Part shown: positions 1 through 64,000 of the stretch, piece after piece
Position numbering within the stretch: the first letter of the stretch is position 1
How the letters are laid out: every line of letters begins with the position of its first letter
Assembly: GCA_048940605.1 (NCBI GenBank)
Contig: JBHLOJ010000005.1
Location: 8,254-72,253 of the forward strand
DNA from: Promethearchaeota archaeon
Lineage (GTDB): Archaea; Asgardarchaeota; Lokiarchaeia; Sigyniarchaeales; SOKP01
Length of the DNA stretch: 64,000 nucleotides
Direction of reading: 5' to 3'
Made by a program: the position numbers and the translations under genes
The notes under the pieces: generated by a model
The model's database searches: none
What the model saw: only the letters and a program-made list of their open reading frames with translations
Told to the model about the DNA's origin: nothing

Positions 1-36
1 ATAAATGATCTTAAATATGTTTTAAGTAAAGAACCT

Positions 37-564
37 ATGAACTCTTTAGATTTTGTTATAATTCCATTTGGTTATTTTAAAGATGAGCATAAATTTAGAT
101 TAGTAGTTCATAATGAAAGAATTGAATCCAGTTTTGATATTCATTCTTGGGCACCATCCAACCTCTATAAAAATGTGAAATCTGTTATCAAAATAGCTAA
201 TAAATTTTTAGAATTAATACCAATAGATGATTATAAAGGATATTATTATCAGGTAGACAGTTCTTTTAAGGGAAATGAAACAGGACGACTATTTGATTTA
301 ATAAATCATCTGGTTGAGTTAGATAAAAGTATTAATGAAGTAACTGGAAAATCTATGTTCGATCCTATGGATTCAAGTATCAAGCAGATTATCACAAAAA
401 CAAATGAATACTTATTTGAATTGTGTCATAATCCTGTTCCTTTAGATATAAAGAATTTATTGCGAGAATTAGACAGATTAAAATTCAATGTTGATAATCT
501 ATCTAAGGAAGAAATCTTTAATTGGCTTGATGATTTAATTGCGTTTTATTCAAGAGGAGGATAA
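37..564 (+). CDS. hypothetical protein
   Basis: Uninterrupted 175-codon ATG ORF with no competing ORF. No motif recognised. Confidence 0.45.
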   Translation: MNSLDFVIIPFGYFKDEHKFRLVVHNERIESSFDIHSWAPSNLYKNVKSVIKIANKFLELIPIDDYKGYYYQVDSSFKGNETGRLFDLINHLVELDKSINEVTGKSMFDPMDSSIKQIITKTNEYLFELCHNPVPLDIKNLLRELDRLKFNVDNLSKEEIFNWLDDLIAFYSRGG

Positions 565-609
565 AAACACTAAAATTAGCACATTGAAAAGCCCCGATTT
601 ATTATTGTA

Positions 610-1155
610 CTATTTCCTAATCTTATTAATCACTATGGATATTATCGTGATTACGAAATAAATAATACCAATGAATAAAAATCCAAACTTTAGTGTTGCA
701 CTTAAGGAGGCTATTAATGGAAATGGATCTGAAACAGAGGTAGGGGTATTAGTCATCAATATTAAAAATAGATTTTCAATCATATCTAAAAAACCTGTTA
801 AAAATGGTGTTATTGTTATAATAGTTCCGATTTTCTGAATTTTCCCCTCCGATTTTCTGAATGCGAGAACAATTAAACCAAATGCGAGTGATACATAACC
901 GACTATAAATAAGAAATCCCAATATATTGCGGTAATTTGTTCGTCTATTCCACTAGATCCCCATATATTAAAAATAATTTCGACTTGGTATGAGGTCCAA
1001 GCAAATTCATAATCCAAGATTCCATATCCAGGAACAGAAGCTTCAACAGAGATAAATACGAATATTTCTACTAATAGAATAATCAAAAAACCTGCTAATG
1101 TAATAAGATATAAGACTCTATTTTTAGGAAATTCTCTAAATTTGTCAAGGAACAT
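610..1155 (-). CDS. multi-pass membrane protein, function unknown
   Basis: 181-aa ORF with several hydrophobic helices (VLYLITLAGFLIILLVEIFVFI, FLFIVGYVSLAFGLIVLAF, FGFLFIGIIYFVITIISIVI). Confidence 0.55.
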   Translation of the reverse strand: MFLDKFREFPKNRVLYLITLAGFLIILLVEIFVFISVEASVPGYGILDYEFAWTSYQVEIIFNIWGSSGIDEQITAIYWDFLFIVGYVSLAFGLIVLAFRKSEGKIQKIGTIITITPFLTGFLDMIENLFLILMTNTPTSVSDPFPLIASLSATLKFGFLFIGIIYFVITIISIVINKIRK

Positions 1156-1322
1156 TTTTCTTCACAGATTTATATAAGAAAATTTTTTTCTATTTTATTA
1201 GAAATATATTATTTTGATTATACTTAAAAATAAATGACTCTCCTTCGAAAATGAATCAATAATTTTATTTGGTTTTATATATTATCAAATGTGTATACAA
1301 TTAAGTTCCCAATTGATTTATT

Positions 1323-1565
1323 ATGTGTTTAGCTATACCAGGAAAAATCTTGAATATTGAGGGAAATTCTGCAATAGTAGATTTTGATGGGATTAAACAA
1401 AAAGTTATTATAGCCCTAATTCAAAATCCAGAGGTTGGAAAATTCGTGATCGTTCATGCAGGGTATGCAATTGAGCAAATGGATGAAAAGGATGCTTTAG
1501 AGGCAATAGAACAATGGAAGGAACTTGCTGAAGAACAAAATCTGGATTTATCAGATGTGTTATAA
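1323..1565 (+). CDS. hypC: HypC/HupF-family [NiFe]-hydrogenase maturation chaperone
   Basis: 80 aa. Begins MCLAIPGKI, the signature HypC N-terminus with the essential Cys2. The size is typical for the family. Confidence 0.85.
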   Translation: MCLAIPGKILNIEGNSAIVDFDGIKQKVIIALIQNPEVGKFVIVHAGYAIEQMDEKDALEAIEQWKELAEEQNLDLSDVL

Positions 1566-1595
1566 TAAATTTCTCTAAAACTATTATAAATATTC

Positions 1596-2399
1596 CTATA
1601 AATCAAAAATTTCTGTTTTTAATTGCTTTAGTTTCAAGTAGAGACTTTTGATTGCTTGGACACCTTTAGAAGCTTGATTAAAATCAATAGGAGAGTCTCC
1701 ATTTAAATCAGCTTTCCCTATTTCGGGATCGAAAGGGATAGAATGATAAAGAGGCACTTCCCACTCTTTAATACGATTATTGATAATTTCCTTCTCGGAT
1801 TCATCAAATAATTTATTAGCAATCAAGTAGATATTGATTACTCCTAATTTCTTAGAAAGATCTATTATTTTTTTACATAAATCTAATGATTTTTGGGAAG
1901 GTTCTGTAACTACTAACATCACATCAATACCTTTAGCAGTCCCTCGTCCTAAATGTTCTATACCAGCCTCAAAATCAACAACTATTACTTCATCTCTTTT
2001 CACAAATAAATTGTATAAAAGTGTTCTTATCAATGCGTTTTCAGGACATAGACATCCAGTGGCTGGTTCTTCAATTCCACCTAAAACCAGCAATTGTAAG
2101 CCATCCGGGCCCGATACCTTAAATCTATCAGGGATATCAGAGACTTCAGGATTTATGTTATAAACTCCGGCACCGGCACCTTTTACAACTGTTCTTTCTT
2201 CAATCATCGATTTCATTTCTTTAATTGGAACAATTTTATTCTTAGTACTCTCATCCAGGCCCAAAGTGTAACTTAGATTCATTGCTGAATCATTATCTAT
2301 TGCAAGAACTTTAAATCCATCTTTGGCAAATAATCTTGCTAAAGTACCTGCTATTAGAGTTTTTCCAACTCCTCCCTTTCCTGAGACGGCTATTTTCAT
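1596..2399 (-). CDS. cooC: CooC/AcsF-type nickel-insertion ATPase (MinD/ParA superfamily)
   Basis: Deviant Walker A MKIAVSGKGGVGKT and the CooC-type CxC metal motif (ATGCLCPENA). The ORF track starts 3 codons earlier (2408). I prefer the Met in MKIAVSGKGG. Confidence 0.75.
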   Translation of the reverse strand: MKIAVSGKGGVGKTLIAGTLARLFAKDGFKVLAIDNDSAMNLSYTLGLDESTKNKIVPIKEMKSMIEERTVVKGAGAGVYNINPEVSDIPDRFKVSGPDGLQLLVLGGIEEPATGCLCPENALIRTLLYNLFVKRDEVIVVDFEAGIEHLGRGTAKGIDVMLVVTEPSQKSLDLCKKIIDLSKKLGVINIYLIANKLFDESEKEIINNRIKEWEVPLYHSIPFDPEIGKADLNGDSPIDFNQASKGVQAIKSLYLKLKQLKTEIFDL

Positions 2400-2680
2400 T
2401 GATATCAAAAATGAATTTTTTTGTTTAATTCATTTAGGAATTTCTATGATATGAATTTCACGATTATTTATCAGAATTAGATTCTCAAATATTATAACAA
2501 AAATAAAGATATCAACCTAATTAATTTTTAAAAGTTAAAAAATAATTTATGTATAGATATTTTTGAATTACTATGCAAAGTAATAAAGAAACCTTTAGTA
2601 GTGGTAAGGTAATTTAAATACCATGATAACAATTTTTGGAATCAACAAATCCTCTAACACTAATAAAATTATTGACTTAG

Positions 2681-3421
2681 ATGACATATAAAGAAGAATT
2701 ATTAAGGAATAACTACTCATTTGAACAAGCAGAATTACTTCAAAACAAATATCAAAATAGAATTAGTAATTTAAAGAAAGATGATATTCACAGTATTAAG
2801 TCAATAAGGACTATAGCTGGAGTAGATATTTCATACTTTACTAAAGGAAATAAAGAAAATGGTGTCGCATGTGCCGTACTTTGGAATTTAGAAAAAAATT
2901 CAATAGAGGAATATTTTTTCGCACATGATTTTATTACTTTTCCATACAAACCAGGTTTTCTAGGTTTCCGAGAATGTAATTTATTATTCAATGTAGTTTC
3001 AAAGTTACCGAATACTCCAGATCTAATTATGTGTGACGGACACGGGATTATTCATCCTAGGAGGTTTGGTGAAGCTGTACATCTTGGTTTCCTTTTGGAT
3101 ATTCCTACCATAGGTATTGCCAAGAATCCTTATATTGGATATTATAAAAAGAATGAAATTAAGAAAATAAGAGGTAGTAAAGTACCAATATGGGCAAAAA
3201 ACCCTGAAAATATTGACAAAAGTGCTATAAATGAAATATTGGGTTATGCTATTTGTTTAAATAACGGTTCAAAGGTAGTCTTTATAAGTGTAGGTTATAA
3301 AACTACTATTGAAATTGCCCTCAAAATAAGTTTAATTACAACGAAAGGGCATCGACAACCAGAACCGCTTTACTTAGCAGATTTATTATCTAGAGAGAAG
3401 GCAAAGATTTTTAAGATTTGA
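2681..3421 (+). CDS. nfi: endonuclease V
   Basis: AGVDISY, PYKPGFLGFRE and CDGHGIIHPRRFGEAVHLGFLLDIPTIGIAK match the Nfi catalytic core. Confidence 0.8.
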   Translation: MTYKEELLRNNYSFEQAELLQNKYQNRISNLKKDDIHSIKSIRTIAGVDISYFTKGNKENGVACAVLWNLEKNSIEEYFFAHDFITFPYKPGFLGFRECNLLFNVVSKLPNTPDLIMCDGHGIIHPRRFGEAVHLGFLLDIPTIGIAKNPYIGYYKKNEIKKIRGSKVPIWAKNPENIDKSAINEILGYAICLNNGSKVVFISVGYKTTIEIALKISLITTKGHRQPEPLYLADLLSREKAKIFKI

Positions 3422-3444
3422 TATAAAAAAGCAAAAATTTCATA

Positions 3445-4920
3445 TTATTTAGTTATTTCATTAAGCATTTTTGCTGCAAGCTCTCTTACGTCTACATCTG
3501 AATCTTTTAATAGGTTCTTCAGCAACTCTCTAAATTCTTCTGACTCAAAATCAAATTTACTCAATGCTTTAATAAGGTTATATCTAATAAGCCAATCTTC
3601 GTCATGAATTAATTCTAAAAATGTATCATAAACTCTTTTATCTTTTATCTCACTTAATAATTTTATAGAAGTTCTTCTAATTTGATTGTTTTTATTGTTT
3701 AAATCTTTGATAAGTCCGTTAATAACAACTTGTTTCTCGTTATCATCTAAAAGACTATACATTCTTTTAAAAAGAGAAATTTGAAAGTGTTCTGGAAAAT
3801 CATAAGCTATTGATTTAGTAGATTTTTTAATGTCAATTAATTTATTGTTTTGAGTCTCTAATTTAGACAAATAATTCTTCAAGAGAGTATTTTCTTCTTG
3901 ATATTTTAATAATTCAGATTTTGTATTTTCATATTGATCCCGCATTTTAGCATACTCTAATGCTTCTTCTGTGGAAATTATCGCAGGTTCAGCTTGAGTC
4001 TCTAATTCTTTTTGTAAAAACTTTAATTGGGCATCATAATCGTCTATTTCTAAGCTTAAAGCTTCAATCTTTCTATTGGCTAATTCTAATTCTTCTGAAG
4101 TTGCTGATTCGATTTTTTCTTCCATTTGAGCTTTTAAAACCTCTAATTCTGAAGTTAGGTCTTCTATTTTTTTATTAGCTAAATCTAATTCTTGTATACT
4201 TACAGTTTCGGGTTTTTCTGCCAATTTAATATTTAAAGTTTCCATTTCTGTAGTTAATTCTCTAATTTTTTTGTTGGCTAGTTCTAATTCTTCTGATTTT
4301 AAAGCTTCGACCTTTTCCTGCATTTTCGCTTTAAGTGATTCTATCTCAACGCGCAACAAACCATTTTGTTCCATTAATTGAAAATTCAATCGTTTTAAAT
4401 TCACTATTTCTGCGTTTTCATCTGTCGGTGTCTTTTTGGCTTCTTCAAGTTCACTCTTCTCTGATTTTAAAGATTCAACTTGATTCTTTAAATCCTCAAT
4501 TTGATTTCTATATTCTTCACTTTCTTCAGAAAATTTCAATATTAGCTCTTGTGCTTCAATTAGTTCATTATTTTGGCTCTCAACAGATTTATATTTATCT
4601 TGTTCTTCATGCGAAGTCAACTCATCTATCTTACCATATAATCTTTCGATATTCTCATCTCTTTTTATTAAATCTTTCCTTTGAGATGCAATCATTTCTT
4701 TTAAAATATTAATTTCGCTTGGAAGATCACTTTGAGCAAAACTAATTTGATCTCCTTGTTCTTCAATTAATAAGTGTTGTTCTTTTATTGTAAATTTCAA
4801 ACGATTTATCTCTTCTTTCATGGACTTGATTTGAGACTCCAGTTGAGCTCTTGTCTTGGTCTCTATTTCAATAGTGTCAATTAAATCCTTTAAATCTTTA
4901 TCCATGGCACTAGTATCCAA
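3445..4920 (-). CDS. long coiled-coil protein with C-terminal HEAT-like repeats
   Basis: About 380 aa of E/K/L-rich heptad-like sequence. The C-terminus has repeats of the PBS-lyase HEAT type (DEDWLIRYNLIKAL, DSDVDVRELAAKML). Confidence 0.6.
   Translation of the reverse strand: MDTSAMDKDLKDLIDTIEIETKTRAQLESQIKSMKEEINRLKFTIKEQHLLIEEQGDQISFAQSDLPSEINILKEMIASQRKDLIKRDENIERLYGKIDELTSHEEQDKYKSVESQNNELIEAQELILKFSEESEEYRNQIEDLKNQVESLKSEKSELEEAKKTPTDENAEIVNLKRLNFQLMEQNGLLRVEIESLKAKMQEKVEALKSEELELANKKIRELTTEMETLNIKLAEKPETVSIQELDLANKKIEDLTSELEVLKAQMEEKIESATSEELELANRKIEALSLEIDDYDAQLKFLQKELETQAEPAIISTEEALEYAKMRDQYENTKSELLKYQEENTLLKNYLSKLETQNNKLIDIKKSTKSIAYDFPEHFQISLFKRMYSLLDDNEKQVVINGLIKDLNNKNNQIRRTSIKLLSEIKDKRVYDTFLELIHDEDWLIRYNLIKALSKFDFESEEFRELLKNLLKDSDVDVRELAAKMLNEITK
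4020..4305 (-). repeat. three tandem intragenic repeats of about 30-35 codons inside the coiled-coil gene
   Basis: Protein repeats SEELELANKKIRELTTEMETLNIKLAEK, QELDLANKKIEDLTSELEVLKAQMEEK and SEELELANRKIEALSLEIDDYDAQLK. The DNA copies are visibly similar (ctaattctaattcttctga...). Confidence 0.6.
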
Positions 4921-5069
4921 TTAGTTTAATTTAATTAGAAAATTCATTTTTTCAAATATATTAATGTTGTTTGATGCTTTAAACTTTTAGTTTCTAGGTT
5001 GAGTTTAATGCTGAAAACCGTGCTTCTCCTTCGAAAAAAAAGGATTAGAATAATTTTTTAGATTAAAAG

Positions 5070-5570
5070 TTACAAAATCTTAATTTCTTTAATGGTATCT
5101 CCTTGAGTTATTGAGTTTACAATTTTTTGGTCAGCAATTGGGTCTACCACCTCTCCAAATATCGTGTGATTATTATTAAGATGTGGAGTAGGAACGTGGG
5201 TAATAAAGAATTGAGAACCATTCGTATTTTTTCCTGCATTTGCCATGGCTAATATCCCTGGCTTATCAAATTTTCTCCCTGATTGAAATTCATCTGCAAA
5301 AGGATAGTTAATATTCTTTCCTTGAAATGGAAATGAATTAATACCTTTTTTTGTAGGACCATGATATCCAGTACCAGTTGGGCATCCACCTTGTATCATA
5401 AAATCTTTTATAACTCGATGAAATTTTAGACCATTATAATAACCCTGTTTAGCTAAAAACAAAAAACTAGCAACAGTCATAGGAGCATCTTCATCAAATA
5501 AATTAAGATTTATCTCTCCTTTACTTGTAATCATTACAATTCTAGTCATACTACAAAAAAGATTTAACAA
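5070..5570 (-). CDS. cyclophilin-type peptidyl-prolyl cis-trans isomerase
   Basis: [35 protein letters not shown] and HTIFGEVV are canonical cyclophilin motifs. The start may be an internal Met. Confidence 0.85.
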
Positions 5571-5705
5571 TTTTTAATCGTTATGCTTTAATCCATTTTT
5601 GGTAGATTTTTTGATTGTGTATAGCAAAAATTGGTCTACAGAAGTAATTTATTCAAACTAATTATGATTATAAATATGAATGTATCAATAAAAGAAAAAA
5701 CACAA

Positions 5706-6686
5706 ATGGAAAATACACATCCTAATCAATTCTATGAGAATAACCATTTGGATGAATATATAATCGAAGTTCGAGAACTTGCAAAATCATTCAATGGTCT
5801 TAAAGCAGTTGATGGGATTAATCTGAAAATTCGTAAAGGTGAATTATTTTCACTTTTAGGTCCTAATGGTGCAGGGAAATCTACAACAATTAGAATGCTT
5901 ACTACAGTATTAAAACCTTCAAATGGTGACGCAAGGATCAAAGATTATAGCCTAATAAAAGAAAAGGATAAAATTAAACCTCTTATTGGAGTATGTCCTC
6001 AAGAGAATGTGGTTTTTGAAGCCTTAACAGCAGAAGATAATGTAGAATTTGTTGGTCGTATGCATGGAATGAATCCTGCTGACTTAAAGGAACGTACAAA
6101 TGCTTTATTAAAGAAAATGAATATTGCAGGACGTAAAAAGGCAGCTAAAACTTTTTCTGGGGGAATGAAAAGACGACTAAATCTTGTAATGAGCCTTATT
6201 CATAACCCACAAATTCTTTTTCTTGATGAACCAAGTGCTGGTCTAGATCCTCAAGCAAGACGCCTTGTATGGGATTTTATCAAGGAACTAAAAAATACAG
6301 GAATGACAATTGTCCTTACTACTCATGATATGATAGAAGCTGACGCATTAAGTGATCATATTGCCATCATGGATAGGGGCAAAATTATCGCTTTTGGAAC
6401 CTTAGACGAATTGAAAAGTAGTTCAAGCAATGGTAATATTCTTGAGTTTAGTTTTTCTACAAGGAAAGCACTTATTAAAGCGAAGAATAAACTAGGACAA
6501 ATAAAGAATGTGAAACGTATTACAGAAATGCAAAATAATAAGTTAACCATCTCCTTTTCTGGAGGAATTGAAACCTTTAAACGAGAAATTTTGCCAAATG
6601 TAGATTCATTTAAAACATTACATTTTAGGGAAGATTCTCTTGAAGATATATTTTTAAAATTAACTGGTAGGGGGTTACGTGATTAA
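5706..6686 (+). CDS. ABC transporter ATP-binding protein (ABC-2/DrrA-like)
   Basis: Walker A GPNGAGKST, signature FSGGMKRRLN, Walker B ILFLDEPSAGLD, H-loop TTHDM. The track ORF starts at a TTG at 5631. In-frame ATGs at 5664, 5676 and 5706 are alternatives. Confidence 0.85.
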   Translation: MENTHPNQFYENNHLDEYIIEVRELAKSFNGLKAVDGINLKIRKGELFSLLGPNGAGKSTTIRMLTTVLKPSNGDARIKDYSLIKEKDKIKPLIGVCPQENVVFEALTAEDNVEFVGRMHGMNPADLKERTNALLKKMNIAGRKKAAKTFSGGMKRRLNLVMSLIHNPQILFLDEPSAGLDPQARRLVWDFIKELKNTGMTIVLTTHDMIEADALSDHIAIMDRGKIIAFGTLDELKSSSSNGNILEFSFSTRKALIKAKNKLGQIKNVKRITEMQNNKLTISFSGGIETFKREILPNVDSFKTLHFREDSLEDIFLKLTGRGLRD

Positions 6687-7492
6687 TGTATTCAATCGAT
6701 GTAAAAGCATGGTATATCGCTAAAAAGAATATAAAAGAAAAGCTTAAGAATTTAGGTTCAATGTTCTGGACAGTTGCTTTTCCAATTATGATGCTACTTG
6801 TTTACAAATTAGCCTTTAGTGAAGGTGATGCAGAGCCTATGATAAATGGGTTAACCGTATTTGATGTAGAATTTCCGGGGATAGTGGTTTATACAATAGG
6901 TATGTCCACAGTAACAAGTGCAGTAATGTTTGCTATGAGCAAAGTAGACGGAACATTAGAGAGAATAGATTCGATGCCTGTAAGTCGTGGAAATGTATTT
7001 TTAGGAGCTGTTATCTCCGAGACTATTTTTATGAATCTACAACTCATTTTAGTATTTGCATTTGGTTATGGAGTTTTAGGGGCTCACTTTGAACTTGCAA
7101 TGTTGCCACTTGGATACTTAATTGCCATGATTTTTGGTATTGGATGTATCGGATTGGGTCTAATTATTGCAAGCTTTCTCGGTTCTCCTGAAGGAGCAAA
7201 TGGGATTGCCATGTTATCTCATATGGCGCTAATGTTCGTATCTGGATCATTTTTTCCATTGGACAATGCTGGTGTGTTCTTCACTCCACAATATTGGGTT
7301 AAACAAGTCTACCTGCAACTGACTGTAGTTGGGGATTTATTTACAGATTTTCTATATAGTGGAACTATAATTTTACCTACATCTACAGCGTCTATTTTTC
7401 CTATTTGGAGTGGACTCTTAATCATATTAGCATTCACTTCAACATTTATCATCTTAGGAGTAAAAATTTTTCAGAAAAAGACATCACTTTAA
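6686..7492 (+). CDS. ABC-2 type transporter permease
   Basis: Six hydrophobic segments. The start overlaps the ATPase stop in a TAATG junction, implying translational coupling. Confidence 0.75.
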   Translation: MYSIDVKAWYIAKKNIKEKLKNLGSMFWTVAFPIMMLLVYKLAFSEGDAEPMINGLTVFDVEFPGIVVYTIGMSTVTSAVMFAMSKVDGTLERIDSMPVSRGNVFLGAVISETIFMNLQLILVFAFGYGVLGAHFELAMLPLGYLIAMIFGIGCIGLGLIIASFLGSPEGANGIAMLSHMALMFVSGSFFPLDNAGVFFTPQYWVKQVYLQLTVVGDLFTDFLYSGTIILPTSTASIFPIWSGLLIILAFTSTFIILGVKIFQKKTSL

Positions 7493-7493
7493 A

Positions 7494-7570
7494 TTTTTTT
7501 TTAATTAATTTTTTTTTTTAATTTTTATTTTTTTATCAATTAAAAATAGATCCTTTTGGATTTTTTTTTT
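7494..7570 (+). terminator. oligo-T tracts (archaeal-type terminator signals)
   Basis: Several T9-T11 runs immediately after the permease stop codon. Confidence 0.4.
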
Positions 7571-7681
7571 ACTCAGATACGTATTGTACATGACTGTTGT
7601 AATGCTGTGAAAAATTTAAAAAGTATTACAATTATAGATTTTAATATACCTTTTTTAAATTAATTAAAAATAGATACAAAA

Positions 7682-9832
7682 ATGGCTAATAACGACATCT
7701 CATTTTTCTTCAATCCAAAGACTATTGCAGTCATAGGGGCAAGTACGACTAAAGGAAAAGTAGGAAATACTGTTTTAAATAATATTTTAAATTCAGGGTA
7801 TAAAGGTAAAATTTTTCCGATAAATCCTAATGCAGATAAAATTAATGGTATACCATGTTTTCGGAGTATTTTAGACGTAAAAGACATAATAGATATAGCG
7901 ATTTTTGTTATCCCCAGTAAGTTTGTAAATAAAGCAGCGGAAGAATGTGGGAAAAAAAAGGTAAAAGGTTTAATTGTTATTTCAGCGGGTTTTAAAGAAA
8001 TTGGTGGAGAAGGCGTAGAAAGAGAAGAAGAACTCATCGAAATTGGTAAAAAATATAATATGAGAATCTTAGGTCCAAATTGCTTAGGATTTATTGGGCT
8101 CAATTATAATGGTTCTTTTGCAGCAGAGACTCCAAAAAAGGGTGGAATTGCTATGATATCTCAATCAGGTGCTATGCTTACTGCAATGATGGATGCTAGT
8201 ATGTTATTTCCATATGGATTCTCTTGTAATATAAGCTTGGGCAATAAAGCTGATTTAGGGGCTGTAGATTTCATAGAATATTTAGCAGATGATAAGGATA
8301 CAAAAGTTATTTTATGCTATTTAGAAAGTATTAAAGATGGAAATAGATTTCTCAAAGTTCTACCAAAAGCAACCCGAAAGAAACCGATTATAATATTGAA
8401 ATCTGGAATAAGCGAAGCAGGAGCAAGAGCTGCCTCAAGTCATACAGGAGCTTTAGCAGGAGCAGATCTCGCTTACGATTTGGCTTTTAGTAAATGCGGC
8501 GTAATTAGAGCAAAAACAATTGAAGATCTATTCGATTACGGTGAAATTTTTCTTTATCAACCAATTCCTAAAGAAAATTCATTTGCTATAATAACTAATG
8601 CTGGTGGCCCTGGAATTGTAGCCACAGATGCATTTGAGCGTGAAAATTTAAAGTTTTCAAGTTTTTCAGAGACGATCCTCCATGCATTAAGGGAAAAATT
8701 GCCTATAGAAGCAGCCATATTCAATCCGATAGATATTGTAGGAGATGCTGCTCCTGATAGATATGAATTTACATTAAATACAATTTTTGGTCTAAATGGT
8801 AAAGCTGATTCTGATGATATTACTACAGAAGGTGCATTAATTATAGTAACTCCTCAAGCTCAGACTAACGCTTCTGAAGTTGCTCGACTTATTTATAAGA
8901 TATCATCTAAACATTTAACGGAAAAACCTATTGTATGCTCCTTCATAGGGGGAAAGAATATTTCTGAAGGTAGGGAATATCTAAAGCAAAATCATATCCC
9001 ATGTTATGATTTTCCAGATCGAGCAGCTCATTCCTTAAAAACACTTGTAAAACGGGCTGAATATTTAAAAAGCACTCCTCTATATGATTTAGAAATTCCT
9101 AGTTTTAAGGTAGAAAAAGGAAGAGTTAAAGAAATATTTACTAAAGTTAGAGAAGATGGGAGAACAGTTTTGTTGAGTTACGAGACAAGTGAAGTTTTTG
9201 ATTGCTACGGAATAAAGTCTCCTAAATCTAGGTTGGCCCAAACTCCCAGACATGCAATGGACTTGCAGTCTGAAATTGGGAAATCTGTTATGAAAATTGT
9301 GAGCCCACATATTATACATAAGACTGATGTAGGAGGAATCCTGTTAAATATTGAAACAGCACAGGATGCTTTTGAAGCTTACATACAAATTGTGAATAAT
9401 GCCAAGAAGTTCGGTCCTCAAAATGCTAAAATATACGGTGTAGAAGTACAAGAAATGATTGATTTTAAAGCAGAGCCGAAAGTAAATGAACTTATTATTG
9501 GAATGTCAAAAGATCCTCAATTTGGACCACTTTTGATGTTTGGAACAGGAGGGATTTATGCTAATTTTATGCAAGACGTAGCTTTTGCTTTATCTTATAA
9601 ATTCACTAGAGAAGAAGCAAAAAGGTTGATAGAAAGCACAAAAATTTACAATCTATTGCATGGAGTCAGAGGAGAATCACCATCTGACATTGAATCAATC
9701 ATTAACGTTTTATTAAGACTTTCCCAACTTGTTAACGATTTTCCAGAAATTGTAGAATTAGATATTAATCCGCTTTTAGCTTTTGTTAAAGGATATAGTG
9801 CAGTAGATATAAAAATAACAATTAAAAGATGA
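7682..9832 (+). CDS. ADP-forming acetyl-CoA synthetase (acetate--CoA ligase), fused alpha-beta
   Basis: The N-terminal CoA-binding domain (IAVIGASTTKGKVGN, RILGPNCLG, SQSGA, SSHTGALAG) is followed by an ATP-grasp beta domain. 716 aa, typical for fused ACD. Confidence 0.85.
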   Translation: MANNDISFFFNPKTIAVIGASTTKGKVGNTVLNNILNSGYKGKIFPINPNADKINGIPCFRSILDVKDIIDIAIFVIPSKFVNKAAEECGKKKVKGLIVISAGFKEIGGEGVEREEELIEIGKKYNMRILGPNCLGFIGLNYNGSFAAETPKKGGIAMISQSGAMLTAMMDASMLFPYGFSCNISLGNKADLGAVDFIEYLADDKDTKVILCYLESIKDGNRFLKVLPKATRKKPIIILKSGISEAGARAASSHTGALAGADLAYDLAFSKCGVIRAKTIEDLFDYGEIFLYQPIPKENSFAIITNAGGPGIVATDAFERENLKFSSFSETILHALREKLPIEAAIFNPIDIVGDAAPDRYEFTLNTIFGLNGKADSDDITTEGALIIVTPQAQTNASEVARLIYKISSKHLTEKPIVCSFIGGKNISEGREYLKQNHIPCYDFPDRAAHSLKTLVKRAEYLKSTPLYDLEIPSFKVEKGRVKEIFTKVREDGRTVLLSYETSEVFDCYGIKSPKSRLAQTPRHAMDLQSEIGKSVMKIVSPHIIHKTDVGGILLNIETAQDAFEAYIQIVNNAKKFGPQNAKIYGVEVQEMIDFKAEPKVNELIIGMSKDPQFGPLLMFGTGGIYANFMQDVAFALSYKFTREEAKRLIESTKIYNLLHGVRGESPSDIESIINVLLRLSQLVNDFPEIVELDINPLLAFVKGYSAVDIKITIKR

Positions 9833-9885
9833 AATGAATAAATTAACTATAATAAAGTTCAAATAAATAAGAAAAGGGAAAAAAA

Positions 9886-10947
9886 ATGGTAAAAGCATTT
9901 TATTTGTGTTCATTCAGGGAACGTGCAGGAAAAAGTTTTCTCTCAATTGGATTTATTCAGAAATTAAAAAAGGAAGGAAAAAGATTTGCTTATTTTAAAC
10001 CAATTGGAATACCAAAAGCAACATTTACTAATAAAGCTGATCCAGATGTAGGATTTATTTTAAATACGGTTTATAAGACTGACCATCCTTACGATCATGT
10101 CTCTCCAGTTTCGATTCCAGACGCATATTATGTCGATTTGATTGATGTAAACAAGAAAGGTGAATATCTTCAAAGAATTAAGAATGCATATGATGAGATC
10201 GTTAAGGATGTAGATTATATTATAATTGAAGGAAACCCAAGTATAAGAAAATTCATAAGGACAGGATTAGATGATGTGTCTATAGCACAAACGTTAGAAA
10301 TTAATGAATTAATTTACGTTTCTATCGAATCCTCGGATAGTTGTATTGATAACTTCTTTTTTACAAAAAACTATTTTGAGTTTCGCAATGTAAAAATTCT
10401 TGGAGTTCTTTTTAATAAAATAGATTTCGATTATATAGCGAGGATAAGAGAACTTTCGGAAGATCATATCACTAGATATAAAATTCCGATACTGGGAGTT
10501 ATAGAAAAAAGTGTTGAGTTATTTTCTCCTCGTGTAAATGAAATAAAGGAGCAAATCGGGGGAGAATTAATTAATGAACAAGCATCAACAGGTTTAAATA
10601 ATCTGGTAGAAACATTTCTGATAGGGGCTATGAATGCTCAAAGTGCTTTAAAATATTTAAGACAAGTTAAGCGCGCAGCTTTTATTACTGGAGGGGATCG
10701 AACAGATCTAGCAATGGCTGCTTTAGATCAGAATGTCTCAACATTAATATTAACAGGCTTCATTCAACCTGATATGGGTGTAATTACTACTGCGAATAAA
10801 AAAGGCATACCTATAATATTAAGTCCATCTGATACATACACAACTATGAGAAATTTAGAGCGTTTAAGACCTGGGATTCAAGAAGATGAAATGGATAAAG
10901 TTCTCAGTTTAATTGAAAAAGAAATTGATTGGAATTTACTTTTATAA
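9886..10947 (+). CDS. stand-alone PtaN-like protein (BioD-like P-loop domain + DRTGG domain)
   Basis: The N-terminus resembles the phosphotransacetylase N-domain (SFLSIGFIQKLKKEGKRFAYFKPIG). DRTGG motif FITGGDRTDLAMAAL. There is no PTA_PTB catalytic domain. Confidence 0.6.
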   Translation: MVKAFYLCSFRERAGKSFLSIGFIQKLKKEGKRFAYFKPIGIPKATFTNKADPDVGFILNTVYKTDHPYDHVSPVSIPDAYYVDLIDVNKKGEYLQRIKNAYDEIVKDVDYIIIEGNPSIRKFIRTGLDDVSIAQTLEINELIYVSIESSDSCIDNFFFTKNYFEFRNVKILGVLFNKIDFDYIARIRELSEDHITRYKIPILGVIEKSVELFSPRVNEIKEQIGGELINEQASTGLNNLVETFLIGAMNAQSALKYLRQVKRAAFITGGDRTDLAMAALDQNVSTLILTGFIQPDMGVITTANKKGIPIILSPSDTYTTMRNLERLRPGIQEDEMDKVLSLIEKEIDWNLLL

Positions 10948-10957
10948 GTGAACAATT

Positions 10958-12148
10958 GTGGTTTCCCAACGAATTAAAGAAATTTCATATGCAATTCGCG
11001 AGATAGCTGCAGTCGCTACTAAAGTTGCTAAAAGCGGAAAAAAAGTATATCATTTAAATATAGGAGACCCTGTCATTTATGATTTTAATACTCCTCATTA
11101 TATATCGCAAGCATTAGCAGATGCTTCTTTTCAAGGCAAAAATTTTTATGTTGATTCGTTAGGTGCCCCAGAACTTAGAGAAGAGTTAAGTAAGTCTTTA
11201 TTGAGGAATTATAATCTCAATATAAATCCAAATGATATTTTAGTTACCGCAGGGGTAACTGAAGCAATTTTTTTTCTCATAGCTGCAATGATAGAAAATA
11301 AGAAGGAACTATTAATTCCAGGACCAAGTTATCCTCTATACATAAATTATACTAATTTCTTTGATGGGGTTCCTGTAGAATATGAATTAGATGAAAATAA
11401 TGATTGGGAACCAGATATCGATGATTTAAGGAAAAAAATAAATGCAAAAACTCAAGCTATCTTAATTTGTTCTCCTAATAATCCTACTGGCGTTATGTTC
11501 AGTGAAAAAATGATAAAAGAAATAATAGATATTGCTGGGGAATATGACATACCTATTTTGTCAGACGAAATCTATGATCAAATCATATATGAAAAACCCT
11601 TTACATGTCCAGCAACCCTTAGTAAGGATGTCCCCATAATTGGATTAAATGGTTTTTCAAAAACTCATCTTGCCACAGGATGGCGTTTAGGTTATATGTA
11701 TTATCATGATCCTGAAAATAAATTAGAAGAATTAAAAGAAGGTATTGCCAAAATGGCAAGGGCACGATTATCTGCAAGTTCAATTGCTCAATATGCTGCT
11801 ATTGAAATTTTAAAAAACCCTGGAACACATACAAAGGAGATGGTAGCAAAATTAAAGGAGAGAAGAGATTATTCATATAACCGATTAAAAAAAATTGAAG
11901 GGATTACATGTGTAAAAGCCAACGGGGCATTCTACTTATTCCCCAAATTTGATTTTACAGAAATAGGAAAATGGAAAGATGATAAGGAGTTTGTCATAGA
12001 CTTACTTGAAACGACAGGAATTTGTACTGTATATGGCTCTGGTTTTGGTGAATATGGAAAAGATCATGTTAGATTTACATTTTTACCAGATTTAAATCTT
12101 TTAGAAACGGTATATAATAAACTTGAAAATTTTATTAAACATTCATAA
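10958..12148 (+). CDS. alanine aminotransferase (class I PLP aminotransferase)
   Basis: GTG start. Close motif-for-motif resemblance to archaeal AlaAT (LNIGDPV, NPNNPTG, SDEIYD, SKTHLATGWRLGYMY, KLKERRDY, GSGFGEYG). Confidence 0.85.
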   Translation: MVSQRIKEISYAIREIAAVATKVAKSGKKVYHLNIGDPVIYDFNTPHYISQALADASFQGKNFYVDSLGAPELREELSKSLLRNYNLNINPNDILVTAGVTEAIFFLIAAMIENKKELLIPGPSYPLYINYTNFFDGVPVEYELDENNDWEPDIDDLRKKINAKTQAILICSPNNPTGVMFSEKMIKEIIDIAGEYDIPILSDEIYDQIIYEKPFTCPATLSKDVPIIGLNGFSKTHLATGWRLGYMYYHDPENKLEELKEGIAKMARARLSASSIAQYAAIEILKNPGTHTKEMVAKLKERRDYSYNRLKKIEGITCVKANGAFYLFPKFDFTEIGKWKDDKEFVIDLLETTGICTVYGSGFGEYGKDHVRFTFLPDLNLLETVYNKLENFIKHS

Positions 12149-12438
12149 TGTCTCAAAATGATAAGATAAAAAGCGAAAGAAAGAGTCTATATTTTGATCT
12201 AATTTGTGGTATAATTAACTCAACATTTGCAATATCTACCATCATTTTCGTAACAATAGAGTACGGGTTTAGAAATACTCCAGGGTTTTACGTTGGACTT
12301 ACTTTTTGTATTATTTATTTAGGAGTTTCGATATTTTTGATTATTATTGGTATTTATACTGGACGAATAGAAAAAAAATATGGTATTGTTGGGAGGAAAA
12401 AGAAGAAAAGAGAGCTTAAACCTCCAATAGTTTCTTAA
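12148..12438 (+). CDS. small two-helix membrane protein with a Lys-rich tail
   Basis: 96 aa with two hydrophobic helices. The start overlaps the aminotransferase stop in a TAATG junction. Confidence 0.5.
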   Translation: MSQNDKIKSERKSLYFDLICGIINSTFAISTIIFVTIEYGFRNTPGFYVGLTFCIIYLGVSIFLIIIGIYTGRIEKKYGIVGRKKKKRELKPPIVS

Positions 12439-12524
12439 TATTATAAAAAAATAAGGAAAAGCTTTATATACACTTTTGTCTTATTATTTCTGTACAGCAA
12501 TATTTCATCACATCTATTAAAAAT

Positions 12525-12667
12525 GGGGTGATATATAGAACTATTCGTATCTTTACTGTACTATAAAGGAAAATGATTTCATTTGCCTTAACAGAAGTAC
12601 ACGTGATACACAGGACAGGAAAACAACCAATATTCCAATAAAAAAATATTGATTCTATATACACCCC
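12525..12667. repeat. 143-bp element bounded by 15-16 nt inverted repeats
   Basis: GGGGTGATATATAGAA (12525-12540) pairs with TTCTATATACACCCC (12653-12667), with one indel. These are the only G/C-rich words in a convergent intergenic region. Confidence 0.5.
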
Positions 12668-12702
12668 ACCTTAAGAATCTAGCCTCATTAAAATTAGAAT
12701 TT

Positions 12703-13350
12703 TTATTTAAGAATCTTTCCAGTTTCCATATACCACATATAAAGGTCAAGTTCAGCGAGATTAAGGTTTAAGGTTTCTGCAATTTTTCTTATCATTTCCT
12801 CTATCTCTAAATATTTTGATTTAGTTAAAGATCTTGGTTTTTTAATCACGTTAAATCTCACTAAGAGGTCTAGTATATGAAAATCTATTATTGCATAGTC
12901 AGTGAACCCTATATTCCTTAAAAAATGACTAGCTTCTTTATATCCTAATCCTTTAATATTATTAACAATCCACTCCCTTAATTTATGGGGATCTTTCTGT
13001 GTTTTAATATTACTTTTTAATTCATCTCTAATTTGTCTTGCTTGTGCAATATATTTTGCTCTAATATTCGGAAACCTATAACCGTATAGTTTCAAGTTAC
13101 GAGCTAGTTCCTCCTCAGATAAATGGAGGAATCCATCACCTATTAACTCTTGAACTTCTATACATTTATCAGCACTACAATTTGCTGTCATAATGCAAAA
13201 GCAGAGCTCCTCGAATAATTTATTATGAGCTTTACTTTTAACTTTATCAAATTCGTTAATTCTGTTATCTACTAATTTTTTAATTTCACTATTCTTAAGA
13301 TCGTTTATATCATTGAACAAATCTTCCATGTTCTCTAAGGAATTAAACAT
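12703..13350 (-). CDS. ogg: Ogg2-type 8-oxoguanine DNA glycosylase/AP lyase
   Basis: HhH-GPD element KGLGYKEASHFLRNIGFTDYAIIDFH. About 210 aa, as in archaeal Ogg. Confidence 0.7.
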   Translation of the reverse strand: MFNSLENMEDLFNDINDLKNSEIKKLVDNRINEFDKVKSKAHNKLFEELCFCIMTANCSADKCIEVQELIGDGFLHLSEEELARNLKLYGYRFPNIRAKYIAQARQIRDELKSNIKTQKDPHKLREWIVNNIKGLGYKEASHFLRNIGFTDYAIIDFHILDLLVRFNVIKKPRSLTKSKYLEIEEMIRKIAETLNLNLAELDLYMWYMETGKILK

Positions 13351-13649
13351 AGTTTTTATGTTAAACTCTTTAATAAAATAAGTCTAAATTCAATCTACCA
13401 AACATGAATGATATCTACGTATTATATTAGAAAATAAAAAAGCATAAAAATTTATAAACTAAATATAGAAAGGTTTTTACACACAAATTAGAATTCATAA
13501 AATTAGCGCTGTACAGTGTTTAAATAAGCATTAAAGCGAAGACGACCTAATAATGTGAGGATTATTATAACAAAAAACCAAACAAAAAACCTGACTTAAA
13601 AGCATGTGTTATCATTAAATTATTAGAAGCGAATTTTTGTTTACAAAAG

Positions 13650-13964
13650 ATGAAAATTAACAATAATACTGAAGATTTTGAGTTAGATTGCTATTTGAAG
13701 ATACTTGAGTATTTTCAAACTGAAAAAGTAAATCGGGAACAAACTGAGATTTGGAAAGACCATTCCTTAATAGAATTGATGAAATTGCTTGATAAGAAAA
13801 AAAATCGGGTTCTGGTTACTAATGCTCTAATTCTAATGTTGTCTTTATTTGAAGATATCCCTCCTGATATATATAATAATCGTGGAGTTGATATCAATCT
13901 TATATCTCGTAGAGATAGAGAATCTTTAATAGCTGATTTGAAAGAAGAATTTTTGCCTAATTAA
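13650..13964 (+). CDS. hypothetical protein
   Basis: 104-aa ORF after a 300-bp intergenic region. No motif recognised. Confidence 0.4.
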   Translation: MKINNNTEDFELDCYLKILEYFQTEKVNREQTEIWKDHSLIELMKLLDKKKNRVLVTNALILMLSLFEDIPPDIYNNRGVDINLISRRDRESLIADLKEEFLPN

Positions 13965-14075
13965 TATTTAGATCTATTTTTAATAATTTGGTCAAAACAT
14001 TTATTTAAATTTATGAAATTTCATTTTTATTACATAGGAATATAGGTTAACTTCTTTTAACTAAAGGGGAATTAA

Positions 14076-17000
14076 ATGAATCAAGAGAAAAGGTTTTCTT
14101 CTATAAAGAAGAAAGTAAACAGTTTAGGTATTATAGCATTGATATTCTTTTCATTGTTGTTTTTTAATTGTATGTCAAATAAAACCTTCCAATCTGATGA
14201 TAATATTAGTTTTGATGATCAGGAAGAATTTAGACAAGAATTAAAGAATGCTAATGGTGAATCTATAATATTTCAGGGGAATGAACAACCTATTAATATT
14301 ACTGATACTGGAATTCTTAATAAGCAAAATCAAGAGATATCACTATCAAATGAAGAGGTTTTGAACCTTACTTATTTCTTAGATTCTGAACACAATTGGG
14401 AAGCTTCAAAAATTGACACATCTATTAAAAACCTCCAAGATACAAGAAATTGGATAAATAATTCAGGATTCAAATCACCAACTATTTTCAGAAAATATCA
14501 AGTCTCTCAAACAGGGCATCCATACACACAACCTCATAATCCTAATAATGTTATAGATACTATTACTGAAACGGGTGCCACCTACATAAGAGCACATTTT
14601 GTTGAAATAGGATTCGAACGTACTTGGGATTATTTTTTTGTACGCGATGGAAGCAATAATGACCACTTAATAACAGATACCTACAATATAACTAACGTAT
14701 ATAGTCCTTGGATTCCAGGAGATACAATTAAATTTACTTATGAAGCTGATGCTGCAGATCCTTACTATGGTTATTACATGGATTATTACGAATTTCTAAA
14801 CGCTAGTTCAGATTATGATATTAATTCTGATACTTGGGGTTTCAATTATGCTGAAAATGGGGTAAGTGGAACCAATGTTTATGGTGCTGGTGAAACTGGA
14901 AATGCAACTGGTATGTATGTAGGATTATACGGAGAATATGTCAGTCATGAGGAATTTGATTATACAGAAGGTGCATTTTCAGAGCTTTATCAAAATATAA
15001 CTATTCCTCGGGGCCCTATTAAAGACGCTTATTTTAGTTTTGATTATAACGTTCCATTTGGATTGAAATCAAATGATAACTATATGTATTTGAAAATAAA
15101 TAATGAAAAAGTATATTCTAAAGGAATGCGAGATATAATTGAAGCGGGAAAAGGAATTTGGTACAATACGGGTAAAATATATATGGATCTATGGACAAAT
15201 ACATCAGAAATCTTTGATGGTCCATTGAATGAACAGCAATTTAATATATCGGTTGGGATTATGAGTGGAAGTTCCGTGAGTCTCACTTATTTTGAAGAGG
15301 CTTATCAAAATATATTATGGTTTGATAATGTTTCTCTAGTTTTAACTACAACAGCTAATTCTTCTCAAACCGATATAGATCTAAAATTCGATAATACTAG
15401 CTTAATTGAAGAGGATAACTGGGGATCTTCGGTTTTAAATATTACGAAGAGTTGGACTTCAAATCCTATAACATTAGCTATCACCACGACATCACCCTCT
15501 TTAAGCTTCGATATGAATACCACTATATTTGGATATCATAATACTACATCTAAGATTAATCAACAGAATGATAATGGAATATCTTATAAAATATTAGAAA
15601 ACAATACTGTATATTGGGAATTTTTTCATAATTTCTATATGCCCTCACAATATTCAGATTTTGAAATTACCATTTATAAACCTTATAATTGGGAAATCTT
15701 ATCCGTTCTAGATCCTACATATCAATCACGGGAGTTTGAAGAAGGAAATTTTGGAGATCTTTACTTAAAAATAAATCAAACTTCTGCACTATTCCCTGGT
15801 TGGTGGTCTTTCATAGCAACTTCTCCTAACTACATAAATATTTCAAACACAGAAATGTATAAACAAGGTCAATGGGTAGAATCATCATTTACTACAGGTG
15901 AATCTACAAGAATTAGGACCCAGATTAATAATAGTAATGAAATTCCTTCAAATTTATTTTTAACTACAGCAAATTTAACCATCTATGATCCAACGGGTTC
16001 AATTTGGTTTGAAGAGGCTATAACACCTCTATCTAATGGAACAGTACTATTTTCTGAGATTACCTTCACGGCCTTAAATTCTATAGGTGGTCAATATAAT
16101 TATACGATATTTTGGAGTAATGGAACTGACATTGGTGGAGTTAAATCCGACTTTATTGTAAACCATCAAACCTTACTAACTTTATTAAAGCCAGATGACG
16201 CAGTATTAGACTTAAGAACTGAAGGATTTGTAGGTGATATTATTCCAGTAAGAATTCTATTAAAAGATGACGAAAATAATTTTACAATACCTGATGCGAT
16301 TCTATCATATAACTGGTCTGATGGGACTCGATATTTTTCAGATTCAGGCTTAGGTATTTATGAAACAACGTTATTTACTGCGGACTTAGCAATACGAGGA
16401 TTACATAATATAATTATTAATTCTTCAAAACTTGGTTTTATTACTAGTAATATTACTTTGGAAATTAACTTAGGTGAAGAAACAAATATTCAGGTTCTTG
16501 AGTCAGATTATAATATTGAACTGCATGCCAATAGTACAATTAAATTTAAATTCTCCAATTATAATGGTACTGGAATCGATGGAGCATTAGTAAATGTTAG
16601 TATCAGTAACAGTTCGTTATATTCTATTGCTAATCTTGGTGGAGGGATTTATGATGTTGAATTTAGTACTCTTTATATCGATGAAATTGGTATCTATCAG
16701 TTAAATTTTAATTTTTCTGCTGTTGCTTATGAACCTCAATATTATACTCATCAATTTACGATTATAAAGCAATCAGTAAATTTATCAGTTTATATTAATT
16801 CTCAACAGATTAATGAAGATGAGTTAAAAGTAACAGTCTTCAACGAAGAATTTAATATATCTGCACGGGCACGCTCAAGTATAGACGGAGAATATTTAAC
16901 TGGTGGTACAATAACTTGCTGCCACATAAGTGGTAATTTCCAAAAAAATTTAACTATAAACCCAAATTTCTGGTATAATACGACAATAACGTGTTCACCT

Positions 17001-18251
17001 GATAATTTTACTTTATTAAATAACTTAATTTATCTCCAATTTGAACACCCTAATTACAAAACTGCAACATTCGGTTTTCAACTTTTTATAGATCAGATTG
17101 AGATGGAGGTAGAGACAATTAACTTTGAAGACACAATTAATGCAGAAAAAGGAGAAACAATAAATATTCAAATTCAATTGATCGATAATAAAACATCAAA
17201 TCTCATTGAAGATGCGACTATAAAATATATATGGGAGTATGGAATAGGCACTATCAATCAGACAGTTCCGGGAACTTATGAAGCAGATATTAAATTACCA
17301 GAAGGAGTAGACGGAAGCTTTAAATTTGATTTAATAATAACACCTAATAGTTCAATCTACAAATCAACTTTGTACTCTTTTGTTGTTGTAATCGGTGAAC
17401 CTATTGTTAACGGTGGAAGTGAATTTTCAAGCTTGTTATTATGGATAATAATAGGTGTATTAGTAAGTATAGTGAGTGTATTAGGAGTTTTAAGTATGAG
17501 ATCTTATGTTATCTTACCTCGAAAAAGGAAGAAAGAAGCAGAATTGTTAGCAGAAACACAAAGATTTAAGGACCTTAGAAATATCCAGGCTATTGTAATT
17601 GTACATAAATTAAGTGGGATACCTCTTTATTCGAGGAGCTATTCGATTTTAGAAAGACATAAGAAGGAGTTATTCTCAGGTTTTATTCAAGCAATAACAA
17701 CTGTTGGCGAAGAATTTTCTGAAAGAGAAGAAAGTACAGAAGAGTCTGAGGATTCACCAAAAACCTATGGTGTTGAGAAGATTATTGAGTTGGATTTCAA
17801 ATATTTCTACTGTTTAATCGCTGATAAAGATGATGTAAGAGCTGTATTTATTCTTAGAGAAAAATCTTCTGAAAGGTTAAAAAGCCAAATATCTAATTTA
17901 ATTTTAGCCTTAAATTTAAAATTGTCAATGGAATTAGAAAATTGGGATGGCTCTTTAGACAAATTTGAGGAACTAGTTCCTACAATAATAAATGAATATT
18001 TTGAATTACACTATAAAGGCTCTTTTAGATTATCAGAAAAGATGGATCTTCTTAAAATGCGAAAGGAAAAAGATTTAGATAAACTAGAGATCCGCACATT
18101 AAATGTAATCCAATCAGCAGCAAAAAGAAACAATAATGTTGTTAATTTGGATAATATCATTGAATTAGTTAGTGAAGAAAATAAAGATCTCATAATTGTT
18201 GCTATTGAAAGGTTGATTGAGAAAAAATTAATCTCCCCGATTAACTCATAA
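14076..18251 (+). CDS. giant single-pass surface protein: signal peptide, sequon-rich ectodomain, TM helix, cytoplasmic longin-like + winged-helix tail
   Basis: AGGGGA Shine-Dalgarno-like word before the ATG. N-terminal hydrophobic signal (LGIIALIFFSLLFF). About 40 N-x-S/T sequons. TM helix LLLWIIIGVLVSIVSVLGVL followed by PRKRKK (about 17439-17530). The 244-aa tail is homologous to ORF 22908..23423. Confidence 0.8.
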   Translation: MNQEKRFSSIKKKVNSLGIIALIFFSLLFFNCMSNKTFQSDDNISFDDQEEFRQELKNANGESIIFQGNEQPINITDTGILNKQNQEISLSNEEVLNLTYFLDSEHNWEASKIDTSIKNLQDTRNWINNSGFKSPTIFRKYQVSQTGHPYTQPHNPNNVIDTITETGATYIRAHFVEIGFERTWDYFFVRDGSNNDHLITDTYNITNVYSPWIPGDTIKFTYEADAADPYYGYYMDYYEFLNASSDYDINSDTWGFNYAENGVSGTNVYGAGETGNATGMYVGLYGEYVSHEEFDYTEGAFSELYQNITIPRGPIKDAYFSFDYNVPFGLKSNDNYMYLKINNEKVYSKGMRDIIEAGKGIWYNTGKIYMDLWTNTSEIFDGPLNEQQFNISVGIMSGSSVSLTYFEEAYQNILWFDNVSLVLTTTANSSQTDIDLKFDNTSLIEEDNWGSSVLNITKSWTSNPITLAITTTSPSLSFDMNTTIFGYHNTTSKINQQNDNGISYKILENNTVYWEFFHNFYMPSQYSDFEITIYKPYNWEILSVLDPTYQSREFEEGNFGDLYLKINQTSALFPGWWSFIATSPNYINISNTEMYKQGQWVESSFTTGESTRIRTQINNSNEIPSNLFLTTANLTIYDPTGSIWFEEAITPLSNGTVLFSEITFTALNSIGGQYNYTIFWSNGTDIGGVKSDFIVNHQTLLTLLKPDDAVLDLRTEGFVGDIIPVRILLKDDENNFTIPDAILSYNWSDGTRYFSDSGLGIYETTLFTADLAIRGLHNIIINSSKLGFITSNITLEINLGEETNIQVLESDYNIELHANSTIKFKFSNYNGTGIDGALVNVSISNSSLYSIANLGGGIYDVEFSTLYIDEIGIYQLNFNFSAVAYEPQYYTHQFTIIKQSVNLSVYINSQQINEDELKVTVFNEEFNISARARSSIDGEYLTGGTITCCHISGNFQKNLTINPNFWYNTTITCSPDNFTLLNNLIYLQFEHPNYKTATFGFQLFIDQIEMEVETINFEDTINAEKGETINIQIQLIDNKTSNLIEDATIKYIWEYGIGTINQTVPGTYEADIKLPEGVDGSFKFDLIITPNSSIYKSTLYSFVVVIGEPIVNGGSEFSSLLLWIIIGVLVSIVSVLGVLSMRSYVILPRKRKKEAELLAETQRFKDLRNIQAIVIVHKLSGIPLYSRSYSILERHKKELFSGFIQAITTVGEEFSEREESTEESEDSPKTYGVEKIIELDFKYFYCLIADKDDVRAVFILREKSSERLKSQISNLILALNLKLSMELENWDGSLDKFEELVPTIINEYFELHYKGSFRLSEKMDLLKMRKEKDLDKLEIRTLNVIQSAAKRNNNVVNLDNIIELVSEENKDLIIVAIERLIEKKLISPINS

Positions 18252-18299
18252 ACTTATAACAAAAAAATTCAAATTTTACTCTTCTTTTTTTTTATTTTG

Positions 18300-18920
18300 A
18301 TGCTAAATCCGAAGAACTTAAAATTCGTCTGTACTCGTTGTGGAAATTGCTGTACAGATCGAAATACCCTTGTCAATGTTACTTATCTGGATATATTAAG
18401 AATAGTTAAAGGATTAAAATTATCATTGGAAGAATCACTTGAAATTTTCGGATTTTATGTCTATACTGAAACTTTAGACAACAATATTCTTAAAAAAATG
18501 GTAATTTCACCAATAGAAACTGAAAGAGGATTAGCATTCATTGGGCTCATGAAGAAAGATAATTTTGAGTGTTATTTTTATGATGCTGAAAATAAGATGT
18601 GTTTAATTCATAGCTTAAGACCTATGTTTTGTAGGTCTTTCCCCTTTTCTTTCATACCTTTTAGGGATAAAGATAATATTAGTGAAGAAAAAATTGAGAT
18701 TATTTATACAGAGAAAGCTATAGAATATTGTCTGGGAATAGGATATGATGCACCTCTAATCGATACAGATTATTGGTTTAATTTAGCAAATAATACCCTA
18801 AGTGAATTAAAGGATAATTATACTTTTAATAAAAAGTGGAATAATAGTATTAAGAATAAAGATATTCTTCCTTTAGCAAAGAATTATATTAAAAAAATTT
18901 TTAAATTGATTGAAGACTAA
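18300..18920 (+). CDS. YkgJ/UPF0153-family Cys-cluster (Zn/Fe-binding) protein
   Basis: CTRCGNCC N-terminal motif plus the downstream C..Y......C.I......P..CR.FP pattern. Confidence 0.6.
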   Translation: MLNPKNLKFVCTRCGNCCTDRNTLVNVTYLDILRIVKGLKLSLEESLEIFGFYVYTETLDNNILKKMVISPIETERGLAFIGLMKKDNFECYFYDAENKMCLIHSLRPMFCRSFPFSFIPFRDKDNISEEKIEIIYTEKAIEYCLGIGYDAPLIDTDYWFNLANNTLSELKDNYTFNKKWNNSIKNKDILPLAKNYIKKIFKLIED

Positions 18921-18962
18921 GAAATCAGGCAAGATAAGACATTATTTATTCTTTTCATCAAT

Positions 18963-20717
18963 TTAAAGATTTAATAAATTATCAGGAGAATATTGAGAGC
19001 ATGCTAATAAAGCCCAAAATAACATTCTTAATTCTATTTTATATGCTATTTTATCAATACGCCAATTAAAATCTTTATCAAGATTTTCTAGCGAAAAGAA
19101 TTCTGTAGATTTTATAATGTAATTAAGTAACCTACTACATAATATTGATTCTTGTTCTTTTAAATCGAGTATATCTAGAATTAATAACACCTTGGCAGAT
19201 TCTGTTATTGAATCATCGATAGATCCTTTAGAAGTTAATAATTTTTTAAGTTCATTCATATAAGGCACAAAAAATCTAGCAAGATCAACTTTTTTTTCCA
19301 GACAATTAATTATAGATAACTGACTATAAATATCTAAAGTTGGGTTAAAATTCTTCCTATTTAAGATATCTAAATTTAATACCTGATTTAGTATGTTATT
19401 TTTAAATGACGAAATTACTTCGCTTTTTGCTAGCAGCCTAAAACAAAGAAGAACATAATAAGTCATTTTTAATTTCTCAGGCAGAAACTCCTCCAATTCT
19501 ATTTTAAGAAATTCCTCAGTAGCATTCAGGTTTATAATGTTAGTTCTATGAATTAAATTTAATTCAGTAACAATTGAAAGACCATAAAATATACTAATTG
19601 GATCTGGCATTATATTTTTTGTTATGCTAAAAACCATTTCAGTTGTGTGATTCCTAAGAAAATCTAATATTTCAATTGCTGTGAAAGGAAATTCTATGTT
19701 TGCCATTTTTAAAATAGATATATAGTAGAAGAGATTTTCTAAATCTATAAAATCTGGATTAACCACTCTTGAATTTAAAAAATTACCAATGTTAATTTTG
19801 AATTTATTTAAAATATCTTGATGTACAATGGGTAAATTACCGAATTGGTCAAGAAAATTCACTTTTTGAGACTCAAGAATTAATTCTCTTGGGATAGTTT
19901 TCAAGTTAGTTGAATTTAAAGAAGACAGTTGATTAACTCCTTCTATAGAATCTAGAGGTTTTTTTTCAGAAATCGTGTTTTCAAATTGATCTATTGAAGG
20001 TTTTATCAGTTCTTTTTTTGGTGTTTTTAAAGTTTCAATAAAATCTTTCTTAGCTTCTTGTAATTGTTCAAGTATATTTGGTTCTCCACTGCTTTTCTGT
20101 TCAAGTTTTTCTGTTCCTTTCTCTTTTTTCATGGGGGAGTCGGCTTTTTTTGGATTCATATTGTATGTTTTTATATTAATAGATAAATCTGAAAAATTTA
20201 AATGTTCTTCAATACCCGGGAAAGTAATATAAGATTTAGCTTTGGAATTTAGATATGTTTTTTTAAATTCATCTAATTTATCCTCGAAACTTTGCGTAAT
20301 TAATTTAAATAGCTTCAAAGTTTCTATTTTGTGTGTATCTAAATCCAGTAAATATTCAATTAAGATTTCAAATAGTAGTTTATTGATGTAATCTGCAAAA
20401 TAGAAATTGAAATAAGAATAATAATCATGCAACTCTGGTTTTATTATCCTTTCTGCTTTCAAATAATTATTTTGAATTTTAGATAATTTGTTAATTGGTA
20501 CTCCAATCGTATTTAATCCTGTTTTTATTGCCTTTGACATCTTCAAAAGTGTATTCTTTACATTTTCCTTGCTCTCTTTAGAAGGATCTTCTCTTAAATC
20601 AACATTTTTATACGAAATGAGGTCTCTTAAATATAAATGAGTTTTACCATAATAATCTAACACTTCATTCCTCAAAAATTGTGAGAATTTTGTAAGAAAA
20701 ATAACAATTTCTTCCAT
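18963..20717 (-). CDS. hypothetical protein with a C-terminal alpha-helical repeat region
   Basis: 584-aa ORF. The central part is a K/E/P-rich, probably disordered linker. The C-terminal half has recurring amphipathic helices of about 45 aa (FYYISILKM, FYGLSIVTEL, TYYVLLCFRLL, IYSQLSIINCL, LFWALLACSQY). Confidence 0.55.
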   Translation of the reverse strand: MEEIVIFLTKFSQFLRNEVLDYYGKTHLYLRDLISYKNVDLREDPSKESKENVKNTLLKMSKAIKTGLNTIGVPINKLSKIQNNYLKAERIIKPELHDYYSYFNFYFADYINKLLFEILIEYLLDLDTHKIETLKLFKLITQSFEDKLDEFKKTYLNSKAKSYITFPGIEEHLNFSDLSINIKTYNMNPKKADSPMKKEKGTEKLEQKSSGEPNILEQLQEAKKDFIETLKTPKKELIKPSIDQFENTISEKKPLDSIEGVNQLSSLNSTNLKTIPRELILESQKVNFLDQFGNLPIVHQDILNKFKINIGNFLNSRVVNPDFIDLENLFYYISILKMANIEFPFTAIEILDFLRNHTTEMVFSITKNIMPDPISIFYGLSIVTELNLIHRTNIINLNATEEFLKIELEEFLPEKLKMTYYVLLCFRLLAKSEVISSFKNNILNQVLNLDILNRKNFNPTLDIYSQLSIINCLEKKVDLARFFVPYMNELKKLLTSKGSIDDSITESAKVLLILDILDLKEQESILCSRLLNYIIKSTEFFSLENLDKDFNWRIDKIAYKIELRMLFWALLACSQYSPDNLLNL

Positions 20718-20812
20718 TTCCTAATTTCCTAATATATTCACTAATATATATTGAAAATTATATAACCATATTAACATTTATATGTCATAAAAACATAAAA
20801 CGTTTTCATTTC

Positions 20813-21574
20813 ATGGAGGGTTATAACTATAACCACATTGCAAAAGACTATCATTCAAAAAGAAGAAAACCATGGAGACCGCTTGAGTTCTTTTTAGATT
20901 TTCTGAATAAAAAGAAGTATGAATTCAATGGGATTTGTTTAGATTTAGGATGTGCTAATGGTAGAAACTTTAAAATATTAGGAACTTATCCAAAAAAAGT
21001 AATAGGGATTGATCTATCACTTGAATTCTTAAAGATTGCTCGTGGTGATTTAAGAAATTCTGATCGTTATTCTAAACTTGAAGCAAATCTCATTCAGGTT
21101 CTTCATGCTGATATAAAATATCTTCCCATTAGACCAAATTCAGTCCAAAATATATACTCAATTGCTACAATTCATCATATAAAAAATAAATCCGATAGAA
21201 AAGATTTAATAACACAAATCAATGATATCATTAAGAAAGATGGTAATTTAGTTATTACTGTATGGCGAAAATGGCAAAAAAAATACAGAAGCTATTTTCT
21301 TTTAGATGGCATTAAAAGAAAGCTTAGTTATAATCATGATGAGAAACAAAAAATGGTGGGATTGGAGGAACCGGGTGATAAATTTATCCCATGGAGACTT
21401 ACTGGAGAAGATAAAGCATATTATAGATTTTATCATTTTTTCTCCAAGCGTGAGATAAAGAAATTACTAAAGATCTTTGAGATTAAAGAATTTAAAATAA
21501 TGGGTGGTCCTAATAATAACGATAACTTTTTTATACTTGCTCAAAAAAGAATAAAATTTAATGACATTCAATAG
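20813..21574 (+). CDS. class I SAM-dependent methyltransferase, Trm9/ALKBH8-like
   Basis: Motif I LDLGCANGRN. SIATIHHI, the post-motif VITVWRKWQ, and PW....YYRFYHFFSKREI resemble tRNA mcm5U methyltransferase Trm9. Confidence 0.55.
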   Translation: MEGYNYNHIAKDYHSKRRKPWRPLEFFLDFLNKKKYEFNGICLDLGCANGRNFKILGTYPKKVIGIDLSLEFLKIARGDLRNSDRYSKLEANLIQVLHADIKYLPIRPNSVQNIYSIATIHHIKNKSDRKDLITQINDIIKKDGNLVITVWRKWQKKYRSYFLLDGIKRKLSYNHDEKQKMVGLEEPGDKFIPWRLTGEDKAYYRFYHFFSKREIKKLLKIFEIKEFKIMGGPNNNDNFFILAQKRIKFNDIQ

Positions 21575-22088
21575 AATTATATGATTTTATAATATATGGT
21601 TGATAATTTTCATTCATGTTTTCTATTATGGAAGTGTGAATATCAAATAGTCGTTCAGAAATGTCACAATAGAAAATCCCATGTACAACTTTTTCAACAT
21701 AATATCTCTTTCTTATCATTTTTCTACGCTGACCAAACCAAAACGTAAATTCGTGGCTCATTAACCAATCTCTCTCTTTTTTAGTAACAACAATGCCAAT
21801 TGCATTATAAGTATCAATACTCTTTTCTATTTCTTTATAATAGAAAAGATTCAATCTTTCTCTTTTTTCCCATTTTATTTCAAGTTTGGCATTTGGTCCC
21901 CAAATCTCATCATAATCTGTTTGAGAATGTAAGATAATGTATCCATTATTCTCATCCCCTTTATATTCTATCTCTTTAAACCAAATGGGCATCTTATTAA
22001 TATTTAATTTACATTCTGGCTTATTATATATGTAAAAATTATATTCCATTTTTATGCTCGTTATAAATGATTTAAGTTTTGCAAACAA
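21558..22088 (-). CDS. hypothetical protein
   Basis: 176-aa ORF. Its 3' end overlaps the convergent methyltransferase gene by 17 nt. No motif recognised. Confidence 0.45.
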   Translation of the reverse strand: MFAKLKSFITSIKMEYNFYIYNKPECKLNINKMPIWFKEIEYKGDENNGYIILHSQTDYDEIWGPNAKLEIKWEKRERLNLFYYKEIEKSIDTYNAIGIVVTKKERDWLMSHEFTFWFGQRRKMIRKRYYVEKVVHGIFYCDISERLFDIHTSIIENMNENYQPYIIKSYNSIECH

Positions 22089-22194
22089 ACTTATTTCTAA
22101 AATAAATTATAAATTTATAAAATTTCTGATGTTTGAAAAGACCTTTAATCCAAAAGGATAATAAAAGACTGAAGTAATAAAAGAATTTATAACA

Positions 22195-22803
22195 TTATTT
22201 TATCAAATCTTTACCGTATTCAATCCAATCTTTTAATCTGTCAATAGATACTCCTTTGATTAAAGTCGCTAATTCATCTGGATTTTCTTTACATAGCTCT
22301 TCTATTGTATTAACTCCAAGTTCAATGAATTTTTTTGCTGTTGCAACACCTAATCCGGGTAAATCGGTTAGAGGAGTCCCTTTCACTTCAGCTTTGATTT
22401 TTTCCGCTTTTATAGGTTTTATTTTCTCCTTTTTTATTGTTTTTGGTTTTTCTTTGGATATAGGTGCTTTAGGTGCCTTCTTAACAACCTTTCGTGGTAC
22501 TGCTTTGGGTTTTTCTTTTTTAGGTAGGAAAGGGGTTCGTTTTTTCTCCTTTTGGACAAATGGTTTTCTCTTTTCGACTTCCTTTTTGGCGATTTTTATG
22601 TTCTTAAGTAATTCAATATTCTCACGATAAGCAGATTTTCTAAAATAATCTATGTTAATTTTCATATCTTTCAATTGATTGATATTTCTTCCTGATTCCT
22701 TTATTTCCTTTAAAGAAAAACCTTTAGCTTGCCTCCAATGTGAATCTTTAGCGGGACTTTTTATAGTAGCAGTGATTTCTGTATTACTCTTCATAATTAT
22801 CAC
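22195..22803 (-). CDS. ribosomal protein L13e-like domain fused to a Lys-rich linker and a helix-hairpin-helix domain
   Basis: QAKGFSLKEIKESG...INIDYFRKS...ENIELLK parallels eukaryotic RPL13 GRGFSLEELRVAGI...ISVDPRRRN...ANVQRLK. C-terminal HhH: LTDLPGLGVATAKKFIELGVNTIEEL. Confidence 0.45.
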   Translation of the reverse strand: MIIMKSNTEITATIKSPAKDSHWRQAKGFSLKEIKESGRNINQLKDMKINIDYFRKSAYRENIELLKNIKIAKKEVEKRKPFVQKEKKRTPFLPKKEKPKAVPRKVVKKAPKAPISKEKPKTIKKEKIKPIKAEKIKAEVKGTPLTDLPGLGVATAKKFIELGVNTIEELCKENPDELATLIKGVSIDRLKDWIEYGKDLIK

Positions 22804-22907
22804 ATTGTTATGATGTAGTTTTTATAAACTAAGAAAACTTTTATTTTTTTCTATTTAGATGAAATCGAGTTAAAATTTTGAATTTATTTCCTAGTTTAAT
22901 CTAATTC

Positions 22908-23423
22908 TCAAGATATATTTACTAGCCTAATAATGTCCAGCTTTTCTAATTTCTTAAGGGCATCATTAATATCATTTCTTTTTCTATTTAAAGTTCTTGA
23001 AATCTTCAATGGAGAGGTTTTCCCCGAGCATAATAATGCGATTTGAAATTCAAAATTATCAATCATTCCCATGGTCAATACTTTTTCTAATACATTTTTA
23101 GCAATAAGTAATTTTGGGAATACCTCTGCTATTTTCCCTCCTATAGTCAGATTCTCAATATCTGCATTTAACGTTTGGAACCTACTTTTTTCGGTTGTAG
23201 TTCGGAATACTTTAAGATCAGATTGGTGTTTTTTCCAAAAACGATTAGCAATTTTATGAATAACTTCTTTTATTTTTTCAGTATCATCATCCGCATCTGA
23301 AATTGAACAGAAAAGAATTCTAGATAAAGGATGATAATATATAAAAATTGTTGAATCTTCAGACTCAACTACTCTATTCATCTCATTTACTCGTCTTCCT
23401 TTTTTCATTGATTCTTGTATCAT
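22908..23423 (-). CDS. soluble longin-like + winged-helix protein (annotated part; the homologous frame continues upstream to 23579)
   Basis: Homologous to the cytoplasmic tail of the 1391-aa protein. The C-terminal wHTH-like segment is KTSPLKISRTLNRKRNDINDALKKLEKLDIIRLV. See the finding on the in-frame TAA. Confidence 0.55.
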   Translation of the reverse strand: MIQESMKKGRRVNEMNRVVESEDSTIFIYYHPLSRILFCSISDADDDTEKIKEVIHKIANRFWKKHQSDLKVFRTTTEKSRFQTLNADIENLTIGGKIAEVFPKLLIAKNVLEKVLTMGMIDNFEFQIALLCSGKTSPLKISRTLNRKRNDINDALKKLEKLDIIRLVNIS

Positions 23424-23757
23424 ATCAATTGTTTTATTAATAGCATTAAAAAATCCAGTTAAAGATCTATCTTGAATTTTCTTTAATTCTTTAAATGTTG
23501 TTTCAAAAATTGAGATTCCGTTATCTGCATCGATTAAATATGTTTTATATATAATAGAATCCTCAACCTGACTTTTTCGTTAAGAGATGTAAAAGTTAAA
23601 ATTTGCTTCTATCATTAAACACATAAAAATTTACTATAATAAACGTATCCGAACAAAAACTAAGATATCCATTTCATCTAATAACTAAAGAAATAAAATT
23701 ATAAGTTGAGAGTTTTATACATTTTATAATAAAAATTAATATCCTACAATTTTAACA

Positions 23758-24951
23758 ATGAAAGATAAGGCTAAGTACATTGTAATATATTTACTTTTTT
23801 TCCCTATTGTATTTTCAGCTTATTCAACAAGCCCATTGCTTTCTATGGCATCGTATACTAATCCCTCCATTGCATCACCGATTTTTGGTGTTTCTAATTT
23901 TGAAATAACTCAAAATGTAACATACCAAGTTGAAATCAATTTTACACTGACACAAACCATAGGATCTGGAAATTATTATTTTAAATTTTCTAGAATAAAT
24001 AGTTCATTAGATTTTATGTATACACCACCATATCAAGATAGCGAACTTCTATATAACAATATAACGGGATACGATACGATCCTTATGAATGTTAAAGATA
24101 AATTTAACAATACTCATGATTGGTTTAATGCTACGTTAGGTGCTGGAGAAAATGTTTCAATAAGTCAAAAATATATTGTCGGATTGAATGCAATTAAATT
24201 TTCTGGGATCAGCGAATCTGAGATTGGGATGTATGACACTGCAGATGAAATGTTTGAATTATACTGTAATAAATCAGAACCTTATTATGAAAGGAATGAC
24301 ACGTCTTTAATTTCGTTATCAAATAGTATTGTAAATCCTAGCGATAATCCTATAGAAAAAGCAAAAAAGATTTGTAATTGGGTTTCTGATAATATTGAAT
24401 ATACCGGGGATCTACCTAACGAGATGGGAGCTTTTTGGGCATATAATAATTCAAAAGGTGATTGTAGTGAGTTTTCAAGCTTAATGATTACATTATTGCG
24501 AATTCAAAATATCCCTGCTCGTAAAGTAACAGGTTATTTAGTATCGAATAATCCTTCATTACGCCCAAAACCAGGGGATACGTGGAGTTTTAATGCCAAT
24601 GAAATTATGGGACATGCATGGATGGAATATTATGTTCCTGATATAGGATGGATAGCTTGTGATCCCTTATGGGGATATTTTAATAGAATCGATTATCTTC
24701 GCTTTAATTTAAATGTGGGTGCGAATTTTTTCTTTCCACCTAGTTATATTATAAGTGAATTCGATACATTATTCTATGCAACTTCAGGATTCCATAATTA
24801 TGATTACAACATTACCATTACTGTTATAGAATCTAATCTCGCTCCTTTAGATTCAGTTCCATTGATGTTTTATTTGTTTATTGGAATTGGGTTAGCTGCA
24901 GTATTAATCACTGTTCTTCTTATAATACGAATTAAGAGACACAAAGGATAA
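23758..24951 (+). CDS. secreted, C-terminally anchored transglutaminase-like cysteine protease-fold protein
   Basis: N-terminal signal (YIVIYLLFFPIVFSAYS). Transglutaminase core Cys-His-Asp (GDCSEFSSLM, GHAWMEYY, ACDP). C-terminal TM helix plus RIKRHKG. Confidence 0.75.
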   Translation: MKDKAKYIVIYLLFFPIVFSAYSTSPLLSMASYTNPSIASPIFGVSNFEITQNVTYQVEINFTLTQTIGSGNYYFKFSRINSSLDFMYTPPYQDSELLYNNITGYDTILMNVKDKFNNTHDWFNATLGAGENVSISQKYIVGLNAIKFSGISESEIGMYDTADEMFELYCNKSEPYYERNDTSLISLSNSIVNPSDNPIEKAKKICNWVSDNIEYTGDLPNEMGAFWAYNNSKGDCSEFSSLMITLLRIQNIPARKVTGYLVSNNPSLRPKPGDTWSFNANEIMGHAWMEYYVPDIGWIACDPLWGYFNRIDYLRFNLNVGANFFFPPSYIISEFDTLFYATSGFHNYDYNITITVIESNLAPLDSVPLMFYLFIGIGLAAVLITVLLIIRIKRHKG

Positions 24952-24984
24952 TATTAGTGAATATTAAATTATTTTATTTTTTTT

Positions 24985-26451
24985 TTAAATATACGTATGA
25001 ATTAAATCTACAAGGTTTTTAGAAAAATCTGGTAAATTCTTTTCAATTTTTTCGATTTGGAGAGATTTTTCAATAAATAATAGCAAGTATAGATTATACT
25101 TATCAACCTGGATTTTTTTAAATATTATTTTTTTCGATTCATCTGCTATTCCTGAAGATACTAGAAAATCCTGTTGTAAAATCTTGAACTCTTTGAATGT
25201 TTTATACAGTTCTTGAAAATGAGGAGCAGAAATTTCAAATACTTTTTCAGAAATTTCATCTTTAGAAAAATTAGATAAAATAATTCCATTTTCATTTAAT
25301 AATAATATTGCATCTGAATTGGTTTTTTTAGCAAACTTTTTTAATTGATTTCTAAATAGTTCCCGATTAGGACTCAATTGTGAAAGCCCAAAGGAATATG
25401 CTGTTATTAGACTCCAGTGATCGAAAATACTAGTTTGGAAAATCTTAATTAAGAATCTATCAGAATTCTTCTCTATCTCATCAGCAATTATCTCTAAATT
25501 CTTAAAAATTTCTTTTGAGCCTTTTAAATCTGGATCAAATTTATTTAAGCAAATTACGATAGGAGGGAATTCCTCCAAATCAATTAAGGAGTCTATAATC
25601 TTTCTGAAAAGCTTTAAAGCTTCTCCAATCCTATCAACGTCTTGAATATCAATAAAGAAGTAAATTAGATCAACATTATATAGATAAACTTTACTTTGTT
25701 CAAGGAATCTCTCTCGGTATTGTTTTTGACCAGCTAAATCCCATAGTGTGATCACAGAATTTTGCTCTTCAAAAATATGTTCTTCAGATCTTTCGACTCC
25801 CCTAGTAGGTAAAGCTTTTATAATTTCTGAATACCTTCTTCTTATCCCTAATAGAAAACTTGATTTCCCTGCTTTATCTAATCCTGTTAATAGTACTTTG
25901 ATTTGACGCCTTACAGAGAATGGATCTTTTAGATCTTTTGTGAACTCAAACAATTCCTCTCTAATTTCATCCATAATTCTTTTATGATCGTCCAGTTCTT
26001 TATCTGTTTGTATCTGTGTAGCTGCTTTATCAATCATTATTCTCAAATATTTCATGTTTTCATAAAAAAAGACTCTATCATCCTCATTGATTAATATAGT
26101 AATAGTAGCGGCTAGAGCTTGACCACGTGCAGTTTCTTCAGGAATGAGAAAAAAATATGTTAAACCATTTAATTTCAAATCTGGAAATGGTAAGATACCG
26201 AAATAGTTAACTCCTACATCTGAACCTTGTGAGTCTTGATAAACTGAATCACCCATAAGCAAACTTATAGTTTTCATAGCAATTAAAAGTCCAGATTTCT
26301 CATCTAAATCAATGGGCCAAACAACTCTAGGTGTTGGACCTCTTTCATCGAATATACTTAAAACAATTGCTTTTATTAAGTCAGAGTTGTCAATCTCTGC
26401 ATTTTCTTTATTAACTTGTTTCCCATTCAATTTAGATTCGTTATTAGTCAA
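24985..26451 (-). CDS. three-domain GTPase: novel N-terminal longin-like domain + Rag/Gtr1-like G domain + C-terminal roadblock domain
   Basis: G1 GLDKAGKS, G3 WDLAGQ, G4 NKFD. The G5 region and junction QTSIFDHWSLITAYSFGLSQLSPNRELFRNQLKKFA resemble RagA [34 protein letters not shown]. About 130 aa follow with a roadblock-like alpha-beta-beta-alpha-beta-beta-alpha pattern. Confidence 0.7.
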   Translation of the reverse strand: MTNNESKLNGKQVNKENAEIDNSDLIKAIVLSIFDERGPTPRVVWPIDLDEKSGLLIAMKTISLLMGDSVYQDSQGSDVGVNYFGILPFPDLKLNGLTYFFLIPEETARGQALAATITILINEDDRVFFYENMKYLRIMIDKAATQIQTDKELDDHKRIMDEIREELFEFTKDLKDPFSVRRQIKVLLTGLDKAGKSSFLLGIRRRYSEIIKALPTRGVERSEEHIFEEQNSVITLWDLAGQKQYRERFLEQSKVYLYNVDLIYFFIDIQDVDRIGEALKLFRKIIDSLIDLEEFPPIVICLNKFDPDLKGSKEIFKNLEIIADEIEKNSDRFLIKIFQTSIFDHWSLITAYSFGLSQLSPNRELFRNQLKKFAKKTNSDAILLLNENGIILSNFSKDEISEKVFEISAPHFQELYKTFKEFKILQQDFLVSSGIADESKKIIFKKIQVDKYNLYLLLFIEKSLQIEKIEKNLPDFSKNLVDLIHTYI

Positions 26452-26616
26452 TTTATCCCCATAACTTTGGTCATAAAGTAATAATTTTGAAACTAACTTA
26501 TTCTCTTCTTTAGAGTATAATATGATAAAATCAATATATTACTTTAATATACTCAAAATAATAATTACTATTAAATAATTACTTTTATCTCCCAAAAATC
26601 TAGTTATTTTAATCTT

Positions 26617-28416
26617 TCATGAAATAAATTTCAATCTTACAAGTTTAGATGGTAAAAATGCCTTATTTATAAAATCTACCAAAGTGAGATTATTTCTTTT
26701 AATATCATTCAATGAGATATATTCTATTGCTCCGTTTTGGATGAAAAATTGGTATTCTTCTTGTTTTTTAACCCTTTCTAACAGGTTAATTTCTGCGTTT
26801 TTTTTAAAATGAGTAGAATTAGTATAGTAAAAGGTACCTCCACTAGCTTGAGGTATCGCAATTTTAGGAAAATGCTTTAAATCTAAATTAGCAAAACGAA
26901 AGGGTGCCTTCTTTGAGACATTTTCACTTAATACATATAACTTATTATATTTTCTTGAGAATTCTAAACATAACTGATTCATCTTATTTAGTATTCTTTT
27001 CCCTAAATTGAAAGCATCTGTATGTTCATGTAAGTCAAAATCAGTCAAAAATTTAACTGCTTCATTTAATCCTATAAAACTTATTGATAATTGTTGATCA
27101 TTTAGATTGTATAACAATTTTTCATTAATTACGCCACCACATAATGGTAAATGTTTTGATTTCACCCTTTTCTTTATTATTTCATATTTTTTCAATAAAA
27201 TCTGGGAAGATATTTCCATGTGAATAGCAATAATCTCTAAGAAATTTCCCTCATCTTTACTTATATAAGCATATCGTGGGAGGTTCAAACATACTTCTTG
27301 AAGGATTCCTGAGTTAATATAACCAGCTGAAGTTATTAACTCAATTTCTTTATTTGTTAATGGTTTTATACTGGAATTAACAAGTATGGGTGTTCTCATA
27401 GTGTTAATCTCATTCCAAATATTCGAATACACTTCGTTGAACTCATCTAACCATTTTTTATTTAACAATACCTCATGCTTTGGAGTATTAAACGGATGGT
27501 TGTTGTCGTCCCCTTTATTGAAAGCGATTGTAAGTGCATTAAACAATTTTAGACATTCTTCACTATAGTCTCCATACTTACCTCTAGTATTACTAATAAT
27601 TGGAGCTTGTAAAAACGGTTCAAAAACAGTAGGCCCCGTTTGGATGGAACTCGAAGAAATTGTACTTCCTGTTAAAAAAGATAAATGGTTTAATTCATAG
27701 AGAAAGTTTTTCATTGCAGAAATTAGATCTGAGTCTTTTACATCTTTAATGTAAGGTGATAAACATATTATTAAATGTTTATATCCTTGATTTCCACAAA
27801 ACTCATTTTGCGTTAATGCTAGCCATTTAACTAGATGATGAATTGCTTGTTTTAAATTGTTAGCTGGTTTTAATTTACAGCAAGGGATGAAATTTTTAAT
27901 AGGTGGTATTCCATTCTCTAATATCATACGAGGATCCCAAATTTGGGTCAAAGGTCTTAAATCAAAATATCTTAGTTTATGAATATGGAGATCTCCAGAT
28001 AAATGGGCAGCTGATTCTTCGCTCGTTAAAATTTTTAAATGAGCATATTCTTCAGAAATTCGATTCGCAGCCCTATTATGAATTTTTTCAGGATTAATAA
28101 TTTTTTTTGGATGCTCATCAAATCCACTCTCAAGAATTTTTTCATAGTCCATTAAAGGAATCCCGATTCTTGTGTATAATTTGCGTTCATTTTCAAAGTG
28201 TTGTTCAGAAAGAATTGAACATACAATTTCCCTTATATGTGGCCCTGAGAGAAATTTTATCCCAGAACTAATAATCCTTCTAACTACGAGTTCTGTTATT
28301 TTATTAGCATTCGCTTCGCTCATTCCAGTTTCTTTTATAATACTCTCAAAAATTCTCGATGATTCAAATTCTGCTAGATCCCCTTCAGTTCTAAAAACTT
28401 TTGGAAATAAGTCCAT
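26617..28416 (-). CDS. class III ribonucleotide reductase (NrdD)-like protein lacking the glycyl-radical C-terminus
   Basis: ATP-cone-like N-terminus. GDLHIHKLRY (NrdD GDIHYHDLDY), LNLPRYAY (NrdD LNLPRIAL), FYYTNSTHF (NrdD GYYTNSFHL). The ORF ends soon after, with no Zn-ribbon and no RVCGY motif. Confidence 0.6.
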   Translation of the reverse strand: MDLFPKVFRTEGDLAEFESSRIFESIIKETGMSEANANKITELVVRRIISSGIKFLSGPHIREIVCSILSEQHFENERKLYTRIGIPLMDYEKILESGFDEHPKKIINPEKIHNRAANRISEEYAHLKILTSEESAAHLSGDLHIHKLRYFDLRPLTQIWDPRMILENGIPPIKNFIPCCKLKPANNLKQAIHHLVKWLALTQNEFCGNQGYKHLIICLSPYIKDVKDSDLISAMKNFLYELNHLSFLTGSTISSSSIQTGPTVFEPFLQAPIISNTRGKYGDYSEECLKLFNALTIAFNKGDDNNHPFNTPKHEVLLNKKWLDEFNEVYSNIWNEINTMRTPILVNSSIKPLTNKEIELITSAGYINSGILQEVCLNLPRYAYISKDEGNFLEIIAIHMEISSQILLKKYEIIKKRVKSKHLPLCGGVINEKLLYNLNDQQLSISFIGLNEAVKFLTDFDLHEHTDAFNLGKRILNKMNQLCLEFSRKYNKLYVLSENVSKKAPFRFANLDLKHFPKIAIPQASGGTFYYTNSTHFKKNAEINLLERVKKQEEYQFFIQNGAIEYISLNDIKRNNLTLVDFINKAFLPSKLVRLKFIS

Positions 28417-28571
28417 GGTGGGTATATAAGAAGTTTGTTATATAGAATTAAAAAATATCTATTGAATTATTATATTCAAGAGATTTAAAAAACTCAATTA
28501 TTAATGGATTAAATAGAAGTCTTTTTTAGAATTTCAATACGCCCTATGGTTTATTTTATGAAGTTGATAAT

Positions 28572-29402
28572 GTGGAATATATGTTAAATTCATATTCTGA
28601 ATCTTCTCTTCATGATTTTTTTACTGAGATTCACAACATTTTGAGAGAAACAAATCCTAAAATAATTGAGATATGGTGTGAAATATCAAAAATTTCCTTT
28701 TTTAATAGATTGGAAAAGACAGAGTTTTATGAATTTATAGATAAATTTGATTTTATATCTCTCAGAAAGGGGAATTATATCTATTATATCGTAATTAATA
28801 AGATTTTATTTATTATTGATTGTATGAGCTTCCTGAAATATGACATCATCTATCTTTCTGAAATTTTAGACTATAATGGATTTGAGGTTTTAATAAAGGA
28901 GATTTTATTAAGAAATAATTATAAGGCAATAACTAATTTTAGATTTTCTGTGAACCCAAAGTTAAAGTTAAAATCAAACATTCATCATAAGAGATATGAG
29001 ATTGATGTTATTGGAATTTATTTAAAATATGTTATAATCATTGATGCAAAACAATGGAGGCGTAAAGATTCCTATGGATCACTAAATAGGGCAGCAAATC
29101 TACAATATAACCGTATTATGGCGTTAACACAAAATCCAGAAGCTTTTTTAAGACTTATTATTTCAATCTTAGGTGAAAGGTTCGATGTAGGGGGGCGTTT
29201 CTCTTTCATTCTTCTGCCTATAATGGTTACTCTCGAAGATAACAGCATAAAGTTAAATGAAAATCAGATACCACTGGTGTCAATACACGAATTGAATGCT
29301 TTTTTACAAGAGATCCCTAATAATCTAAATTATTTTAAAACTCTTCAAATTGATAAAGAAATTCTTAATAAGAATATAAATTATTTTTCTAAGCCCAAGT
29401 AG
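28572..29402 (+). CDS. hypothetical protein with a putative PD-(D/E)xK (Mrr-cat/NERD-like) nuclease core
   Basis: GFEVLIKEILLRNNY ... YEIDVIG ... VIIIDAKQW fits the FE..v..ll / D / (D/E)xK pattern of restriction-endonuclease-fold proteins. Confidence 0.4.
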   Translation: MEYMLNSYSESSLHDFFTEIHNILRETNPKIIEIWCEISKISFFNRLEKTEFYEFIDKFDFISLRKGNYIYYIVINKILFIIDCMSFLKYDIIYLSEILDYNGFEVLIKEILLRNNYKAITNFRFSVNPKLKLKSNIHHKRYEIDVIGIYLKYVIIIDAKQWRRKDSYGSLNRAANLQYNRIMALTQNPEAFLRLIISILGERFDVGGRFSFILLPIMVTLEDNSIKLNENQIPLVSIHELNAFLQEIPNNLNYFKTLQIDKEILNKNINYFSKPK

Positions 29403-30421
29403 TATTTTATTTGCTTTTTTATGAGATTAATAGCAATAGAAATAATCCCACTTTTCACTTTGGGATGAGAAAATAGAATTAATATCATATCTTTTAAATT
29501 TGGATTTTCTCTATCGATGGGTGCCAAATCTAATATACCTTCACTTCCTTTAACACTTATGGATTTAAGGTTTCCTGCACTTAATCCATGAATAATATCA
29601 GAACCAATCATTGAAAGATTCATTCCAATTGTACTAAACAATGATTCAGAAATCCTACTTGAAATAGCTGAAGCTAACATTGTTCCATCTGTTTTTATAA
29701 TCGCTGAAGCTTCAATTCGAGAATCAAGTGTAATTAATTCGTTTAAAATTTCATTCATGTTGGCGGGAGGTATTTTTTTCTCAGGCTCTATTTTAGCTTT
29801 TGATTCGGTTACATGTGGTTCTAATTTCTTTACCGAAATTTTTTTTGATAAGAAACTTAAAACCTCAGTCATATCTTTTTCTAGTCTTTTTTGTTTTAAT
29901 AAAGAAACCTCGGTTTCATCCGTCCTGGAAGGAATAGGTTCTAATGAAGGTTTTAGTTCTTCTTTCTCCTCTTCGAGCATTGATTGTTTAAGTTCTGAAA
30001 ATGCATCAGAAATGGGATCTTTTCTATTTGGTATTAGTGAACTCTGGAATGGTTTTGGTGGTATTTCTTGTAGTGCTTGGCTATTATCTCTTTCTATTTC
30101 TCGTTCAGTTTCGCTTAAACCATCATTAAAAGAATCGATTTCACCCATCTTGCTGTCTTCTGATGGGATTTCATCAAGATTTAATTCTATATCTTTTGGA
30201 ATTTCCTGTAATTTAACCTTTTCTTCCTTTTCATCTATAGTTTCAATTGATATCTCAATCCTTTCACGAGGAGATAATTCTTGATCTATTTTTTCCGATT
30301 TCTTTTTCTTGGATTTTTTTCTATCAGACTTGGAAGAGATTGGGAGTAAAGCCCCACATTTTCTACACGTACGGCTCACTGCTTCGTTATTTGTTGTACC
30401 ACAGTTCTGGCATATGATCAT
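29381..30421 (-). CDS. Zn-ribbon + disordered K/E-rich linker + Roadblock/LC7 (MglB-like) domain protein
   Basis: N-terminal CQNCG...CRKCG. C-terminal EASAIIKTDGTMLASAISS...LFSTIGMNLSMIGSDII...LKSISVKGSEGILDLAPI is a typical Roadblock/LC7 pattern. Strong SD GGAGGGGAG lies 8 nt upstream of the ATG. Confidence 0.75.
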   Translation of the reverse strand: MIICQNCGTTNNEAVSRTCRKCGALLPISSKSDRKKSKKKKSEKIDQELSPRERIEISIETIDEKEEKVKLQEIPKDIELNLDEIPSEDSKMGEIDSFNDGLSETEREIERDNSQALQEIPPKPFQSSLIPNRKDPISDAFSELKQSMLEEEKEELKPSLEPIPSRTDETEVSLLKQKRLEKDMTEVLSFLSKKISVKKLEPHVTESKAKIEPEKKIPPANMNEILNELITLDSRIEASAIIKTDGTMLASAISSRISESLFSTIGMNLSMIGSDIIHGLSAGNLKSISVKGSEGILDLAPIDRENPNLKDMILILFSHPKVKSGIISIAINLIKKQIKYYLGLEK

Positions 30422-30657
30422 AGCTTTATCTCCCCTCCATGAATTTAGATTACTAAAAAATTATAATAGGTATATATTCTCACAAAATTTAAGCATGAAT
30501 CTTTAATATATTTATAGTAAATTTATCAATTTTTTGTTTTTAGTTTTTACTGTATAATTTATTAATGAAAATTTGATTTTATTAATATTAGCTACAAAAA
30601 ATTAAGTGTTTAATATGTGCTTATAGAGTAGATTTAAGAGAAATATAGGAATTTTTC

Positions 30658-31635
30658 CTACTTATAAATAATCTCTTTAATTATATTTGCAAAAGTTTCA
30701 AAATCTTCTTTTTGAAAAACGGGATCATCCTTAAGTAACAATAAATAATAGGGAGTTGACTCTTTTTTCAATGTTATCTGTTTAAATATAAAATTTTTTC
30801 CAAATCTTTGGAGTAGCATCCTATCTTCGTATCTATTTTCTTGTACTCCCGTATATTGGAGTGAATCTGAAAGGGTAAGAAAATAAGGTGTCGAAGCGGT
30901 GAGTAAATGCTTAGTTTCTTCATTCTTATAATATGCACCAATCACTAGAGAGTTATCATCAATAACCACCACTCCTTCTGAGTCAATTTTCTTGGCAAAC
31001 TCGATTATTGTTTTTTCAATGAGTTCCGATTTTGGATATAAGCTTAGTAGAATTTCTGACATTGCCCTTATAATAGTTCCAAAATCATAAATGGAAGTCT
31101 CATAAAAATATATTTCCTTATAATCAGTAGCGCTTTTTACTTTCTCTTTTAAATCTATGATGAGATTTTCCATTTCATTTCGTGCTCCTCTTCGTAAGGC
31201 AGGATCATATTTATGAAGAAATACATATATGGGAGGTTCAATTTCTAATTCATAAAATTGTTTAATTACATCCTTAAAATAGCTAATAGCTTCAGGGATT
31301 CTGGGTTTATTTTGAACATCGATAACATAGATTGCAATTTCAGTACCCTCGAAAAATTTACCTGGATTCTTTAAATATGAGATTCTATAGCTAATTTGTC
31401 CACCTAAATCCCATTCTGAGATTTCTTTTCCTAGAAAATCGAAAACCCTTCTTTGGGCACCTCTAGTTGGAGATAATACAGCAATTTTTGAAAATTCTCT
31501 TTGAAGAGACAGTATAATGCTGGTCTTCCCCGCATCATCCAATCCAGTGAATAATAATTTTGAGGGCTCTGGTTTCTGTGGCTCTTCCTTTTTCAAATAC
31601 ATTATTGATTGTTTTAGATCTTTCTCCAAAGTCAA
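30658..31635 (-). CDS. Rag/Gtr1-family GTPase (G domain + C-terminal roadblock domain)
   Basis: 325 aa (human RagA is 313 aa). G1 GLDDAGKTS, G3 WDLGGQ. G4 is HKYD, which matches the Rag-type HKxD rather than NKxD. AIYVIDV (RagA LIYVFDV). ETSIYDFGTIIRAMSEILLSLYPKS (RagA [23 protein letters not shown]). Roadblock-like C-terminal 125 aa. Confidence 0.75.
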   Translation of the reverse strand: MTLEKDLKQSIMYLKKEEPQKPEPSKLLFTGLDDAGKTSIILSLQREFSKIAVLSPTRGAQRRVFDFLGKEISEWDLGGQISYRISYLKNPGKFFEGTEIAIYVIDVQNKPRIPEAISYFKDVIKQFYELEIEPPIYVFLHKYDPALRRGARNEMENLIIDLKEKVKSATDYKEIYFYETSIYDFGTIIRAMSEILLSLYPKSELIEKTIIEFAKKIDSEGVVVIDDNSLVIGAYYKNEETKHLLTASTPYFLTLSDSLQYTGVQENRYEDRMLLQRFGKNFIFKQITLKKESTPYYLLLLKDDPVFQKEDFETFANIIKEIIYK

Positions 31636-31725
31636 ATTTCACCTTTACACTTATAAAAAGCAATTTATTAATATATATTCTTTTGTAAGATAAAATATGA
31701 TCTTATCGTTTATTTAAATTACGGA

Positions 31726-33093
31726 TTATAAATTATTAGTAATAAATAATTTAAAATCTTCATATTCCTTAATTTCTATTGGATTAGGGAATTCCTTTCT
31801 ATTTTGAATGATCTCCAGTGCATTAGGTAGTTTTGGTTTAACTTTTATTAATGAGATAATTTCATCTGGAAATTTTGCGGGATCAGCAGTTTCAAAGGTA
31901 ATAGATTTAATTTGTTTATGAGAAGAATAATTTTTACGATAGGTTTGAAGAGCTGCCCATCCTACAGCACCATGTGGTTCGATAATTTTTTTATATCTTC
32001 TATAAAAATCTATTATTGTTTCTCTTGTTAAATTATCACTTATAGAATAAGAAATTATATTATCTCTTAGTTTTTCCATATCTGGACTTTTTAAAATAGA
32101 TCCATTTTCATCAATTTGACCCTGATATAAATCAAAGATACGGGCTAAATTGCTGGGGTTCCCAACATTCATAGCAGATGATAAGCAATTTCTTGATGGT
32201 TCAATTTTGTTGTAAATTCCAGAACTTAAAAATTTCGGAAACTCGTCATTCTCATTCACAGCCGAGACAAATTTACCTAGAGGCAATTCCATTCTAGATG
32301 CTATAATACCAGCTGTAAGATTGCCAAAATTACCTGAGGGTACTGAAAAAATGACTTTTTCATTTGGGTGTTGGATAATTCGTGAATAACTCCAAAAGTA
32401 ATAAATAGTTTGAGGAATAAGACGACCAATGTTAATAGAATTTGCAGATGACAAGTTAAAATCCTGTAAATCTTTATCTGCAAAAGCAGTTTTAATAATT
32501 CTTTGGCAATCATCAAATTTTCCATTTATGCCTATTGCTGTAACATTTTTTCCTAAGGTGGTCATTTGTTTTCTTTGAAGTAGACTAATTTCATCTTTCG
32601 GATAGAGAACAACAACTCTAATTCTTGACATTTCATGAAATGCCTGTGCAACTGCGCCTCCCGTATCACCTGAAGTTGCTGTTAATATTATTATTTCTTT
32701 ATCTTCAGTTGAGAGGAAATATTCCATTATTCTTGCTAAGACTCTTGCTCCAAAATCCTTGAAACTACAAGTAGGACCTTTACTTAGATAGCAAAGATAA
32801 TCAAATTTTTCAATTTTTTCCAATCCAATTTCAAAATTTAGAGCATTATGTATAATTTTTCTTAAAGACTGTTCTGGTATTTGCTCTTTAAGAATTTTAG
32901 ATAAGACCTTAAACGCAATTTCTTGTAAATTTAAATCTCCAAAACTAAATATCTCTTGATGTTCCAGAGTTGGAATTCTATTTAACATGTACAAACCTTT
33001 ATCTGAAGCTTGGCCTTTTAAGATGGCAGTCTTAAAGTCGACATCTGGAGCGCTGTAATTTGTTGAGTGAAATTTTATCATAACCGATCTCAT
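31726..33093 (-). CDS. thrC: threonine synthase
   Basis: PLP-lysine motif TCSFKDFGARV, TATSGDTGGAV and SGNFGN, with threonine synthase length and order. Confidence 0.85.
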   Translation of the reverse strand: MRSVMIKFHSTNYSAPDVDFKTAILKGQASDKGLYMLNRIPTLEHQEIFSFGDLNLQEIAFKVLSKILKEQIPEQSLRKIIHNALNFEIGLEKIEKFDYLCYLSKGPTCSFKDFGARVLARIMEYFLSTEDKEIIILTATSGDTGGAVAQAFHEMSRIRVVVLYPKDEISLLQRKQMTTLGKNVTAIGINGKFDDCQRIIKTAFADKDLQDFNLSSANSINIGRLIPQTIYYFWSYSRIIQHPNEKVIFSVPSGNFGNLTAGIIASRMELPLGKFVSAVNENDEFPKFLSSGIYNKIEPSRNCLSSAMNVGNPSNLARIFDLYQGQIDENGSILKSPDMEKLRDNIISYSISDNLTRETIIDFYRRYKKIIEPHGAVGWAALQTYRKNYSSHKQIKSITFETADPAKFPDEIISLIKVKPKLPNALEIIQNRKEFPNPIEIKEYEDFKLFITNNL

Positions 33094-33099
33094 TTATAT

Positions 33100-33642
33100 C
33101 TATTTTAATAATTCGTTGATTTTGTTGATTGCTTCTAGTGGAGAACTTACACCATATATCATGTCATTTCTTCTATTATCTAACTTTTGATTAGCCATCT
33201 TAGAAGACCAACCTTGAACAGATGATAAGGCAACTAAAGGTTTATCATATATCCAGGCAAAACAAATCTCAGATAAAGTTCCTGCTTTACCACTAATGGC
33301 TAAACATAAATCACCTGTAAGAACGACAACAATATTTCTAGCTTGGGAAAAGGGACAAGGTATTACAAGATCTACGTATTTATTAGCATAGTTTTTTTCT
33401 GTATGAGGAATAATACCGATAGTAAAACCGCCCTCTTCTTTAGCACCTTTACATATTGCTTCCATTACGCCAGAAAGTCCCCCACATGCCACAGCATAAT
33501 TATTTTTTGCGATTAATCTACCAATTTCTATAGTAATATTTTCTATCTCTTTATCAATTTCACTAGCTCCAATAACAGAAATTACCGCTTTAAACTTATT
33601 TTTAAAATTAAAACTCATAAAGTCATATCCCCATCTTGTCAA
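33100..33642 (-). CDS. TIGR00725/LOG-like Rossmann-fold nucleotide-binding protein
   Basis: VIGAS....., GGLSGVMEAICKGAKEEGGFTIGIIP, SGKAGTLSE. Confidence 0.65.
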   Translation of the reverse strand: MTRWGYDFMSFNFKNKFKAVISVIGASEIDKEIENITIEIGRLIAKNNYAVACGGLSGVMEAICKGAKEEGGFTIGIIPHTEKNYANKYVDLVIPCPFSQARNIVVVLTGDLCLAISGKAGTLSEICFAWIYDKPLVALSSVQGWSSKMANQKLDNRRNDMIYGVSSPLEAINKINELLK

Positions 33643-33653
33643 TTAAAAATCAA

Positions 33654-34685
33654 CTAAGTTGTATAACCTCTTTTTATTGATATAGCAATTAAATCGTTTA
33701 TAATAGCAGATGCTGCTTCAAAGCTTCCTGCACCTCTCCCCATTAAAAGTATTGGTCCTGCATATTTAGTTTCTAATTCCACTATATTAAAGGTTCCGTT
33801 AATATTAAGAGGAGAACTTTTATCAATTAAACGAGGTTCAACTGATAATTCACCATTTTCTGCTATTGCTAAATGTTTGATAACATAACCATCTGGTTTA
33901 ACTAATTCAATCGCGTGAGTAGTTACTTTCGAAATGCCTTCAACTTTAACGTCAGTAATAGTTTTTGACCATCCTAACAATTCATTTGCTAATATAACTA
34001 ACTTTCCAGCAGCATCATATCCATCGATATCTAAAGTAGGATCTGATTCAGCATATCCCAGTTCCTGCGCCTCTTTTAAAGCTAAAGGAAAATCAACGCC
34101 TTCTGCAGTCATTCTGCTTAAAATAAAGTTGGAAGTACCATTTAATATCGCTCTAATACTGAGAATTTCATTACCAATTAAATCTTCTTTAATCCCTAAT
34201 GAAGGAACACAACTTGCCACGGTTGCTTCAAATTTCACATAGCAATTATTTTGTTTAGCTAAATTCTTAATTTTATCATATTCCAGATAGAATGGTCCTT
34301 TATTTGAAGAAATTACATCAATACCATTATTGAGGGCTTCAATAATATGAGATAAACCAGGTTCTCCGGTTTTAGGGTTTGTAGGGGTAGTTTCTATGCA
34401 AATGGATATATCTAATTTAGAAATTAAATCAATAGCTTTTACATTTTTCCTCCAATAAGGCAAATTTCTAAAATTGTCACCGACATCTAGTACTTCTTTT
34501 AGATCAATTCCATTTTCATTAATAAGTGCTCCATCTATTTCAAAAATGGAATTCACTATAACGTTTAAATTAAATTTTTGTTCGAGAAACTGATTCTTTT
34601 CATATAATAATTGAATTAAACTAGTTCCAACTATACCTTTTCCAATTAGACAAATATTGACGTTCATCATTTTTATTAAATTCAA
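33654..34685 (-). CDS. hom: homoserine dehydrogenase
   Basis: N-terminal Rossmann motif LIGKGIVGT. SSNKGP, FEATVASCVP, ILNGTSNFILSRM, AQELGYAESDPTLDIDGYDAAGKL. Confidence 0.85.
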   Translation of the reverse strand: MNLIKMMNVNICLIGKGIVGTSLIQLLYEKNQFLEQKFNLNVIVNSIFEIDGALINENGIDLKEVLDVGDNFRNLPYWRKNVKAIDLISKLDISICIETTPTNPKTGEPGLSHIIEALNNGIDVISSNKGPFYLEYDKIKNLAKQNNCYVKFEATVASCVPSLGIKEDLIGNEILSIRAILNGTSNFILSRMTAEGVDFPLALKEAQELGYAESDPTLDIDGYDAAGKLVILANELLGWSKTITDVKVEGISKVTTHAIELVKPDGYVIKHLAIAENGELSVEPRLIDKSSPLNINGTFNIVELETKYAGPILLMGRGAGSFEAASAIINDLIAISIKRGYTT

Positions 34686-34765
34686 TTTAATATTATTCTG
34701 GATTTAGAGTAATTTTTGTCGGCAATTCGTCGTTTAATTTATTAAATCTAATAATCATTCTTTCA

Positions 34766-35257
34766 TCAGCTAGTAATTAAGAATAACTTTTTCTCCTCAC
34801 AAATTTTTCTTAGTTCATTATTAAGCTCCTTCTTATTCATATCTTCTGGGAATTCGATTTTTAGCTTAACATTACTCACTTCTTCTAATTCTGTAAACTT
34901 AGCTTGTAATTCTAACACATTTATATTTTTTGAAGCTAATCTTTTTATTGTATCCATCACATCTGTGTCAAATACGTGACCTGTTAAAATAATGGTAATT
35001 AGCTTCTTTTCAATCTCGTAATTTATATTCTCAATTTGAATATTTTTTTCTTTTAACTCTCTTTTTATATTTTTTATACTAATTTCTTGAATTTCCTCAT
35101 TCAATTCGAAAGTTACATTTACAGGGATTAAATTATTGATTTTTCTATCATGGAAGTGAAGTATCCCATAAATGTTTCCACCATTTTTAGAAATAGGTTT
35201 AATTAACTCAATTAAACTTCCAGGAGTATCTGGCAACTTTACTTCCAAATTTATCAT
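34766..35257 (-). CDS. ACT-domain protein (probable amino-acid-binding regulatory subunit)
   Basis: LEVKLPDTPGSLIELIKPISKNGGNI is an ACT-type beta-alpha start. A second ACT-like half follows. The gene lies directly upstream of hom. Confidence 0.55.
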   Translation of the reverse strand: MINLEVKLPDTPGSLIELIKPISKNGGNIYGILHFHDRKINNLIPVNVTFELNEEIQEISIKNIKRELKEKNIQIENINYEIEKKLITIILTGHVFDTDVMDTIKRLASKNINVLELQAKFTELEEVSNVKLKIEFPEDMNKKELNNELRKICEEKKLFLITS

Positions 35258-35352
35258 GATCTTTCTCCTCTATTTGAATATTCAAATCGGAACTTAAGAT
35301 TTTTGGATTATCGACTTGTGTACAATTCTATTAATAATTTTCAATATAAATT

Positions 35353-36318
35353 TTAAAATTTTATTACATCAATAGACTCTTCCTTTCCGTTATTTATTCT
35401 CAGAAGATTTGGATCTTTAATAATGTTACCTATAATATTAGTATTTAACCCATATTCTTGAAATGTCTCTGCTATTTCTTTACAGTTTGCTTTAGGAGCA
35501 GTTAATATAAATGAAGTTGTTAAATACATTTTAATGTAGGTTTCTAAATCGTAACCATCATCTAATAATTTTCGAGGAATTTTAATTTTAGAAATATTCA
35601 CGTCAGCACCGACTTTCGAATAATTAATCATTTGACACAAAGTACCAAAAATTCCTCCATTGGATACATCTTTGGACGCATTAACTATATGTTTTTGCGC
35701 AATTACGTTCATAGATTTTCTCTTTCTCAATATTTCTTCGGAATTTTTAAATGTAGTGGTATCATAATATAATTTACTTGCCTTACCTGGTTTTCCATCA
35801 AAATCAACAGCTAATATAATATTATCTCCTACTTGTGCATTACCCGCAGATATATAATCTTCCTTTTTAATTTCACCTATCATTGTAGAACTTAGCTCAT
35901 AATATTTTCCATTTACATTAGTATGCCCTCTAATAATCGGAACTTTAAATTTCTGGGAACCTTCACATATTCCTTCAAGCAAATCATTACAGATATCTGG
36001 TTCTTTTACAGAAATAATTATACTTGCAGCTAATGGAATCCCGCCACATGCGTAGATGTCATCTACACTAACTAAGATTGAACTAAAACCTGCTCCGAAA
36101 GGAAAATTTTCTATGAAGGTGGTTTTTATTCTGTCAGTAGTAACCAGTATATATTTATCATCATTTTTGATAGTAGCAGCATCTTCCCCTATATCTGAAT
36201 AAATTCTTGCACTTTTAAACGATTTTTTATCAATAAATTGAACAATTGGACTTATTTGTTTCTTTTCTTGAATGTATTGATTGTTCTTAATACTATTAGC
36301 TATCTTTTTAAGTGTCAT
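35353..36318 (-). CDS. AIR synthase-related (PurM/ThiL/HypE superfamily) protein
   Basis: IGEDAATI...ILVTTDRI N-domain pattern and the DVSNGGIFGTL C-domain pattern. Confidence 0.6.
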   Translation of the reverse strand: MTLKKIANSIKNNQYIQEKKQISPIVQFIDKKSFKSARIYSDIGEDAATIKNDDKYILVTTDRIKTTFIENFPFGAGFSSILVSVDDIYACGGIPLAASIIISVKEPDICNDLLEGICEGSQKFKVPIIRGHTNVNGKYYELSSTMIGEIKKEDYISAGNAQVGDNIILAVDFDGKPGKASKLYYDTTTFKNSEEILRKRKSMNVIAQKHIVNASKDVSNGGIFGTLCQMINYSKVGADVNISKIKIPRKLLDDGYDLETYIKMYLTTSFILTAPKANCKEIAETFQEYGLNTNIIGNIIKDPNLLRINNGKEESIDVIKF

Positions 36319-36454
36319 CTATGAATTTAATATATAGATATTAATAATTATTTTTGCTTATTCTATAGTTAATGAATGATAAAGTTATTAATAGTTAATC
36401 TTGCTTAATTACTTTAAGAAATTTAAAATTTAACACAAAAAAAAATTTTAAACA

Positions 36455-37960
36455 ATGGAGGAATTATTTGAAACCTCAATTATAAAGGGGTTAATTTTCA
36501 GTTCATATGGAGACTTAGGTCCGCAACCAATTTATGTATGGCCTAAATATTATACTGAAAAAGAATTAGAAAAGATTAAAGAGGAAAGGCAAAGACAAAA
36601 CCTTCTTACATTAACAACCAGAGATGTAACCCAAATCTCTATAAAAAACCTTAGTTTATTTATTAGCGATAAGGTATTTACACCAGATATTGATACTCAA
36701 AATTTAACGTATTTCGCCATATTACCTTATCCAGATTTCAGTGTAACCTCTTTAACATATTTTCATTATATTAATATTAATTCTTCTAACTCTCAGATCC
36801 CTACTGCTTTTTCAATATTAGTTGAAGAAAATAGTAGAAGTTTTTTATATAATAATATAAACAGAATTAAACCTATTGTGATTGAATTTTTCAGATCATT
36901 TGATAATAATTTGATAGATAATTATCCACCTCAAGAGAAAATAGAGCCTGCTTTTTATGAATTATTCAAAAAGATAGTTGAAATTGAGAGAAGTCCATCA
37001 ACACCTATTACAACCCATAGAAAAATGAAGATTCTATTTGCTGGATTAGATGACAGTGGAAAAACTAGTTTTTTACTTTCTGTAGATCGCAAATATAGTA
37101 AGTTAATAGGTTTAAAACCAACAACAGGGGCAAGTATCAAATCAATTGAGGCTTTGGGAGCAACAATATTTTTATGGGATCTGGGAGGTCAACTTACTTT
37201 TAGAAAGAAATATATTACTAAAGCAGAAATTTATTTATATGAAGCAGATTTGTTGTTTTATTTTATTGATATCAGAAACAAAATTAGGTTTGAAGAAAGC
37301 ATTGAATATCTTTTAGATTTGAAAAAAGTATTGAAGCAGTTTAATCAAAATACTCCAATCATTTACATTTTATCAAAGGGAGATTCGGATATAATTAAAA
37401 CTGGAGAAATTATAGAAAATATCGAAATTGTGAAAAATAGATTAAATGAAATTTCACCAGAAGAATCCCCTGAGATATATGTGACTAGTATCTTTCAAAT
37501 ATTTACCATATTGAGAGCATTCTCATCTGGAATCTCAAAATTGAGCCCTAATAGAAATTTAATCAATCATAATCTTAGAAACTTCTCGATAAAAACAAGT
37601 TCATATCTTACACTGTTGTTAAGTGTAGATGGTTTAGTTTTGGCAGATTTTTATTCCCCTAAAGCGAGTAAATTAACAAAGATAACTGAATCAGAAGAAA
37701 TAATTAACGTGTTTGAGGTAACAGCACCGCAATTCGCCATGTTATTTAAAATATTCTCTAGATTTAAAGCGTTGCAACAAGAAGAAGCGGTATTTAAAGT
37801 TGCAGACTCAGTGATACTTTTCAAAAAGATTAAAGTAGCAGAGAACGACATGTTCATCTTATTTCTGATTGATAGTGAAAAAAGAAAAGAAAAAATAAAT
37901 ACTAAATTAACCACTTTCCTCGATCAAACAAATGATCTACTCTTAAGATATATATCTTAA
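36455..37960 (+). CDS. three-domain GTPase, paralog of 24985..26451 (N-terminal longin-like domain + Rag-like G domain + roadblock domain)
   Basis: G1 GLDDSGKTS, G3 WDLGGQ, degenerate G4 SKGD. VTSIFQIFTILRAFSSGISKLSPNRNLINHNLRNFS junction. The N-terminal domain aligns with ORFs at 24985, 50014 and 51220. Confidence 0.7.
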   Translation: MEELFETSIIKGLIFSSYGDLGPQPIYVWPKYYTEKELEKIKEERQRQNLLTLTTRDVTQISIKNLSLFISDKVFTPDIDTQNLTYFAILPYPDFSVTSLTYFHYININSSNSQIPTAFSILVEENSRSFLYNNINRIKPIVIEFFRSFDNNLIDNYPPQEKIEPAFYELFKKIVEIERSPSTPITTHRKMKILFAGLDDSGKTSFLLSVDRKYSKLIGLKPTTGASIKSIEALGATIFLWDLGGQLTFRKKYITKAEIYLYEADLLFYFIDIRNKIRFEESIEYLLDLKKVLKQFNQNTPIIYILSKGDSDIIKTGEIIENIEIVKNRLNEISPEESPEIYVTSIFQIFTILRAFSSGISKLSPNRNLINHNLRNFSIKTSSYLTLLLSVDGLVLADFYSPKASKLTKITESEEIINVFEVTAPQFAMLFKIFSRFKALQQEEAVFKVADSVILFKKIKVAENDMFILFLIDSEKRKEKINTKLTTFLDQTNDLLLRYIS

Positions 37961-37978
37961 ATAACACGTTATATGTGG

Positions 37979-38881
37979 TTAAAAAAGAACATTTAAAGGA
38001 CTTTTTTCAGATATTTTTTTCCTTAGGATTCTTTTTCTAAAGTAGGAATTTACCGCAGAGATCAAAGCAACTGCAGGTACGATACATTTTGCAAACTTTA
38101 CGGGTCCAAATAATATAAAATCACTTGGTGCATTAGCACAATAAGTCATAATAGAAGCGATTGCCCCACATCTTGGAATATCACCATACTTCTTTACAAA
38201 ATCCCATCCATAAATAGCATTCGCGGGAGCAAATCCAGTAGGCAAACCTAATTCACTTTTAACCATATGAGTGGTTTCAAAATTTATTGAGATTGAAGGT
38301 AAATCTAAAACTGCTGTATCGATTATTACATTTTCGATATTTGCTTTTTCAGCTTTAGGAATTAATGTTTCTTTTAACATCTTTAGTTTTTGATGAGGGA
38401 AAATATATTTACTTCCAAAAGTTAGTAATACTGCGTTTCTAACACCAATTTCTCTAATTTTCTCGAGATTTTCTTCACTGGTTGCCTCATCTATGCTATT
38501 TAAAATAGCTCTATTGATTAATCCTATTTCTTTTAGTCCTTCCATAGCAGGAATTCGAGATGAATCGTTTAATCCGTCCACCAAAAAAGGATAATCTATA
38601 ATATCTGCCACAAATTCACATTCTTTCAATAAGGCATCTGAATATGCCCCAACAACATCGATAATCCCTTGCATTTTAGTATCTTCTATAATTTCAGTAT
38701 ACTCATTTAATTCTTTTTCAACAAGAGGTTTATCTATTTCACCAGTTTTTTCATTTAATAAAGCAGCATGTTTGGTATAAAAAACGGTACCAATCATTAC
38801 AATTGGATTTTCTCCTGGTTGACCACCTACTCTAACCTCACCAATTTGGGCTATTTTTTGCTCAGATTCAAAATTTAACAT
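37979..38881 (-). CDS. mtrH: MtrH-family methyltransferase (tetrahydromethanopterin S-methyltransferase subunit H homolog)
   Basis: The N-terminus FESEQKIAQIGEVRVGGQPGENP mirrors MtrH FDKEQEVFEIGGVKFGGQPGENP. AILNSI, LGLPTG and FILFGPV...PAVA are also conserved. Confidence 0.75.
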   Translation of the reverse strand: MLNFESEQKIAQIGEVRVGGQPGENPIVMIGTVFYTKHAALLNEKTGEIDKPLVEKELNEYTEIIEDTKMQGIIDVVGAYSDALLKECEFVADIIDYPFLVDGLNDSSRIPAMEGLKEIGLINRAILNSIDEATSEENLEKIREIGVRNAVLLTFGSKYIFPHQKLKMLKETLIPKAEKANIENVIIDTAVLDLPSISINFETTHMVKSELGLPTGFAPANAIYGWDFVKKYGDIPRCGAIASIMTYCANAPSDFILFGPVKFAKCIVPAVALISAVNSYFRKRILRKKISEKSPLNVLF

Positions 38882-38959
38882 AATTCAATACAGGATTTCT
38901 TACTTATTTATTTGATTAATAATAAGCTAGTAAATTTTAATTACTCTACTAATGTTAGT

Positions 38960-39853
38960 TCAAGCTTTCTTTTTTGCAAATGGCTTGTCCTGCATGAGTA
39001 ATTCAATAAATTTAGAAATTTCATTATCAGGAATTAGTAGGAAATCTCCTTCTATTGTGTATCCATATTCCTTAGACCATTCGATAATTTCTTTCATATA
39101 CGTTTTCTTATCCATTCTCAGTATCTTTCTCATTAAACTTAACTCAACTTTATTTGTGCTTTTTACACTTTCCTGGACTTTTTTTTTTCTAGCTTGCTTA
39201 ACTGGTTCACTTACAAGTGTTCCCACATATATTATTGATATGATAAATTCTGGGATCCATTTATGCATTAAAAGGACAATTATTGCTGCAATGAACGAGC
39301 TAGCTGCACTTATTGAGAAATGGATATCTTCCCATGCATACCCTATATTATACAACTCGATTTGGATCAACATTCTAATTATGTTAACAACATAAAAAAT
39401 TACAGATGAAATAACGAGAGATTTAGTTTTCCTCCATATAATATCTCTTTTTGTGTTTGGATCTTGACTATGTGGTGTGAAAATGATCACACCTGCAAAT
39501 ACACATATAGCTTGAATCCCAGTACAAAATGTTTCAAATGAAATACTATCCTTTCCAGGGATAACAAAATCCCAATAATATTTTCCTACAGGATTATATT
39601 CCGCTTTTGCACCCATATCAAAAAATAAATTTAGAAAATAGACAGTTTGTTTAACTACAATCTCATGAAGCCAGTAATTCATCTTCGTATCAAAAAATAA
39701 ATAAATTAACCATGCTGAAAGGGGTGCTCCGATAGCAAATAAAACTAAAGATCTAATAGAAAAAATGTACTTTCTTTCATCATATTCTATTATTGGTTTC
39801 TTAATTTTCTTTAATTCTTTAATCTTTAACATTGATCTTTTCCCTTTTATCAT
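38960..39853 (-). CDS. archaeosortase/exosortase-like membrane protein with an extra C-terminal soluble domain
   Basis: Multi-TM protein. FETFCTGIQAICVF resembles the exosortase CSG active-site motif. A downstream NIIRM (Asn/Arg) and EDIHF (His) lie in successive helices. A cytosolic tail of about 75 aa follows. Confidence 0.45.
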   Translation of the reverse strand: MIKGKRSMLKIKELKKIKKPIIEYDERKYIFSIRSLVLFAIGAPLSAWLIYLFFDTKMNYWLHEIVVKQTVYFLNLFFDMGAKAEYNPVGKYYWDFVIPGKDSISFETFCTGIQAICVFAGVIIFTPHSQDPNTKRDIIWRKTKSLVISSVIFYVVNIIRMLIQIELYNIGYAWEDIHFSISAASSFIAAIIVLLMHKWIPEFIISIIYVGTLVSEPVKQARKKKVQESVKSTNKVELSLMRKILRMDKKTYMKEIIEWSKEYGYTIEGDFLLIPDNEISKFIELLMQDKPFAKKKA

Positions 39854-40052
39854 TAAGCTGGTTAATTATATAATGAAATCTATCTATTATAATATAATTT
39901 AAGATAATTAGCAAAGGAATCATTACTAATCCGAACATATAGCTATTTTTGGTTTCCAATATTGGAATAGTGAAACCAATAATAAAAGCAAACAGTAAAT
40001 TTAAAGTTAGAAGGGCCCAAAAATACAATTTCTTTAGAGTTATTTGTTCCAT
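39819..40052 (-). CDS. small two-helix membrane protein
   Basis: 77 aa, hydrophobic. Its 3' end overlaps the start of the archaeosortase-like gene by 35 nt on the same strand. Confidence 0.4.
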   Translation of the reverse strand: MEQITLKKLYFWALLTLNLLFAFIIGFTIPILETKNSYMFGLVMIPLLIILNYIIIDRFHYIINQLNDKREKINVKD

Positions 40053-40366
40053 GATCTAGATAATAACTGTGTTAATAATAAAAAATCAAATTAATCATTG
40101 ATAAAAAACCTTTATTAGAATGAGAAAATATCGTTCTTATTTATTTTTATGTCTTATATTTTTATCTCAAATTGCTCGAAAGAGTTAAAATTTACTTATT
40201 CTAAATTTTTTATTCATAATATTTTTGTAGATATTTCGATTTTCTCATAATGGATTCCAAAATCCTATTGTAAGCAAATTTTGGTCAAAATAGTATAATT
40301 AAATAGAATGGTATCTTAATAAGTCTATAAAATTTTAACGTTGTTACTAATCTTCGGAGTCCATTA

Positions 40367-40966
40367 ATGGTACTTGAAATTAAATCTAGGGAAGATAAAA
40401 GTAGTTTAACTTATATCATTCAAAACATCGTTGTTAAATCAATTTTAAAAATTAAAAAAGATTTAGATTTAATGTTATTATCAAAAGAATTAAAAAACTC
40501 ACAATATGATAAAAATCGCTTTCCTGGACTATTTGTAAAGTTTAGTCATCCTAAAAGTGCCATTATAATTTTTAGTAATGGTAAGATTATATTAACAGGA
40601 TTAAAAGCATTCTCCCACATTAATATAATAATTAAAAGGCTAATTTTAAGATTAAATGATATCATATCCATTAATTTAAAAGATGTCCTAGTTGAGACAC
40701 AAATCGTAAATATAGTGGTAACTGCTGATTTTTCTAAACCAATTAATTTAGATGCTGCTTCAATCAAATTAGAAAATTCTATTTATGAGCCAGAGGTATT
40801 TCCTGGATTAACTTATAACTCGTTTTCTCCCGTAAAATGTGTATTTTTATTATTCAGTACAGGGAAAGTTGTTCTTACAGGGATTAGAGAGAAAAAATTA
40901 ATTGAGCCTGTTTTAGTTAATCTTGGAGGATTATTGAAAAAAGAGAACTTGTTTAGGAGTGTTTAA
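40367..40966 (+). CDS. tbp: TATA-box binding protein, divergent paralog
   Basis: Two TBP repeats: IQNIVVKS...RFPGLFVKFSHPKSAIIIFSNGKIILTG and IVNIVVTADF...VFPGLTYNSFSPVKCVFLLFSTGKVVLTG. Confidence 0.75.
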   Translation: MVLEIKSREDKSSLTYIIQNIVVKSILKIKKDLDLMLLSKELKNSQYDKNRFPGLFVKFSHPKSAIIIFSNGKIILTGLKAFSHINIIIKRLILRLNDIISINLKDVLVETQIVNIVVTADFSKPINLDAASIKLENSIYEPEVFPGLTYNSFSPVKCVFLLFSTGKVVLTGIREKKLIEPVLVNLGGLLKKENLFRSV

Positions 40967-41072
40967 AATTCTATTTAAATTAAGTTTATAAGAATAAAAA
41001 AAAAAATTTTTTTTCAAAGAAATATTGTAATGTATGACAAATCAAGATAAATAACTTTAAGGTAAAAGGAAA

Positions 41073-41816
41073 ATGTCAGAAAATAACCCTGAAAACCAAA
41101 ATTCAGAAAAAAAAGAAGATTCTGAAATAAAAGAGGCAGAAAAAGAAGAAATTCTTGAAGCGGAAAAAGAGGCTAAAACTAAATTTACATTTAAATGTAC
41201 TCGCTGCGATGAATGTTGTATTAGTCGAGGTCCCATTCCAATAACTTTTTGGGATTTAGAAATATGGGCAAAAAATGGTGTTGTCGCAAACTTTATGCCA
41301 TATTTAGATATTTACCAAAAACCAGATGGTACTATTGATTTAATATTAAAACCTTTACCACCTGTTGAAGAAAAAGCAGAAACCCCTCCAAGGGATCCAT
41401 TTGATTCTGTACCAATTGAAGAGTTACTTGAAGTTAAATGTCCTTTATATAATAAGGATGATAAGAAATGTCTTATTTATGATAACCGCCCATTAAGTTG
41501 TAGAACGTATCCGTTAGAATTTGATGGAAAGAATTTCATAGTGGTTGATGCTGATTGCCCAGGTATAGGTGAAGAAGGTATGACAAAAGAGGATCTTGCG
41601 GAGATGAGGGAAACTGCTAAAACAATGCATTATGAATTAACTCGTATGAGGATTGCTCTACCAGTCCTAAATCAAATCATATCGAGTAATTTCATGAAGA
41701 TGCTAATGAAGCAACAGATGGAAGCAATGAGTAAAATGTCTGATGATGACAAAGCCAAATTAGATGAAATATTCAAGAAACAAGCGCAATCTAATGATCA
41801 TGAGTATGAAGATTAA
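41073..41816 (+). CDS. YkgJ/UPF0153-family Cys-cluster protein with an acidic N-terminal extension
   Basis: CTRCDECC, then C.LY......C.IYD.RP..CR.YP. Paralog of 18300..18920. Confidence 0.6.
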   Translation: MSENNPENQNSEKKEDSEIKEAEKEEILEAEKEAKTKFTFKCTRCDECCISRGPIPITFWDLEIWAKNGVVANFMPYLDIYQKPDGTIDLILKPLPPVEEKAETPPRDPFDSVPIEELLEVKCPLYNKDDKKCLIYDNRPLSCRTYPLEFDGKNFIVVDADCPGIGEEGMTKEDLAEMRETAKTMHYELTRMRIALPVLNQIISSNFMKMLMKQQMEAMSKMSDDDKAKLDEIFKKQAQSNDHEYED

Positions 41817-41886
41817 CTCTTTTTATTTCTTCTATATAATTTTTAAAAAACCTTTCTACTTATATTATATCTGAGAATAATAATTA

Positions 41887-42417
41887 ATGTGTATTTCTAT
41901 GAATGAAATTATAGTAAAAAATTCTAAAATCAGACTTGTCCATGGAGATATAACAGATTTGGAAACAGATGTAATTGTCAATGCAGCAAATGCTCAACTC
42001 ATTTTAGGCGGAGGTGTAGCAGGAGCAATTAGAAAGAAAGGTGGTCCTACTATTCAAGAAGAATGTAATAAAATTGGTGGTACTTTTGTGGGTGGAGCTG
42101 TTATTACAACCGGAGGAAATTTGAAAGCAAAATACGTTATTCACGCAGTAGGACCTAGAATGGGAGAAGGAAATGAAGATGAAAAGCTAAAAAATGCAAC
42201 CATAAACAGTTTAAAATTAATAGATGAGCACAAATTAAAATCTATTGCTTTTCCTGCAATATCTACTGGAATTTTTGGATATCCCATCGAACGATGTTCA
42301 AAAATTATGATAGATACAACAAAAGAATATTTAGGTGGTAATACTCAAATTGATGAAGTTGTTTTTTGCCTTTTTACTAAATCTGATTTTGACATCTTCT
42401 TCAAAGAGTTAAAATGA
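41887..42417 (+). CDS. macro-domain protein (ADP-ribose binding/hydrolase, Af1521-like)
   Basis: GDITDLETDVIVNAANAQLILGGGVAGAI, VIHAVGP, AFPAISTGIFGYP. Confidence 0.8.
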   Translation: MCISMNEIIVKNSKIRLVHGDITDLETDVIVNAANAQLILGGGVAGAIRKKGGPTIQEECNKIGGTFVGGAVITTGGNLKAKYVIHAVGPRMGEGNEDEKLKNATINSLKLIDEHKLKSIAFPAISTGIFGYPIERCSKIMIDTTKEYLGGNTQIDEVVFCLFTKSDFDIFFKELK

Positions 42418-42529
42418 TTTATTTTTGATGTTACTTTTTTTATTAACGTTTATTTTATAATTAGAATAATAATAATTTTTATTTAGAGAATACCTCATTA
42501 TTACTATAGTTTAAGAGTTTCTCTTAAAA

Positions 42530-45442
42530 ATGAGAGATTATAGATATATTAAGTTCTTTGAAGATTTAAGAGTTGGCGATGTACCTCTTGTAGGAGGTAA
42601 AAATGCGTCTCTTGGTGAATTATTAAGCTTTGGGATTGCTGTCCCCTTAGGATTTGCTGTTACTTCAAATGCTTTTGATTATGTTTTAGATACTAACTAT
42701 TATACAATTAAGGAGAAAGAGGTTTCCCTCCGGGAATTGATTTCCAGAGACATAAAAAAAATATCAAACGAATTAAAATCAGAAGATATCAAAGCGGTGG
42801 AAAAAGTCGATAAAATTTGTGCAAATATTCGGTATGTTATCGAACAATCTAAGATTCCAGATTCACTCGCAGATGAGGTCTTAGACGCTTATAATAAATT
42901 AATTGTAAAAATTGGAGAAGAATCTACATTTGCAGTAAGAAGTTCTGCTACAGCTGAAGATCTTCCTGATGCTTCATTTGCGGGACAACAAGATACACAC
43001 TTAAACATATCTGGAGAAAAAAAAATATTAGAATATATCCTAAAGGACATGGCATCTGTATTTACGACAAGGGCAACTATGTATCGGGAACGGGCGGGTT
43101 TTGATCATTTCTCTGTGAAATTATCAGTGGGAATTCAGGAGCTTGCTGGAGGATTAGAAGGTGTAAAGGCATCTGGTGTAATGTTCACGGAAGATCCTGA
43201 TTCTGGCAATCCGAATGTCGTTGTTATCAGAGGAACCTGGGGTTTAGGAGAATTAATTGTACAAGGTATAGAAAAAGGGGATGAATTTATTGTTTTTAAA
43301 CATGATCCCAAGGAACTCAGAATTATTCGTCGAGAACTAGTAAATAAAGAAAAGATGATGATTTTTTCAAGAGGAACTGAAAAGATTGGGACTGAAGTCG
43401 TCTCTGTACCACAAGATAAACAATTGCAATATTGTCTAACTAAAGAAGAAGTCCTAACTCTTGCTAAATATGCGCAAAAAATTAGAGAACATTACGGCAG
43501 ACCGATGGATATTGAATGGGCTGTTGGCAATAACGGAAAAGTTTATATTGTTCAAGCACGCCCCGAAACCGTCCATAGTATAAAAGGTGATGTCGAAGAA
43601 ATATTTTATCTTCTTGAAGACCCAGAAGAATTAACCAGTAATAAGCTATTAGTTGAAAACTCAGGTATCGCTATTGGAAGAAGAATTGGTTATGGAAAAG
43701 TAAAAGTAATAGAATCAATAAATGATGCCCATCTATTAAAAGAGGGTGATATTCTTATTACAGAAGAGACTAACCCAGATTGGACTTCTTACATGCAGAG
43801 CTTAGGTGGTGTAATTACTGAACATGGTGGACCAACTTGCCACGCAGCCATAGTCTCTAGAGAACTAAATATCGCTTCAATTGTTGGCGCCGATGATATA
43901 GTTCAAACTATGAAAGAAAAACAACGAGATGGGATTGAGTACATAACCATTGATTGTAGTGAAGGACAACCTAGAATATGGTTAAAAGATGTAGAATATG
44001 ATTTTGATACAATTGAATTTTCAAAACTTCCAAGTACAGAAACAAAAGTTCTAGTAAATTTAGGAATTCCAAAAGGAGCACTCTCATCTGGTAAACACCC
44101 AGATGGGACGGGATTAGCAAGATTGGAATTTATAATTAATGACGAGATTCAGATTCATCCCAATGCACTAATAGATTTCGCAGCTTTAAATTTGAGATAT
44201 AATATACTTCTAGATCAAAGAAATAAGATTGAAAATATCAAAAAAAGTGATTTGTATCCAAAAGATCCATTTAACCGAGAAATTTTTAGACTAAAGCAAA
44301 CTCTTAACAAAATCAGAGAAATAACAGTTGGTTACGATGATAAAGAAGAATTTTACGTTGACAAACTAGCTGAAGGGATAGCAACTATTGCTGCAGGGGT
44401 ATGGAAGAAAATGCCTGATGGAAACCTTGCTGAATGTGTGGTTAGACTTTCAGATTTTAAGACTAATGAATATGCTAACCTTATTGGAGGTTGGATTTAT
44501 GAAGGAGAAGAGAATAATCCTATGTTGGGCTTCAGAGGTTGCTCTCGATATGTACACGATGAATTTCAACAAGCTTTTATGTTAGAATTAAGAGCGATTA
44601 AAAAGGCTAGAGATTGGGGATTAAAGAATATTATACCCATGCTTCCGTTTTGTCGGTCACCTGAAGAGGCAAGAAAGATAATGGAGATCATGGAAAGTGA
44701 AGGATTGATACGAGGACAAGATGATCTCAAAGTGTATGTTATGGCAGAAATTCCATCAAATATCATTTGTGCTGATATTTTTAGCGAGTTATTTGACGGT
44801 TTTTCTATAGGTAGTAACGATTTAACCCAACTTACTTATGGAGTTGGTCGAGATAATGAAAAAATGATTCCTCTAATGAATGATTATAATTATAATACAA
44901 ATAGTGAATCAATAAGAAGATCAGTCAGTCATTTAATCAAAATTGCTCATGAATTTGGGAGAAAAGTAGGAATATGCGGTCAAGCTCCGAGTGATGACCC
45001 CGATTTCCTTCGATTCTTAGTAAGGGAAGGCATTGATTCAATTTCTCTTAATTTTGATACATTTGCTCGGGGTCGTATTAATTGCTATAGAACAGAAATA
45101 ATAGAAACAAAACTCAATGAAGAAGATAAAATTAAATCTTACAATTTTCTAAATGAATGCGATAAACTGATAGAAAGGATTAGAATCCCGAGAGGAAAAC
45201 TTCGAAATATGGTTAGAAAACAAGGTAAAGAAGTAAATTCAAAACTATTGGAATTAACTGATCAGTTCAACCAGATTTTTGATACTATTCAAGATTTGTC
45301 ATACCAATTTATAAAAGAAATTGATCAAGGTAAAATTGACAAATTCGATAAGTATTATGAGAATTATAATAAAGAAGTCAGAGAGTTTAAAGAAAAGATT
45401 CCATTAGTGAAACGTGAAATCCGGGAGTTTGGTATTTACTAA
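42530..45442 (+). CDS. ppsA: phosphoenolpyruvate synthase (pyruvate, water dikinase) with a C-terminal coiled-coil extension
   Basis: GGKNASLGEL, DIEWA....VYIVQARPET, phospho-His swivel GGPTCHAAIVSREL, and GSNDLTQL in the PEP/pyruvate domain. 970 aa. Confidence 0.8.
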   Translation: MRDYRYIKFFEDLRVGDVPLVGGKNASLGELLSFGIAVPLGFAVTSNAFDYVLDTNYYTIKEKEVSLRELISRDIKKISNELKSEDIKAVEKVDKICANIRYVIEQSKIPDSLADEVLDAYNKLIVKIGEESTFAVRSSATAEDLPDASFAGQQDTHLNISGEKKILEYILKDMASVFTTRATMYRERAGFDHFSVKLSVGIQELAGGLEGVKASGVMFTEDPDSGNPNVVVIRGTWGLGELIVQGIEKGDEFIVFKHDPKELRIIRRELVNKEKMMIFSRGTEKIGTEVVSVPQDKQLQYCLTKEEVLTLAKYAQKIREHYGRPMDIEWAVGNNGKVYIVQARPETVHSIKGDVEEIFYLLEDPEELTSNKLLVENSGIAIGRRIGYGKVKVIESINDAHLLKEGDILITEETNPDWTSYMQSLGGVITEHGGPTCHAAIVSRELNIASIVGADDIVQTMKEKQRDGIEYITIDCSEGQPRIWLKDVEYDFDTIEFSKLPSTETKVLVNLGIPKGALSSGKHPDGTGLARLEFIINDEIQIHPNALIDFAALNLRYNILLDQRNKIENIKKSDLYPKDPFNREIFRLKQTLNKIREITVGYDDKEEFYVDKLAEGIATIAAGVWKKMPDGNLAECVVRLSDFKTNEYANLIGGWIYEGEENNPMLGFRGCSRYVHDEFQQAFMLELRAIKKARDWGLKNIIPMLPFCRSPEEARKIMEIMESEGLIRGQDDLKVYVMAEIPSNIICADIFSELFDGFSIGSNDLTQLTYGVGRDNEKMIPLMNDYNYNTNSESIRRSVSHLIKIAHEFGRKVGICGQAPSDDPDFLRFLVREGIDSISLNFDTFARGRINCYRTEIIETKLNEEDKIKSYNFLNECDKLIERIRIPRGKLRNMVRKQGKEVNSKLLELTDQFNQIFDTIQDLSYQFIKEIDQGKIDKFDKYYENYNKEVREFKEKIPLVKREIREFGIY

Positions 45443-45468
45443 GAAGTACTTAAAATCAAAAAAATTAT

Positions 45469-45490
45469 ATTGAAAAAAATATTTTTCAAT
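45469..45490 (+). terminator. A/T hairpin after ppsA
   Basis: ATTGAAAAA-aata-TTTTTCAAT, a 9-bp stem with a 4-nt loop, 27 nt after the stop codon. Confidence 0.3.
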
Positions 45491-45538
45491 CTAAATTTCT
45501 CACTAATTAAATACACTATTTTTGGAGATTTCTGAACA

Positions 45539-45814
45539 ATGACAAATAGATTTAGTGATGAAGTTCAAAATGCTTTTGATACTGTTGAAGAACTATTAAA
45601 TGGAATGATAGGGGATAGAGGTGTCCCCCGAAATATAAAAAGGGTGGCTCAAAGGAGTATCGAGGAATTACATAATGAAGATGAGACACCCGGCATAATC
45701 TCTAGCAATGTAATGTATATGGTTGATGATCTTGCGCAGGATGCCAACATACCATTTCATGCCCGCACAACAGTTTACCGAATCATTTCAATATTAGAAA
45801 ATATCAAAGATTAA
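45539..45814 (+). CDS. UPF0147-family small archaeal protein
   Basis: 91 aa with VPRNIKRVAQ...L...........D.N.P.H.RT..Y.I.S.LE, the pattern of the archaeal UPF0147 family. Confidence 0.55.
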   Translation: MTNRFSDEVQNAFDTVEELLNGMIGDRGVPRNIKRVAQRSIEELHNEDETPGIISSNVMYMVDDLAQDANIPFHARTTVYRIISILENIKD

Positions 45815-45890
45815 ACTACTATTATATATCCTTTCAATACTTAAGGAAATTACAAATATATTGAAAATATTTCCCCTAATAATCTTTAAT

Positions 45891-46631
45891 TTATAAATCG
45901 AGAGTTTCTATAAGGTTTTCAATAACATTAGGAAGTTCATACATATTTTTGACATAGAACGGAAATTGAGGTTTATATTCTCCGGTAATGCAAGCTTGAA
46001 TAATATTAGCTCCTACATTTAATGCATTCTCAAGAAATCGGGGTTGATCTTCAATTATTATAGCTTTAGTTGCATCCATTTTTGAATGTATAAAAATTTC
46101 TGCATAAAATTCTGGCTCAGATTTCCACGTATTAATCAAATCGGGTCCATAGAATTCTTTAAAATATTGAATAACTCCCATTGCTTTTAAGTACATCTTC
46201 ATTTCAGTTGAGTCTGCCCCTGCTGCGGTATAAAGAATAAAATCTCTCGAATGTAATTCTTTAATACTGTCAATTACTCCAGGGATTGCAGATCTGACCT
46301 TTGGTATAACATATTGCGTTGTCGCATTGAAAACTTCGAAATAGTTTATATTTTCTGGAAGTCTGTTCCCTGTTTCTCTAAACATCCCTGTAACCATCTT
46401 TTTTTTGAAATCATTATAGAAAGAGTTATAATCTCCAAATTTCTCCTTTATATCTCTTGAGAATTCGTTAAAAATTGAATTAATAAGTTTTTGGTTTGCT
46501 TCTCCCCAAGTTTCTGGATCCCCACCAAATCTCTTGGAATAATATTCTCCAACAAATGTTTTCCAATGCTCTCCACGAATCTTATTATCATTTAAAACAC
46601 CTCCATCATCAAAGAAAATAGCAAATGACAA
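45891..46631 (-). CDS. HAD-superfamily-like hydrolase (tentative)
   Basis: N-terminal IFFDDGGVLND and C-terminal IIIEDQPRFLENALNVGANII resemble HAD motifs I and IV. Motif I is not canonical DxDxT. Confidence 0.4.
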   Translation of the reverse strand: MSFAIFFDDGGVLNDNKIRGEHWKTFVGEYYSKRFGGDPETWGEANQKLINSIFNEFSRDIKEKFGDYNSFYNDFKKKMVTGMFRETGNRLPENINYFEVFNATTQYVIPKVRSAIPGVIDSIKELHSRDFILYTAAGADSTEMKMYLKAMGVIQYFKEFYGPDLINTWKSEPEFYAEIFIHSKMDATKAIIIEDQPRFLENALNVGANIIQACITGEYKPQFPFYVKNMYELPNVIENLIETLDL

Positions 46632-47061
46632 TTCTTCAGGCCTGATCTTTATTTATTCCAATTATAAAATGATAGTATAATGGAGATTTTATATTTAAAT
46701 TTTTTATTTTTAATTATCTATTTTATTTTTATAAAAAGGTAAACTCGGTGGTTAAAATCAAGGAAAATTTAGTAAAAAGATGAAAAATATTATTAAAATG
46801 AAGAATTATTAACAAAAGAGGTTATAAGATAAAACTTCCTGTATCATTAGTTAAAACATGGAATTATTATCTTGTTTTATTGATTAGTTTTTCCGTAAAT
46901 TCTTAATTATCTACAAACTACTTGAATAATTTATATTTTCTCCACTTTATTGGATTATTTAATCTTAAGCGAAGCATAAACAAGAGAATAAGTAAAGATG
47001 AAAGAAATTTTATGATTTATAAAGATAAATATTATGTAATCAAGCGAACAGAAAGACATAA

Positions 47062-47904
47062 ATGTCATTAGAAAAATTTCTGCATTGTCTAAGTTGTGGG
47101 AGAATTCTTAGTGGAAAAGAGGAAGCACATCCTTATTGTTCAGAATGTATATTAGATTTGGATTTTAAAGCAGCAGATATTAACCATAAAGAATTAGATA
47201 AAAATCTTCAGAGGATTTTGGATTTTTTTATTTCTGATGTGAGGTCTGCTTTTACAAAAGATCCCGCCGCAAAATCTCTACTAGAGGTTCTTACGAGTTA
47301 CCCTGGAATAAAAGCTATACTTCTCCATCGAATTGCACATTTCTTTTGGAAAATTGGTATGCCTTATCTCCCAAGATATTTATCTGATATTGCACGAGAA
47401 ATGACTGGTATAGAGATTCATCCAGGAGCAGAGATCGGAACTGAATTCTTCATAGATCACGGTGCAGGTGTTGTTATCGGAGAAACTACCGAAATTGGGA
47501 ATAATGTAACTCTTTATGCTGGAGTTGTATTAGGAGGAACTTCTTTAGAGCAAATAAAGAGACACCCCACAATCGGTAATAATGTGGTTTTAGGTACAGG
47601 CGCAAAAGTTTTAGGTCCAATCCGAATTGGCGATAATGTGAAAGTTGGGGCGAATTCTGTTGTGGTCACTGATGTACCTCCTAATTCAGTTGTAGTTGGA
47701 GTTCCAGGAAAAATTATTGCGAGAGAAGGTGAAGTAATTAAAAAGATAGACTTAGCCCATGGGGATCTTCCAGATCCTTTGGCTATTACACTTTCAACGT
47801 TAAATTCAAGGCTTGATTATCTTGAAAATAAACTCTTAAATCAAGAAGATCGTAAAAAACGCAATATTGAGATTTATTTTGGTGAATATGGAGATGGAAT
47901 TTAA
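47062..47904 (+). CDS. cysE: serine O-acetyltransferase with an N-terminal Zn-ribbon-like extension
   Basis: DPAA.S..E.L..YPG..A...HR.AH, GIEIHPGAEIG..FFIDHG.GVVIGET and hexapeptide repeats. The extra N-terminus is CLSCG...CSEC. Confidence 0.8.
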   Translation: MSLEKFLHCLSCGRILSGKEEAHPYCSECILDLDFKAADINHKELDKNLQRILDFFISDVRSAFTKDPAAKSLLEVLTSYPGIKAILLHRIAHFFWKIGMPYLPRYLSDIAREMTGIEIHPGAEIGTEFFIDHGAGVVIGETTEIGNNVTLYAGVVLGGTSLEQIKRHPTIGNNVVLGTGAKVLGPIRIGDNVKVGANSVVVTDVPPNSVVVGVPGKIIAREGEVIKKIDLAHGDLPDPLAITLSTLNSRLDYLENKLLNQEDRKKRNIEIYFGEYGDGI

Positions 47905-47967
47905 AGTCTATAATCAAAAACCTCCTATAAAAATAATTATAATTTAATATAAAAAAAGGTGAGATGT

Positions 47968-48891
47968 ATGCAAAAAATATTTAATAACATTATAGAAACA
48001 ATTGGAAATACTCCATTGGTAAAATTAAATCGAATTACTGAAAATATCAAACCAAATATATATGCTAAGATCGAAGCTTTTAACCCTGGTTCAAGTGTTA
48101 AAGATAGAATTTGTATGGCAATGATCAATACCGCTGAGGAAGCAGGGATTTTATCTAAGGAAATAACCGTTGTTGAACCCACGTCAGGTAATACAGGAAT
48201 TGGTTTAGCTTTAGTTTGTGCTGTAAAAGGTTATAAACTAATTCTTACGATGCCTGAAAGTATGTCTCTTGAAAGAAGGAAGATTTTAAAAGCTTATGGA
48301 GCAAAATTGGTATTAACCCCTGCTTCTGAAGGTATGAAGGGCGCTATAGAAAAAGCAGAAGAACTTGGCAGGGAAAATGATAAAATATTCATTCCTCAAC
48401 AATTTAAGAATCAAGCTAACCCAGAAATTCATAGAAAAACAACTGCTGAAGAAATTATTAGAGATTTAGATGGAAAAATACACGGTTTTGTAGCTGGAAT
48501 TGGAACCGGAGGTACTATAACGGGTATAGGTGAAATCTTAAAAGAAAAAGTAGGAAATTATGTAAAAATTTATGCTGTGGAACCAAAAGATTCTCCAATA
48601 TTGTCAGAAGGTAAATCAGGACCACATAAGATTCAAGGTATTGGTGCGGGGTTTGTTCCTGATGTACTTAATACAAAAATATATGATAAAATCATACAAG
48701 TTGCTTATGAAGATGCAGTAGACACATCTAGACAATTAGCAAAATTGGAGGGTATCTTCGTAGGCGTTTCCGCTGGTGCTGCTGTTTGGTCTGCAATTAA
48801 TGTAGCATCAAAAGACTTTGAAGAAGGGCAAAATATTGTTGTAATTTTACCCGACACAGGGGAGAGATACTTAACAACAGATTTATTTTAA
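47968..48891 (+). CDS. cysK: cysteine synthase A (O-acetylserine sulfhydrylase)
   Basis: IGNTPLV, PLP-Lys NPGSSVKDR, EPTSGNTGIGLA, GIGTGGTITG. I prefer the ATG at 47968, which follows an AGGTGA SD-like word, over the GTG at 47959. Confidence 0.85.
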   Translation: MQKIFNNIIETIGNTPLVKLNRITENIKPNIYAKIEAFNPGSSVKDRICMAMINTAEEAGILSKEITVVEPTSGNTGIGLALVCAVKGYKLILTMPESMSLERRKILKAYGAKLVLTPASEGMKGAIEKAEELGRENDKIFIPQQFKNQANPEIHRKTTAEEIIRDLDGKIHGFVAGIGTGGTITGIGEILKEKVGNYVKIYAVEPKDSPILSEGKSGPHKIQGIGAGFVPDVLNTKIYDKIIQVAYEDAVDTSRQLAKLEGIFVGVSAGAAVWSAINVASKDFEEGQNIVVILPDTGERYLTTDLF

Positions 48892-49191
48892 ATTTAAAAA
48901 ATTGAGTTAATATTGAAATATTATTCAAATTTTTTGTAAAATTAGAAGGGAAAGGTAAATTCAGCGTCTGATTTCAATGAAAATTCCTTTGAGATGACAA
49001 AGGCTTTTAAATCGTAATTATAAGATATTCTTCTTAAATTAAAATCGGTTTCTGTTTTGATAATATTCTTTACAAGATCGTGTTTCAAATATATTTTGAC
49101 CAATTATTTATTAAACTGAAAGGTCATATATTAAGTTAAGATTATATCTTTTTCCAATAAATTAATTTATTCAATTTGGTGAACTCTACTT

Positions 49192-49902
49192 TTGGCTTTA
49201 AAATTAAATGGATGGATTGATGGAATCACCGCATCAGGGGTGGTTCTTCTAGGCATTATATTCGGTCTCTTCTTTATCTATAAATCGCGAAAAACAGGGG
49301 CAAAATTACTTCTTTATTTAGGCTTGGCAAATATGCTTGCAGGATTAATGTTTTTAGGTGTATTTTCAGATTTCTTATTTGCCGTTTTTCTAAAAGAGAA
49401 TATAAAAAACAATGGAACTGTGGCCATATTATCATACATCTGGTTTGCACCTGTTATTATTACCGCAATGTATATTGGAACAGAACTTTTAGTCCCCAAA
49501 ATAAAGAAACATATTCTTATCATAATCTTGGTTATCTCAATCATTTTTGAAACAATAATTTTTATGGATCCTCTAAACTCTTTCAATTTTGATCCTGAAC
49601 CACCTGATGCACCTGATAGGGTTTTAATTGATTATAATGTTAATCTATTTACTCTTGCAGGAATGTTAATGGGAGGATTGTTATTGCTTGTGATAATATT
49701 CCTCGGATTGGGATTTCTAATTAAAGGTCTAGAATCCTCAGGAGTAGTTAGAAAAAATTTCTTGTATTTATCAGCAGGTTCTTTATGCTTTTGTATATTT
49801 GGCTTATTAGAAGGATTAACAGCTCCTGGAATTCTTATGGTTATAGTAAGAATAGGTTATCTTAGTTCATTTTGGTTGATGTATTTTGGATTAAAAGGTT
49901 AA
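49192..49902 (+). CDS. multi-pass membrane protein, function unknown
   Basis: 236 aa with a TTG start and about 7 hydrophobic helices. Confidence 0.5.
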   Translation: MALKLNGWIDGITASGVVLLGIIFGLFFIYKSRKTGAKLLLYLGLANMLAGLMFLGVFSDFLFAVFLKENIKNNGTVAILSYIWFAPVIITAMYIGTELLVPKIKKHILIIILVISIIFETIIFMDPLNSFNFDPEPPDAPDRVLIDYNVNLFTLAGMLMGGLLLLVIIFLGLGFLIKGLESSGVVRKNFLYLSAGSLCFCIFGLLEGLTAPGILMVIVRIGYLSSFWLMYFGLKG

Positions 49903-50013
49903 TTCTTTTTTTTTCCTTATCGATTATTATTTATATTAAAAAATTTTATTATTAGTTATATCCGAATATTTTACAATTGAACAATTGAATATTACTATCA
50001 TCCTTCGACTATT

Positions 50014-51054
50014 ATGGAAAGACAAATAATTAGGGGCATTATATACAATACTCTAGATGAGCAGATTGGTCCTAATCCTAAAGTATACCTACCAGAGGAT
50101 TTTTCTCAATTAGATTTACTCCATATTAGTGTCAAAACTTTTGCGGTTCTTACAGGTGAGGGAGGACTTATACCTGAATCCTTGGTCGTATTACCATTTC
50201 CATCCTTACAATTAAAAGGATTGACTAAATATATGCAATGGGAAGATCCTGATAAACGAGGTGGCGTTGGTCATGCCAATATCACAGTTTTGTTTCAAGA
50301 AATGGATGATGTAATTTTTTATAAATATATAAAGGAAATTTCAGTTCCTTTTAATGAAATTGTTCAAAATATTACGTTCTTAGAAAAATCTAATGCAAAT
50401 GAAGACCAATTTTTAAATGAATTAATAAACCTTGAAAATGGAATTACTGAACTTTTAGAGTATCTGAGAAATCAAGAATTAAAAGAATCTAAAATCGAAG
50501 CTTTAGATCAAGCCATAGATCGAAGTATGATTGATTTTCAATTTAAGATAATTGTAGTTGGGGATCCGACCGTTGGAAAAACAAGTTTAGTCTTAAGATA
50601 TACGAATAATGCATTTAGGAGATCATATGTTTCTACGATGGGAGTTCATGTTTCTAATAAAATTTTTAGAGCTGATGATTCTACAATTATTCAACTTGTT
50701 TTATGGGATGTGGGAGGTCAAGAAAGATTTAAAATTATGAGAAAACAGTTTTATCAAGGATCCGATGCGGTATTTTTAGTTTTTGACTTAACAAATCCTG
50801 AAACATTCAGTAATATCCCCGTTTGGTTTTCGGACATTAAAAAACAAATGGAATTACGTGGCGAAGATCTTATAGGTTATGTCATTGGTAATAAAAAAGA
50901 TTTGGAGAATGAAAAGAAAATTACTAGTGAGGATGCTCAAAGATTAGCCCAAAAGTTTAATTTAGAGTATCTTGAAACGTCAGCTTTATCGGGAGAAAAT
51001 GTAGATTATGCCTTCACAACTCTCGCTAAAATACTTTACAAGTCTAGAATGTAA
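50014..51054 (+). CDS. two-domain GTPase: novel N-terminal longin-like domain + Rab/Ras-like G domain
   Basis: G1 GDPTVGKTS, switch I YVSTMG, G3 WDVGGQERF, G4 GNKKDL, G5 ETSALSG. The N-terminal 125 aa align with the N-domains of ORFs at 24985 and 36455. Confidence 0.75.
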   Translation: MERQIIRGIIYNTLDEQIGPNPKVYLPEDFSQLDLLHISVKTFAVLTGEGGLIPESLVVLPFPSLQLKGLTKYMQWEDPDKRGGVGHANITVLFQEMDDVIFYKYIKEISVPFNEIVQNITFLEKSNANEDQFLNELINLENGITELLEYLRNQELKESKIEALDQAIDRSMIDFQFKIIVVGDPTVGKTSLVLRYTNNAFRRSYVSTMGVHVSNKIFRADDSTIIQLVLWDVGGQERFKIMRKQFYQGSDAVFLVFDLTNPETFSNIPVWFSDIKKQMELRGEDLIGYVIGNKKDLENEKKITSEDAQRLAQKFNLEYLETSALSGENVDYAFTTLAKILYKSRM

Positions 51055-51069
51055 AAAACACTAAATTTC

Positions 51070-51093
51070 TTCGTGAAAGACTTCTTTCACGAA
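51070..51093 (+). terminator. hairpin between the tandem GTPase paralogs
   Basis: TTCGTGAAAG-actt-CTTTCACGAA, a perfect 10-bp stem 16 nt after the stop, followed by an A/T-rich tract. Confidence 0.4.
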
Positions 51094-51219
51094 AAATATA
51101 AAAATTGTGATTATACTTATAAGGATATATAGGATTCTGTATTCTATTATTTATATTCTTTAAGATAAACTATTAAACTCCTAAAAAACCATTGTGATAT
51201 ATTCACAAGTTCATTAACT

Positions 51220-52245
51220 ATGTCTCAAGAGATTATCAAAGCAATCATATATACTTCGCTTGATGAAAACCTCGGTCCGAATCCTGTTTTATGGATTCCA
51301 CTTGATTTACCAGAAAAGATTCGTATGGGTGTAAGTATTAAAACTATTACTATGCTTACCACTGATCAAGGAATAGTTCCTAATTCATTAGTAATAATGC
51401 CTTTCCCTGCCTTCAAATTAAAAGGAATTATAAAATATATTGAGAGAGAAGATGACTCTCGACGAGGAGGTGTAGCATTATCATCAATAGCCCTGTTGTT
51501 TAATGAGACGGATGATCCTATTTTTTATAAGTATATGGAATATCTTGAGCCCATATTTTCTGAATGTGCTAACAACCTTATTGTTTTAGAAAATGGGGAA
51601 GCAAAAAGTGATGAAATCTTTATTGAGATACATCATTTCCGTCAAAAATTAACTGAATTATTAGATGATTTATATCAAAAAGAAATAACATCTTCTGAAA
51701 TAGAAGCTTTTCCTGAGGAGGAAATTAAAGAAGAATTACTAGAGTATAATTTCAAATTGATCGTATGTGGTGATCCAGGAGTAGGAAAAACTAGTACAAT
51801 TTTAAGATTCACAGATAACGCTTTTATGCGAACTTATGTGCCTACCCTTGGTGTAAGCATTTCCGAAAGACTAGTATCATTAGGAGATAAACACATCAAT
51901 CTAATTTTGTGGGATATCGCAGGACAATCAAAATTTGAAATAATGAGAAGACACTTTTATAAAGGTACCGACGCCGTGATTCTAATATTTGATCTGACAA
52001 ACCGTAAATCATTTGAAAGTGTTTCTAATTGGATTAATGATATAAGAAAATATGAGCAGGAAATAATAGGGCTAATTTTAGGAAATAAGGAAGATCTAAT
52101 AGGTGAGCGAAAAATTCCTACTGAAGAAGCCTTAGAGATTGCTAAAACTTTTAATTTTGAATATGCTGAAACATCTGCATTAACAGGTAAAAATGTAGAG
52201 CAAAGTTTTTATAAAGTAGCAGAAACTTTATTTAAATCAAAATAA
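51220..52245 (+). CDS. two-domain GTPase, tandem paralog of 50014..51054
   Basis: G1 GDPGVGKTS, G3 WDIAGQSKF, G4 GNKEDL, G5 ETSALTG. Same N-terminal domain (IIKAIIYTSLDENLGPNPVLWIP, MPFPAFKLKG, LLFNETDDPIFYKYMEYL). Confidence 0.75.
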   Translation: MSQEIIKAIIYTSLDENLGPNPVLWIPLDLPEKIRMGVSIKTITMLTTDQGIVPNSLVIMPFPAFKLKGIIKYIEREDDSRRGGVALSSIALLFNETDDPIFYKYMEYLEPIFSECANNLIVLENGEAKSDEIFIEIHHFRQKLTELLDDLYQKEITSSEIEAFPEEEIKEELLEYNFKLIVCGDPGVGKTSTILRFTDNAFMRTYVPTLGVSISERLVSLGDKHINLILWDIAGQSKFEIMRRHFYKGTDAVILIFDLTNRKSFESVSNWINDIRKYEQEIIGLILGNKEDLIGERKIPTEEALEIAKTFNFEYAETSALTGKNVEQSFYKVAETLFKSK

Positions 52246-52266
52246 TAGTTTTAAATTTGAAATAAT

Positions 52267-52842
52267 ATGGATCTAGAAGAAATTATAAACAAAAGGAGGA
52301 CCATACGGAGATTTAAACAAGACCCACTCTCTTTAGATATATTAAAAAAATTAGTAGATTTTGCTCGTGTTGCTCCTGCGGCAAGGAATATTCAAGCGAT
52401 TGAATATATTATTGTTGAAAATATGGAAATGAGAAAAAAATTATTTCCATTGGTAAGATGGGCAGGATCACTACCTGAGGAACAGAGAACCCCAGAACCG
52501 GGAAGAGAACCTACTGCATATATAATAGTGCTTGTAAACACAAAAATTAAAAGACCATTTGTAGATTTTGATGTAGGAGCCGCTGTTGAGAATATATTAC
52601 TTGGTGCAATAAACTTTGGAATTGGAAGTTGTTGGATGGCTGCGATAGATTATAAAAAAATACCAGAATTATTAGAGATCCCTGAACATTATGATTTAAA
52701 GCAAGTCATTAGTTTAGGATATCCAGATGAAGAATCTGTCATGGAAACTTACAAAGATTCATTCAAATATTGGAAAGACTCTGACGGGAAAATGCATGTT
52801 CCTAAAAGAGATTTAGATGATATAATTCTTAAAATATACTAA
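52267..52842 (+). CDS. nitroreductase-family flavoprotein
   Basis: RRTIRRF, APAARNIQA, and the size and pattern of the NfnB/NADH-oxidase nitroreductase fold. Confidence 0.75.
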   Translation: MDLEEIINKRRTIRRFKQDPLSLDILKKLVDFARVAPAARNIQAIEYIIVENMEMRKKLFPLVRWAGSLPEEQRTPEPGREPTAYIIVLVNTKIKRPFVDFDVGAAVENILLGAINFGIGSCWMAAIDYKKIPELLEIPEHYDLKQVISLGYPDEESVMETYKDSFKYWKDSDGKMHVPKRDLDDIILKIY

Positions 52843-52989
52843 GAAGAAAACTATATTAAAGAAGTCATACCCTTGAAATGTTCTGCAGTTATGATTGCAT
52901 CTTTTATTTTAATTCCATCTTCATTATTTAAAATATCTAATAACTGCTTTGCATTTTCTACTATTACTTCTTTTAAAGAGAGGATGATT

Positions 52990-53559
52990 CTATTTTGAAT
53001 CCTTTAATTCATTAAGGGTCGCTTTAGATTCATGGTATAATTTTTTGATTATAGCTTGAAAGGCATCATATACACGTTCGCCTGTTTTCGCTGAGGTTAA
53101 ATAATAACCAAGAAGGTTTTTTTTCTTTACTAATCTTTCAATTTTAGCATTATCTATATTATCCTTATTAACAAGATCAACTTTATTAGCGAAAATTATA
53201 ATAGGTATGGCTCCACAAAATTGCTTTAAATCGTCATACCAATGTATAACATTCTTAAGACTTTCCTTACCAAGCTTATTTTCTTCAAGTGAATAAACAA
53301 TTATTCCTGCTCTACTGTCCTTATAAAAAGATGGACGTAAGAAATGAAACTCATCCTGACCAGCGATATCCCAAAAAAATAACAAGCATTGATCATTTTC
53401 TATTTCCTCTACATATTTCGAAAATTGGGCTCCTAATGTTTTTATATATTCTTTTTGGAAACTACCTTTAGTAAATTTTTGAATTAAACTAGTTTTTCCC
53501 ACCATACCATCTCCAACGACAGTAACTTTAAACTTAAATATATCTTGAGGTTTATTCAT
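52990..53559 (-). CDS. stand-alone Rab/Ras-like small GTPase
   Basis: G1 GDGMVGKTS, switch I YIKTLG, G3 WDIAGQDEF, G4 ANKVDL, G5 TSAKTG. 189 aa with no C-terminal Cys. Confidence 0.8.
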   Translation of the reverse strand: MNKPQDIFKFKVTVVGDGMVGKTSLIQKFTKGSFQKEYIKTLGAQFSKYVEEIENDQCLLFFWDIAGQDEFHFLRPSFYKDSRAGIIVYSLEENKLGKESLKNVIHWYDDLKQFCGAIPIIIFANKVDLVNKDNIDNAKIERLVKKKNLLGYYLTSAKTGERVYDAFQAIIKKLYHESKATLNELKDSK

Positions 53560-53753
53560 ATGTATAATCAGTAAAAATTATGTTTCTTAAAATTAAATTA
53601 TAGTAAATAACAAATATTCTTGAATATAAAAATTTGATTAATGTAATTTGATCTTAAAATAAATCGTTTAAATATTGATATTTCTTATAAAATATAATAA
53701 TCATATTCCTAATGAGAAAGTTTTAAAAGATAGATTTAGAGAGGACTAAAAAA

Positions 53754-54530
53754 TTGGCTATAATAGAACAAAAAATGGAAGTCTTATTCGGTTTGTTTGG
53801 AATATTAACTGCAACTACTCTTTTAATTCTAGCTGTTTTTTTTACTCCTGGATATAGTCCATTACTCAAACCTGTAAGTTCTTTAGGGAGAGGAGAAGCT
53901 AAATCATTATTTAGCATAAGTTTTGTAATTGCAGGTTCCTTAAGCATTCCTTTTTTTATTACTCTCGAAAGAGAATTAGTAAATATAAAAGAAAGTATTC
54001 GAAGACTTGCTACTGGCGTCTCTATATTTTCTTCAGTTTGTATTGCTTTAGTGGGAATAATTCCAGATGAGACTTATATTGATTTATTTCTCATGTTCCA
54101 TGGTTTCGTAGCGTGGGTTAGTTTTGTTGGTACATGTTTTTATATTGATCTCTATAGTGTTTTAATGTATAAAGGGCCTCAATCTAAACTATATTCAGGT
54201 CCAAAATTTAAAAAAGCTTTGTCGTATTTTGGATTTAGTGTATCTATTATATTAGTACTTTTTTTAATCACACGAGAACCATTGATTGAATGGATTTTAA
54301 CTTCTTTTATGGTAGTATGGATTCTAATAACAGCAATACAAATGATTTCATTCAAGTTTTTTAATATCGCCGGTGTATATTATAAGCGAACACAATTCCC
54401 AGAAGCCTTGAGAATGTTTGAAGAAGCTATGGAAATCTTACAGCGTCTTGAGTTGAGTCAAGAACCTATCACAGAAACTATTCAAGAAAATATCGAATAT
54501 TTGAAAAAAAAACTTGAAAGAGAAACTTAA
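53754..54530 (+). CDS. DUF998-like membrane protein with a C-terminal helical tail
   Basis: VSSLGRGEAKSLFSISFVIAGSLSIPFF parallels LSDLGNSSYNPNGAILYNLGCILTGIMLFPFF of ORF 55366. About 6 TM helices. Confidence 0.5.
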   Translation: MAIIEQKMEVLFGLFGILTATTLLILAVFFTPGYSPLLKPVSSLGRGEAKSLFSISFVIAGSLSIPFFITLERELVNIKESIRRLATGVSIFSSVCIALVGIIPDETYIDLFLMFHGFVAWVSFVGTCFYIDLYSVLMYKGPQSKLYSGPKFKKALSYFGFSVSIILVLFLITREPLIEWILTSFMVVWILITAIQMISFKFFNIAGVYYKRTQFPEALRMFEEAMEILQRLELSQEPITETIQENIEYLKKKLERET

Positions 54531-54556
54531 ATAAAAATAAAATATAATAATAAAAA

Positions 54557-55147
54557 TTATTTAATTTCGATTTTTTTCTTTTCCTTTCTCTCTTCTTTAT
54601 TTTTTGGTAATTTCAGAGTTAAAACTCCCTTATCAAGTTTAGCGTCAATATTCTCTTCATCGATGTTTTCAGGTATCGTAAAAGATCTATGATAACTTGA
54701 GCTATGAAATTCTCTCCTGACATACCCATCTTTTTTCTCTTCATGTTCATTTTTTTGCTCTCCTTTAATCTCTAGAATGCCATCATGAACTGAAATCTCT
54801 ATATCTCCCTTATCTAAACCAGGTATTTCAGCAGAAATACTATAATTATCACCATTATCAACTATATTTGTAAGAGGTGTTCGGAAAAACTCATCTTCAT
54901 CAAAAATTTTAAGATTGAAAGGCTCTAAATCCCATAATCTTGAAGGTCTCCAAAAATTACTGAAATATCTATCTAAATCATCGAACAAATGATCAAATTG
55001 TCTAAAAATTGAAAGTGGTCTATGTCGTCTTAACTGAATTGCACCTTTTTTAACTTTTTCTTTAGGAGTTTCTTCAATATTAGTTTTTTGCTCAGAAAGT
55101 TCCTCATTTTTTGTATTTACAGTTTCATTTTCTTTTGTATCTGACAT
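54557..55147 (-). CDS. Hsp20/alpha-crystallin small heat-shock protein
   Basis: Alpha-crystallin domain (YSISAEIPGLDKGDIEISVHDGILEIKGE...F.R.F.IPENID...I.AK.DKGVLTLKLPK). GGAGGT SD lies 8 nt upstream of the ATG. Confidence 0.85.
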   Translation of the reverse strand: MSDTKENETVNTKNEELSEQKTNIEETPKEKVKKGAIQLRRHRPLSIFRQFDHLFDDLDRYFSNFWRPSRLWDLEPFNLKIFDEDEFFRTPLTNIVDNGDNYSISAEIPGLDKGDIEISVHDGILEIKGEQKNEHEEKKDGYVRREFHSSSYHRSFTIPENIDEENIDAKLDKGVLTLKLPKNKEERKEKKKIEIK

Positions 55148-55180
55148 AATTTTTACCTCCTTATTTTTATTTATATGGTT

Positions 55181-55201
55181 TTGTCAATGTTTGATTGACA
55201 A
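55181..55201. promoter_or_regulatory. perfect palindrome in the hsp20 promoter region (candidate operator)
   Basis: TTGTCAAT-gtttg-ATTGACAA, centred about 45 nt upstream of the hsp20 ATG and next to an A/T-rich TATA-like block (ATATAAATAAAAATAA on the gene strand). Confidence 0.35.
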
Positions 55202-55365
55202 TTCACATTTAACATATATCAATTTACATATTTAAATGTTGTGTCTAGTTGTAATTAGCCGTGAAATCATTAGGAAGATATAGTTTGGAACACAGAACAA
55301 AAAAATATTTATTGAAATTGGTGTAAATTCTAATTACTCTATTATAGAAAAAAAATAGTGATCGG

Positions 55366-55968
55366 ATGAAACTAAATATTAAATTAAAATGGCCGATAAG
55401 CTGTTATACGGGAATACTTGTTATACTCCTTTATTGTATCTTTACTTTTACTTCGCTTGCTTTATTTCCACCACCATTTAGTACATTAGATAATTGGCTT
55501 AGTGATTTAGGGAATTCTAGCTATAACCCAAATGGGGCAATTCTTTATAACCTTGGTTGTATCTTAACAGGAATAATGTTATTTCCTTTTTTTTTAGGGT
55601 TGAATACGTGGTATACGGATGAATCCTGGTATAAAAATGCTATTAGAGTAATTCAAGGTATAGGTTGTTTTTCAGGATTTGCATTGATTATGATTGGGAT
55701 TTACTCTGAAGATTTTATAGCACCACACGTATTCTGGTCTGAAGTATTTTTTAATGCAAATCTCACAATCTTAATCCTATCGTCATTAGCTTTATATTTT
55801 CATCCCGATTTTATTAAATGGATTTTTATATATGGAATAATAGTAGCTATTATTAATCTATTGTTCGTATTCTTCTTAGAAACTCCAATTTTAGAGTGGT
55901 TTACCGTTTTTACTGCTCTTGGTTATGTAGGATTAATAGTTTTCAACATATATCAGAAATTTCGATAA
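55366..55968 (+). CDS. DUF998-family membrane protein
   Basis: Six hydrophobic helices and an LSDLG motif after TM1. Paralog of 53754..54530. Confidence 0.55.
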   Translation: MKLNIKLKWPISCYTGILVILLYCIFTFTSLALFPPPFSTLDNWLSDLGNSSYNPNGAILYNLGCILTGIMLFPFFLGLNTWYTDESWYKNAIRVIQGIGCFSGFALIMIGIYSEDFIAPHVFWSEVFFNANLTILILSSLALYFHPDFIKWIFIYGIIVAIINLLFVFFLETPILEWFTVFTALGYVGLIVFNIYQKFR

Positions 55969-55995
55969 TTCAGGCAAAATGTTTATGTTTTACAA

Positions 55996-56736
55996 TTATT
56001 CTAAAATCTTTCCATTTGGTAATATAAAATCGTATTCCGCATAAAAACCCCCTAAATCCTTAACGGCACCCTCTAATACTTCATATGAAATATCATATTG
56101 AGATTTTTGACTTTTTAAGTAATTAACTAAAGCACCATTTTGAGTATATACCTTTTCTATTGTTATAGATGTCTCAGTTAACTGTCGAAGTGCTGGTTTT
56201 GTATTATCTGCAACATCTGGGATTATTTTCAAATTGTAAAAAGGTAAACTTTCAAACATATCCCTGGGATTTAAACCTGGTTCAGAGTCTAAAATTTCAG
56301 CACTAGCATCAAAAATTTTTTTCCCTTTTCTTGAAACTGTTCCATTTATTTTATTTTTTTTGATTTTAGATAGACTAATTTCAGCGATTTTCTTAGGAAT
56401 TCCCCATATTTCTCTCCCTGCTGCTAATGCTACGTCGTCATCCACATATATGCTATAAATGAATACTCCCGGTTTATTTTGATATGTACAGCTTAATATA
56501 AGTAAGGCCTCATTATAAGGACCGATTGAAGTATCAGGATACTCCAATATAAGAAGAGTGTCAAGGCTTCCTTCTATAGATTTTAATTCCTTAGGTAAAT
56601 AGAATTTCTTTTTGTTTGGTACACATTGAAATACTAACGCGAGAGCTCGTGCCTTCTTATATTCAATTGGAGGAGGAGGATACAAGCCACATTGACGTGG
56701 CATGGAATAGTCTACATTTTGATTATTTTCTATCAT
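55996..56736 (-). CDS. acetoacetate decarboxylase-family protein
   Basis: YPPPPIEY N-terminus, IGPYNEA, and AAGREIWGIPKK, which are characteristic ADC-family motifs. Confidence 0.55.
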   Translation of the reverse strand: MIENNQNVDYSMPRQCGLYPPPPIEYKKARALALVFQCVPNKKKFYLPKELKSIEGSLDTLLILEYPDTSIGPYNEALLILSCTYQNKPGVFIYSIYVDDDVALAAGREIWGIPKKIAEISLSKIKKNKINGTVSRKGKKIFDASAEILDSEPGLNPRDMFESLPFYNLKIIPDVADNTKPALRQLTETSITIEKVYTQNGALVNYLKSQKSQYDISYEVLEGAVKDLGGFYAEYDFILPNGKILE

Positions 56737-56759
56737 TTTCTAACACCTTTCAATTATTA

Positions 56760-56993
56760 TTAAAGCGGCACTACAATATGAGTTTGTGTTCTATCGATGC
56801 CTTCGATTTTATGAATTTTGGCTAAAATGGTTTTAGCGATGGTCTCTACATCTTTACCCTCTACTTTTGTTATGATATCGATACCTCCTGTTACGGGATA
56901 TGTTTCTTTTACTTCTGATATTTTCTCTAATTCGTTGACAACTGATACTACAAACCCAGCTTTAACTTTCATTAACACAAAACATAATGTCAT
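56760..56993 (-). CDS. stand-alone Lrp/AsnC-type ligand-binding (RAM) domain protein
   Basis: 77 aa with a beta-alpha-beta-beta-alpha-beta pattern (FVLMKVKAG....V...L......V.E.Y.VTG..DI). Confidence 0.6.
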   Translation of the reverse strand: MTLCFVLMKVKAGFVVSVVNELEKISEVKETYPVTGGIDIITKVEGKDVETIAKTILAKIHKIEGIDRTQTHIVVPL

Positions 56994-57287
56994 ATTATTA
57001 ACTCGCCTTGTTAAAATTATTATATCTATTGTTTAAATTATCATGAATATTTAAAAGGTTTACAGTTATGATGGAGAGATTATTTTTTCAATTAAAAATT
57101 AGAAGATAACGTCAATACCCAAGTATAAAATCATTACAATTAAAGTTAAAGCAATTTTATACCAGCATCAATGTTTCTACCACATCCGTACAATTAAAAT
57201 CAGAAAATCATTGAAATTTTTTATAAAAAAGTTAATTGTTGTATTACCTTTAATTCATTTAAAGAAAATTTTTCCAAGATTTTAGTT

Positions 57288-58049
57288 ATGCAAGAAGAAA
57301 TTAAGGACCTCATTAATGGTTTTATTGAAGATTTTAAGGTTGTAAATAATATTGAGACCAAATGGGGTGAATCCATTATAGCTTTTGCTAACGCTAAAGA
57401 TCCTATTTTTCTACAATTAAAGCAAGTAGTTGACGAAGATCATAAGTTACCGCATGAATTACTTAAGAATGCTAACAGTATTATTAGCTTTTTTATCCCA
57501 TTTAATGAAGATGTTGTATTTAGCAATTCTAATGGTATGAATGCTTCAAAAAAGTGGGCAATTGCATACATCGAGACAAATCAATTAATAGTAAATTTAA
57601 CGAAGTTTCTTGGTAAATCTTTAAAAGAAAAAAATTATGATTATTTTGAAATTCCTCCAACAAACGATTTTGATAAGAATAAATTAATGTGCTATTGGTC
57701 TCATAAGCATATTGGTTATATCGCTGGATTAGGAAAATTTGGTTTACATAATTTGTTGATAACTGAAAAAGGATGTTGTGGGAGATTAGGAAGCTTAATA
57801 ACTTCAGCCAAAATTGAAGCTACTGAAAGAAACGAGGACGAAAATTGTCTTTATTTTCAGGATGGAAGCTGTACTCAATGTGTTGATAAATGTGCATTTG
57901 ACGCTTTATATTTAGATTCTTTTGATCGTCATAGGTGTTATGAAATTTGTTTAAAAAATGGTAGACGGTATTCTGAATTAGGGTCGTCGGATATGTGTGG
58001 AAAATGCGCATGTGGAGTTCCTTGTTCTTTAAAAAATCCTTGTAAATAA
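57288..58049 (+). CDS. QueG/reductive-dehalogenase-superfamily Fe-S protein (epoxyqueuosine reductase-like)
   Basis: IAGLGKFGLHNLLITEKGCCGRLGSLIT resembles the QueG core. CTQCVDKC and the C-terminal CGKCACGVPC are Cys clusters. Confidence 0.45.
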   Translation: MQEEIKDLINGFIEDFKVVNNIETKWGESIIAFANAKDPIFLQLKQVVDEDHKLPHELLKNANSIISFFIPFNEDVVFSNSNGMNASKKWAIAYIETNQLIVNLTKFLGKSLKEKNYDYFEIPPTNDFDKNKLMCYWSHKHIGYIAGLGKFGLHNLLITEKGCCGRLGSLITSAKIEATERNEDENCLYFQDGSCTQCVDKCAFDALYLDSFDRHRCYEICLKNGRRYSELGSSDMCGKCACGVPCSLKNPCK

Positions 58050-58121
58050 ACTAATTCTTATTTTTTTTCTAAGAAAAAATAGGGATTAAAACTTTAAATT
58101 AATATAATAAAAGAAAAATTT

Positions 58122-60218
58122 TTATATTGAAATTGAAGTTAATACCGCAGGATGATCTGCCGCTGAACCACCGAAATAAGTTACTTCAACATAATTACTT
58201 AAAGCAGTTAAATCAGGTGAAATGAACACATGATCTATTCTTTCAGCAGGAAGTCGAGTCACCCAATCATTTGGAACATCACCAATTAAAGTTGAATTTG
58301 CGATTTGCCAACAATCATCTAAAGGGTGCACTATAGTAATATTGTACTGTTCAGTGTAAGGTTGAAAATTAAAATCTCCCATTAAAATAACATTTGTTTT
58401 TGACCCAATTCTTTCTAATAATTGTTCTTGCTGAATAATTTGAGATCTATCAAATGGAGGGATAGTTGGGTCTATAAAATTCCCAAGATGAGTAACAAAT
58501 ACATTGTAGGTAATAGTTCCAATTATTATTTTAGCTTCGATAGTTGCTGTTTGTTCTCCTTCACTTTCCATATAAAATGTTTTTGCGTTTTTAATAGGAT
58601 ATCTTGATAAAAGAGCAATACCATAAGTACCAGTGATTGTCTTTGGACCGAAATATGAATAATATTTTAATCGATTATTGATATATCTTACGATATCTGC
58701 ATTTCCACTAGATATTCTACATGTATCGGACTCTTGTAATCCAATTATTGAAGCATTAGCATTTTTTATAACTTCATATTGTCCTTCAAAATTTTTATCA
58801 CCATTTTCATCAAAACCTTGCTGAATATTATAAGATAAAATCCGTATTGGATTGTCTATATCATCTTCTTTATCTGTTTTTTCAAGCACTGCTACACCTA
58901 AAATAGTACCAATACATATGATGAATATTAATCCTGAAATCTTGAGCCTGGATTTGAACTTATTTCTTGACTGTTTTGTAAATAATAGTGAATCCTTTCT
59001 AACTAATAAAATTGGTAAAGCTATTACTAATCCGACAACTAGAAATACAAACCAGATCATATCTCTGAAGAAGGCTCCAACATAAGGCACATAATCCCAA
59101 ACTATAGTAAATACAGCGGAAAAAATCATTAGCAAAAGATATACTGATGATATAAAAAAACTTACACCAATCTTTCGAATAGAGGGTTTACTCCTAAATA
59201 ATTCTCTTGTTAACAATGTAAAATCTATTAATATTATTGGTGAAAGAATAAGCATAATATATAGTGGAATATGATGTAGTAAAGTAGTAGTAGGAGCATA
59301 TACTGGGTATGATGATATAAACAAGAAAGGAATTTGATGGACTCCTATTGTTAACACAAGCATAAGAACAAAAAGACCATTCCAGAATAAAATTCCCCTA
59401 AATGTAATTATATTGATTATATCAGGCTTAAAGGCTACAAGAAAAATAAAGGCTGTTATTGCGATAATTGTAAATATCGTGATTGCGGTGTAGTTACCTT
59501 CAGTCCATCTTGAAATTACAACTGGACTACTAAAAGCGAAATAAATGAGTACTAAAATACTTGTAATACCAAGACTTAAGCCAAGAATTTTCCATTTACT
59601 TCCCTTTTTCTCTTGAATGTGTGAAGGATCAGAAGAATTAATTCGTTCTCCAAAAATTTTTGTCATCCGATCAGTATTTAAAAAATTTATCAGCATGATT
59701 CCTGCAATTGCAGCAAGAACCCATCCAATCCATAAAAACCAAAAATGGTATGTCAGATCAAGTGTAGAACCTAAAGTTCTGAAAAGAATTGCCATTCCTA
59801 ATCCTATACTTAATTCAATTCCTATTAATAAACTGTTTTTCTCTTCATTTCCTTTTGATTTTGATTGGAGAAAAGCAGGGAAGAATAGCATAAAGCAGAA
59901 AACACCCATACCAGTAAAGATCATCTTTATTTGAGTATTAAATATTGGTTCTAAAATTCTACAGATTACCATTACTTCTCCGATAATTACCAATCCTTTA
60001 TCTGGGAATTCTTTTTTAAATATTGGTATAACTAATATAATTGGACTTAATAAGAAAAGGGCAGCAGCTATATTCTCATTTAGTTCAACTTCAATAAGGT
60101 TCAACGCATAAATCGACTCAATAAAATCCGATATCAACTGGAAAAAGAATAGAAATAGTATGCTAACAAGAATTAATTCTGAATAATACTTTCTAATATA
60201 TTTATTATAGATTTCCAT
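58122..60218 (-). CDS. polytopic membrane domain fused to a C-terminal endonuclease/exonuclease/phosphatase (EEP) domain
   Basis: About 12 TM helices, then ILSYNIQQG, IIGLQESD, GIALLSRYPI, MGDFNF, DH....SDHPAV. Confidence 0.7.
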   Translation of the reverse strand: MEIYNKYIRKYYSELILVSILFLFFFQLISDFIESIYALNLIEVELNENIAAALFLLSPIILVIPIFKKEFPDKGLVIIGEVMVICRILEPIFNTQIKMIFTGMGVFCFMLFFPAFLQSKSKGNEEKNSLLIGIELSIGLGMAILFRTLGSTLDLTYHFWFLWIGWVLAAIAGIMLINFLNTDRMTKIFGERINSSDPSHIQEKKGSKWKILGLSLGITSILVLIYFAFSSPVVISRWTEGNYTAITIFTIIAITAFIFLVAFKPDIINIITFRGILFWNGLFVLMLVLTIGVHQIPFLFISSYPVYAPTTTLLHHIPLYIMLILSPIILIDFTLLTRELFRSKPSIRKIGVSFFISSVYLLLMIFSAVFTIVWDYVPYVGAFFRDMIWFVFLVVGLVIALPILLVRKDSLLFTKQSRNKFKSRLKISGLIFIICIGTILGVAVLEKTDKEDDIDNPIRILSYNIQQGFDENGDKNFEGQYEVIKNANASIIGLQESDTCRISSGNADIVRYINNRLKYYSYFGPKTITGTYGIALLSRYPIKNAKTFYMESEGEQTATIEAKIIIGTITYNVFVTHLGNFIDPTIPPFDRSQIIQQEQLLERIGSKTNVILMGDFNFQPYTEQYNITIVHPLDDCWQIANSTLIGDVPNDWVTRLPAERIDHVFISPDLTALSNYVEVTYFGGSAADHPAVLTSISI

Positions 60219-60331
60219 ATAATTACTTTGAAATCTCCTTATATATAAATTTTAAATTGATATATAAAATAATAATCGAAATAGAAAAAAAAATAATGTC
60301 TATAGATTAAGTCTATTTGATTCTACTTTAA

Positions 60332-60424
60332 TTACTTGTACTTTATTCAAGATGGGATCCTTCAGACATGTGTGAGATATATGCTTGTGGGATTCCTTGT
60401 TCATTATGTAATCCTTGCAAATAA
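60332..60424 (+). pseudogene. relic 3'-terminal fragment of a QueG-like paralog
   Basis: The frame reads LLVLYSRWDPSDMCEIYACGIPCSLCNPCK-stop. The intact gene ends YSELGSSDMCGKCACGVPCSLKNPCK-stop (57288..58049). The DNA is visibly similar over about 65 nt, and a stop codon lies immediately upstream. Confidence 0.5.
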
Positions 60425-60454
60425 ATTGAGAAAAAATAAAAATAAAGAATAAAA

Positions 60455-61909
60455 TTATTTTAATTTTAATTCGGGATGTTCTTTTAATTCTGTTCTCATT
60501 TTTTTTAAAGTATCACCATGCAATTCATAAGATTTGAATAAAAGAATTGAACCAACAAGAGCTAAAGATGGAAATACAAACACTAGAAGTTTTATGCCAA
60601 TCTCTCTTAGAACAGGGTTATCAACAATCGGTGCGTATTCACTCCAACCAGTTCCAGAAAATATTATATAAATAGTTGTAATTCCAAGTATCATTGAAAA
60701 TCGGTGTATAAATGCATTTACACCATAATAACTAGCAGCTCTCCTCACCCCAAATTTAAGGGCATCCTGATCAATTACATCACCATGAATTAAATCGATA
60801 AAAAATAGTACAGCAGACAATCCAAATCCTATTGATGCAAAAACTACAAATGATAATATTCTACTTATATCATTATTTGATAAAAGTATCAAAGGAAATA
60901 ATGTAATTATCCAAATTCCCATACCTATCATTAATCCCTTACGTGTGCCTAGTTTTTTTCGAATCCATGCTTGAAGGGGCATAAAAAAGGCAGCAAAAAG
61001 AAGTGCTATCGCTAAAGTTACTCCAATTAATAAAGATCCTTGATCCCTTCCAAGCACATAAACTGCATAGAGAGGGAATACTGTTAACAACACATTAAAA
61101 CAATACCAAATTAACATATTTCCAAATGTAAATTTAATAAAGGTTCTATTTGAAAATGTTATTTTTAATGATTTAAAGAAGCCTGGCCTCTTTTCAAAAT
61201 CACTCAGTTGTTCTTCTTTTTCTTTTACACCAAAAAATATAAATAATACTGCCATAATTAAAACTATAGCACCCAAAATTATGCCTGATATAATATACTC
61301 AGATCGTATTTTATCAACTTGGGTAGCATATCCTAGTGGGTCAATTTTAGGATCTATCGTTGGAACTAAAGGCGTAATAATAATTGTGGGAATAAAAGAA
61401 GCCAATATTACTGCAATCATAGTAAAGCTTTTTATAAATATATTTACACTCCCTCTCTGCTTTTCGGTAGGAAACATTTCGGGAAAGATGGCATTTGTAT
61501 TTACTGAAAACATCGTATAAAATAGCTCAAATGTAAAGATTATTCCTAGAAAATACCAGAATTCAAAATCAAACATTTTATTGCTTAATGGGTTTCTCAA
61601 GCTTACTGTAAAAAGAAATATCATAATTAATGATAGCGGAATAAAGGAAATTATTAAATAAAATTTGCGTTTTCCTAATTTACCTTTCTGTTTTGTTTTT
61701 TCGCTTAATGTACCTAAAAGAGGATCATTAAACATATTCCAAATGCCCCATAAAACAAATCCGATCCACATTTCAAGCATACTAAGATGTACAACGGCAA
61801 AGTAATATGTAAAAACATAGATAGTAAACGCTTGATATGTTAACTGATCGGGAAAAGCATTTGTGCCAAATAATACTCTTTCCTTCAAAGATATTTTTCT
61901 TTCACTCAT
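60455..61909 (-). CDS. MFS transporter, glycoside-pentoside-hexuronide (GPH/MelB-like) family
   Basis: 12 hydrophobic segments. N-terminal YGTNAFPDQL, D-P-L-L-G-x-L-S-E and GKRKFYL resemble GPH signatures. Confidence 0.65.
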   Translation of the reverse strand: MSERKISLKERVLFGTNAFPDQLTYQAFTIYVFTYYFAVVHLSMLEMWIGFVLWGIWNMFNDPLLGTLSEKTKQKGKLGKRKFYLIISFIPLSLIMIFLFTVSLRNPLSNKMFDFEFWYFLGIIFTFELFYTMFSVNTNAIFPEMFPTEKQRGSVNIFIKSFTMIAVILASFIPTIIITPLVPTIDPKIDPLGYATQVDKIRSEYIISGIILGAIVLIMAVLFIFFGVKEKEEQLSDFEKRPGFFKSLKITFSNRTFIKFTFGNMLIWYCFNVLLTVFPLYAVYVLGRDQGSLLIGVTLAIALLFAAFFMPLQAWIRKKLGTRKGLMIGMGIWIITLFPLILLSNNDISRILSFVVFASIGFGLSAVLFFIDLIHGDVIDQDALKFGVRRAASYYGVNAFIHRFSMILGITTIYIIFSGTGWSEYAPIVDNPVLREIGIKLLVFVFPSLALVGSILLFKSYELHGDTLKKMRTELKEHPELKLK

Positions 61910-62089
61910 ATAAATATCACATAATTGTAGTTAAATTTGTATTAATTAACAATTAAATGTATTTAGATTTTTACCCTTTTAAAACTATATCAATCTATTT
62001 AAAACATCAACCATCTTAATAAAATTCATTTAACTAAAATCACTTAAGAAAAGAAATTTTATTTATAATATTAAAGAATAAGAAATTTG

Positions 62090-62680
62090 ATGAACATGGC
62101 TGATTTAAATCTTGAAGTAATGTATTTTGAAAATGGAGGTCCTAGTAATACAGAAAAAGCCTTAGAGATCGCTAAAAAATATGCTGATCAATTTAAAATT
62201 AAAGATATTATAATGGCTAGCACCACAGGTACAACAGCAGAAAAATCTCTTGAATATTTTAGCCCAAATGAATATAATTTGGTAGTTATTACACATTCAT
62301 ATTACTTTGTAGGAGTAAAAAATAGACAAGAATTCCCTGAAGAGAAAATGGCAAATCTAAAAAATGCGGGATTGAAATTCTTTATAGGCACGCATGCTTT
62401 TGCCGGTCCGGAGAGGAGTATGAGAATTTCGTTAAAACAATGGGGTCCTGTTGAAATAATGGCCAAATATCTACGAACAAATTTTAGTCAAGGGATGAAA
62501 GTTTGTATGGAAATCGCAATTATGGCGGCTGATGCTGGTTTAATAGAAGATCTAGAAAGAGATATTATCTGTATAGGAGGAACTGGTCGAGGAGCAGATA
62601 CCGTATGCGTTATTAAACCTGCACCTACCAGCCTATTTGACACACTACGAGTTAAAATGATATTGTGTAAACCACTATAA
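62090..62680 (+). CDS. pyruvate kinase C-terminal (alpha/beta) domain-like protein
   Basis: YFENGGPSNTEKALEIA, ASTTGTTA, VVITH, KVCMEIAIMAADAGLI and GGTGRGADT match the conserved archaeal PK_C-like family. Confidence 0.5.
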   Translation: MNMADLNLEVMYFENGGPSNTEKALEIAKKYADQFKIKDIIMASTTGTTAEKSLEYFSPNEYNLVVITHSYYFVGVKNRQEFPEEKMANLKNAGLKFFIGTHAFAGPERSMRISLKQWGPVEIMAKYLRTNFSQGMKVCMEIAIMAADAGLIEDLERDIICIGGTGRGADTVCVIKPAPTSLFDTLRVKMILCKPL

Positions 62681-62720
62681 CTAATGAAAAGAATAGTAAG
62701 AAATGAAATAAAACTAGATT

Positions 62721-63908
62721 TTAAATAATTTTTAATTTTTTTCCAACTTTTTCAATCGCACTTAAAGCCATATTTAAGTCTTCTTTTGTTAACAACGCAT
62801 TCATCTGGACTCTGATTCTCGAGAGTTCTCTTGCTACCATTGGAAATACAATAGGAGTGCCGTATATATTTTCTTCTTCAAAAAGCACTCTGGCTAGCTC
62901 TTGGGCTTTACCAGGATCTCCAATTATTAATGGAATGATTGGTGTTTCCGAATTTCCTGTATTATAACCCATACTTTGAACTTCTTTTTTAAAGTAATTT
63001 GTATTTTCCCAAACATTTTTAACATGTTGTGGCTCATTCTCGACCACTTCAATAGATGCAATATTAGCAGCAACGACACCTGGTGGATGTGCCGTGCTGA
63101 GTAAATAGGTTCTGCTTTTATTCGCACAAAATTCGATTAAATTTTTTGAACCCGCAACAGTGCCACCAAAAACGCCAAAACCTTTACTCATTGATCCTCC
63201 TTCTACATGAACTTTTCCTTGTAGGTTGAAATGAGCAACAATTCCTCTACCTTCTCCTAGAACACCCTCTCCATGGCAATCATCTACAAAAATCATAGCC
63301 CCAAAGTCTTCTGCTACTTTTGCTATTCCCGGTAAAGGAGCCATATCTCCATCCATAGAGAAGACACCATCGGTTATTATACAAATTCGTCTTGCTCCCT
63401 CCTTTTCAGCTTCTTTTAATTGTCTTTCTAAATCCCCAACATCAGTGTGTTTATAAATTATTCTTTTTGCTCCAGACAGACGTACACCATCGATAATAGA
63501 TCCATGATTCAATTCATCAGACACTACGATATCAGGTTTTCCTACTAACATGGGGATTAATCCTGAATTAACTGCAAATCCAGTTTGACATAAAAGAGAG
63601 GCTTCTACTTCTTTAAACTTGGCAAATTTCTCTTGAAACTCTCGTGTTAAATCAAAACTTCCAGCAATAACAGGTACAGCTCCTGCACCAGCGCCATACT
63701 TTTTCGTAGCATCTATAGTAGCTTGTATAATTTTTGGATGGGTTGCGAGACCAAGATAATTGTTAGTATTTAACATCAGTACTTCTTTACCATCAACGGT
63801 AGAATGGGGTTTAGATCCTTGTTCTAAGTATCTAATTATCCACTCTAAGTTATTTTTTCTTAATTCAATCATATCCTCTTTAAGGAATGCGACAGGATCT
63901 CTTTTCAT
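62721..63908 (-). CDS. PLP-dependent alpha-oxoamine synthase (glycine C-acetyltransferase Kbl / 8-amino-7-oxononanoate synthase family)
   Basis: NNYLGLATHP, SDELNHGSIIDG, FVDDCHGEGVLG, PLP-Lys GSMSKGFG. Confidence 0.8.
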   Translation of the reverse strand: MKRDPVAFLKEDMIELRKNNLEWIIRYLEQGSKPHSTVDGKEVLMLNTNNYLGLATHPKIIQATIDATKKYGAGAGAVPVIAGSFDLTREFQEKFAKFKEVEASLLCQTGFAVNSGLIPMLVGKPDIVVSDELNHGSIIDGVRLSGAKRIIYKHTDVGDLERQLKEAEKEGARRICIITDGVFSMDGDMAPLPGIAKVAEDFGAMIFVDDCHGEGVLGEGRGIVAHFNLQGKVHVEGGSMSKGFGVFGGTVAGSKNLIEFCANKSRTYLLSTAHPPGVVAANIASIEVVENEPQHVKNVWENTNYFKKEVQSMGYNTGNSETPIIPLIIGDPGKAQELARVLFEEENIYGTPIVFPMVARELSRIRVQMNALLTKEDLNMALSAIEKVGKKLKII

Positions 63909-64000
63909 TATATCACCATAATTTTTTTATAAAACAAGTAAGTGAAATTATAAGTTATTGGTATTTTGAAAACTATTTTAGTTTTTCTCATTAGAACCAT

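Follow-up and report, generated by a model that had tools for sequence, protein, structure and literature searches.

A Lokiarchaeota-type surface glycoprotein family with a constant cytoplasmic tail of predicted longin/roadblock fold

The gene at 14076..18251 of the window (the whole 64,000-nt stretch of DNA analyzed) very probably encodes, as judged from its sequence, a type-I, single-pass, presumably N-glycosylated surface protein of the Lokiarchaeota type (Asgard), a member of an unannotated family whose C-terminal cassette is constant. From its transmembrane (TM) helix, the cassette passes through an invariant membrane-interface motif, R-S-Y-V-x-L-P, and a basic juxtamembrane helix to a domain of predicted longin/roadblock fold and a short, non-basic winged-helix-like domain. 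The architecture is real, conserved and apparently undescribed. The role that we consider most likely for the tail, drawn by analogy and given a probability of about 0.4, is that of a membrane-fixed longin/roadblock platform, through which a surface adhesin or sensor of variable sequence would be coupled to a partner in the cytosol.

Layout and topology of the surface protein

14076..18251, + strand: whole gene, 1391-aa type-I membrane glycoprotein (ORF list and translation; orthologues in ~70 Asgard loci)
14076..14180, + strand: N-terminal leader, aa 1-35 (hydropathy scan)
14181..17429, + strand: ectodomain, aa 36-1118, N/T/S/I/Y-rich, 41 sequons (hydropathy and sequon count)
14181..14945, + strand: variable N-terminal head, ~aa 36-290 (BLASTP against syntenic orthologues)
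16728..17090, + strand: membrane-proximal stalk module of ~110-120 aa, aa ~885-1005 (BLASTP)
17430..17498, + strand: single TM helix, aa 1119-1141 (hydropathy; column conservation)
17499..17582, + strand: membrane interface and juxtamembrane helix, aa 1142-1169, RSYVILPRKRKKEAELLAETQRFKDLRN (column conservation; AlphaFold2 model)
17583..18011, + strand: predicted longin/roadblock-fold domain, aa 1170-1312 (tail 23-165), β-β-α-β-β-β-α-α (AlphaFold2; Foldseek)
18039..18248, + strand: C-terminal winged-helix-like unit, aa 1322-1391, α-β-α-α-β (DSSP of the AlphaFold2 model)

The reading frame opens with ATG and closes with the stop codon at 18249-18251; its translation returns exactly the gene boundaries given in an earlier note on this DNA and agrees with the 244-aa tail (17517..18248) described there. 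The leader, which had been called a signal peptide, is indeed hydrophobic: its n-region, KRFSSIKKK, is basic, and its hydrophobic core spans 18 aa (aa 16-34). It could act either as a cleaved signal peptide or as an uncleaved signal anchor; nearly all full-length orthologues also have a hydrophobic N-terminal segment. Beyond the leader, the hydropathy scan of the whole protein finds one hydrophobic segment only, aa 1119-1141, a conserved helix in which small residues (G/S) abound; the single TM helix of the earlier note thus stands, and its position, put at about 17439-17513, shifts ~10-15 nt upstream.

Of 42 N-x-S/T sequons in the protein, 41 lie in the 1083-aa ectodomain, in line with the ~40 sequons in about 1100 aa estimated before, and none lies in the tail; composition-matched shuffles give an expectation of 18.7±3.7 against the 41 of the ectodomain (z ~6). 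The TM helix is followed directly by a basic stop-transfer sequence, PRKRKKE, and K/R residues number six within 12 residues on its inner side and zero within 15 on its outer side. By the positive-inside rule and the sequon asymmetry, the tail is predicted to be cytoplasmic, and an extracellular C-terminal region can be set aside. Some 80 orthologues and paralogues share this layout, with 25-55 sequons upstream of the last TM helix and 0-2 (3 in one case) downstream. With a leader, one TM helix, N-out/C-in orientation and glycosylation sites outside, the protein has the sequence of a type-I single-pass glycoprotein, the glycosylation itself being predicted, and the earlier description of a sequon-heavy type-I surface protein is borne out.

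Tail conservation and ectodomain exchange

The tail family comprises 293 clusters at 50% identity, unannotated and Asgard, mostly from Lokiarchaeota MAGs; the tail is nearly always C-terminal, in surface proteins of 950-2300 aa, the full length range of tail-bearing proteins being 250-2275 aa. In species-representative genomes 128 tail loci were found and 80 kept, all 80 of them Asgard, and the orthologue of 14076..18251 occupies a fixed locus in ~60 species. Mean identity to orthologues is 38-43% in the ectodomain, which has no sequence match in Pfam or PDB, versus 66% in the TM helix, juxtamembrane helix and α/β domain. Conservation is highest in the whole protein across the interface and juxtamembrane stretch (aa 1142-1169), where R1142, Y1144, P1148, Q1162, D1166 and N1169 do not vary in any of 80 sequences, a pattern consistent with a geometry held constant with respect to the membrane.

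Several syntenic orthologues carry unrelated sequence in place of the N-terminal head; with L004, L008 and L012, the BLASTP alignment begins only at window aa ~293-307 despite 73-88% tail identity. The stalk module, present once here, occurs in 4-5 tandem copies in longer orthologues, matching P0076 and P0085 four and five times, respectively, at 33-46% identity (BLASTP). At two loci (L046 and L063), the same kind of tail bears a DUF2341 + Laminin_G_3 (+Big_7) ectodomain, and lectin heads of the DUF2341 + LamG kind are found on second copies of the family. The ectodomains are fast-evolving, modular and exchangeable, and the cassette is under stronger constraint; head replacement and the DUF2341/LamG heads are the recurrence of the tail on differing ectodomains that a survey of homologues had been proposed to look for. 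The adhesin-like type-I proteins that are very common in Lokiarchaeota share the signal peptide, the long, repeat-containing, sequon-rich ectodomain and the C-terminal TM anchor (bioRxiv 10.1101/2025.07.22.663070). The published accounts found of these adhesin-like proteins make no mention of a conserved folded cytoplasmic domain; in the protein described here, by contrast, no part is better conserved than the tail.

Fold of the tail and its relatives

The tail was modeled by AlphaFold2 as a single chain from a 46-sequence alignment at 32-86% identity (model mcbd0821f9f84; pLDDT 80.4, pTM 0.74); the five models, at pLDDT 77-80, agree. In the model, the juxtamembrane helix (tail 2-22, pLDDT 76-84) leads into a five-stranded antiparallel sheet in β-β-α-β-β-β order with flanking helices (DSSP: E23-30, E36-41, H50-74, E88-93, E98-104, E107-113, H119-135, H148-161; core pLDDT 86-92); an acidic loop, modeled at low confidence, lies at 17730-17768. 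G1181, G1202-F1203 and R1255 are invariant in the alignment. The C-terminal unit follows the winged-helix order α1-β1-α2-α3-β2(-wing) (H189-203, E208-210, H211-217, H223-235, E239-241; pLDDT 82-88), the C-terminus truncating the wing; Pfam HTH_27 is matched by one member of the tail family (7.8e-5) and not by the window tail. A basic DNA-contacting surface is not seen on this unit: its net charge amounts to +1 in the window tail (-0.2±1.9 across the family), and its third helix, KDLIIVAIERLIEK, is hydrophobic.

Foldseek searches with the tail model returned 11 PDB matches at E<=1e-3, all of them solved longin/roadblock members. They include LC7 (7k5b_F), ζ-COP (3tjz_C, 5mc7_A), a COPI entry (9qpq_L), LAMTOR chains (6ehr_B, 6b9x_B, 5yk3_C, 5y3a_G) and AP σ (2vgl_S, 9ddt_B); Thor roadblock 7f8m_B and MglB 6hjm_P come next, at E ~1e-3 to 4e-3. 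Scores of these named matches are modest (E 3e-4 to 4e-3, probability 1.0, target-normalized TM-score 0.5-0.72, RMSD often 5-9 Å); nearly all of the top 50, archaeal roadblocks included, belong to the longin/roadblock superfamily at probability 1.0, and roadblock (LC7, LAMTOR) and longin (ζ-COP, AP σ) matches score equally. Sequence profiles give no Pfam family for the tail at E<=0.1 and no NCBIfam or PDB sequence match, and Robl_LC7, Longin, Clat_adaptor_s and similar families are absent from the Pfam matches of the 46 members at E<=1.

The modeled α/β domain is, by fold, in the longin/roadblock superfamily. The term longin-like, used in the earlier note, holds at this level and fails beyond it, since a roadblock-style N-terminal helix is present, roadblocks score equally and no profile matches; the β-β-α start and wHTH-like end noted there are both reproduced in the model, which, at pLDDT 80 and with longin/roadblock matches, predicts neither disorder nor an unrelated fold.

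Roadblock/LC7-MglB-LAMTOR proteins (LAMTOR2/3; Asgard 7F8M, 7YH1) resemble the tail in the β-β-α-β-β-β order of the α/β sandwich and in having a helix before β1; unlike the tail, known roadblocks are small, soluble proteins of ~100-125 aa, and neither an extracellular domain nor a winged helix is fused to any of them. Longin domains (AP σ/ζ-COP, Sec22b/VAMP7, SRα SRX) share the β-β-α-β-β-β-α-α order, with two helices after β5, whereas canonical longins lack the N-terminal helix. Longin SNAREs and SRα act at membranes, as the tail would, but the SNAREs are tail-anchored, with an N-terminal longin domain and no ectodomain. Ragulator is also a membrane-attached platform, for Rag GTPases, held by lipidated LAMTOR1 in place of the TM helix proposed here.

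In NPRL2/NPRL3-type GATOR1 subunits, as in the tail, the longin domain precedes a small helical/winged-helix domain at the C-terminus; the subunits form a heterodimer of look-alike chains that acts on Rag GTPases. Foldseek gives weak matches to GATOR1 entries, which contain NPRL2, for both the tail (9o5a_C) and a soluble look-alike encoded downstream (9o5d_D, 9o5a_H). R1255 (tail R108), invariant in the 46 sequences and R/K in 8/9 distant members, lies just before β5, which is topologically where Arg78 of NPRL2 ('KKYSR-NALLFNLGFV') lies when the two are matched by sequence order only; it is the residue compared here with the catalytic arginine finger of GAP-type longins. GAP-type longins (NPRL2/FLCN/SMCR8) carry a diagnostic G-P dipeptide that ends the β1-β2 loop (PMC12290439). 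The tail has S-G-I-P and the look-alike N-G-I-S in place of this dipeptide; the G of S-G-I-P is invariant and the P present in >=90% of close members, and the P is absent from 8/9 distant ones, the remaining one having G-L-P. Comparison of both families with human NPRL2 residues 1-167 by hhalign gave a probability <1% (a single-sequence template of low power). The Asgard 'NPRL2-like' families described by Liu et al. consist of soluble proteins or of fusions with two-component domains, not of TM glycoproteins (bioRxiv 10.1101/2020.10.19.343400).

Neighboring genes, proposed role and alternatives

18297..18920, + strand: CxxCxxCC (PF03692) putative metal-binding protein (Pfam, E 4e-11)
22908..23555, - strand: soluble 215-aa protein, longin-like domain and basic wHTH (start comparison; AlphaFold2; Foldseek; Pfam)
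24985..26451, - strand: small GTPase closest to the surface-protein gene, 488 aa with a G domain of the Gtr1/RagA type, aa 185-397 (Pfam; syntenic in ~55 loci)

The soluble protein is the best non-self match (E 7e-4) of the tail HMM among all ORFs of the window. Its two-domain layout, proposed earlier for a gene at 22908..23579, is recovered by AlphaFold2 (pLDDT 70.7) and Foldseek (best matches the Sec22b and VAMP7 longins, E 7e-3); the start at 23579 does not survive, being merely the first codon past the upstream stop. No ATG, GTG or TTG precedes the ATG at 23423, and at 23555, preceded by GAGGA, the window has ATT where orthologues start with TTG; 22908..23555 is the most probable extent of the gene, ATT serving as a non-canonical start codon. 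The protein has the architecture of the tail, yet is a distant relative only (BLASTP 22% over 83 aa, E 0.015; hhalign of the two families 38 columns, P 3e-4). Its HTH matches Pfam TrmB (E 1e-4, 22.5 bits, under the gathering cut-off of 25.6), and its wHTH is basic, at a net charge of +6 for the window protein (+3.0±1.7 across its family). Highly conserved (432 homologues, of which the 120 listed show 71-91% identity) and co-syntenic with the surface protein in ~60 species, it is a possible dimer partner of the tail.

The CxxCxxCC gene begins 46 nt past the surface-protein stop on the same strand, adjoins it in nearly all orthologous loci, is missing at second copies, and is possibly co-transcribed with it. 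The GTPase, in whose longin-like N-terminal domain G-P and A-R-G are 98% conserved, lies 6.7 kb away on the opposite strand with seven other genes between. Its proximity is uninformative because five small GTPases are encoded in the 64-kb window and because synteny across Lokiarchaeota extends over the entire ~15-kb block, with its housekeeping genes (NrdD, methyltransferase). Second family copies have neither a GTPase nor the soluble paralogue within 10 kb, and in a mirror-tree test no neighbor stood out as co-evolving with the tail, the highest partial correlation, a small 0.27, belonging to the soluble paralogue. The GTPase is a candidate partner only, with weak linkage, and the earlier suggestion that the tail signals or recruits the GTPases encoded nearby finds no support in these results. 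A neighboring transglutaminase-like surface protein (23758..24951) has a tail of only 8 residues.

All characterized longin/roadblock-fold members pair into dimers, and some longin and roadblock proteins have functions unconnected to GTPases. In the proposed role, the variable ectodomain would bind something extracellular, e.g., a partner cell, matrix or glycan, and the conserved juxtamembrane helix would hold the longin/roadblock domain rigidly against the inner membrane face. The domain would pair, with a second receptor chain or the syntenic look-alike, into a dimeric platform that docks a cytosolic partner where the surface protein sits, the winged helix acting as a protein-protein adaptor and not as a DNA binder. 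Dimerization, the identity of the partner and any direction of signaling are what we infer here; the most plausible partner would come from the large set of small GTPases in Asgards, by analogy to Ragulator-Rag, MglB-MglA, SRα-SRβ, TRAPP and longin GAP complexes. Roadblock/longin dimers are GTPase platforms and are abundant in Asgards (PMC10933270; bioRxiv 10.1101/2020.10.19.343400).

It is possible, if somewhat doubtful, that the protein is instead a structural component of the surface coat, among the many adhesin-like glycoproteins of the irregular Lokiarchaeota envelope, and that its tail only anchors, oligomerizes or sorts it (through lateral packing or the cytoskeleton), with no GTPase and no signaling. 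Lokiarchaeota lack an S-layer and show irregular surface densities, and predictions assign roughly one in four of their proteins to a membrane-bound, extracellular class that has a signal peptide, repeats and a TM helix (bioRxiv 10.1101/2025.07.22.663070); one orthologue in a fixed locus in ~60 species is expected of a core envelope component, the small-residue-rich TM helix suits lateral packing, and second copies have no GTPase linkage. A folded two-domain tail of 244 aa conserved above the ectodomain, however, far exceeds the needs of an anchor; the tail of the transglutaminase-like neighbor has only 8 residues, and wherever studied, the fold of the tail serves as an interaction platform (PMC10933270).

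Membrane-tethered gene regulation, in which the winged helix would bind DNA as in ToxR and CadC, or the tail would sequester the soluble paralogue, as a putative transcription factor, by longin-longin pairing at the membrane until the ectodomain is engaged, is unlikely: although both proteins end in an HTH-type unit, that of the paralogue being basic and TrmB-like, and their genes are co-syntenic with the top mirror-tree correlation, the winged helix of the tail is neutral or acidic with a hydrophobic 'recognition' helix, the TrmB match falls short of the gathering score, and no soluble paralogue accompanies second receptor copies. There is also very little chance that the fold assignment is a modeling artefact and the tail an unrelated α/β fold sharing the common β-β-α-β-β-β arrangement. 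The missing profile support, Foldseek E values of only ~1e-3 to 1e-4 with large RMSDs and an alignment shallow in diversity would leave room for it, but the five models are concordant, one superfamily accounts for all matches under E 1e-3 as well as for almost the entire top 50, the separately modeled paralogue falls into it too, and the host lineage is known for massive expansion of this superfamily (bioRxiv 10.1101/2020.10.19.343400).

A bolder extension of the platform reading, improbable and drawn by analogy, would make the cassette the archaeal, membrane-spanning equivalent of assemblies of the Ragulator/GATOR type: a heterodimer of the tail and the syntenic soluble longin-winged-helix protein, fixed to the plasma membrane, would dock, and perhaps regulate via the invariant Arg1255, the neighboring Rag-like GTPases, one of which has the longin-like N-terminal domain noted above. 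If true, ectodomain engagement, e.g., by syntrophic partner contact, would be relayed to a Rag-type switch, a prokaryotic precursor of eukaryotic surface-to-GTPase signaling. For the membrane-fixed platform itself, the predicted fold of the tail is that of a eukaryotic docking platform for small GTPases, and the surface of these archaea may therefore be linked to eukaryote-like intracellular machinery.

Layout of the receptor and its relatives

In the window, of about 30% G+C, the open reading frame at 14076..18251 (+) is borne out, with an ATG start and a 1391-aa product. This product, here called the receptor, is with a probability of about 0.9 a single-pass surface glycoprotein whose 244-aa cytoplasmic tail carries a longin/roadblock-fold domain and a winged-helix-like unit. 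A hydropathy scan finds only two hydrophobic segments in it.

Hydrophobic segments of the receptor (hydropathy scan)
aa 16-34: N-terminal leader, preceded by a basic n-region
aa 1119-1141, nt 17430-17498 (+): transmembrane (TM) helix

The tail is placed in the cytoplasm on the grounds of the positive-inside rule, with PRKRKKE immediately C-terminal of the TM helix, and of the asymmetry of N-x-S/T sequons, of which the ectodomain holds 41 (18.7±3.7 in composition-preserving shuffles) and the tail none. About 80 relatives from species-representative genomes share the layout of N-terminal hydrophobic segment, ectodomain, one TM helix and tail; their ectodomains span 440-1570 aa (>690 aa in all but one), and the full-length relatives have 25-55 ectodomain sequons and 0-2 tail sequons, or 3 in one case. 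Hydropathy, the basic motif, the sequon counts and this recurrence together uphold the layout proposed in the earlier note, which was also right about the single TM helix but placed it about 10-15 nt too far downstream. A PDB sequence search with the ectodomain gives no match. In a search of sequencing runs, the receptor sequence is present only in DNA runs from sediment and soil metagenomes.

Fold of the tail and of a soluble look-alike

The structure of the tail was predicted from an alignment of the tail and 45 homologues (mean pLDDT 80.4, pTM 0.74; five models at 77-80).

Elements of the predicted tail model (tail residue numbers)
2-22: juxtamembrane helix
β23-30, β36-41, long helix 50-74, acidic low-confidence loop 72-84: α/β domain, first half
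β88-93, β98-104, β107-113, helices 119-135, 137-141, 148-161: α/β domain, second half
α189-203, β208-210, α211-217, α223-235, β239-241: C-terminal unit

Foldseek returns 11 PDB matches to this model at E<=1e-3, every one a longin or roadblock, among them the dynein LC7 roadblock, ζ-COP, a second COPI coatomer chain (9qpq_L), Ragulator LAMTOR subunits and the σ subunits of AP-1 and AP-2. The next tier, at 1e-3 to 4e-3, holds the thorarchaeal roadblock 7F8M, a TRAPP Bet5-type protein and MglB; the matches have probability 1.0 and target-normalised TM-scores of 0.5-0.72. The structure prediction and fold search suggested in the earlier note thus return a folded tail that, as modelled, belongs to the longin/roadblock superfamily. 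It is assigned to neither subclass: a conserved helix precedes β1, a roadblock trait, and at least two helices follow β5, a longin trait (PMC10933270). The C-terminal unit has the order of a winged helix with a truncated wing in the predicted model; beyond topology, a match of one family member to Pfam HTH_27 (7.8e-5) adds thin support.

A soluble protein of similar build is encoded on the minus strand. The earlier note had drawn its gene as 22908..23579; the frame is open from 23579, with no ATG, GTG or TTG until 23423. Orthologues of this paralogue (211-213 aa) start TTG-ATA-TAT-AAA, and the window reads ATT-ATA-TAT-AAA at 23555, with GAGGA five bases upstream of the ATT, so that the most probable gene is 22908..23555 (-), coding for 215 aa from an ATT start. 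Standard ORF calling would begin at 23423, giving 171 aa and losing β1-β2-α1.

The paralogue has 432 homologues, with 71-91% identity among the 120 listed. Its AF2 model, of moderate quality (pLDDT 70.7, pTM 0.54), runs β-(β)-α-β-β-β-α-α and then HTH. The best Foldseek matches are the longin domains of Sec22b and VAMP7 (E 7e-3 to 3e-2), followed by Ragulator/EGO roadblocks; two 368-370-residue chains of KICSTOR-GATOR1 entries, which contain NPRL2, also appear. The HTH matches Pfam TrmB weakly (E 1e-4, below cut-off), and the paralogue profile has no match among PDB sequences. Similarity between paralogue and tail is marginal but specific: BLASTP gives E 0.015, hhalign gives P 3e-4 across β1-β2-α1, and a tail HMM run against all window ORFs has the paralogue as its best non-self match (E 7e-4). 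The earlier note had called the two the same two-domain module; the paralogue model agrees in architecture, while common ancestry is plausible rather than established by so marginal a similarity.

A family with modular ectodomains

Run in full against 1.84 billion representatives, phmmer yields 293 clusters at E<=1e-3 (113 at E<=1e-10), and in nearly all of them the tail match is the C-terminus of a protein of 250-2275 aa. Scanning a single genome from each species gives 128 loci, of which 80 were kept, all 80 from Asgards, with two family copies in several genomes. Asgard MAGs are the only source of homologues, and the great majority of them bear the label Promethearchaeota or Promethearchaeia, which is how NCBI names Lokiarchaeota. 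The syntenic block is also present in MAGs assigned to Hodarchaeota, Thorarchaeota, Hermodarchaeota or Odinarchaeota (loci L004, L009, L020, L043 and others), whose tails are 59-84% identical to those of Promethearchaeota MAGs; such NCBI assignments are probably a poor guide to the phyletic range of the family.

Identity to the window protein by region (mean over 62 long relatives)
N-terminal head: 38%
remaining ectodomain: 43%
TM and juxtamembrane segment: 66%
α/β domain: 66%
winged helix: 50%

R1142, Y1144, P1148, Q1162, D1166 and N1169, in the juxtamembrane helix and where the protein meets the membrane, are 100% conserved (n=80 sequences). Several orthologues at the syntenic locus are 73-88% identical in the tail α/β domain, yet their first 200-300 residues are unrelated to those of the window protein, and a stalk module of ~110 aa, present once in the window protein, occurs in 4-5 tandem copies in longer orthologues. 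Two genes that are second copies of the family (L046 and L063) have DUF2341 and Laminin_G_3 (ConA-like lectin) ectodomains, with Big_7 too in L063, and resemble the window protein in BLASTP only over the TM helix and tail. Big_1-like and macroglobulin-like Ig domains, along with additional helical repeats at the C-terminus, are found in distant members. Head replacement, stalk copy number and the lectin and Ig-domain heads therefore answer positively the question, raised in the earlier note, of whether the tail recurs on different ectodomains.

Three 'tail-only' proteins considered as an ectodomain-less form are probably truncated, since P0195 and P0162 start <30 nt from contig ends and P0171, on a 1.3-kb contig, overlaps an upstream ORF. 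A homologue search with distant tails led to metagenome proteins, and the contig of the distant member P0337 is a frameshift-ridden assembly. The receptor gene is itself split in some public assemblies, into ORFs of 858 and 268 aa at L002 (7281-10807) and into a string of small ORFs at L084 (5980-10945), most likely through frameshift or assembly errors; such splitting accounts for many 'short' database members.

Neighbourhood, possible function and meaning

The gene order is 104-aa protein, receptor, CxxCxxCC protein, 584-aa protein (-), methyltransferase, 176-aa protein (-), HhH protein (-), soluble paralogue (-), transglutaminase-like surface protein, Rag-like GTPase (-) and NrdD (-). Some 60 of the 80 species-genome loci, together with both contigs reached via homologues, retain this order, at tail identities as low as ~50%; because the synteny takes in housekeeping genes, it gives the GTPase no special standing.

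Selected neighbours of the receptor gene
13650-13964 (+): 104-aa protein, no Pfam/NCBIfam match
18963-20717 (-): 584-aa protein, no Pfam/NCBIfam match
21558-22088 (-): 176-aa protein, no Pfam/NCBIfam match
23758-24951 (+): transglutaminase-like surface protein between paralogue and GTPase, core Pfam E 2.6e-26

The positions of the first three around the receptor gene are conserved in dozens of Lokiarchaeota genomes. The fourth, syntenic in most loci, combines a signal peptide and a sequon-rich region with a C-terminal TM helix and a tail of only 8 residues.

Proximity is rejected as evidence that the tail recruits GTPases: the 64-kb window is dense in them (two Gtr1/RagA-like and three Ras/Rab-like, five in all), the whole block is syntenic, and around the second copies of the receptor neither a GTPase nor a soluble paralogue lies within 10 kb. 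Mirror-tree comparison of the tail with each neighbour over 42 loci gives partial correlations of 0.03-0.27 and no clear outlier. As a rule, Asgard GTPases do not share operons with their longin or roadblock partners (PMC10933270), so missing linkage is no evidence against interaction; a tail-GTPase link would be drawn by analogy.

The N-terminal ~170 aa of the Rag-like GTPase (24985-26451 (-), 488 aa) form a domain that includes 'FDERGPTPRVVWP' and 'TARGQALAATITIL' and in which G38-P39 and A108-R109-G110 are 98% conserved (n=55 orthologues). These motifs are similar to the GP-motif and arginine signature reported for GAP-type longins (PMC12290439), and the domain that bears them is fused to its own GTPase; of this protein, neither its N- nor its C-terminal domain shows similarity to the tail or paralogue profiles by hhalign. 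The Ras/Rab-like GTPases at 50014-51054 (+), 51220-52245 (+) and 52990-53559 (-) lie within 3.6 kb, and two of the three have unannotated N-terminal extensions of ~175 aa. The fifth GTPase of the window is at 30658..31635.

A tentative proposal, put at somewhat less than even odds, is that the TM helix, interface motif, juxtamembrane helix, α/β domain and winged helix form a cassette that serves as a platform for a cytosolic partner. To our knowledge, all characterised longin/roadblock-fold members dimerise. In such a membrane-fixed platform, the geometry of the α/β domain relative to the bilayer would be set by the juxtamembrane helix together with the invariant motif at the interface, this domain may by analogy pair with that of a second receptor chain or of the soluble paralogue, and the neutral winged helix would offer a further surface for binding protein. 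Where or when the platform is engaged would depend on the variable ectodomain, and the cytosolic partner, again by analogy, would most plausibly be a small GTPase. The receptor function and any GTPase link are both putative.

The strongest competitor to the platform, somewhat less likely, is a coat or anchor protein whose role is structural only, a reading favoured by known features of the Lokiarchaeota envelope. A membrane-tethered or sequestration-type gene regulator, acting via the basic wHTH of the paralogue, is improbable; the winged helix of the tail has a family-wide net charge of ~0, which argues for binding to protein rather than DNA. Least probable is a modelling artefact behind the fold assignment. 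Sequence methods are silent: searches of Pfam, NCBIfam and PHROGs with the tail, with the full-length receptor, with the paralogue and with 46 members of the family assign no family to the tail, and a PDB sequence search with the tail profile finds no match. The structural matches at E<=1e-3 are uniformly longin or roadblock.

The closest known counterparts are the roadblock/LAMTOR/MglB platforms, longin domains, and the NPRL2/NPRL3 layout of a longin plus a small C-terminal domain. Asgards are reported to have 'NPRL2-like' families (bioRxiv 10.1101/2020.10.19.343400). Membership of the tail in the NPRL2/GAP-longin family is not claimed, because hhalign against the human NPRL2 longin gives no match, and the G-P dipeptide diagnostic of the GAP-longin group (PMC12290439) is replaced by S-G-I-P, with Pro missing in distant members. 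The remaining lead to GAP longins is the invariant R1255, which lies just before β5, in a topological position shared with NPRL2 Arg78. In the literature searched, no transmembrane glycoprotein with a cytoplasmic longin/roadblock-winged-helix cassette has been described, Asgards included; the asCOG tables, outside this search, may already bin the family. The receptors thus appear to be an undescribed family with a new domain architecture built from known folds.

The Asgard cell surface mediates syntrophic contacts, which are central to models of eukaryogenesis. The family places a fold of the 'eukaryotic signature' type at the inner face of the plasma membrane, beneath a variable surface adhesin or lectin. 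Asgards have hundreds of longin/roadblock proteins and small GTPases, and gene order rarely shows who partners whom (PMC10933270); the tail would be a first candidate for a physical link from the Asgard cell surface to eukaryote-like trafficking or signalling modules, and what binds it is a concrete question, testable in cultured Lokiarchaeota. Since the family is conserved, with apparently one receptor orthologue per genome, it offers a useful marker and a way into the unusual envelope of Lokiarchaeota, a value that stands even if the tail is purely structural.

Follow-up and report, generated by a model that had tools for sequence, protein, structure and literature searches.

The window analysed here is a stretch of 64,000 nucleotides from a Promethearchaeota MAG and represents a stable segment of the chromosome of a Promethearchaeia (Lokiarchaeia-type Asgard) archaeon. 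Within 31 kb of it lie six functional-looking small-GTPase genes of two already-described Asgard classes, and relatives retain them there. The explanation that we favour, and consider probable, is a GTPase neighbourhood in which some sub-parts are good candidates for functional coupling and the fused longin–GTPase proteins serve as switches. The gene types and architectures were previously described in Lokiarchaeum and MK-D1, and the locus is a good example of them, not a new kind of system.

An Asgard host had been predicted from the DNA letters. The labels of the 12 closest species, which are Promethearchaeota or Promethearchaeia, and the window's GC content of 27–33% bear this out and point to the Lokiarchaeia/Promethearchaeia type.

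Six GTPases of two classes

The original prediction counted six Ras-superfamily genes, and exactly six are found at those positions by Pfam and a local HMM. All six ORFs score far over the Pfam gathering cut-offs of about 22 bits for Gtr1_RagA and Ras, with 68–161 bits on one or the other. The best family is Gtr1_RagA for the left three and Ras for the right three.

24985–26451, minus strand: G1, 488 aa, Gtr1_RagA 84 bits
30658–31635, minus strand: G2, 325 aa, Gtr1_RagA 95 bits
36455–37960, plus strand: G3, 501 aa, Gtr1_RagA 68 bits
50014–51054, plus strand: G4, 346 aa, Ras 161 bits
51220–52245, plus strand: G5, 341 aa, Ras 160 bits
52990–53559, minus strand: G6, 189 aa, Ras 134 bits, stand-alone Rab/Ras-like

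The local HMM, built from the six G domains, was applied to all stop-to-stop ORFs of 50 aa or more and finds no seventh GTPase in the 64-kb window. Its next match, at E 0.08, is a ParA/MinD-type ATPase. The P-loop, the switch-I Thr, WDxxGQ, [N/H/S]KxD and TS[A/I] are retained in all six proteins, with the motifs G1–G5 intact, and all six lack a C-terminal Cys as a lipidation signal.

This density exceeds chance. MK-D1 has 74 GTPases (PMC10933270), and its density, taken with the 4.32 Mb record, predicts 0.52 per 30.65 kb. At least six in that length then have a probability of 1.9e-5, which becomes about 0.003 once multiplied by the 141 windows per genome and about 0.03 if the G4/G5 tandem pair is one event.

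The left three are mutual homologues at 34–36% identity, and their G domains appear by sequence closest to Gtr1/RagA. G1 consists of an N-terminal GAP-type longin domain (about aa 19–180, with GP at 38–39 and Arg109), a Rag/Gtr1-like G domain (about 185–360) and a C-terminal Rag-type domain (about 356–488). G3 has the same longin–Rag-like–C-terminal layout with GP at 22–23 and without the loop arginine, and G2 has the Rag/Gtr1-like G domain and the C-terminal Rag-type domain without the longin.

G1 aligns to RagA 7–240 and Gtr1 4–237, that is, beyond the G domain and into RagA 181–240. In its solved-structure ranking the ARF/SAR chain 6a8d_A (2.5e-12) stands above Gtr1 and RagA (about 1e-10 to 1e-11). 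G2 matches the solved chain 8yl2_A over its full length at E 6e-87, followed by RagA/Gtr1 at about 1e-12; among its eukaryotic solved matches RagA and Gtr1 are the best, with Arl3 close behind. Its G4 motif HKYD and G5 region TSIYD...AMS are Rag/Gtr1-like.

The C-terminal module of about 130 aa is common to G1, G2 and G3, and searches with Pfam and hhalign give it no link to roadblock. A roadblock fold is suggested for it by the homology to 8yl2, the alignment into the RagA/Gtr1 C-terminal part and the published MK-D1 models.

The right three have G domains of Ras/Rab type (Ras 134–161 bits). G4 joins an N-terminal longin module (GP 19–20, Arg82) to a Rab/Ras-like G domain at 178–341, and among solved structures it matches Rab26, Rab8 and Rab1 best, with E values of 1e-33 to 1e-36. 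G5 is its tandem paralogue, with G domains 49% and longins 41% identical and with GP and Arg at the same positions, 19–20 and 82. G6 is 34–35% identical to both. None of the three has a Cys within its last 10 residues, where a Rab prenylation motif would lie, so the proper name is Rab-like or RasL and not Rab. A nitroreductase gene lies 21 bp after G5.

One N-terminal module of about 165 aa is common to four of the six GTPases, namely G1, G3, G4 and G5. The original prediction had overlooked it. Between G1 and G5 it matches at E 2e-19, nearer than their G domains do, and between G4 and G1 at E 3e-15. In all four it has the beta-beta-alpha-beta-beta-beta-alpha-alpha fold that matches solved longins, and the AlphaFold model of the G1 longin has pLDDT 88 and pTM 0.86.

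The top Foldseek match of this model is the solved Lokiarchaeota longin 8yqg (TM 0.71–0.74, E 2.5e-7), followed by Lst4/FNIP, Nprl2/3, FLCN and SMCR8/C9orf72. A four-sequence longin profile also matches 8yqg_A (E 0.006), and in that match the GP motifs fall in register. The predicted structure thus places the module among the FLCN/SMCR8/Nprl2-type ('GAP') longin domains.

A GP motif together with an arginine finger has been described as characteristic of GAP longins and stand-alone Asgard longins (PMC12290439). Here, the GP lies before strand 2 at the beta1-beta2 turn, with G in 60 and P in 59 of 61 sequences. An RG in the beta4-beta5 loop is found in all 38 G1-type and G4/G5-type sequences and in none of the 23 G3-type sequences of the alignment. 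Pfam Folliculin gives a faint match over this loop (E 0.085). The loop RG of G1, G4 and G5 is a candidate arginine finger, and topology would equate it with FLCN R164, Nprl2 R78 or SMCR8 R147.

The longin-like, roadblock and receptor-like proteins

Three other proteins had been predicted to carry longin-like or roadblock domains. While Pfam places the GTPases with ease, it fails for roadblock and longin, which required more sensitive tests.

14076–18251, plus strand: 1391-aa receptor-like protein, outside the range of the original prediction, no Pfam family
22908–23555, minus strand: L, 215 aa, predicted longin-like domain and putative C-terminal helix-turn-helix (HTH)
29381–30421, minus strand: R, 346 aa, Zn_Ribbon_1 match at the N-terminus

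L was under-called. The ORF as first called has 171 aa and misses the first two strands and the first helix of the domain. The start is assigned to ATT at 23555 rather than ATG at 23423 because the 44 in-frame codons upstream of that ATG are conserved with L orthologues (211 aa, starting MIYK) and, in four species, the ATT is preceded at a distance of 5 nt by the motif GGTTGAGGA.

The restored protein does model as longin-like. Its AF2 model (215 aa, pLDDT 74, pTM 0.58) has the order beta-beta-alpha-beta-beta-beta-alpha-alpha and then four C-terminal helices. The top 50 Foldseek matches are nearly all longin or roadblock, VAMP7, Sec22b, sigma-adaptin, LAMTOR and MglB among them, but weak (E 6e-3 to 0.1, TM at most 0.5). 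The sequence has no match in PDB and no Pfam family, and the predicted winged HTH relies on TrmB matches of 21.8–22.5 bits, under the Pfam cut-off of 25.6. The L family is narrow and Asgard-only, with 432 close homologues but, in an exhaustive HMMER search of 1.84 billion proteins, just 46 clusters at 50% identity.

The roadblock assignment of R finds support in a solved roadblock protein and not in Pfam, where the zinc ribbon is the sole match. R runs from the zinc ribbon through a basic stretch and an acidic low-complexity linker with conserved short motifs to a roadblock/LC7 domain at about aa 215–346. Pfam Robl_LC7 gives no match even at E up to 5 on the isolated domain. The C-terminal 140 aa, however, align over 85 residues (E 4.9e-5) with the solved 7f8m_A ('Robl_LC7 domain-containing protein') and in full length, over 115 residues (E 0.1), with the roadblock 9jue_D.

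The 1391-aa protein has a signal/TM segment at 12–35, a large ectodomain, one TM at 1113–1148 and a 245-aa cytoplasmic tail. The claim that it carries the module of L is at best suggestive: the tail matches the L profile weakly, with a profile-profile probability of 35% and E 4e-4 over 51 columns. Going by this alignment, the tail possibly has an L-like beta-beta-alpha start and a C-terminal HTH-like region. The exhaustive HMMER search with the L profile yields no long receptor-like proteins.

The shared modular domains are real within the GTPases, as the longin of G1, G3, G4 and G5 and the C-terminal module of G1–G3, and do not extend to the rest. L, R, the 1391-aa tail and the longin and C-terminal modules have no detectable mutual profile-profile similarity except the weak match of L to the tail.

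Gene order in relatives and possible functional coupling

Two further genes of the left group matter for the synteny.

23758–24951, plus strand: membrane-anchored transglutaminase-like protein (TGase), Transglut_core 92 bits, between L and G1
28572–29402, plus strand: nuclease-like (NERD/Mrr-like), weak NERD match, between the G2/R pair and G1

The TGase has an N-terminal signal/TM segment and C-terminal TM segments. The order L–G1–R–G2–G3–TBP is maintained in 12 species representatives and one metagenomic contig (L016), as far as each contig extends, so the genes are not dispersed in relatives, a dispersal that would have spoken against the prediction. Within the window's clade, R lies downstream of G2 at all loci that extend this far. 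The GTPases and L are conserved at 75–95%, versus 49–78% for NrdD, 52–87% for the TGase and 58–88% for TBP.

The core block G2–nuclease-like–G1–TGase–L persists in Prometheoarchaeum MK-D1 at 26–47% identity: 47% for G2', 26% for the nuclease-like protein, whose counterpart at the same position has a weak Mrr_cat match, 39% for G1', 30% for the TGase and 39% for L'. The G1–TGase–L triad is also in a third divergent contig, L037, at 42/29/31%. Neither R nor G3 is found in the visible part of the MK-D1 block, and neither L016 nor MK-D1 has the 1391-aa receptor in its block. One L homologue, 27% identical, is without a GTPase gene in its vicinity. On the right, PpsA–UPF0147–(TM236)–G4 is maintained at 70% and 50% identity.

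Much of this could be explained by descent alone, since unrelated genes (HhH, methyltransferase, CxxCxxCC protein) are also in the conserved block. Old local duplications, of G1/G2/G3 and of G4/G5, followed by slow rearrangement would then leave neighbours that are uncoupled. G4 and G5 are clear tandem duplicates, the homology of G1–G3 fits too, and about 2% of Lokiarchaeial genes encode GTPases, with 109 in the 5381 genes of Lokiarchaeum (PMC4917890). Moreover, the presence of thr and cys genes within the block varies without disturbing it, and Tran et al. 2024 (PMC10933270) report that MK-D1 GTPase genes as a rule do not sit in one operon with roadblock or longin genes. Yet in three lineages the G1–TGase–L triad is still present at about 30–40% identity while NrdD, R and ThrC are lost or moved, the G2–R adjacency holds throughout the window's clade, and the genome-wide corrected probability of the clustering is 0.003–0.03. 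We therefore regard descent as the sole cause as rather unlikely.

At the other extreme, the original prediction proposed one connected regulatory network, in which a single pathway would unite the six GTPases with R, L and the 1391-aa receptor and account for their staying together. The enrichment beyond chance, the order kept entire in the 12 related species and the metagenomic contig, the single longin module in four of the six GTPases and the weak similarity of L to the receptor tail are in its favour. However, the six genes are on both strands among the housekeeping genes NrdD, ThrC, Hom, AIRS, MtrH, TBP, PpsA and CysK. A distance of 12 kb separates the left group from the right, and the right-hand Rab-like group is not retained in one Helarchaeales genome, where the context differs. 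With G3 and R not seen in the MK-D1 block, the receptor missing as above and no sequence relation among L, R and the longin and C-terminal modules, so wide a network is unlikely, and the claim is not supported as it was put.

A further possibility, modelled on Rag–Ragulator, is an archaeal Rag system that senses amino acids and is linked to biosynthetic operons. It would suit the minus-strand run AIRS–ACT–Hom–SLOG–ThrC–G2–R (gaps 6–236 bp), which has G2 and R downstream of hom/thrC, the plus-strand run Hexapep–PALP–TM236–G4–G5, which has G4/G5 downstream of cysE/cysK-like genes, and a Helarchaeales G5 homologue that adjoins leuB/leuA-like genes. It is highly improbable, however: in L011, L012, L015 and MK-D1 the block lacks ThrC, Hom and ACT and is otherwise the same, and HAD, Hexapep and PALP are missing from L038 and L039, where G4 comes directly after UPF0147/TM236, so these are lineage-specific insertions.

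We are thus left with a neighbourhood in which only G1–TGase–L, G2–R and G4–G5 are good candidates for real coupling. Going by the workings of the eukaryotic and bacterial relatives, each fused longin–GTPase protein is probably a self-contained switch. In the manner of Rag-Ragulator-FLCN and MglA-MglB, its longin and C-terminal domains would be dimerisation platforms placed beneath the nucleotide pocket. The arginine in the loop by the GP motif (G1 R109, G4 R82, G5 R82), positioned relative to the pocket from topology, may serve as a GAP arginine finger, either in cis or between the partners of a dimer. G3, with the GP motif present and the arginine absent, would for that reason be a non-catalytic partner. 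R may be the roadblock platform for G2, and L could relay the GTPase state to DNA binding.

Comparison with known systems

The roadblock protein R resembles MglA–MglB and Ragulator (LAMTOR) in its terminal roadblock/LC7-type domain next to a Rag-like GTPase. Unlike MglB/LAMTOR, it carries a zinc ribbon at its N-terminus together with a charged linker of 190 aa, and it goes undetected by Pfam Robl_LC7.

G4–G6 are similar to Asgard RasL/Rab-like proteins such as Thor-Rab by their Ras scores and Rab26/Rab8/Rab1 matches, while they are without the prenylation cysteines and two of them have an N-terminal longin. In published phylogenies the Asgard RasL fall outside the true Rabs (bioRxiv 10.1101/2024.02.28.582541).

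The eukaryotic GAP longins, FLCN–FNIP, GATOR1 Nprl2–Nprl3 and C9orf72–SMCR8, act on Rag/Arf and are the best eukaryotic structural matches of the longin fold. They and the stand-alone Asgard FLCN/SMCR8-type longins (PMC12290439) are alike to ours in the GP at the beta1-beta2 turn and, as far as topology indicates, in the arginine of the neighbouring beta4-beta5 loop, and arginine-bearing and arginine-less paralogues coexist here as in FLCN/FNIP and Nprl2/Nprl3. Unlike the eukaryotic ones, the longin here is fused in cis to a GTPase, Rab-like as well as Rag-like, without the DENN half and at 8–16% sequence identity, and its GAP activity is putative.

The Asgard RagGtr/Arf-like longin–GTPase–roadblock proteins of Lokiarchaeum GC14_75 and MK-D1 (PMC10933270, PMC4917890) differ in nothing fundamental. 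G1–G3 share with them the G domain that is best matched by Gtr1_RagA, the C-terminal Rag-type domain and the lack of a lipidation signal. To this picture are added the GP motif in the fused longins, their arginine-bearing (G1) and arginine-less (G3) forms and a conserved neighbourhood with L and the transglutaminase-like protein.

Six GTPases and their clustering

The original prediction named six Ras-superfamily GTPase genes, here called G1–G6, and all six are confirmed by Pfam matches to Gtr1_RagA or Ras. They form two classes. G1, G2 and G3 match Gtr1_RagA best at 68–95 bits (cut-off 22 bits) with Arf as the second family, and G4, G5 and G6 match Ras best at 134–161 bits. The gene map comes from greedy ORF calling that gave 58 genes, almost all of which were run against Pfam. 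The window has a GC content of 27–33% throughout, and Rfam and tRNA scans of it returned no matches.

Small-GTPase genes G1–G6 and protein R of the window, with their Pfam classes
24985-26451, minus strand: G1, Gtr1_RagA best
30658-31635, minus strand: G2, Gtr1_RagA best
36455-37960, plus strand: G3, Gtr1_RagA best
50014-51054, plus strand: G4, Ras
51220-52245, plus strand: G5, Ras
52990-53559, minus strand: G6, Ras
29381-30421, minus strand: R, Pfam zinc ribbon with a C-terminal roadblock match

The P-loop, switch-I Thr, WDxxGQ, [N/H/S]KxD and TS[A/I] motifs are intact in all six, none of which has C-terminal cysteines. The HKYD of G2 and the TSI[F/Y]D...A[M/Y/F]S of G1–G3 are similar to the forms that these motifs take in Rag/Gtr1. 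The closest eukaryotic relatives of G2 are RagA and Gtr1, while its top match overall is 8yl2_A, a solved 342-aa 'GTP-binding protein' aligned at full length (E 6e-87). The G1 alignment spans RagA 7–240 and Gtr1 4–237, and so does not end with the G domain but continues into the C-terminal region of Rag. The closest solved structures to G4 are Rab26, Rab8 and Rab1.

At the GTPase density of MK-D1, the cultured Prometheoarchaeum, 0.52 GTPases are expected in 30.65 kb. The probability of at least six is then 1.9e-5, or about 0.003 when 141 windows per genome are allowed for, and about 0.03 when the tandem pair G4/G5 is counted once. Against the MK-D1 density the enrichment is real but modest, and it partly reflects simple tandem duplication. 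An HMM of the six G domains found no seventh GTPase among the window ORFs of at least 50 aa. Only two runs of genes are spaced so that they could be co-transcribed, G4–G5–nitroreductase (165 and 21 bp between the genes) and ThrC–G2–R (90 and 236 bp). The MK-D1 GTPases generally share no operons with putative regulators (Tran et al., PMC10933270).

Gene order in the relatives

An identical G6 is encoded by MAG GCA_048938155.1, on its 91.9-kb contig JBHLMM010000011.1, and by two independent read-set assemblies. Twelve MAGs, each representing a species and labelled Promethearchaeota or Promethearchaeia, carry G2 orthologues of 78–95% identity. An assembly artefact is ruled out by the same arrangement in independent assemblies and these 12 other MAGs. 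Wherever their contigs reach, the order is constantly MTase–21558–HhH–L–TGase–G1–NrdD–nuclease-like–R–G2–(ThrC)–SLOG–(Hom–ACT)–AIRS–G3–MtrH–TM297–TBP–CxxCxxCC–Macro–PpsA, where L is a longin-like gene and TGase a membrane-anchored transglutaminase-like gene. One further relative (L 71% identical) has the same order. The GTPases and L are the best-conserved proteins of the block at 75–95%, compared with 49–78% for NrdD and 58–88% for TBP.

The block persists in MK-D1 (CP042905.2) with counterparts of G2 (47%), the nuclease-like gene (26%), G1 (39%), TGase (30%) and L (39%), and also keeps HhH, 21558 (36%), MTase (31%) and CxxCxxCC (43%). NrdD, R and ThrC are absent from the MK-D1 block, and no G3 was found in the part of the surroundings that was covered. 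On a third divergent contig, G1 (42%), TGase (29%) and L (31%) are retained, and an L homologue of 27% identity has no GTPase gene in its vicinity. On the right side, one relative's locus (L038) carries TBP–CxxCxxCC–Macro–PpsA–UPF0147–TM236–G4 (G4 70% identical) without HAD, hexapeptide-transferase and PALP, and another (L039) carries PpsA–UPF0147–G4-like (50%). In a Helarchaeales MAG, a G5 homologue of 46% identity sits in other surroundings, with a small Arf/Gtr1-like GTPase 1.3 kb away.

This locus, a stable segment of a Lokiarchaeia-type chromosome, carries Asgard GTPases of known types. The best candidate in it for a selected association is the G1–TGase–L triad, although the TGase is a membrane-anchored surface protein without an obvious link and unrelated genes are also held in the conserved block. 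A link to amino-acid biosynthesis, from thrC/hom upstream of G2 and cysE/cysK-like genes upstream of G4, is rejected by synteny because those genes are absent from the otherwise identical blocks of L011, L012, L015, MK-D1, L038 and L039.

ThrC, Hom and ACT (31726-35257, minus strand), all absent from L011, L012 and L015, come and go as a unit within the fixed order, and so do HAD, the CysE-like hexapeptide-transferase and the CysK-like PALP (45891-48891). Each unit has the look of an insertion or deletion specific to certain lineages, within a block that is otherwise stable. Throughout the window's clade, also at the loci without ThrC/Hom/ACT, the SLOG cluster-4 protein (33100-33642, minus strand; 137 bits) lies directly upstream of G2 or with ThrC alone intervening; it is not seen in the MK-D1 block. 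The relative L016 has two additions to the block (4214-4854, 18064-19551): a small PIN-domain (toxin-antitoxin-like) pair separates NrdD from the nuclease-like gene, and a transposase lies near the CxxCxxCC gene.

Several other genes are worth recording. Two paralogous CxxCxxCC (PF03692) zinc/iron-chelating-domain proteins (18297-18920 and 41073-41816, both plus strand) hold fixed places in the conserved order, the first also in MK-D1. An MtrH-family methyltransferase subunit (37979-38881, minus strand; 188 bits) follows G3 convergently after an 18-bp gap, a position conserved within the clade. The PpsA/PPDK-like protein (42530-45442, plus strand; 970 aa) has an expanded PEP-binding domain and is 76–89% identical in relatives; its C-terminal tail of about 100 aa has a below-threshold and probably spurious Sec10_N match. 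At 53754-55968, two DUF998 membrane-protein paralogues, the first with a C-terminal TPR segment as well, flank an opposite-strand Hsp20 gene. A 698-aa protein (58122-60218, minus strand) has about 12 predicted TM segments and then a C-terminal endonuclease/exonuclease/phosphatase domain, which matches the C-terminal nuclease-like family of PGAP2IP (CWH43) best, at 82 bits. The layout as a whole resembles that of the eukaryotic GPI-remodelling protein CWH43/PGAP2IP.

Longin and roadblock modules

G1, G3, G4 and G5 each carry about 175 extra N-terminal residues that are mutually homologous, an architecture that the original prediction did not notice. This N-module is 31% identical between G1 and G5 (E 2e-19) and also matches between G1 and G3 (E 8e-17) and between G4 and G5 (E 5e-48). 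Being homologous among G1/G3 and G4/G5, it therefore crosses the Rag-like/Rab-like divide. A second common module, of about 130 aa, is found at the C-termini of G1–G3 (G1 vs G3 E 3e-19, G1 vs G2 E 6e-9), and Pfam roadblock detection in these C-terminal domains failed even at E<=5.

The AlphaFold2 model of the G1 N-module (61-sequence alignment; pLDDT 88, pTM 0.86) has the element order beta-beta-alpha-beta-beta-beta-alpha-alpha, which is that of a longin. Its first Foldseek match in the PDB is 8yqg (E 2.5e-7, TM 0.71–0.74), the solved 'Longin domain from a Lokiarchaeota archaeon Roadblock-Longin protein'. The next ones are Lst4 (yeast FNIP), GATOR1 Nprl2/Nprl3, FLCN and SMCR8/C9orf72, all longins of GAP complexes for Rag and Arf GTPases. 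A four-sequence N-module profile also matches 8yqg_A by sequence (E 0.006) with the GP motifs aligned, and Pfam gives only a faint Folliculin match (E 0.085).

A 2025 survey places the GP motif just before strand 2, adjoining the catalytic arginine finger, and takes the two as the signature of the GAP-active longins FLCN, NPRL2 and SMCR8/C9orf72 (PMC12290439). The pair occurs also in stand-alone Asgard longins, whose partner Asgard GTPases were posed as a question (PMC12290439). In the 61 aligned N-modules, the beta1-beta2 turn has the G in 60 and the P in 59. An Arg-Gly in the beta4-beta5 loop is present in all 38 G1-type and G4/G5-type sequences and in none of the 23 G3-type ones, whose loop is one residue shorter. 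In full-length numbering these are G38-P39 and R109 in G1, G19-P20 and R82 in both G4 and G5, and G22-P23 without the arginine in G3. From the strand order of the longin fold, the GP and arginine loops would lie on the same sheet edge.

A search with the four N-modules found 85 proteins, and all source-named homologues come from Asgard-labelled MAGs or marine-sediment metagenomes. Their partner domains are either Gtr1/Arf-type or Ras-type. A metagenome scan with G4 gave one short relevant contig; the other matches are weak, confined to the G domain at 27–36% identity and mostly on short contigs. Earlier work describes fusions of a longin with a GTPase, with or without a roadblock domain, in Lokiarchaeum and MK-D1 (PMC4917890, PMC10933270). 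The 5381 genes of Lokiarchaeum include 109 GTPases; its longin-like domains number 41 and its roadblock domains 38, some of them fused (PMC4917890). MK-D1 has 74 GTPases, 26 with roadblock or longin domains, in a paper that does not discuss an arginine finger in fused longins (PMC10933270).

R was predicted to be a roadblock protein, and we hold this with moderate confidence. Its single-sequence C-terminal domain matches 7f8m_A, a solved Robl_LC7 protein, at E 4.9e-5 and the roadblock protein 9jue_D over 115 residues at E 0.1, but the Pfam roadblock profile finds nothing there even at E<=5 and Pfam reports only the zinc ribbon at residues 4–24. A profile of the R C-terminus does worse against the PDB than the single sequence, with designed 'Cake' repeat proteins dominating and 7f8m at E 0.009. 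The orthologue alignment shows a CxxC...CxxC ribbon followed by a basic stretch, an acidic variable linker with three conserved short motifs and the highly conserved C-terminal domain of about 130 aa. The nuclease-like gene (28572-29402, plus strand) is convergent with R (29381-30421, minus strand), their 3′ ends overlapping by 22 bp (29381-29402).

L as called, a 171-aa ORF, is too short, as its orthologues have 211 aa and begin with MIYKxYLID.... In the window, the reading frame upstream of its ATG codes for the missing 44 residues as well, and offers no ATG, GTG or TTG. The codon aligned with the orthologue starts is ATT at 23555, with GGTTGAGGA 5 nt upstream; therefore L is 22908-23555 (minus strand, 215 aa) and appears to start at a non-canonical ATT. 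The same arrangement recurs at three relatives' loci (L006, L007, L009), L005 has ATT at the aligned codon, and in more distant relatives the start is TTG or ATG. A standard ORF call at this site (23423-23555) drops 44 residues and with them the first two strands and the first helix of the domain.

L was predicted to be longin-like with a winged helix. Its model (pLDDT 74) has a longin-like element order plus four helices, and nearly all top 50 Foldseek matches are longin or roadblock proteins, including VAMP7, Sec22b, sigma-adaptins, TRAPP subunits, LAMTORs and MglB, but they are weak (E 6e-3 to 0.1). Pfam finds no roadblock or longin in L even at E<=5, and the L profile has no matches among PDB sequences. 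Close relatives conserve the family strongly, with 71–91% identity in the best 120 of 432 hits. It is also very narrow: an exhaustive search of 1.84 billion proteins gave only 46 clusters at 50% identity. Members of full length have about 200–240 aa, and the search found no long receptor-like ones.

According to the original prediction, the 1391-aa receptor-like protein (14076-18251, plus strand) carries the same module as L. A signal/TM segment is followed in it by a large ectodomain, one TM (1113–1148) and a 245-aa tail, and it matches no Pfam family; the tail has no roadblock or longin match even at E<=5. A profile of tail homologues meets the L profile at 35% probability and E 4e-4 over 51 columns (strand 1, strand 2, helix 1), which is suggestive of a relation, not proof. 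In profile–profile comparisons, the N-module, L, the C-terminus of R and the Rag C-terminus have no mutual similarity (probabilities <=2%).

A possible Rag/FLCN-like switch

Arguments on the origin of eukaryotic membrane traffic and nutrient signalling centre on small GTPases and their longin and roadblock partners. Matching Asgard GTPases to regulators is hard because operons are rarely shared. This locus leaves the current picture unchanged and gives a sharper pointer to where to look, with three handles. In the fusions, an FLCN/SMCR8-type longin bearing the GP motif and a candidate arginine finger is physically joined to GTPases of the Rag-like as well as the Rab-like kind; G1 and G3 are a matched Arg-bearing and Arg-less pair; and the neighbourhood of G2, G1 and L is conserved out to the cultured, hence testable, MK-D1.

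The original observation is confirmed and its interpretation supported in part, though one connected network of all six GTPases is unlikely. What is established are the identities of the genes and their conserved order, the motifs that stay intact in the GTPases, the longin and C-terminal modules they share, and the pattern of GP and Arg. The fused longins may be GAP elements in cis or in trans and also dimer platforms. G3 could be a non-catalytic partner of G1, R might serve as a platform for G2, and L would provide the link to DNA binding.

On a bolder and rather unlikely reading, G2–G1–TGase–L would be a pre-eukaryotic Rag/FLCN-like switch in which GAP longin and GTPase are one fused protein. 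G1, with its arginine, would have the Arg-less G3 as its partner, L would turn the GTPase state into transcriptional output, and the longin on G4/G5 would be a GAP type that served both GTPase classes before eukaryotes. If true, this would answer the 2025 question on the GTPase partners of the GP-motif Asgard longins. The model for the proposed pairing of G1 and G3 is FLCN–FNIP on RagA–RagC.

Follow-up and report, generated by a model that had tools for sequence, protein, structure and literature searches.

In eukaryotic nutrient signalling, Rag GTPases are switched off by longin-domain GTPase-activating proteins (GAPs), GATOR1 and folliculin (FLCN) among them, which act in trans on their substrates; the catalytic arginine fingers of GAP-class longins are FLCN R164, NPRL2 R78 and SMCR8 R147. 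The longin fold itself is a five-stranded sheet of β-β-α-β-β-β-α-α topology that has no N-terminal helix and ends in two C-terminal helices (PMC10933270). According to a 2025 survey, GAP longins are set apart by a GP motif together with an arginine finger, neither of which occurs in longins that serve as platforms or GEFs, for example the TRAPP and adaptin subunits; the survey finds both in some Asgard longins and asks which Asgard GTPases might partner the GP-motif longins (PMC12290439). Fusions of a longin to a GTPase were reported from Lokiarchaeum in 2016 (PMC4917890, citing Klinger et al.) and noted again in 2020 (10.1101/2020.10.19.343400), and the longin-GTPase-roadblock layout, or LGR, is listed on the basis of AlphaFold models for the Rag-like paralogues WP_147663355.1, WP_147663364.1 and WP_147663503.1 of Candidatus Prometheoarchaeum syntrophicum MK-D1 (Tran et al. 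2024, Commun Biol, PMC10933270). The novelty that the preliminary description of the present locus implied for its longin-Rag-roadblock fusion is therefore not upheld, and, the architecture having been published, the value of the locus lies in a motif-level assignment and in a pair of arginine-bearing and arginine-less paralogues rather than in a new kind of protein. The MK-D1 study combines AlphaFold models with a G-domain alignment, and its available portions mention neither the FLCN/NPRL2 GAP class, nor GP or arginine motifs, nor a division into arginine-plus and arginine-minus members; what appears to be added to published knowledge is the GAP signature of the fused longin, along with the nearby arginine-less paralogue.

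The window analysed here is a stretch of 64,000 nucleotides of Lokiarchaeial DNA, in which the LGR gene and the segments of its product are laid out as follows:

24985..26451, minus strand: LGR gene, from the list of open reading frames; TTG start, 488 codons and a stop
26383..26451, minus strand: N-terminal tail, residues 1-23; predicted disordered, poorly conserved
25927..26382, minus strand: longin domain of the FLCN/NPRL2 class, residues 24-175; ββ-α-βββ-αα (AF2, Foldseek and profile)
26335..26340, minus strand: GP motif, G38-P39; opens longin strand β2 (38-45)
26122..26130, minus strand: A108-R109-G110 in the β4-β5 loop; candidate arginine finger, whose catalytic role is inferred
25903..25926, minus strand: linker DPFSVRRQ, residues 176-183; joins longin helix α3 to the G domain
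25378..25902, minus strand: Rag/Gtr-type G domain, residues 184-358 (PF04670, PDB sequence matches and Foldseek)
24988..25377, minus strand: C-terminal roadblock domain, residues 359-488, like the C-terminal roadblock of Rag proteins (AF2 and Foldseek)

The reading frame is as first described, and all peptide segments quoted for it lie at the residues assigned to them; an identical gene call of 488 aa (P0041) is on record in the protein database, beside hundreds of orthologues of 487-488 aa, and public annotation uses the name 'ADP-ribosylation factor-like protein'. The gene is kept and syntenic in at least 80 Lokiarchaeial species, where all 80-species counts given here refer to the 80 top-ranking species-representative loci from Lokiarchaeial genomes. 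Across these loci 47 of 127 longin positions are invariant as against 56 of 175 in the G domain, so that the longin domain is constrained to the same degree as the GTPase to which it is joined, and all three domains are under strong purifying selection across at least 80 species. The N-terminal tail has a mean major-residue frequency of 0.30 across the 80 orthologues, is Lys-rich in many of the aligned homologues and falls below a pLDDT of 50 in the AF2 models of both the N-terminal domain and the full-length protein.

The AF2 model of the N-terminal domain (pLDDT 76.5, pTM 0.73) places strands at residues 26-35, 38-45, 83-89, 94-104 and 112-122 and helices at residues 51-67, 123-149 and 153-175. 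The β-β-α-β-β-β-α order previously proposed for this region is thus seen in the model together with one more helix, which completes the full longin topology over residues 24-175; a roadblock identity, also considered for the domain, is ruled out by the lack of an N-terminal helix and the presence of two C-terminal ones. In a Foldseek search of the PDB the best match is a solved Lokiarchaeota longin, 8yqg (E 2e-7, target TM 0.71), followed by GATOR1 (NPRL2) entries, the Lst4 longin, FLCN-FNIP2 and C9orf72-SMCR8. A broad family profile of the domain reaches 8yqg by sequence alone (E 1.5e-17), so that the proposed longin likeness is borne out both by profile search and by the predicted topology, which had been set beforehand as its touchstone. 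The HMM search of PDB sequences with this broad profile did not reach FLCN or NPRL2, a narrow profile of orthologues only returned chance-level matches to topoisomerase VI, and Pfam and NCBIfam gave no match on the N-terminal domain of the LGR protein; the Pfam Folliculin model PF11704 matches 8 of 90 family members, with a best E of 1.3e-6. E-values far below 1e-5 and conservation of the domain in hundreds of homologues argue that the longin pattern is not a chance one. The linker to the G domain is short. Its residues D176 and P177 are nearly invariant among close homologues, and the full-length AF2 model, whose overall confidence is moderate (pLDDT 71.5, pTM 0.67), shows neither strand nor helix across residues 173-183.

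Downstream of the linker, the Pfam model Gtr1_RagA (PF04670) matches residues 185-397 with an E of 1.1e-23 and a score of 84.3 bits, above the cut-off of 22. The nucleotide-binding motifs are intact (GLDKAGKS 190-197 as G1, T216, DLAGQ 238-242, NKFD 303-306 and TSI 340-342), and motifs G1-G5 show little or no variation among homologues, with a G5 of the Rag-type TSI form; the switch I region, residues 207-232, is unmodelled in the full-length AF2 prediction (pLDDT <50). Sequence search of the PDB returns the Asgard Rag-like entries 8yl2 and 8zla as best matches, with Gtr1 and RagA following at E 4e-11 to 4e-10. The public name would suggest instead an Arf-like GTPase with an Arf-type membrane anchor at its N-terminus, and indeed the Pfam Arf model PF00025 also matches (E 8e-16, 58 bits), while the LGR class has been placed structurally near Arf as well (PMC10933270). 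We nevertheless regard this identity as highly improbable, as the Gtr1_RagA match scores higher (84 versus 58 bits) and spans the junction between G5 and roadblock, a Rag-type roadblock follows the G domain, and the N-terminus is taken up by a globular longin of 150 residues in place of the amphipathic helix of the Arf family; nor is Arf the best-matching family.

The roadblock assignment rests on structure, since Pfam gave no match on isolated C-terminal roadblock segments, neither that of the LGR protein nor that of a 346-aa neighbour. AF2 arranges residues 363-487 as α-ββ-α-βββ-α, the topology of a roadblock, and Foldseek aligns the G domain and roadblock together with LokiRagO, RagA/C and Gtr1/2 over approximately 300-320 columns at target-normalised TM values of 0.65-0.74; the PF04670 match, for its part, crosses the G5/roadblock junction and ends at residue 397. 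A roadblock directly after the G domain is the arrangement of the Rag/Gtr family. Both the Rag-like G domain with its Rag-like G5 and the roadblock at residues 359-488, as initially called, thus hold, and so does the principal proposal, that a Rag-like GTPase with its roadblock bears, fused in cis, a longin of the class seen in Rag regulators, on which AF2, Foldseek, profile and Pfam results agree.

The residues that would set this longin among the GAPs are G38, P39, A108, R109 and G110. All five are invariant in the 80 species, and of 118 diverged family members 109 retain G38, 103 retain P39 and 89 retain R109. The GP motif lies where GAP-class longins carry it, as judged from its position in the AF2 model and its invariance in orthologues, and hhalign comparison of the family alignment with single sequences places it on G20-P21 of NPRL2 in a short, weak match (E 5e-4, probability 30%) and R109 on R164 of FLCN, within LARG, in another (E 0.039, probability 1.3%); the FLCN and NPRL2 query sequences were checked to be identical to the PDB chains (FLCN: 6ulg_L). 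The proposed equivalence of R109 and the FLCN arginine is drawn from these weak and short hhalign matches, from the placement of R109 in a loop by AF2 and from the shared LARG/TARG motif. Longin 8yqg has the GP motif and no arginine at the finger position, and approximately 25% of the 118 family members lack the arginine as well, which indicates that the longin family is not uniformly GAP-competent; among the LGR sequences compared, 12 of 23 lack it, so that arginine-plus and arginine-minus subgroups exist.

Such heterogeneity could also be read to mean that the longin is a non-catalytic platform or dimerization module, which would pair protomers or dock an effector or scaffold, with R109 and the GP motif as structural or binding residues and with hydrolysis left to the G domain itself or to another protein acting as GAP. 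Published work portrays longin and roadblock domains as dimeric platforms, most of which act as GEFs and few as GAPs, and AF2 homodimers of the MK-D1 longin-GTPases show typical longin-longin pairing (PMC10933270); 8yqg, the closest solved relative, is titled a dimeric structure in the PDB, and its missing arginine, like that of the 12 LGR sequences, agrees with such a role. On the other hand, invariance of A108-R109-G110 and G38-P39 over 80 species and retention of R109 and G38 in most diverged members speak against a platform, as does the reported restriction of both motifs to GAP longins, to the exclusion of TRAPP and adaptin longins (PMC12290439). We consider a platform role possible, though less likely than a built-in GAP.

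Two further genes of the window bear on how the protein might act:

36455..37960, plus strand: LGR paralogue (LGR#2), 501 aa; GP motif, no arginine at the finger position
30658-31635: Rag-like G-roadblock gene, LokiRagO-like; neighbour of the LGR gene

LGR#2 shows the same three domains in a local HMM scan (longin 1.7e-35, G domain 2.7e-63, roadblock 1.8e-40) and a Pfam Gtr1_RagA match at 8e-19. Its orthologue in a related genome is 68% identical, arginine-less and at the same relative position, so that an arginine-bearing and an arginine-less LGR gene lie 10 kb apart in the window and likewise in the related genome. LGR#2 is a candidate partner of the arginine-bearing protein. The Rag-like G-roadblock gene encodes a close homologue of the crystallised LokiRagO and, in a comparison of neighbourhoods on the homologues' contigs, lies approximately 4 kb from the LGR gene in 56 of the 80 species. 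We treat the strong synteny as vertical inheritance; the syntenic block is not an operon, since its genes lie on mixed strands and NrdD and other unrelated genes intervene. An operon with NrdD or with a transglutaminase-like gene, considered as a functional clue, was set aside for the mixed strands and the unrelated functions of these genes despite the strong synteny.

The LokiRagO-like neighbour, or else a Rab/Arf-like protein, could itself be the substrate: the longin would then be a GAP for another GTPase and the protein's own G domain would gate it in a GTPase cascade. The trans action of the eukaryotic longin GAPs and the proximity of the Rag-like G-roadblock gene both lend themselves to this reading, as does the wider distribution of the longin family, which is also found fused to Ras/Rab-like G domains ('LG' proteins), stand-alone, or behind an N-terminal extension of approximately 100 aa and is therefore a portable module. 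We find this arrangement unlikely, however, because covalent fusion through a short linker to a G domain is the simplest pointer to the substrate, because the syntenic genes form no operon, and because within 8 kb of a more distant orthologue no longin, G-domain or roadblock reading frame was found apart from the LGR gene itself.

The Lokiarchaeial LGR protein combines the three folds in the order given, intact nucleotide-binding motifs, a GP motif and an invariant Arg-Gly in the β4-β5 loop of the longin. Our best mechanistic guess, to which we would give an even chance, is that the fused longin acts as a built-in GAP and that hydrolysis depends on dimer formation. Pairing would involve the roadblock domain, as in Rags, and probably the longin as well, as in FLCN-FNIP and NPRL2-NPRL3. 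R109, placed by the GP motif, would then reach into a nucleotide pocket on a Rag-like G domain; this could be the pocket of the same chain, but the likelier one is that of the second protomer of a homodimer or that of the arginine-less LGR#2 in a heterodimer. GTP hydrolysis would thereby become self-timed and dimer-dependent, and the protein would be a self-contained form of what in eukaryotes is a Rag and a longin GAP on separate polypeptides. In line with this, the MK-D1 longin-GTPases have no intrinsic arginine in switch I and may for that reason need a GAP (PMC10933270). A bolder extension of the built-in GAP, which we advance only as a long shot, is that the arginine-bearing LGR protein and LGR#2 form a heterodimer through roadblock and longin domains, that this is an ancestral-like state, and that the eukaryotic trans-acting Rag GAPs arose from it by longin fission; if so, two LGR polypeptides would do the work of four in eukaryotes, namely a Rag heterodimer and a heterodimer of catalytic and non-catalytic longin GAPs. 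As to which Asgard GTPases partner the GP-motif longins, the LGR family gives the answer of a gene fusion, a longin with GP motif and arginine covalently attached to a Rag-type GTPase and kept in the top 80 loci, and it offers a compact one-polypeptide system in which to study a longin GAP on a Rag-like G domain.

Among described proteins, the MK-D1 LGR paralogues are nearest, with the same domain order, and by AF2 and Foldseek the present protein has the Asgard LGR architecture as defined in PMC10933270. In its G5 region (HFFNTSIFEAYSLNKSFSEGINAL) WP_147663355.1 is very similar to P0162, which is a homologue 44% identical to the LGR protein with several downstream neighbours in common, so that the LGR gene is most likely the orthologue of WP_147663355.1, as judged from sequence fragments rather than a full alignment. 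RagA-D, Gtr1/2, LokiRagO (8yl2) and LokiRagM (8zla) share PF04670, the TSI-type G5 and the succession of G domain and C-terminal roadblock, but unlike LGR they have no N-terminal longin. The catalytic (PI3-kinase) domain of mTOR reportedly has no homologue in Asgard archaea (10.1101/2020.10.19.343400), and the output of an LGR switch must therefore differ from that of the eukaryotic Rags. Longin 8yqg is both a clear sequence homologue and the best structural match and shares the GP motif, while its parent is a Roadblock-Longin protein without the finger arginine; our literature search found no paper for PDB entries 8yl2, 8zla or 8yqg. MglA-MglB resembles LGR as a prokaryotic Ras-like GTPase under a partner of the roadblock/longin superfamily, but MglB is a separate roadblock homodimer and MglA has an arginine of its own in switch I (PMC10933270), whereas the candidate arginine of LGR sits in the fused longin. 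FLCN-FNIP, NPRL2-NPRL3 and C9orf72-SMCR8 have in common with LGR the longin fold and the GP at the β1-β2 turn, and FLCN L-A-R164-G repeats the A-R-G context of A108-R109-G110 in the β4-β5 loop, at marginal sequence similarity. The FLCN, NPRL2 and SMCR8 classes, however, are trans-acting heterodimers with DENN or other C-terminal domains; in LGR no DENN or family-specific C-terminal domain is found, which places it outside these families, with which it would at most share a mode of action, and a GTPase and roadblock come after the longin, which is thus fused to its presumed class of substrate. The division of FLCN/FNIP2 and NPRL2/NPRL3 into catalytic and non-catalytic subunits is echoed by the arginine-plus and arginine-minus LGR pair.

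The reading frame stands as the preliminary description gave it, with its quoted peptide segments all found at the residues assigned to them, in a window of about 29% G+C:

24985-26451, minus strand: target LGR gene (longin, Rag-like GTPase, roadblock), TTG start, 488 aa, from the ORF list

The N-terminal domain of its product draws no direct Pfam or NCBIfam match. An AF2 model built from a 22-homologue alignment (pLDDT 76.5, pTM 0.73) predicts strands 26-35 and 38-45, helix 51-67, strands 83-89, 94-104 and 112-122, and helices 123-149 and 153-175, which is the element order b-b-a-b-b-b-a-a of a canonical longin (defined, for example, in PMC10933270). In a Foldseek search of the PDB, the domain retrieves first 8yqg, 'Longin domain from a Lokiarchaeota Roadblock-Longin protein' (E 2e-7, target TM 0.71), and next, in order, GATOR1 complex chains, the Lst4 longin, an FLCN-FNIP2-Rag-Ragulator chain and C9orf72-SMCR8 chains. 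A longin-like N-domain had been proposed beforehand, with another topology or an unrelated family as the pre-set refutation; the test returned the longin order and 8yqg as the leading match. Ahead of the longin, residues 1-23 (window 26383-26451, minus strand) are predicted to be disordered and are poorly conserved; this tail is Lys-rich in many homologues (e.g. MTKSKDKKKKGKP...) and may be a polybasic membrane- or nucleic-acid-binding tail.

We modelled the full-length protein with AF2 from a 43-sequence alignment (pLDDT 71.5, pTM 0.67), where residues 173-183, between longin and G domain, are assigned neither helix nor strand. The G domain that follows carries a complete motif set (GLDKAGKS 190-197, T216, DLAGQ 238-242, NKFD 303-306, TSI 340-342) and matches Pfam Gtr1_RagA (PF04670) over residues 185-397 with E 1.1e-23 and 84 bits, where the cut-off is 22. 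Its closest solved relatives by sequence are two Asgard 'GTP-binding proteins', 8yl2 (LokiRagO) and 8zla (LokiRagM), and the PDB sequences of Gtr1 and RagA are also matched (E 4e-11 to 4e-10). Beyond the G domain, the model places helix 363-377, strands 379-385 and 391-396, helix 399-421, strands 429-433, 441-449 and 452-460, and helix 463-487, a predicted roadblock topology. Foldseek aligns about 300-320 columns of the full-length model, spanning G and roadblock domains, with LokiRagO (8yl2; E 6e-19, target TM 0.73) and with RagA/RagC and Gtr1/Gtr2 (target TM 0.64-0.73). The Rag-like G domain, its Rag-like G5 junction and the roadblock domain of the preliminary description are therefore confirmed by Pfam, motifs, AF2 and Foldseek together, with the PF04670 match itself running on to residue 397. 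Public annotation favours an Arf-type protein, 'ADP-ribosylation factor-like protein' being the commonest label on named entries among the best 120 of 503 matches, and Pfam Arf is indeed the runner-up on the G domain; however, its 58 bits stand against 84 for Gtr1_RagA, the N-domain is a longin, a roadblock follows and the Foldseek matches are Rag-like, which leaves the Arf-type reading scarcely credible.

The full-length search yielded those 503 matches at E ≤ 1e-10, the best 120 of which span 458-490 aa at 75-100% identity to the target; the protein database contains one identical 488-aa gene call and one NCBI protein that is 99% identical. Scanning GTDB species representatives, we recovered 145 loci, and the best 80 of these, on which all conservation and synteny counts below are based, share 64-94% identity with the target along practically their whole length, with hosts that are nearly all Promethearchaeota or Promethearchaeia (MAGs of Lokiarchaeial Asgard archaea). 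Counting as invariant the positions conserved in at least 97% of these 80 orthologues, we obtain:

Residues 1-23, N-terminal tail: 0 of 23 positions invariant
Residues 24-150, longin: 47 of 127
Residues 184-358, G domain: 56 of 175
Residues 359-488, roadblock: 36 of 130

All three domains, longin, G and roadblock, are thus under strong constraint. Switch I (207-232; window ~25756-25833) and the loop that follows helix 1 of the longin (68-80; window ~26212-26250) are both modelled at pLDDT < 50, yet contain the invariant residues P215, T216, G218, R221 and E224, and Y71 and Q72, respectively; both may be interaction surfaces that become ordered only in a complex. Public records of near-identical orthologues bear Thor-, Hod-, Hermod-, Odin- or Promethearchaeota labels, and one (locus L045) that of a Nanopelagicaceae bacterium MAG, a mixture better explained by inconsistent or wrong taxonomic assignment of bins than by a wide distribution.

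A profile of the N-domain, searched exhaustively, retrieved 160 clusters (50% identity, E ≤ 1e-3) and places the target longin in a large Asgard family of several architectures. Across 118 near-complete instances, with the domain excised and the target counted in, these are:

Longin + GTPase (LG): 40 of 118, G domain Ras/Rab-like where checked
Longin + Rag-like GTPase + roadblock (LGR): 23
Longin stand-alone: 27
Longin behind a ~100-aa N-terminal extension: 14, probably the Roadblock-Longin type of 8yqg
Longin with other C-terminal partners: 14

By sequence alone, a profile of 44 diverse members finds 8yqg with E 1.5e-17. When 90 members were scanned singly, the sole recurrent family other than GTPase or AAA was Pfam Folliculin (PF11704), matched by eight of them (best E 1.3e-6), one above the curated cut-off (24.5 versus 23.3 bits).

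PMC12290439 (Traffic 2025) reports two features that mark GAP longins, an arginine finger and a GP motif sited where the b1-b2 loop ends or b2 begins; the motif is present in FLCN, NPRL2, SMCR8 and C9orf72, and absent from FNIP2, from NPRL3 and from TRAPP, adaptin and DENND longins. Both features recur in some Asgard longins, whose partner GTPases that study raises as a question. The target longin carries G38-P39 at the opening of strand b2 and A108-R109-G110 in the b4-b5 loop, all five residues being invariant in the orthologues of the 80 GTDB species. Among the 118 diverged family members the following are kept:

G38: 109 of 118
P39: 103
P46: 102
K60: 100
P88: 106
R109: 89
G110: 85

Using hhalign with human FLCN and NPRL2 (sequences identical to the PDB chains) against the family profile, we found segment LTYFFLIPEETARGQALAATITIL on FLCN 147-181, with R109 over the LARG arginine, FLCN R164 (weak, E 0.039), and segment IKAIVLSIFDERGPTPRVVWP on NPRL2 7-31, with the GP motif over G20-P21 (short and weak, E 5e-4). 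These short, weak matches coincide exactly with the two functional motifs and accord with the fold search. Fold and motifs give good support for placing the target longin in the GAP class. The analysis shows a protein of three domains, a GAP-signature longin, a Rag-type G domain with its full motif set and a roadblock of Rag type, and fold, motifs and domain order support the earlier interpretation of a longin fused in cis to a Rag-like GTPase.

A catalytic role for R109 is an inference. We propose, with middling confidence, that LGR protomers would pair through the roadblock domain, and probably also through the longin, and that R109 with the GP motif would then act as an arginine finger on a Rag-like G domain inside the paired assembly, giving a self-contained, dimer-dependent switch. 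According to PMC10933270, MK-D1 longin-GTPases are without an intrinsic switch I arginine and may need a GAP. That the longin is instead a non-catalytic platform we consider possible, if somewhat unlikely. A longin acting as GAP for another GTPase, for instance the neighbouring LokiRagO-like protein encoded about 4 kb away, appears improbable. The strongly syntenic block in which both genes lie reads, in gene order and with occurrence among the best 80 of 145 GTDB loci:

30658-31635, minus strand: Rag-like G-roadblock protein, 325 aa, 56/80
29381-30421, minus strand: Zn-ribbon protein, 346 aa, 65/80
276-aa protein, 71/80
NrdD, 73/80
Target LGR gene
23758-24951, plus strand: transglutaminase-like membrane protein, convergent with LGR (median gap 33 bp), 64/80
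22908-23423, minus strand: 171-aa protein, 69/80
HhH protein, 65/80
176-aa protein, 63/80
Methyltransferase, 61/80

The first of these is a close, full-length homologue of the crystallised homotetrameric LokiRagO (8yl2; E 5.9e-87). The Zn-ribbon protein combines an N-terminal zinc ribbon (weak Pfam matches), a long acidic low-complexity middle and a C-terminal stretch of ~120 aa that looks roadblock/LC7-like and has no Pfam match; the transglutaminase core (PF01841, E 2.6e-26) is accompanied by hydrophobic N- and C-terminal segments, and the 171-aa protein has a weak C-terminal TrmB-type winged-helix match (E 1e-4). With its mixed strands and unrelated functions, the block was rejected as an operon and is read as vertical inheritance.

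According to the summary in PMC4917890, work on Lokiarchaeum in 2016 had described longins fused to Arf-like GTPases and roadblocks fused to Rag-like GTPases, and the longin-Rag-roadblock architecture was itself already known. P0162, a 44%-identical homologue of the target, is followed by a comparable set of genes (a transglutaminase-like one in convergent orientation, two small ones and one for a methyltransferase), and its G5 region is closely matched by that of the published LGR of MK-D1, WP_147663355.1; because of this G5 match and the common downstream neighbours, the target is most likely an orthologue of a published LGR. What appears to be new in the literature searched is the motif-level placing of the fused longin in the FLCN/NPRL2 GAP class, the use of this gene fusion as evidence tying GP-motif longins to Rag-type GTPases, and a conserved pair of LGR paralogues with and without the arginine. 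An HMM scan of the window detected five more genes of LGR-related kind besides the target, namely the Rag-like G-roadblock gene at 30658-31635 listed above and the following four:

36455-37960, plus strand: second LGR gene (LGR#2), 501 aa, 35% identical to the target
50014-51054, plus strand: first LG gene of a tandem pair, same longin family, GP and RG motifs
51220-52245, plus strand: second LG gene of the pair, same longin family, GP and RG motifs
52990-53559, minus strand: small Ras-like GTPase adjoining the tandem pair

Each tandem LG gene encodes a Ras/Rab-like G domain (PF00071, E ~3e-47) without a roadblock. LGR#2 keeps the GP motif, is missing the arginine at the finger position, has a ~20-residue insert after longin b2 and replaces the G4 NKxD with SKGD; an orthologue in GCA_019058365.1 (L004:575-2077) is 68% identical, likewise lacks the arginine and sits at the corresponding position. 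The 23 LGR sequences, target counted, fall into an Arg-less group of 12 and an Arg-bearing group made up of the target with its closest relatives and two members less closely related. That the two paralogues form a heterodimer prefiguring the Rag heterodimer and its longin GAP appears improbable. The division into Arg-bearing and Arg-less groups recalls the catalytic and non-catalytic partners FLCN/FNIP2 and NPRL2/NPRL3, at present as an analogy only.
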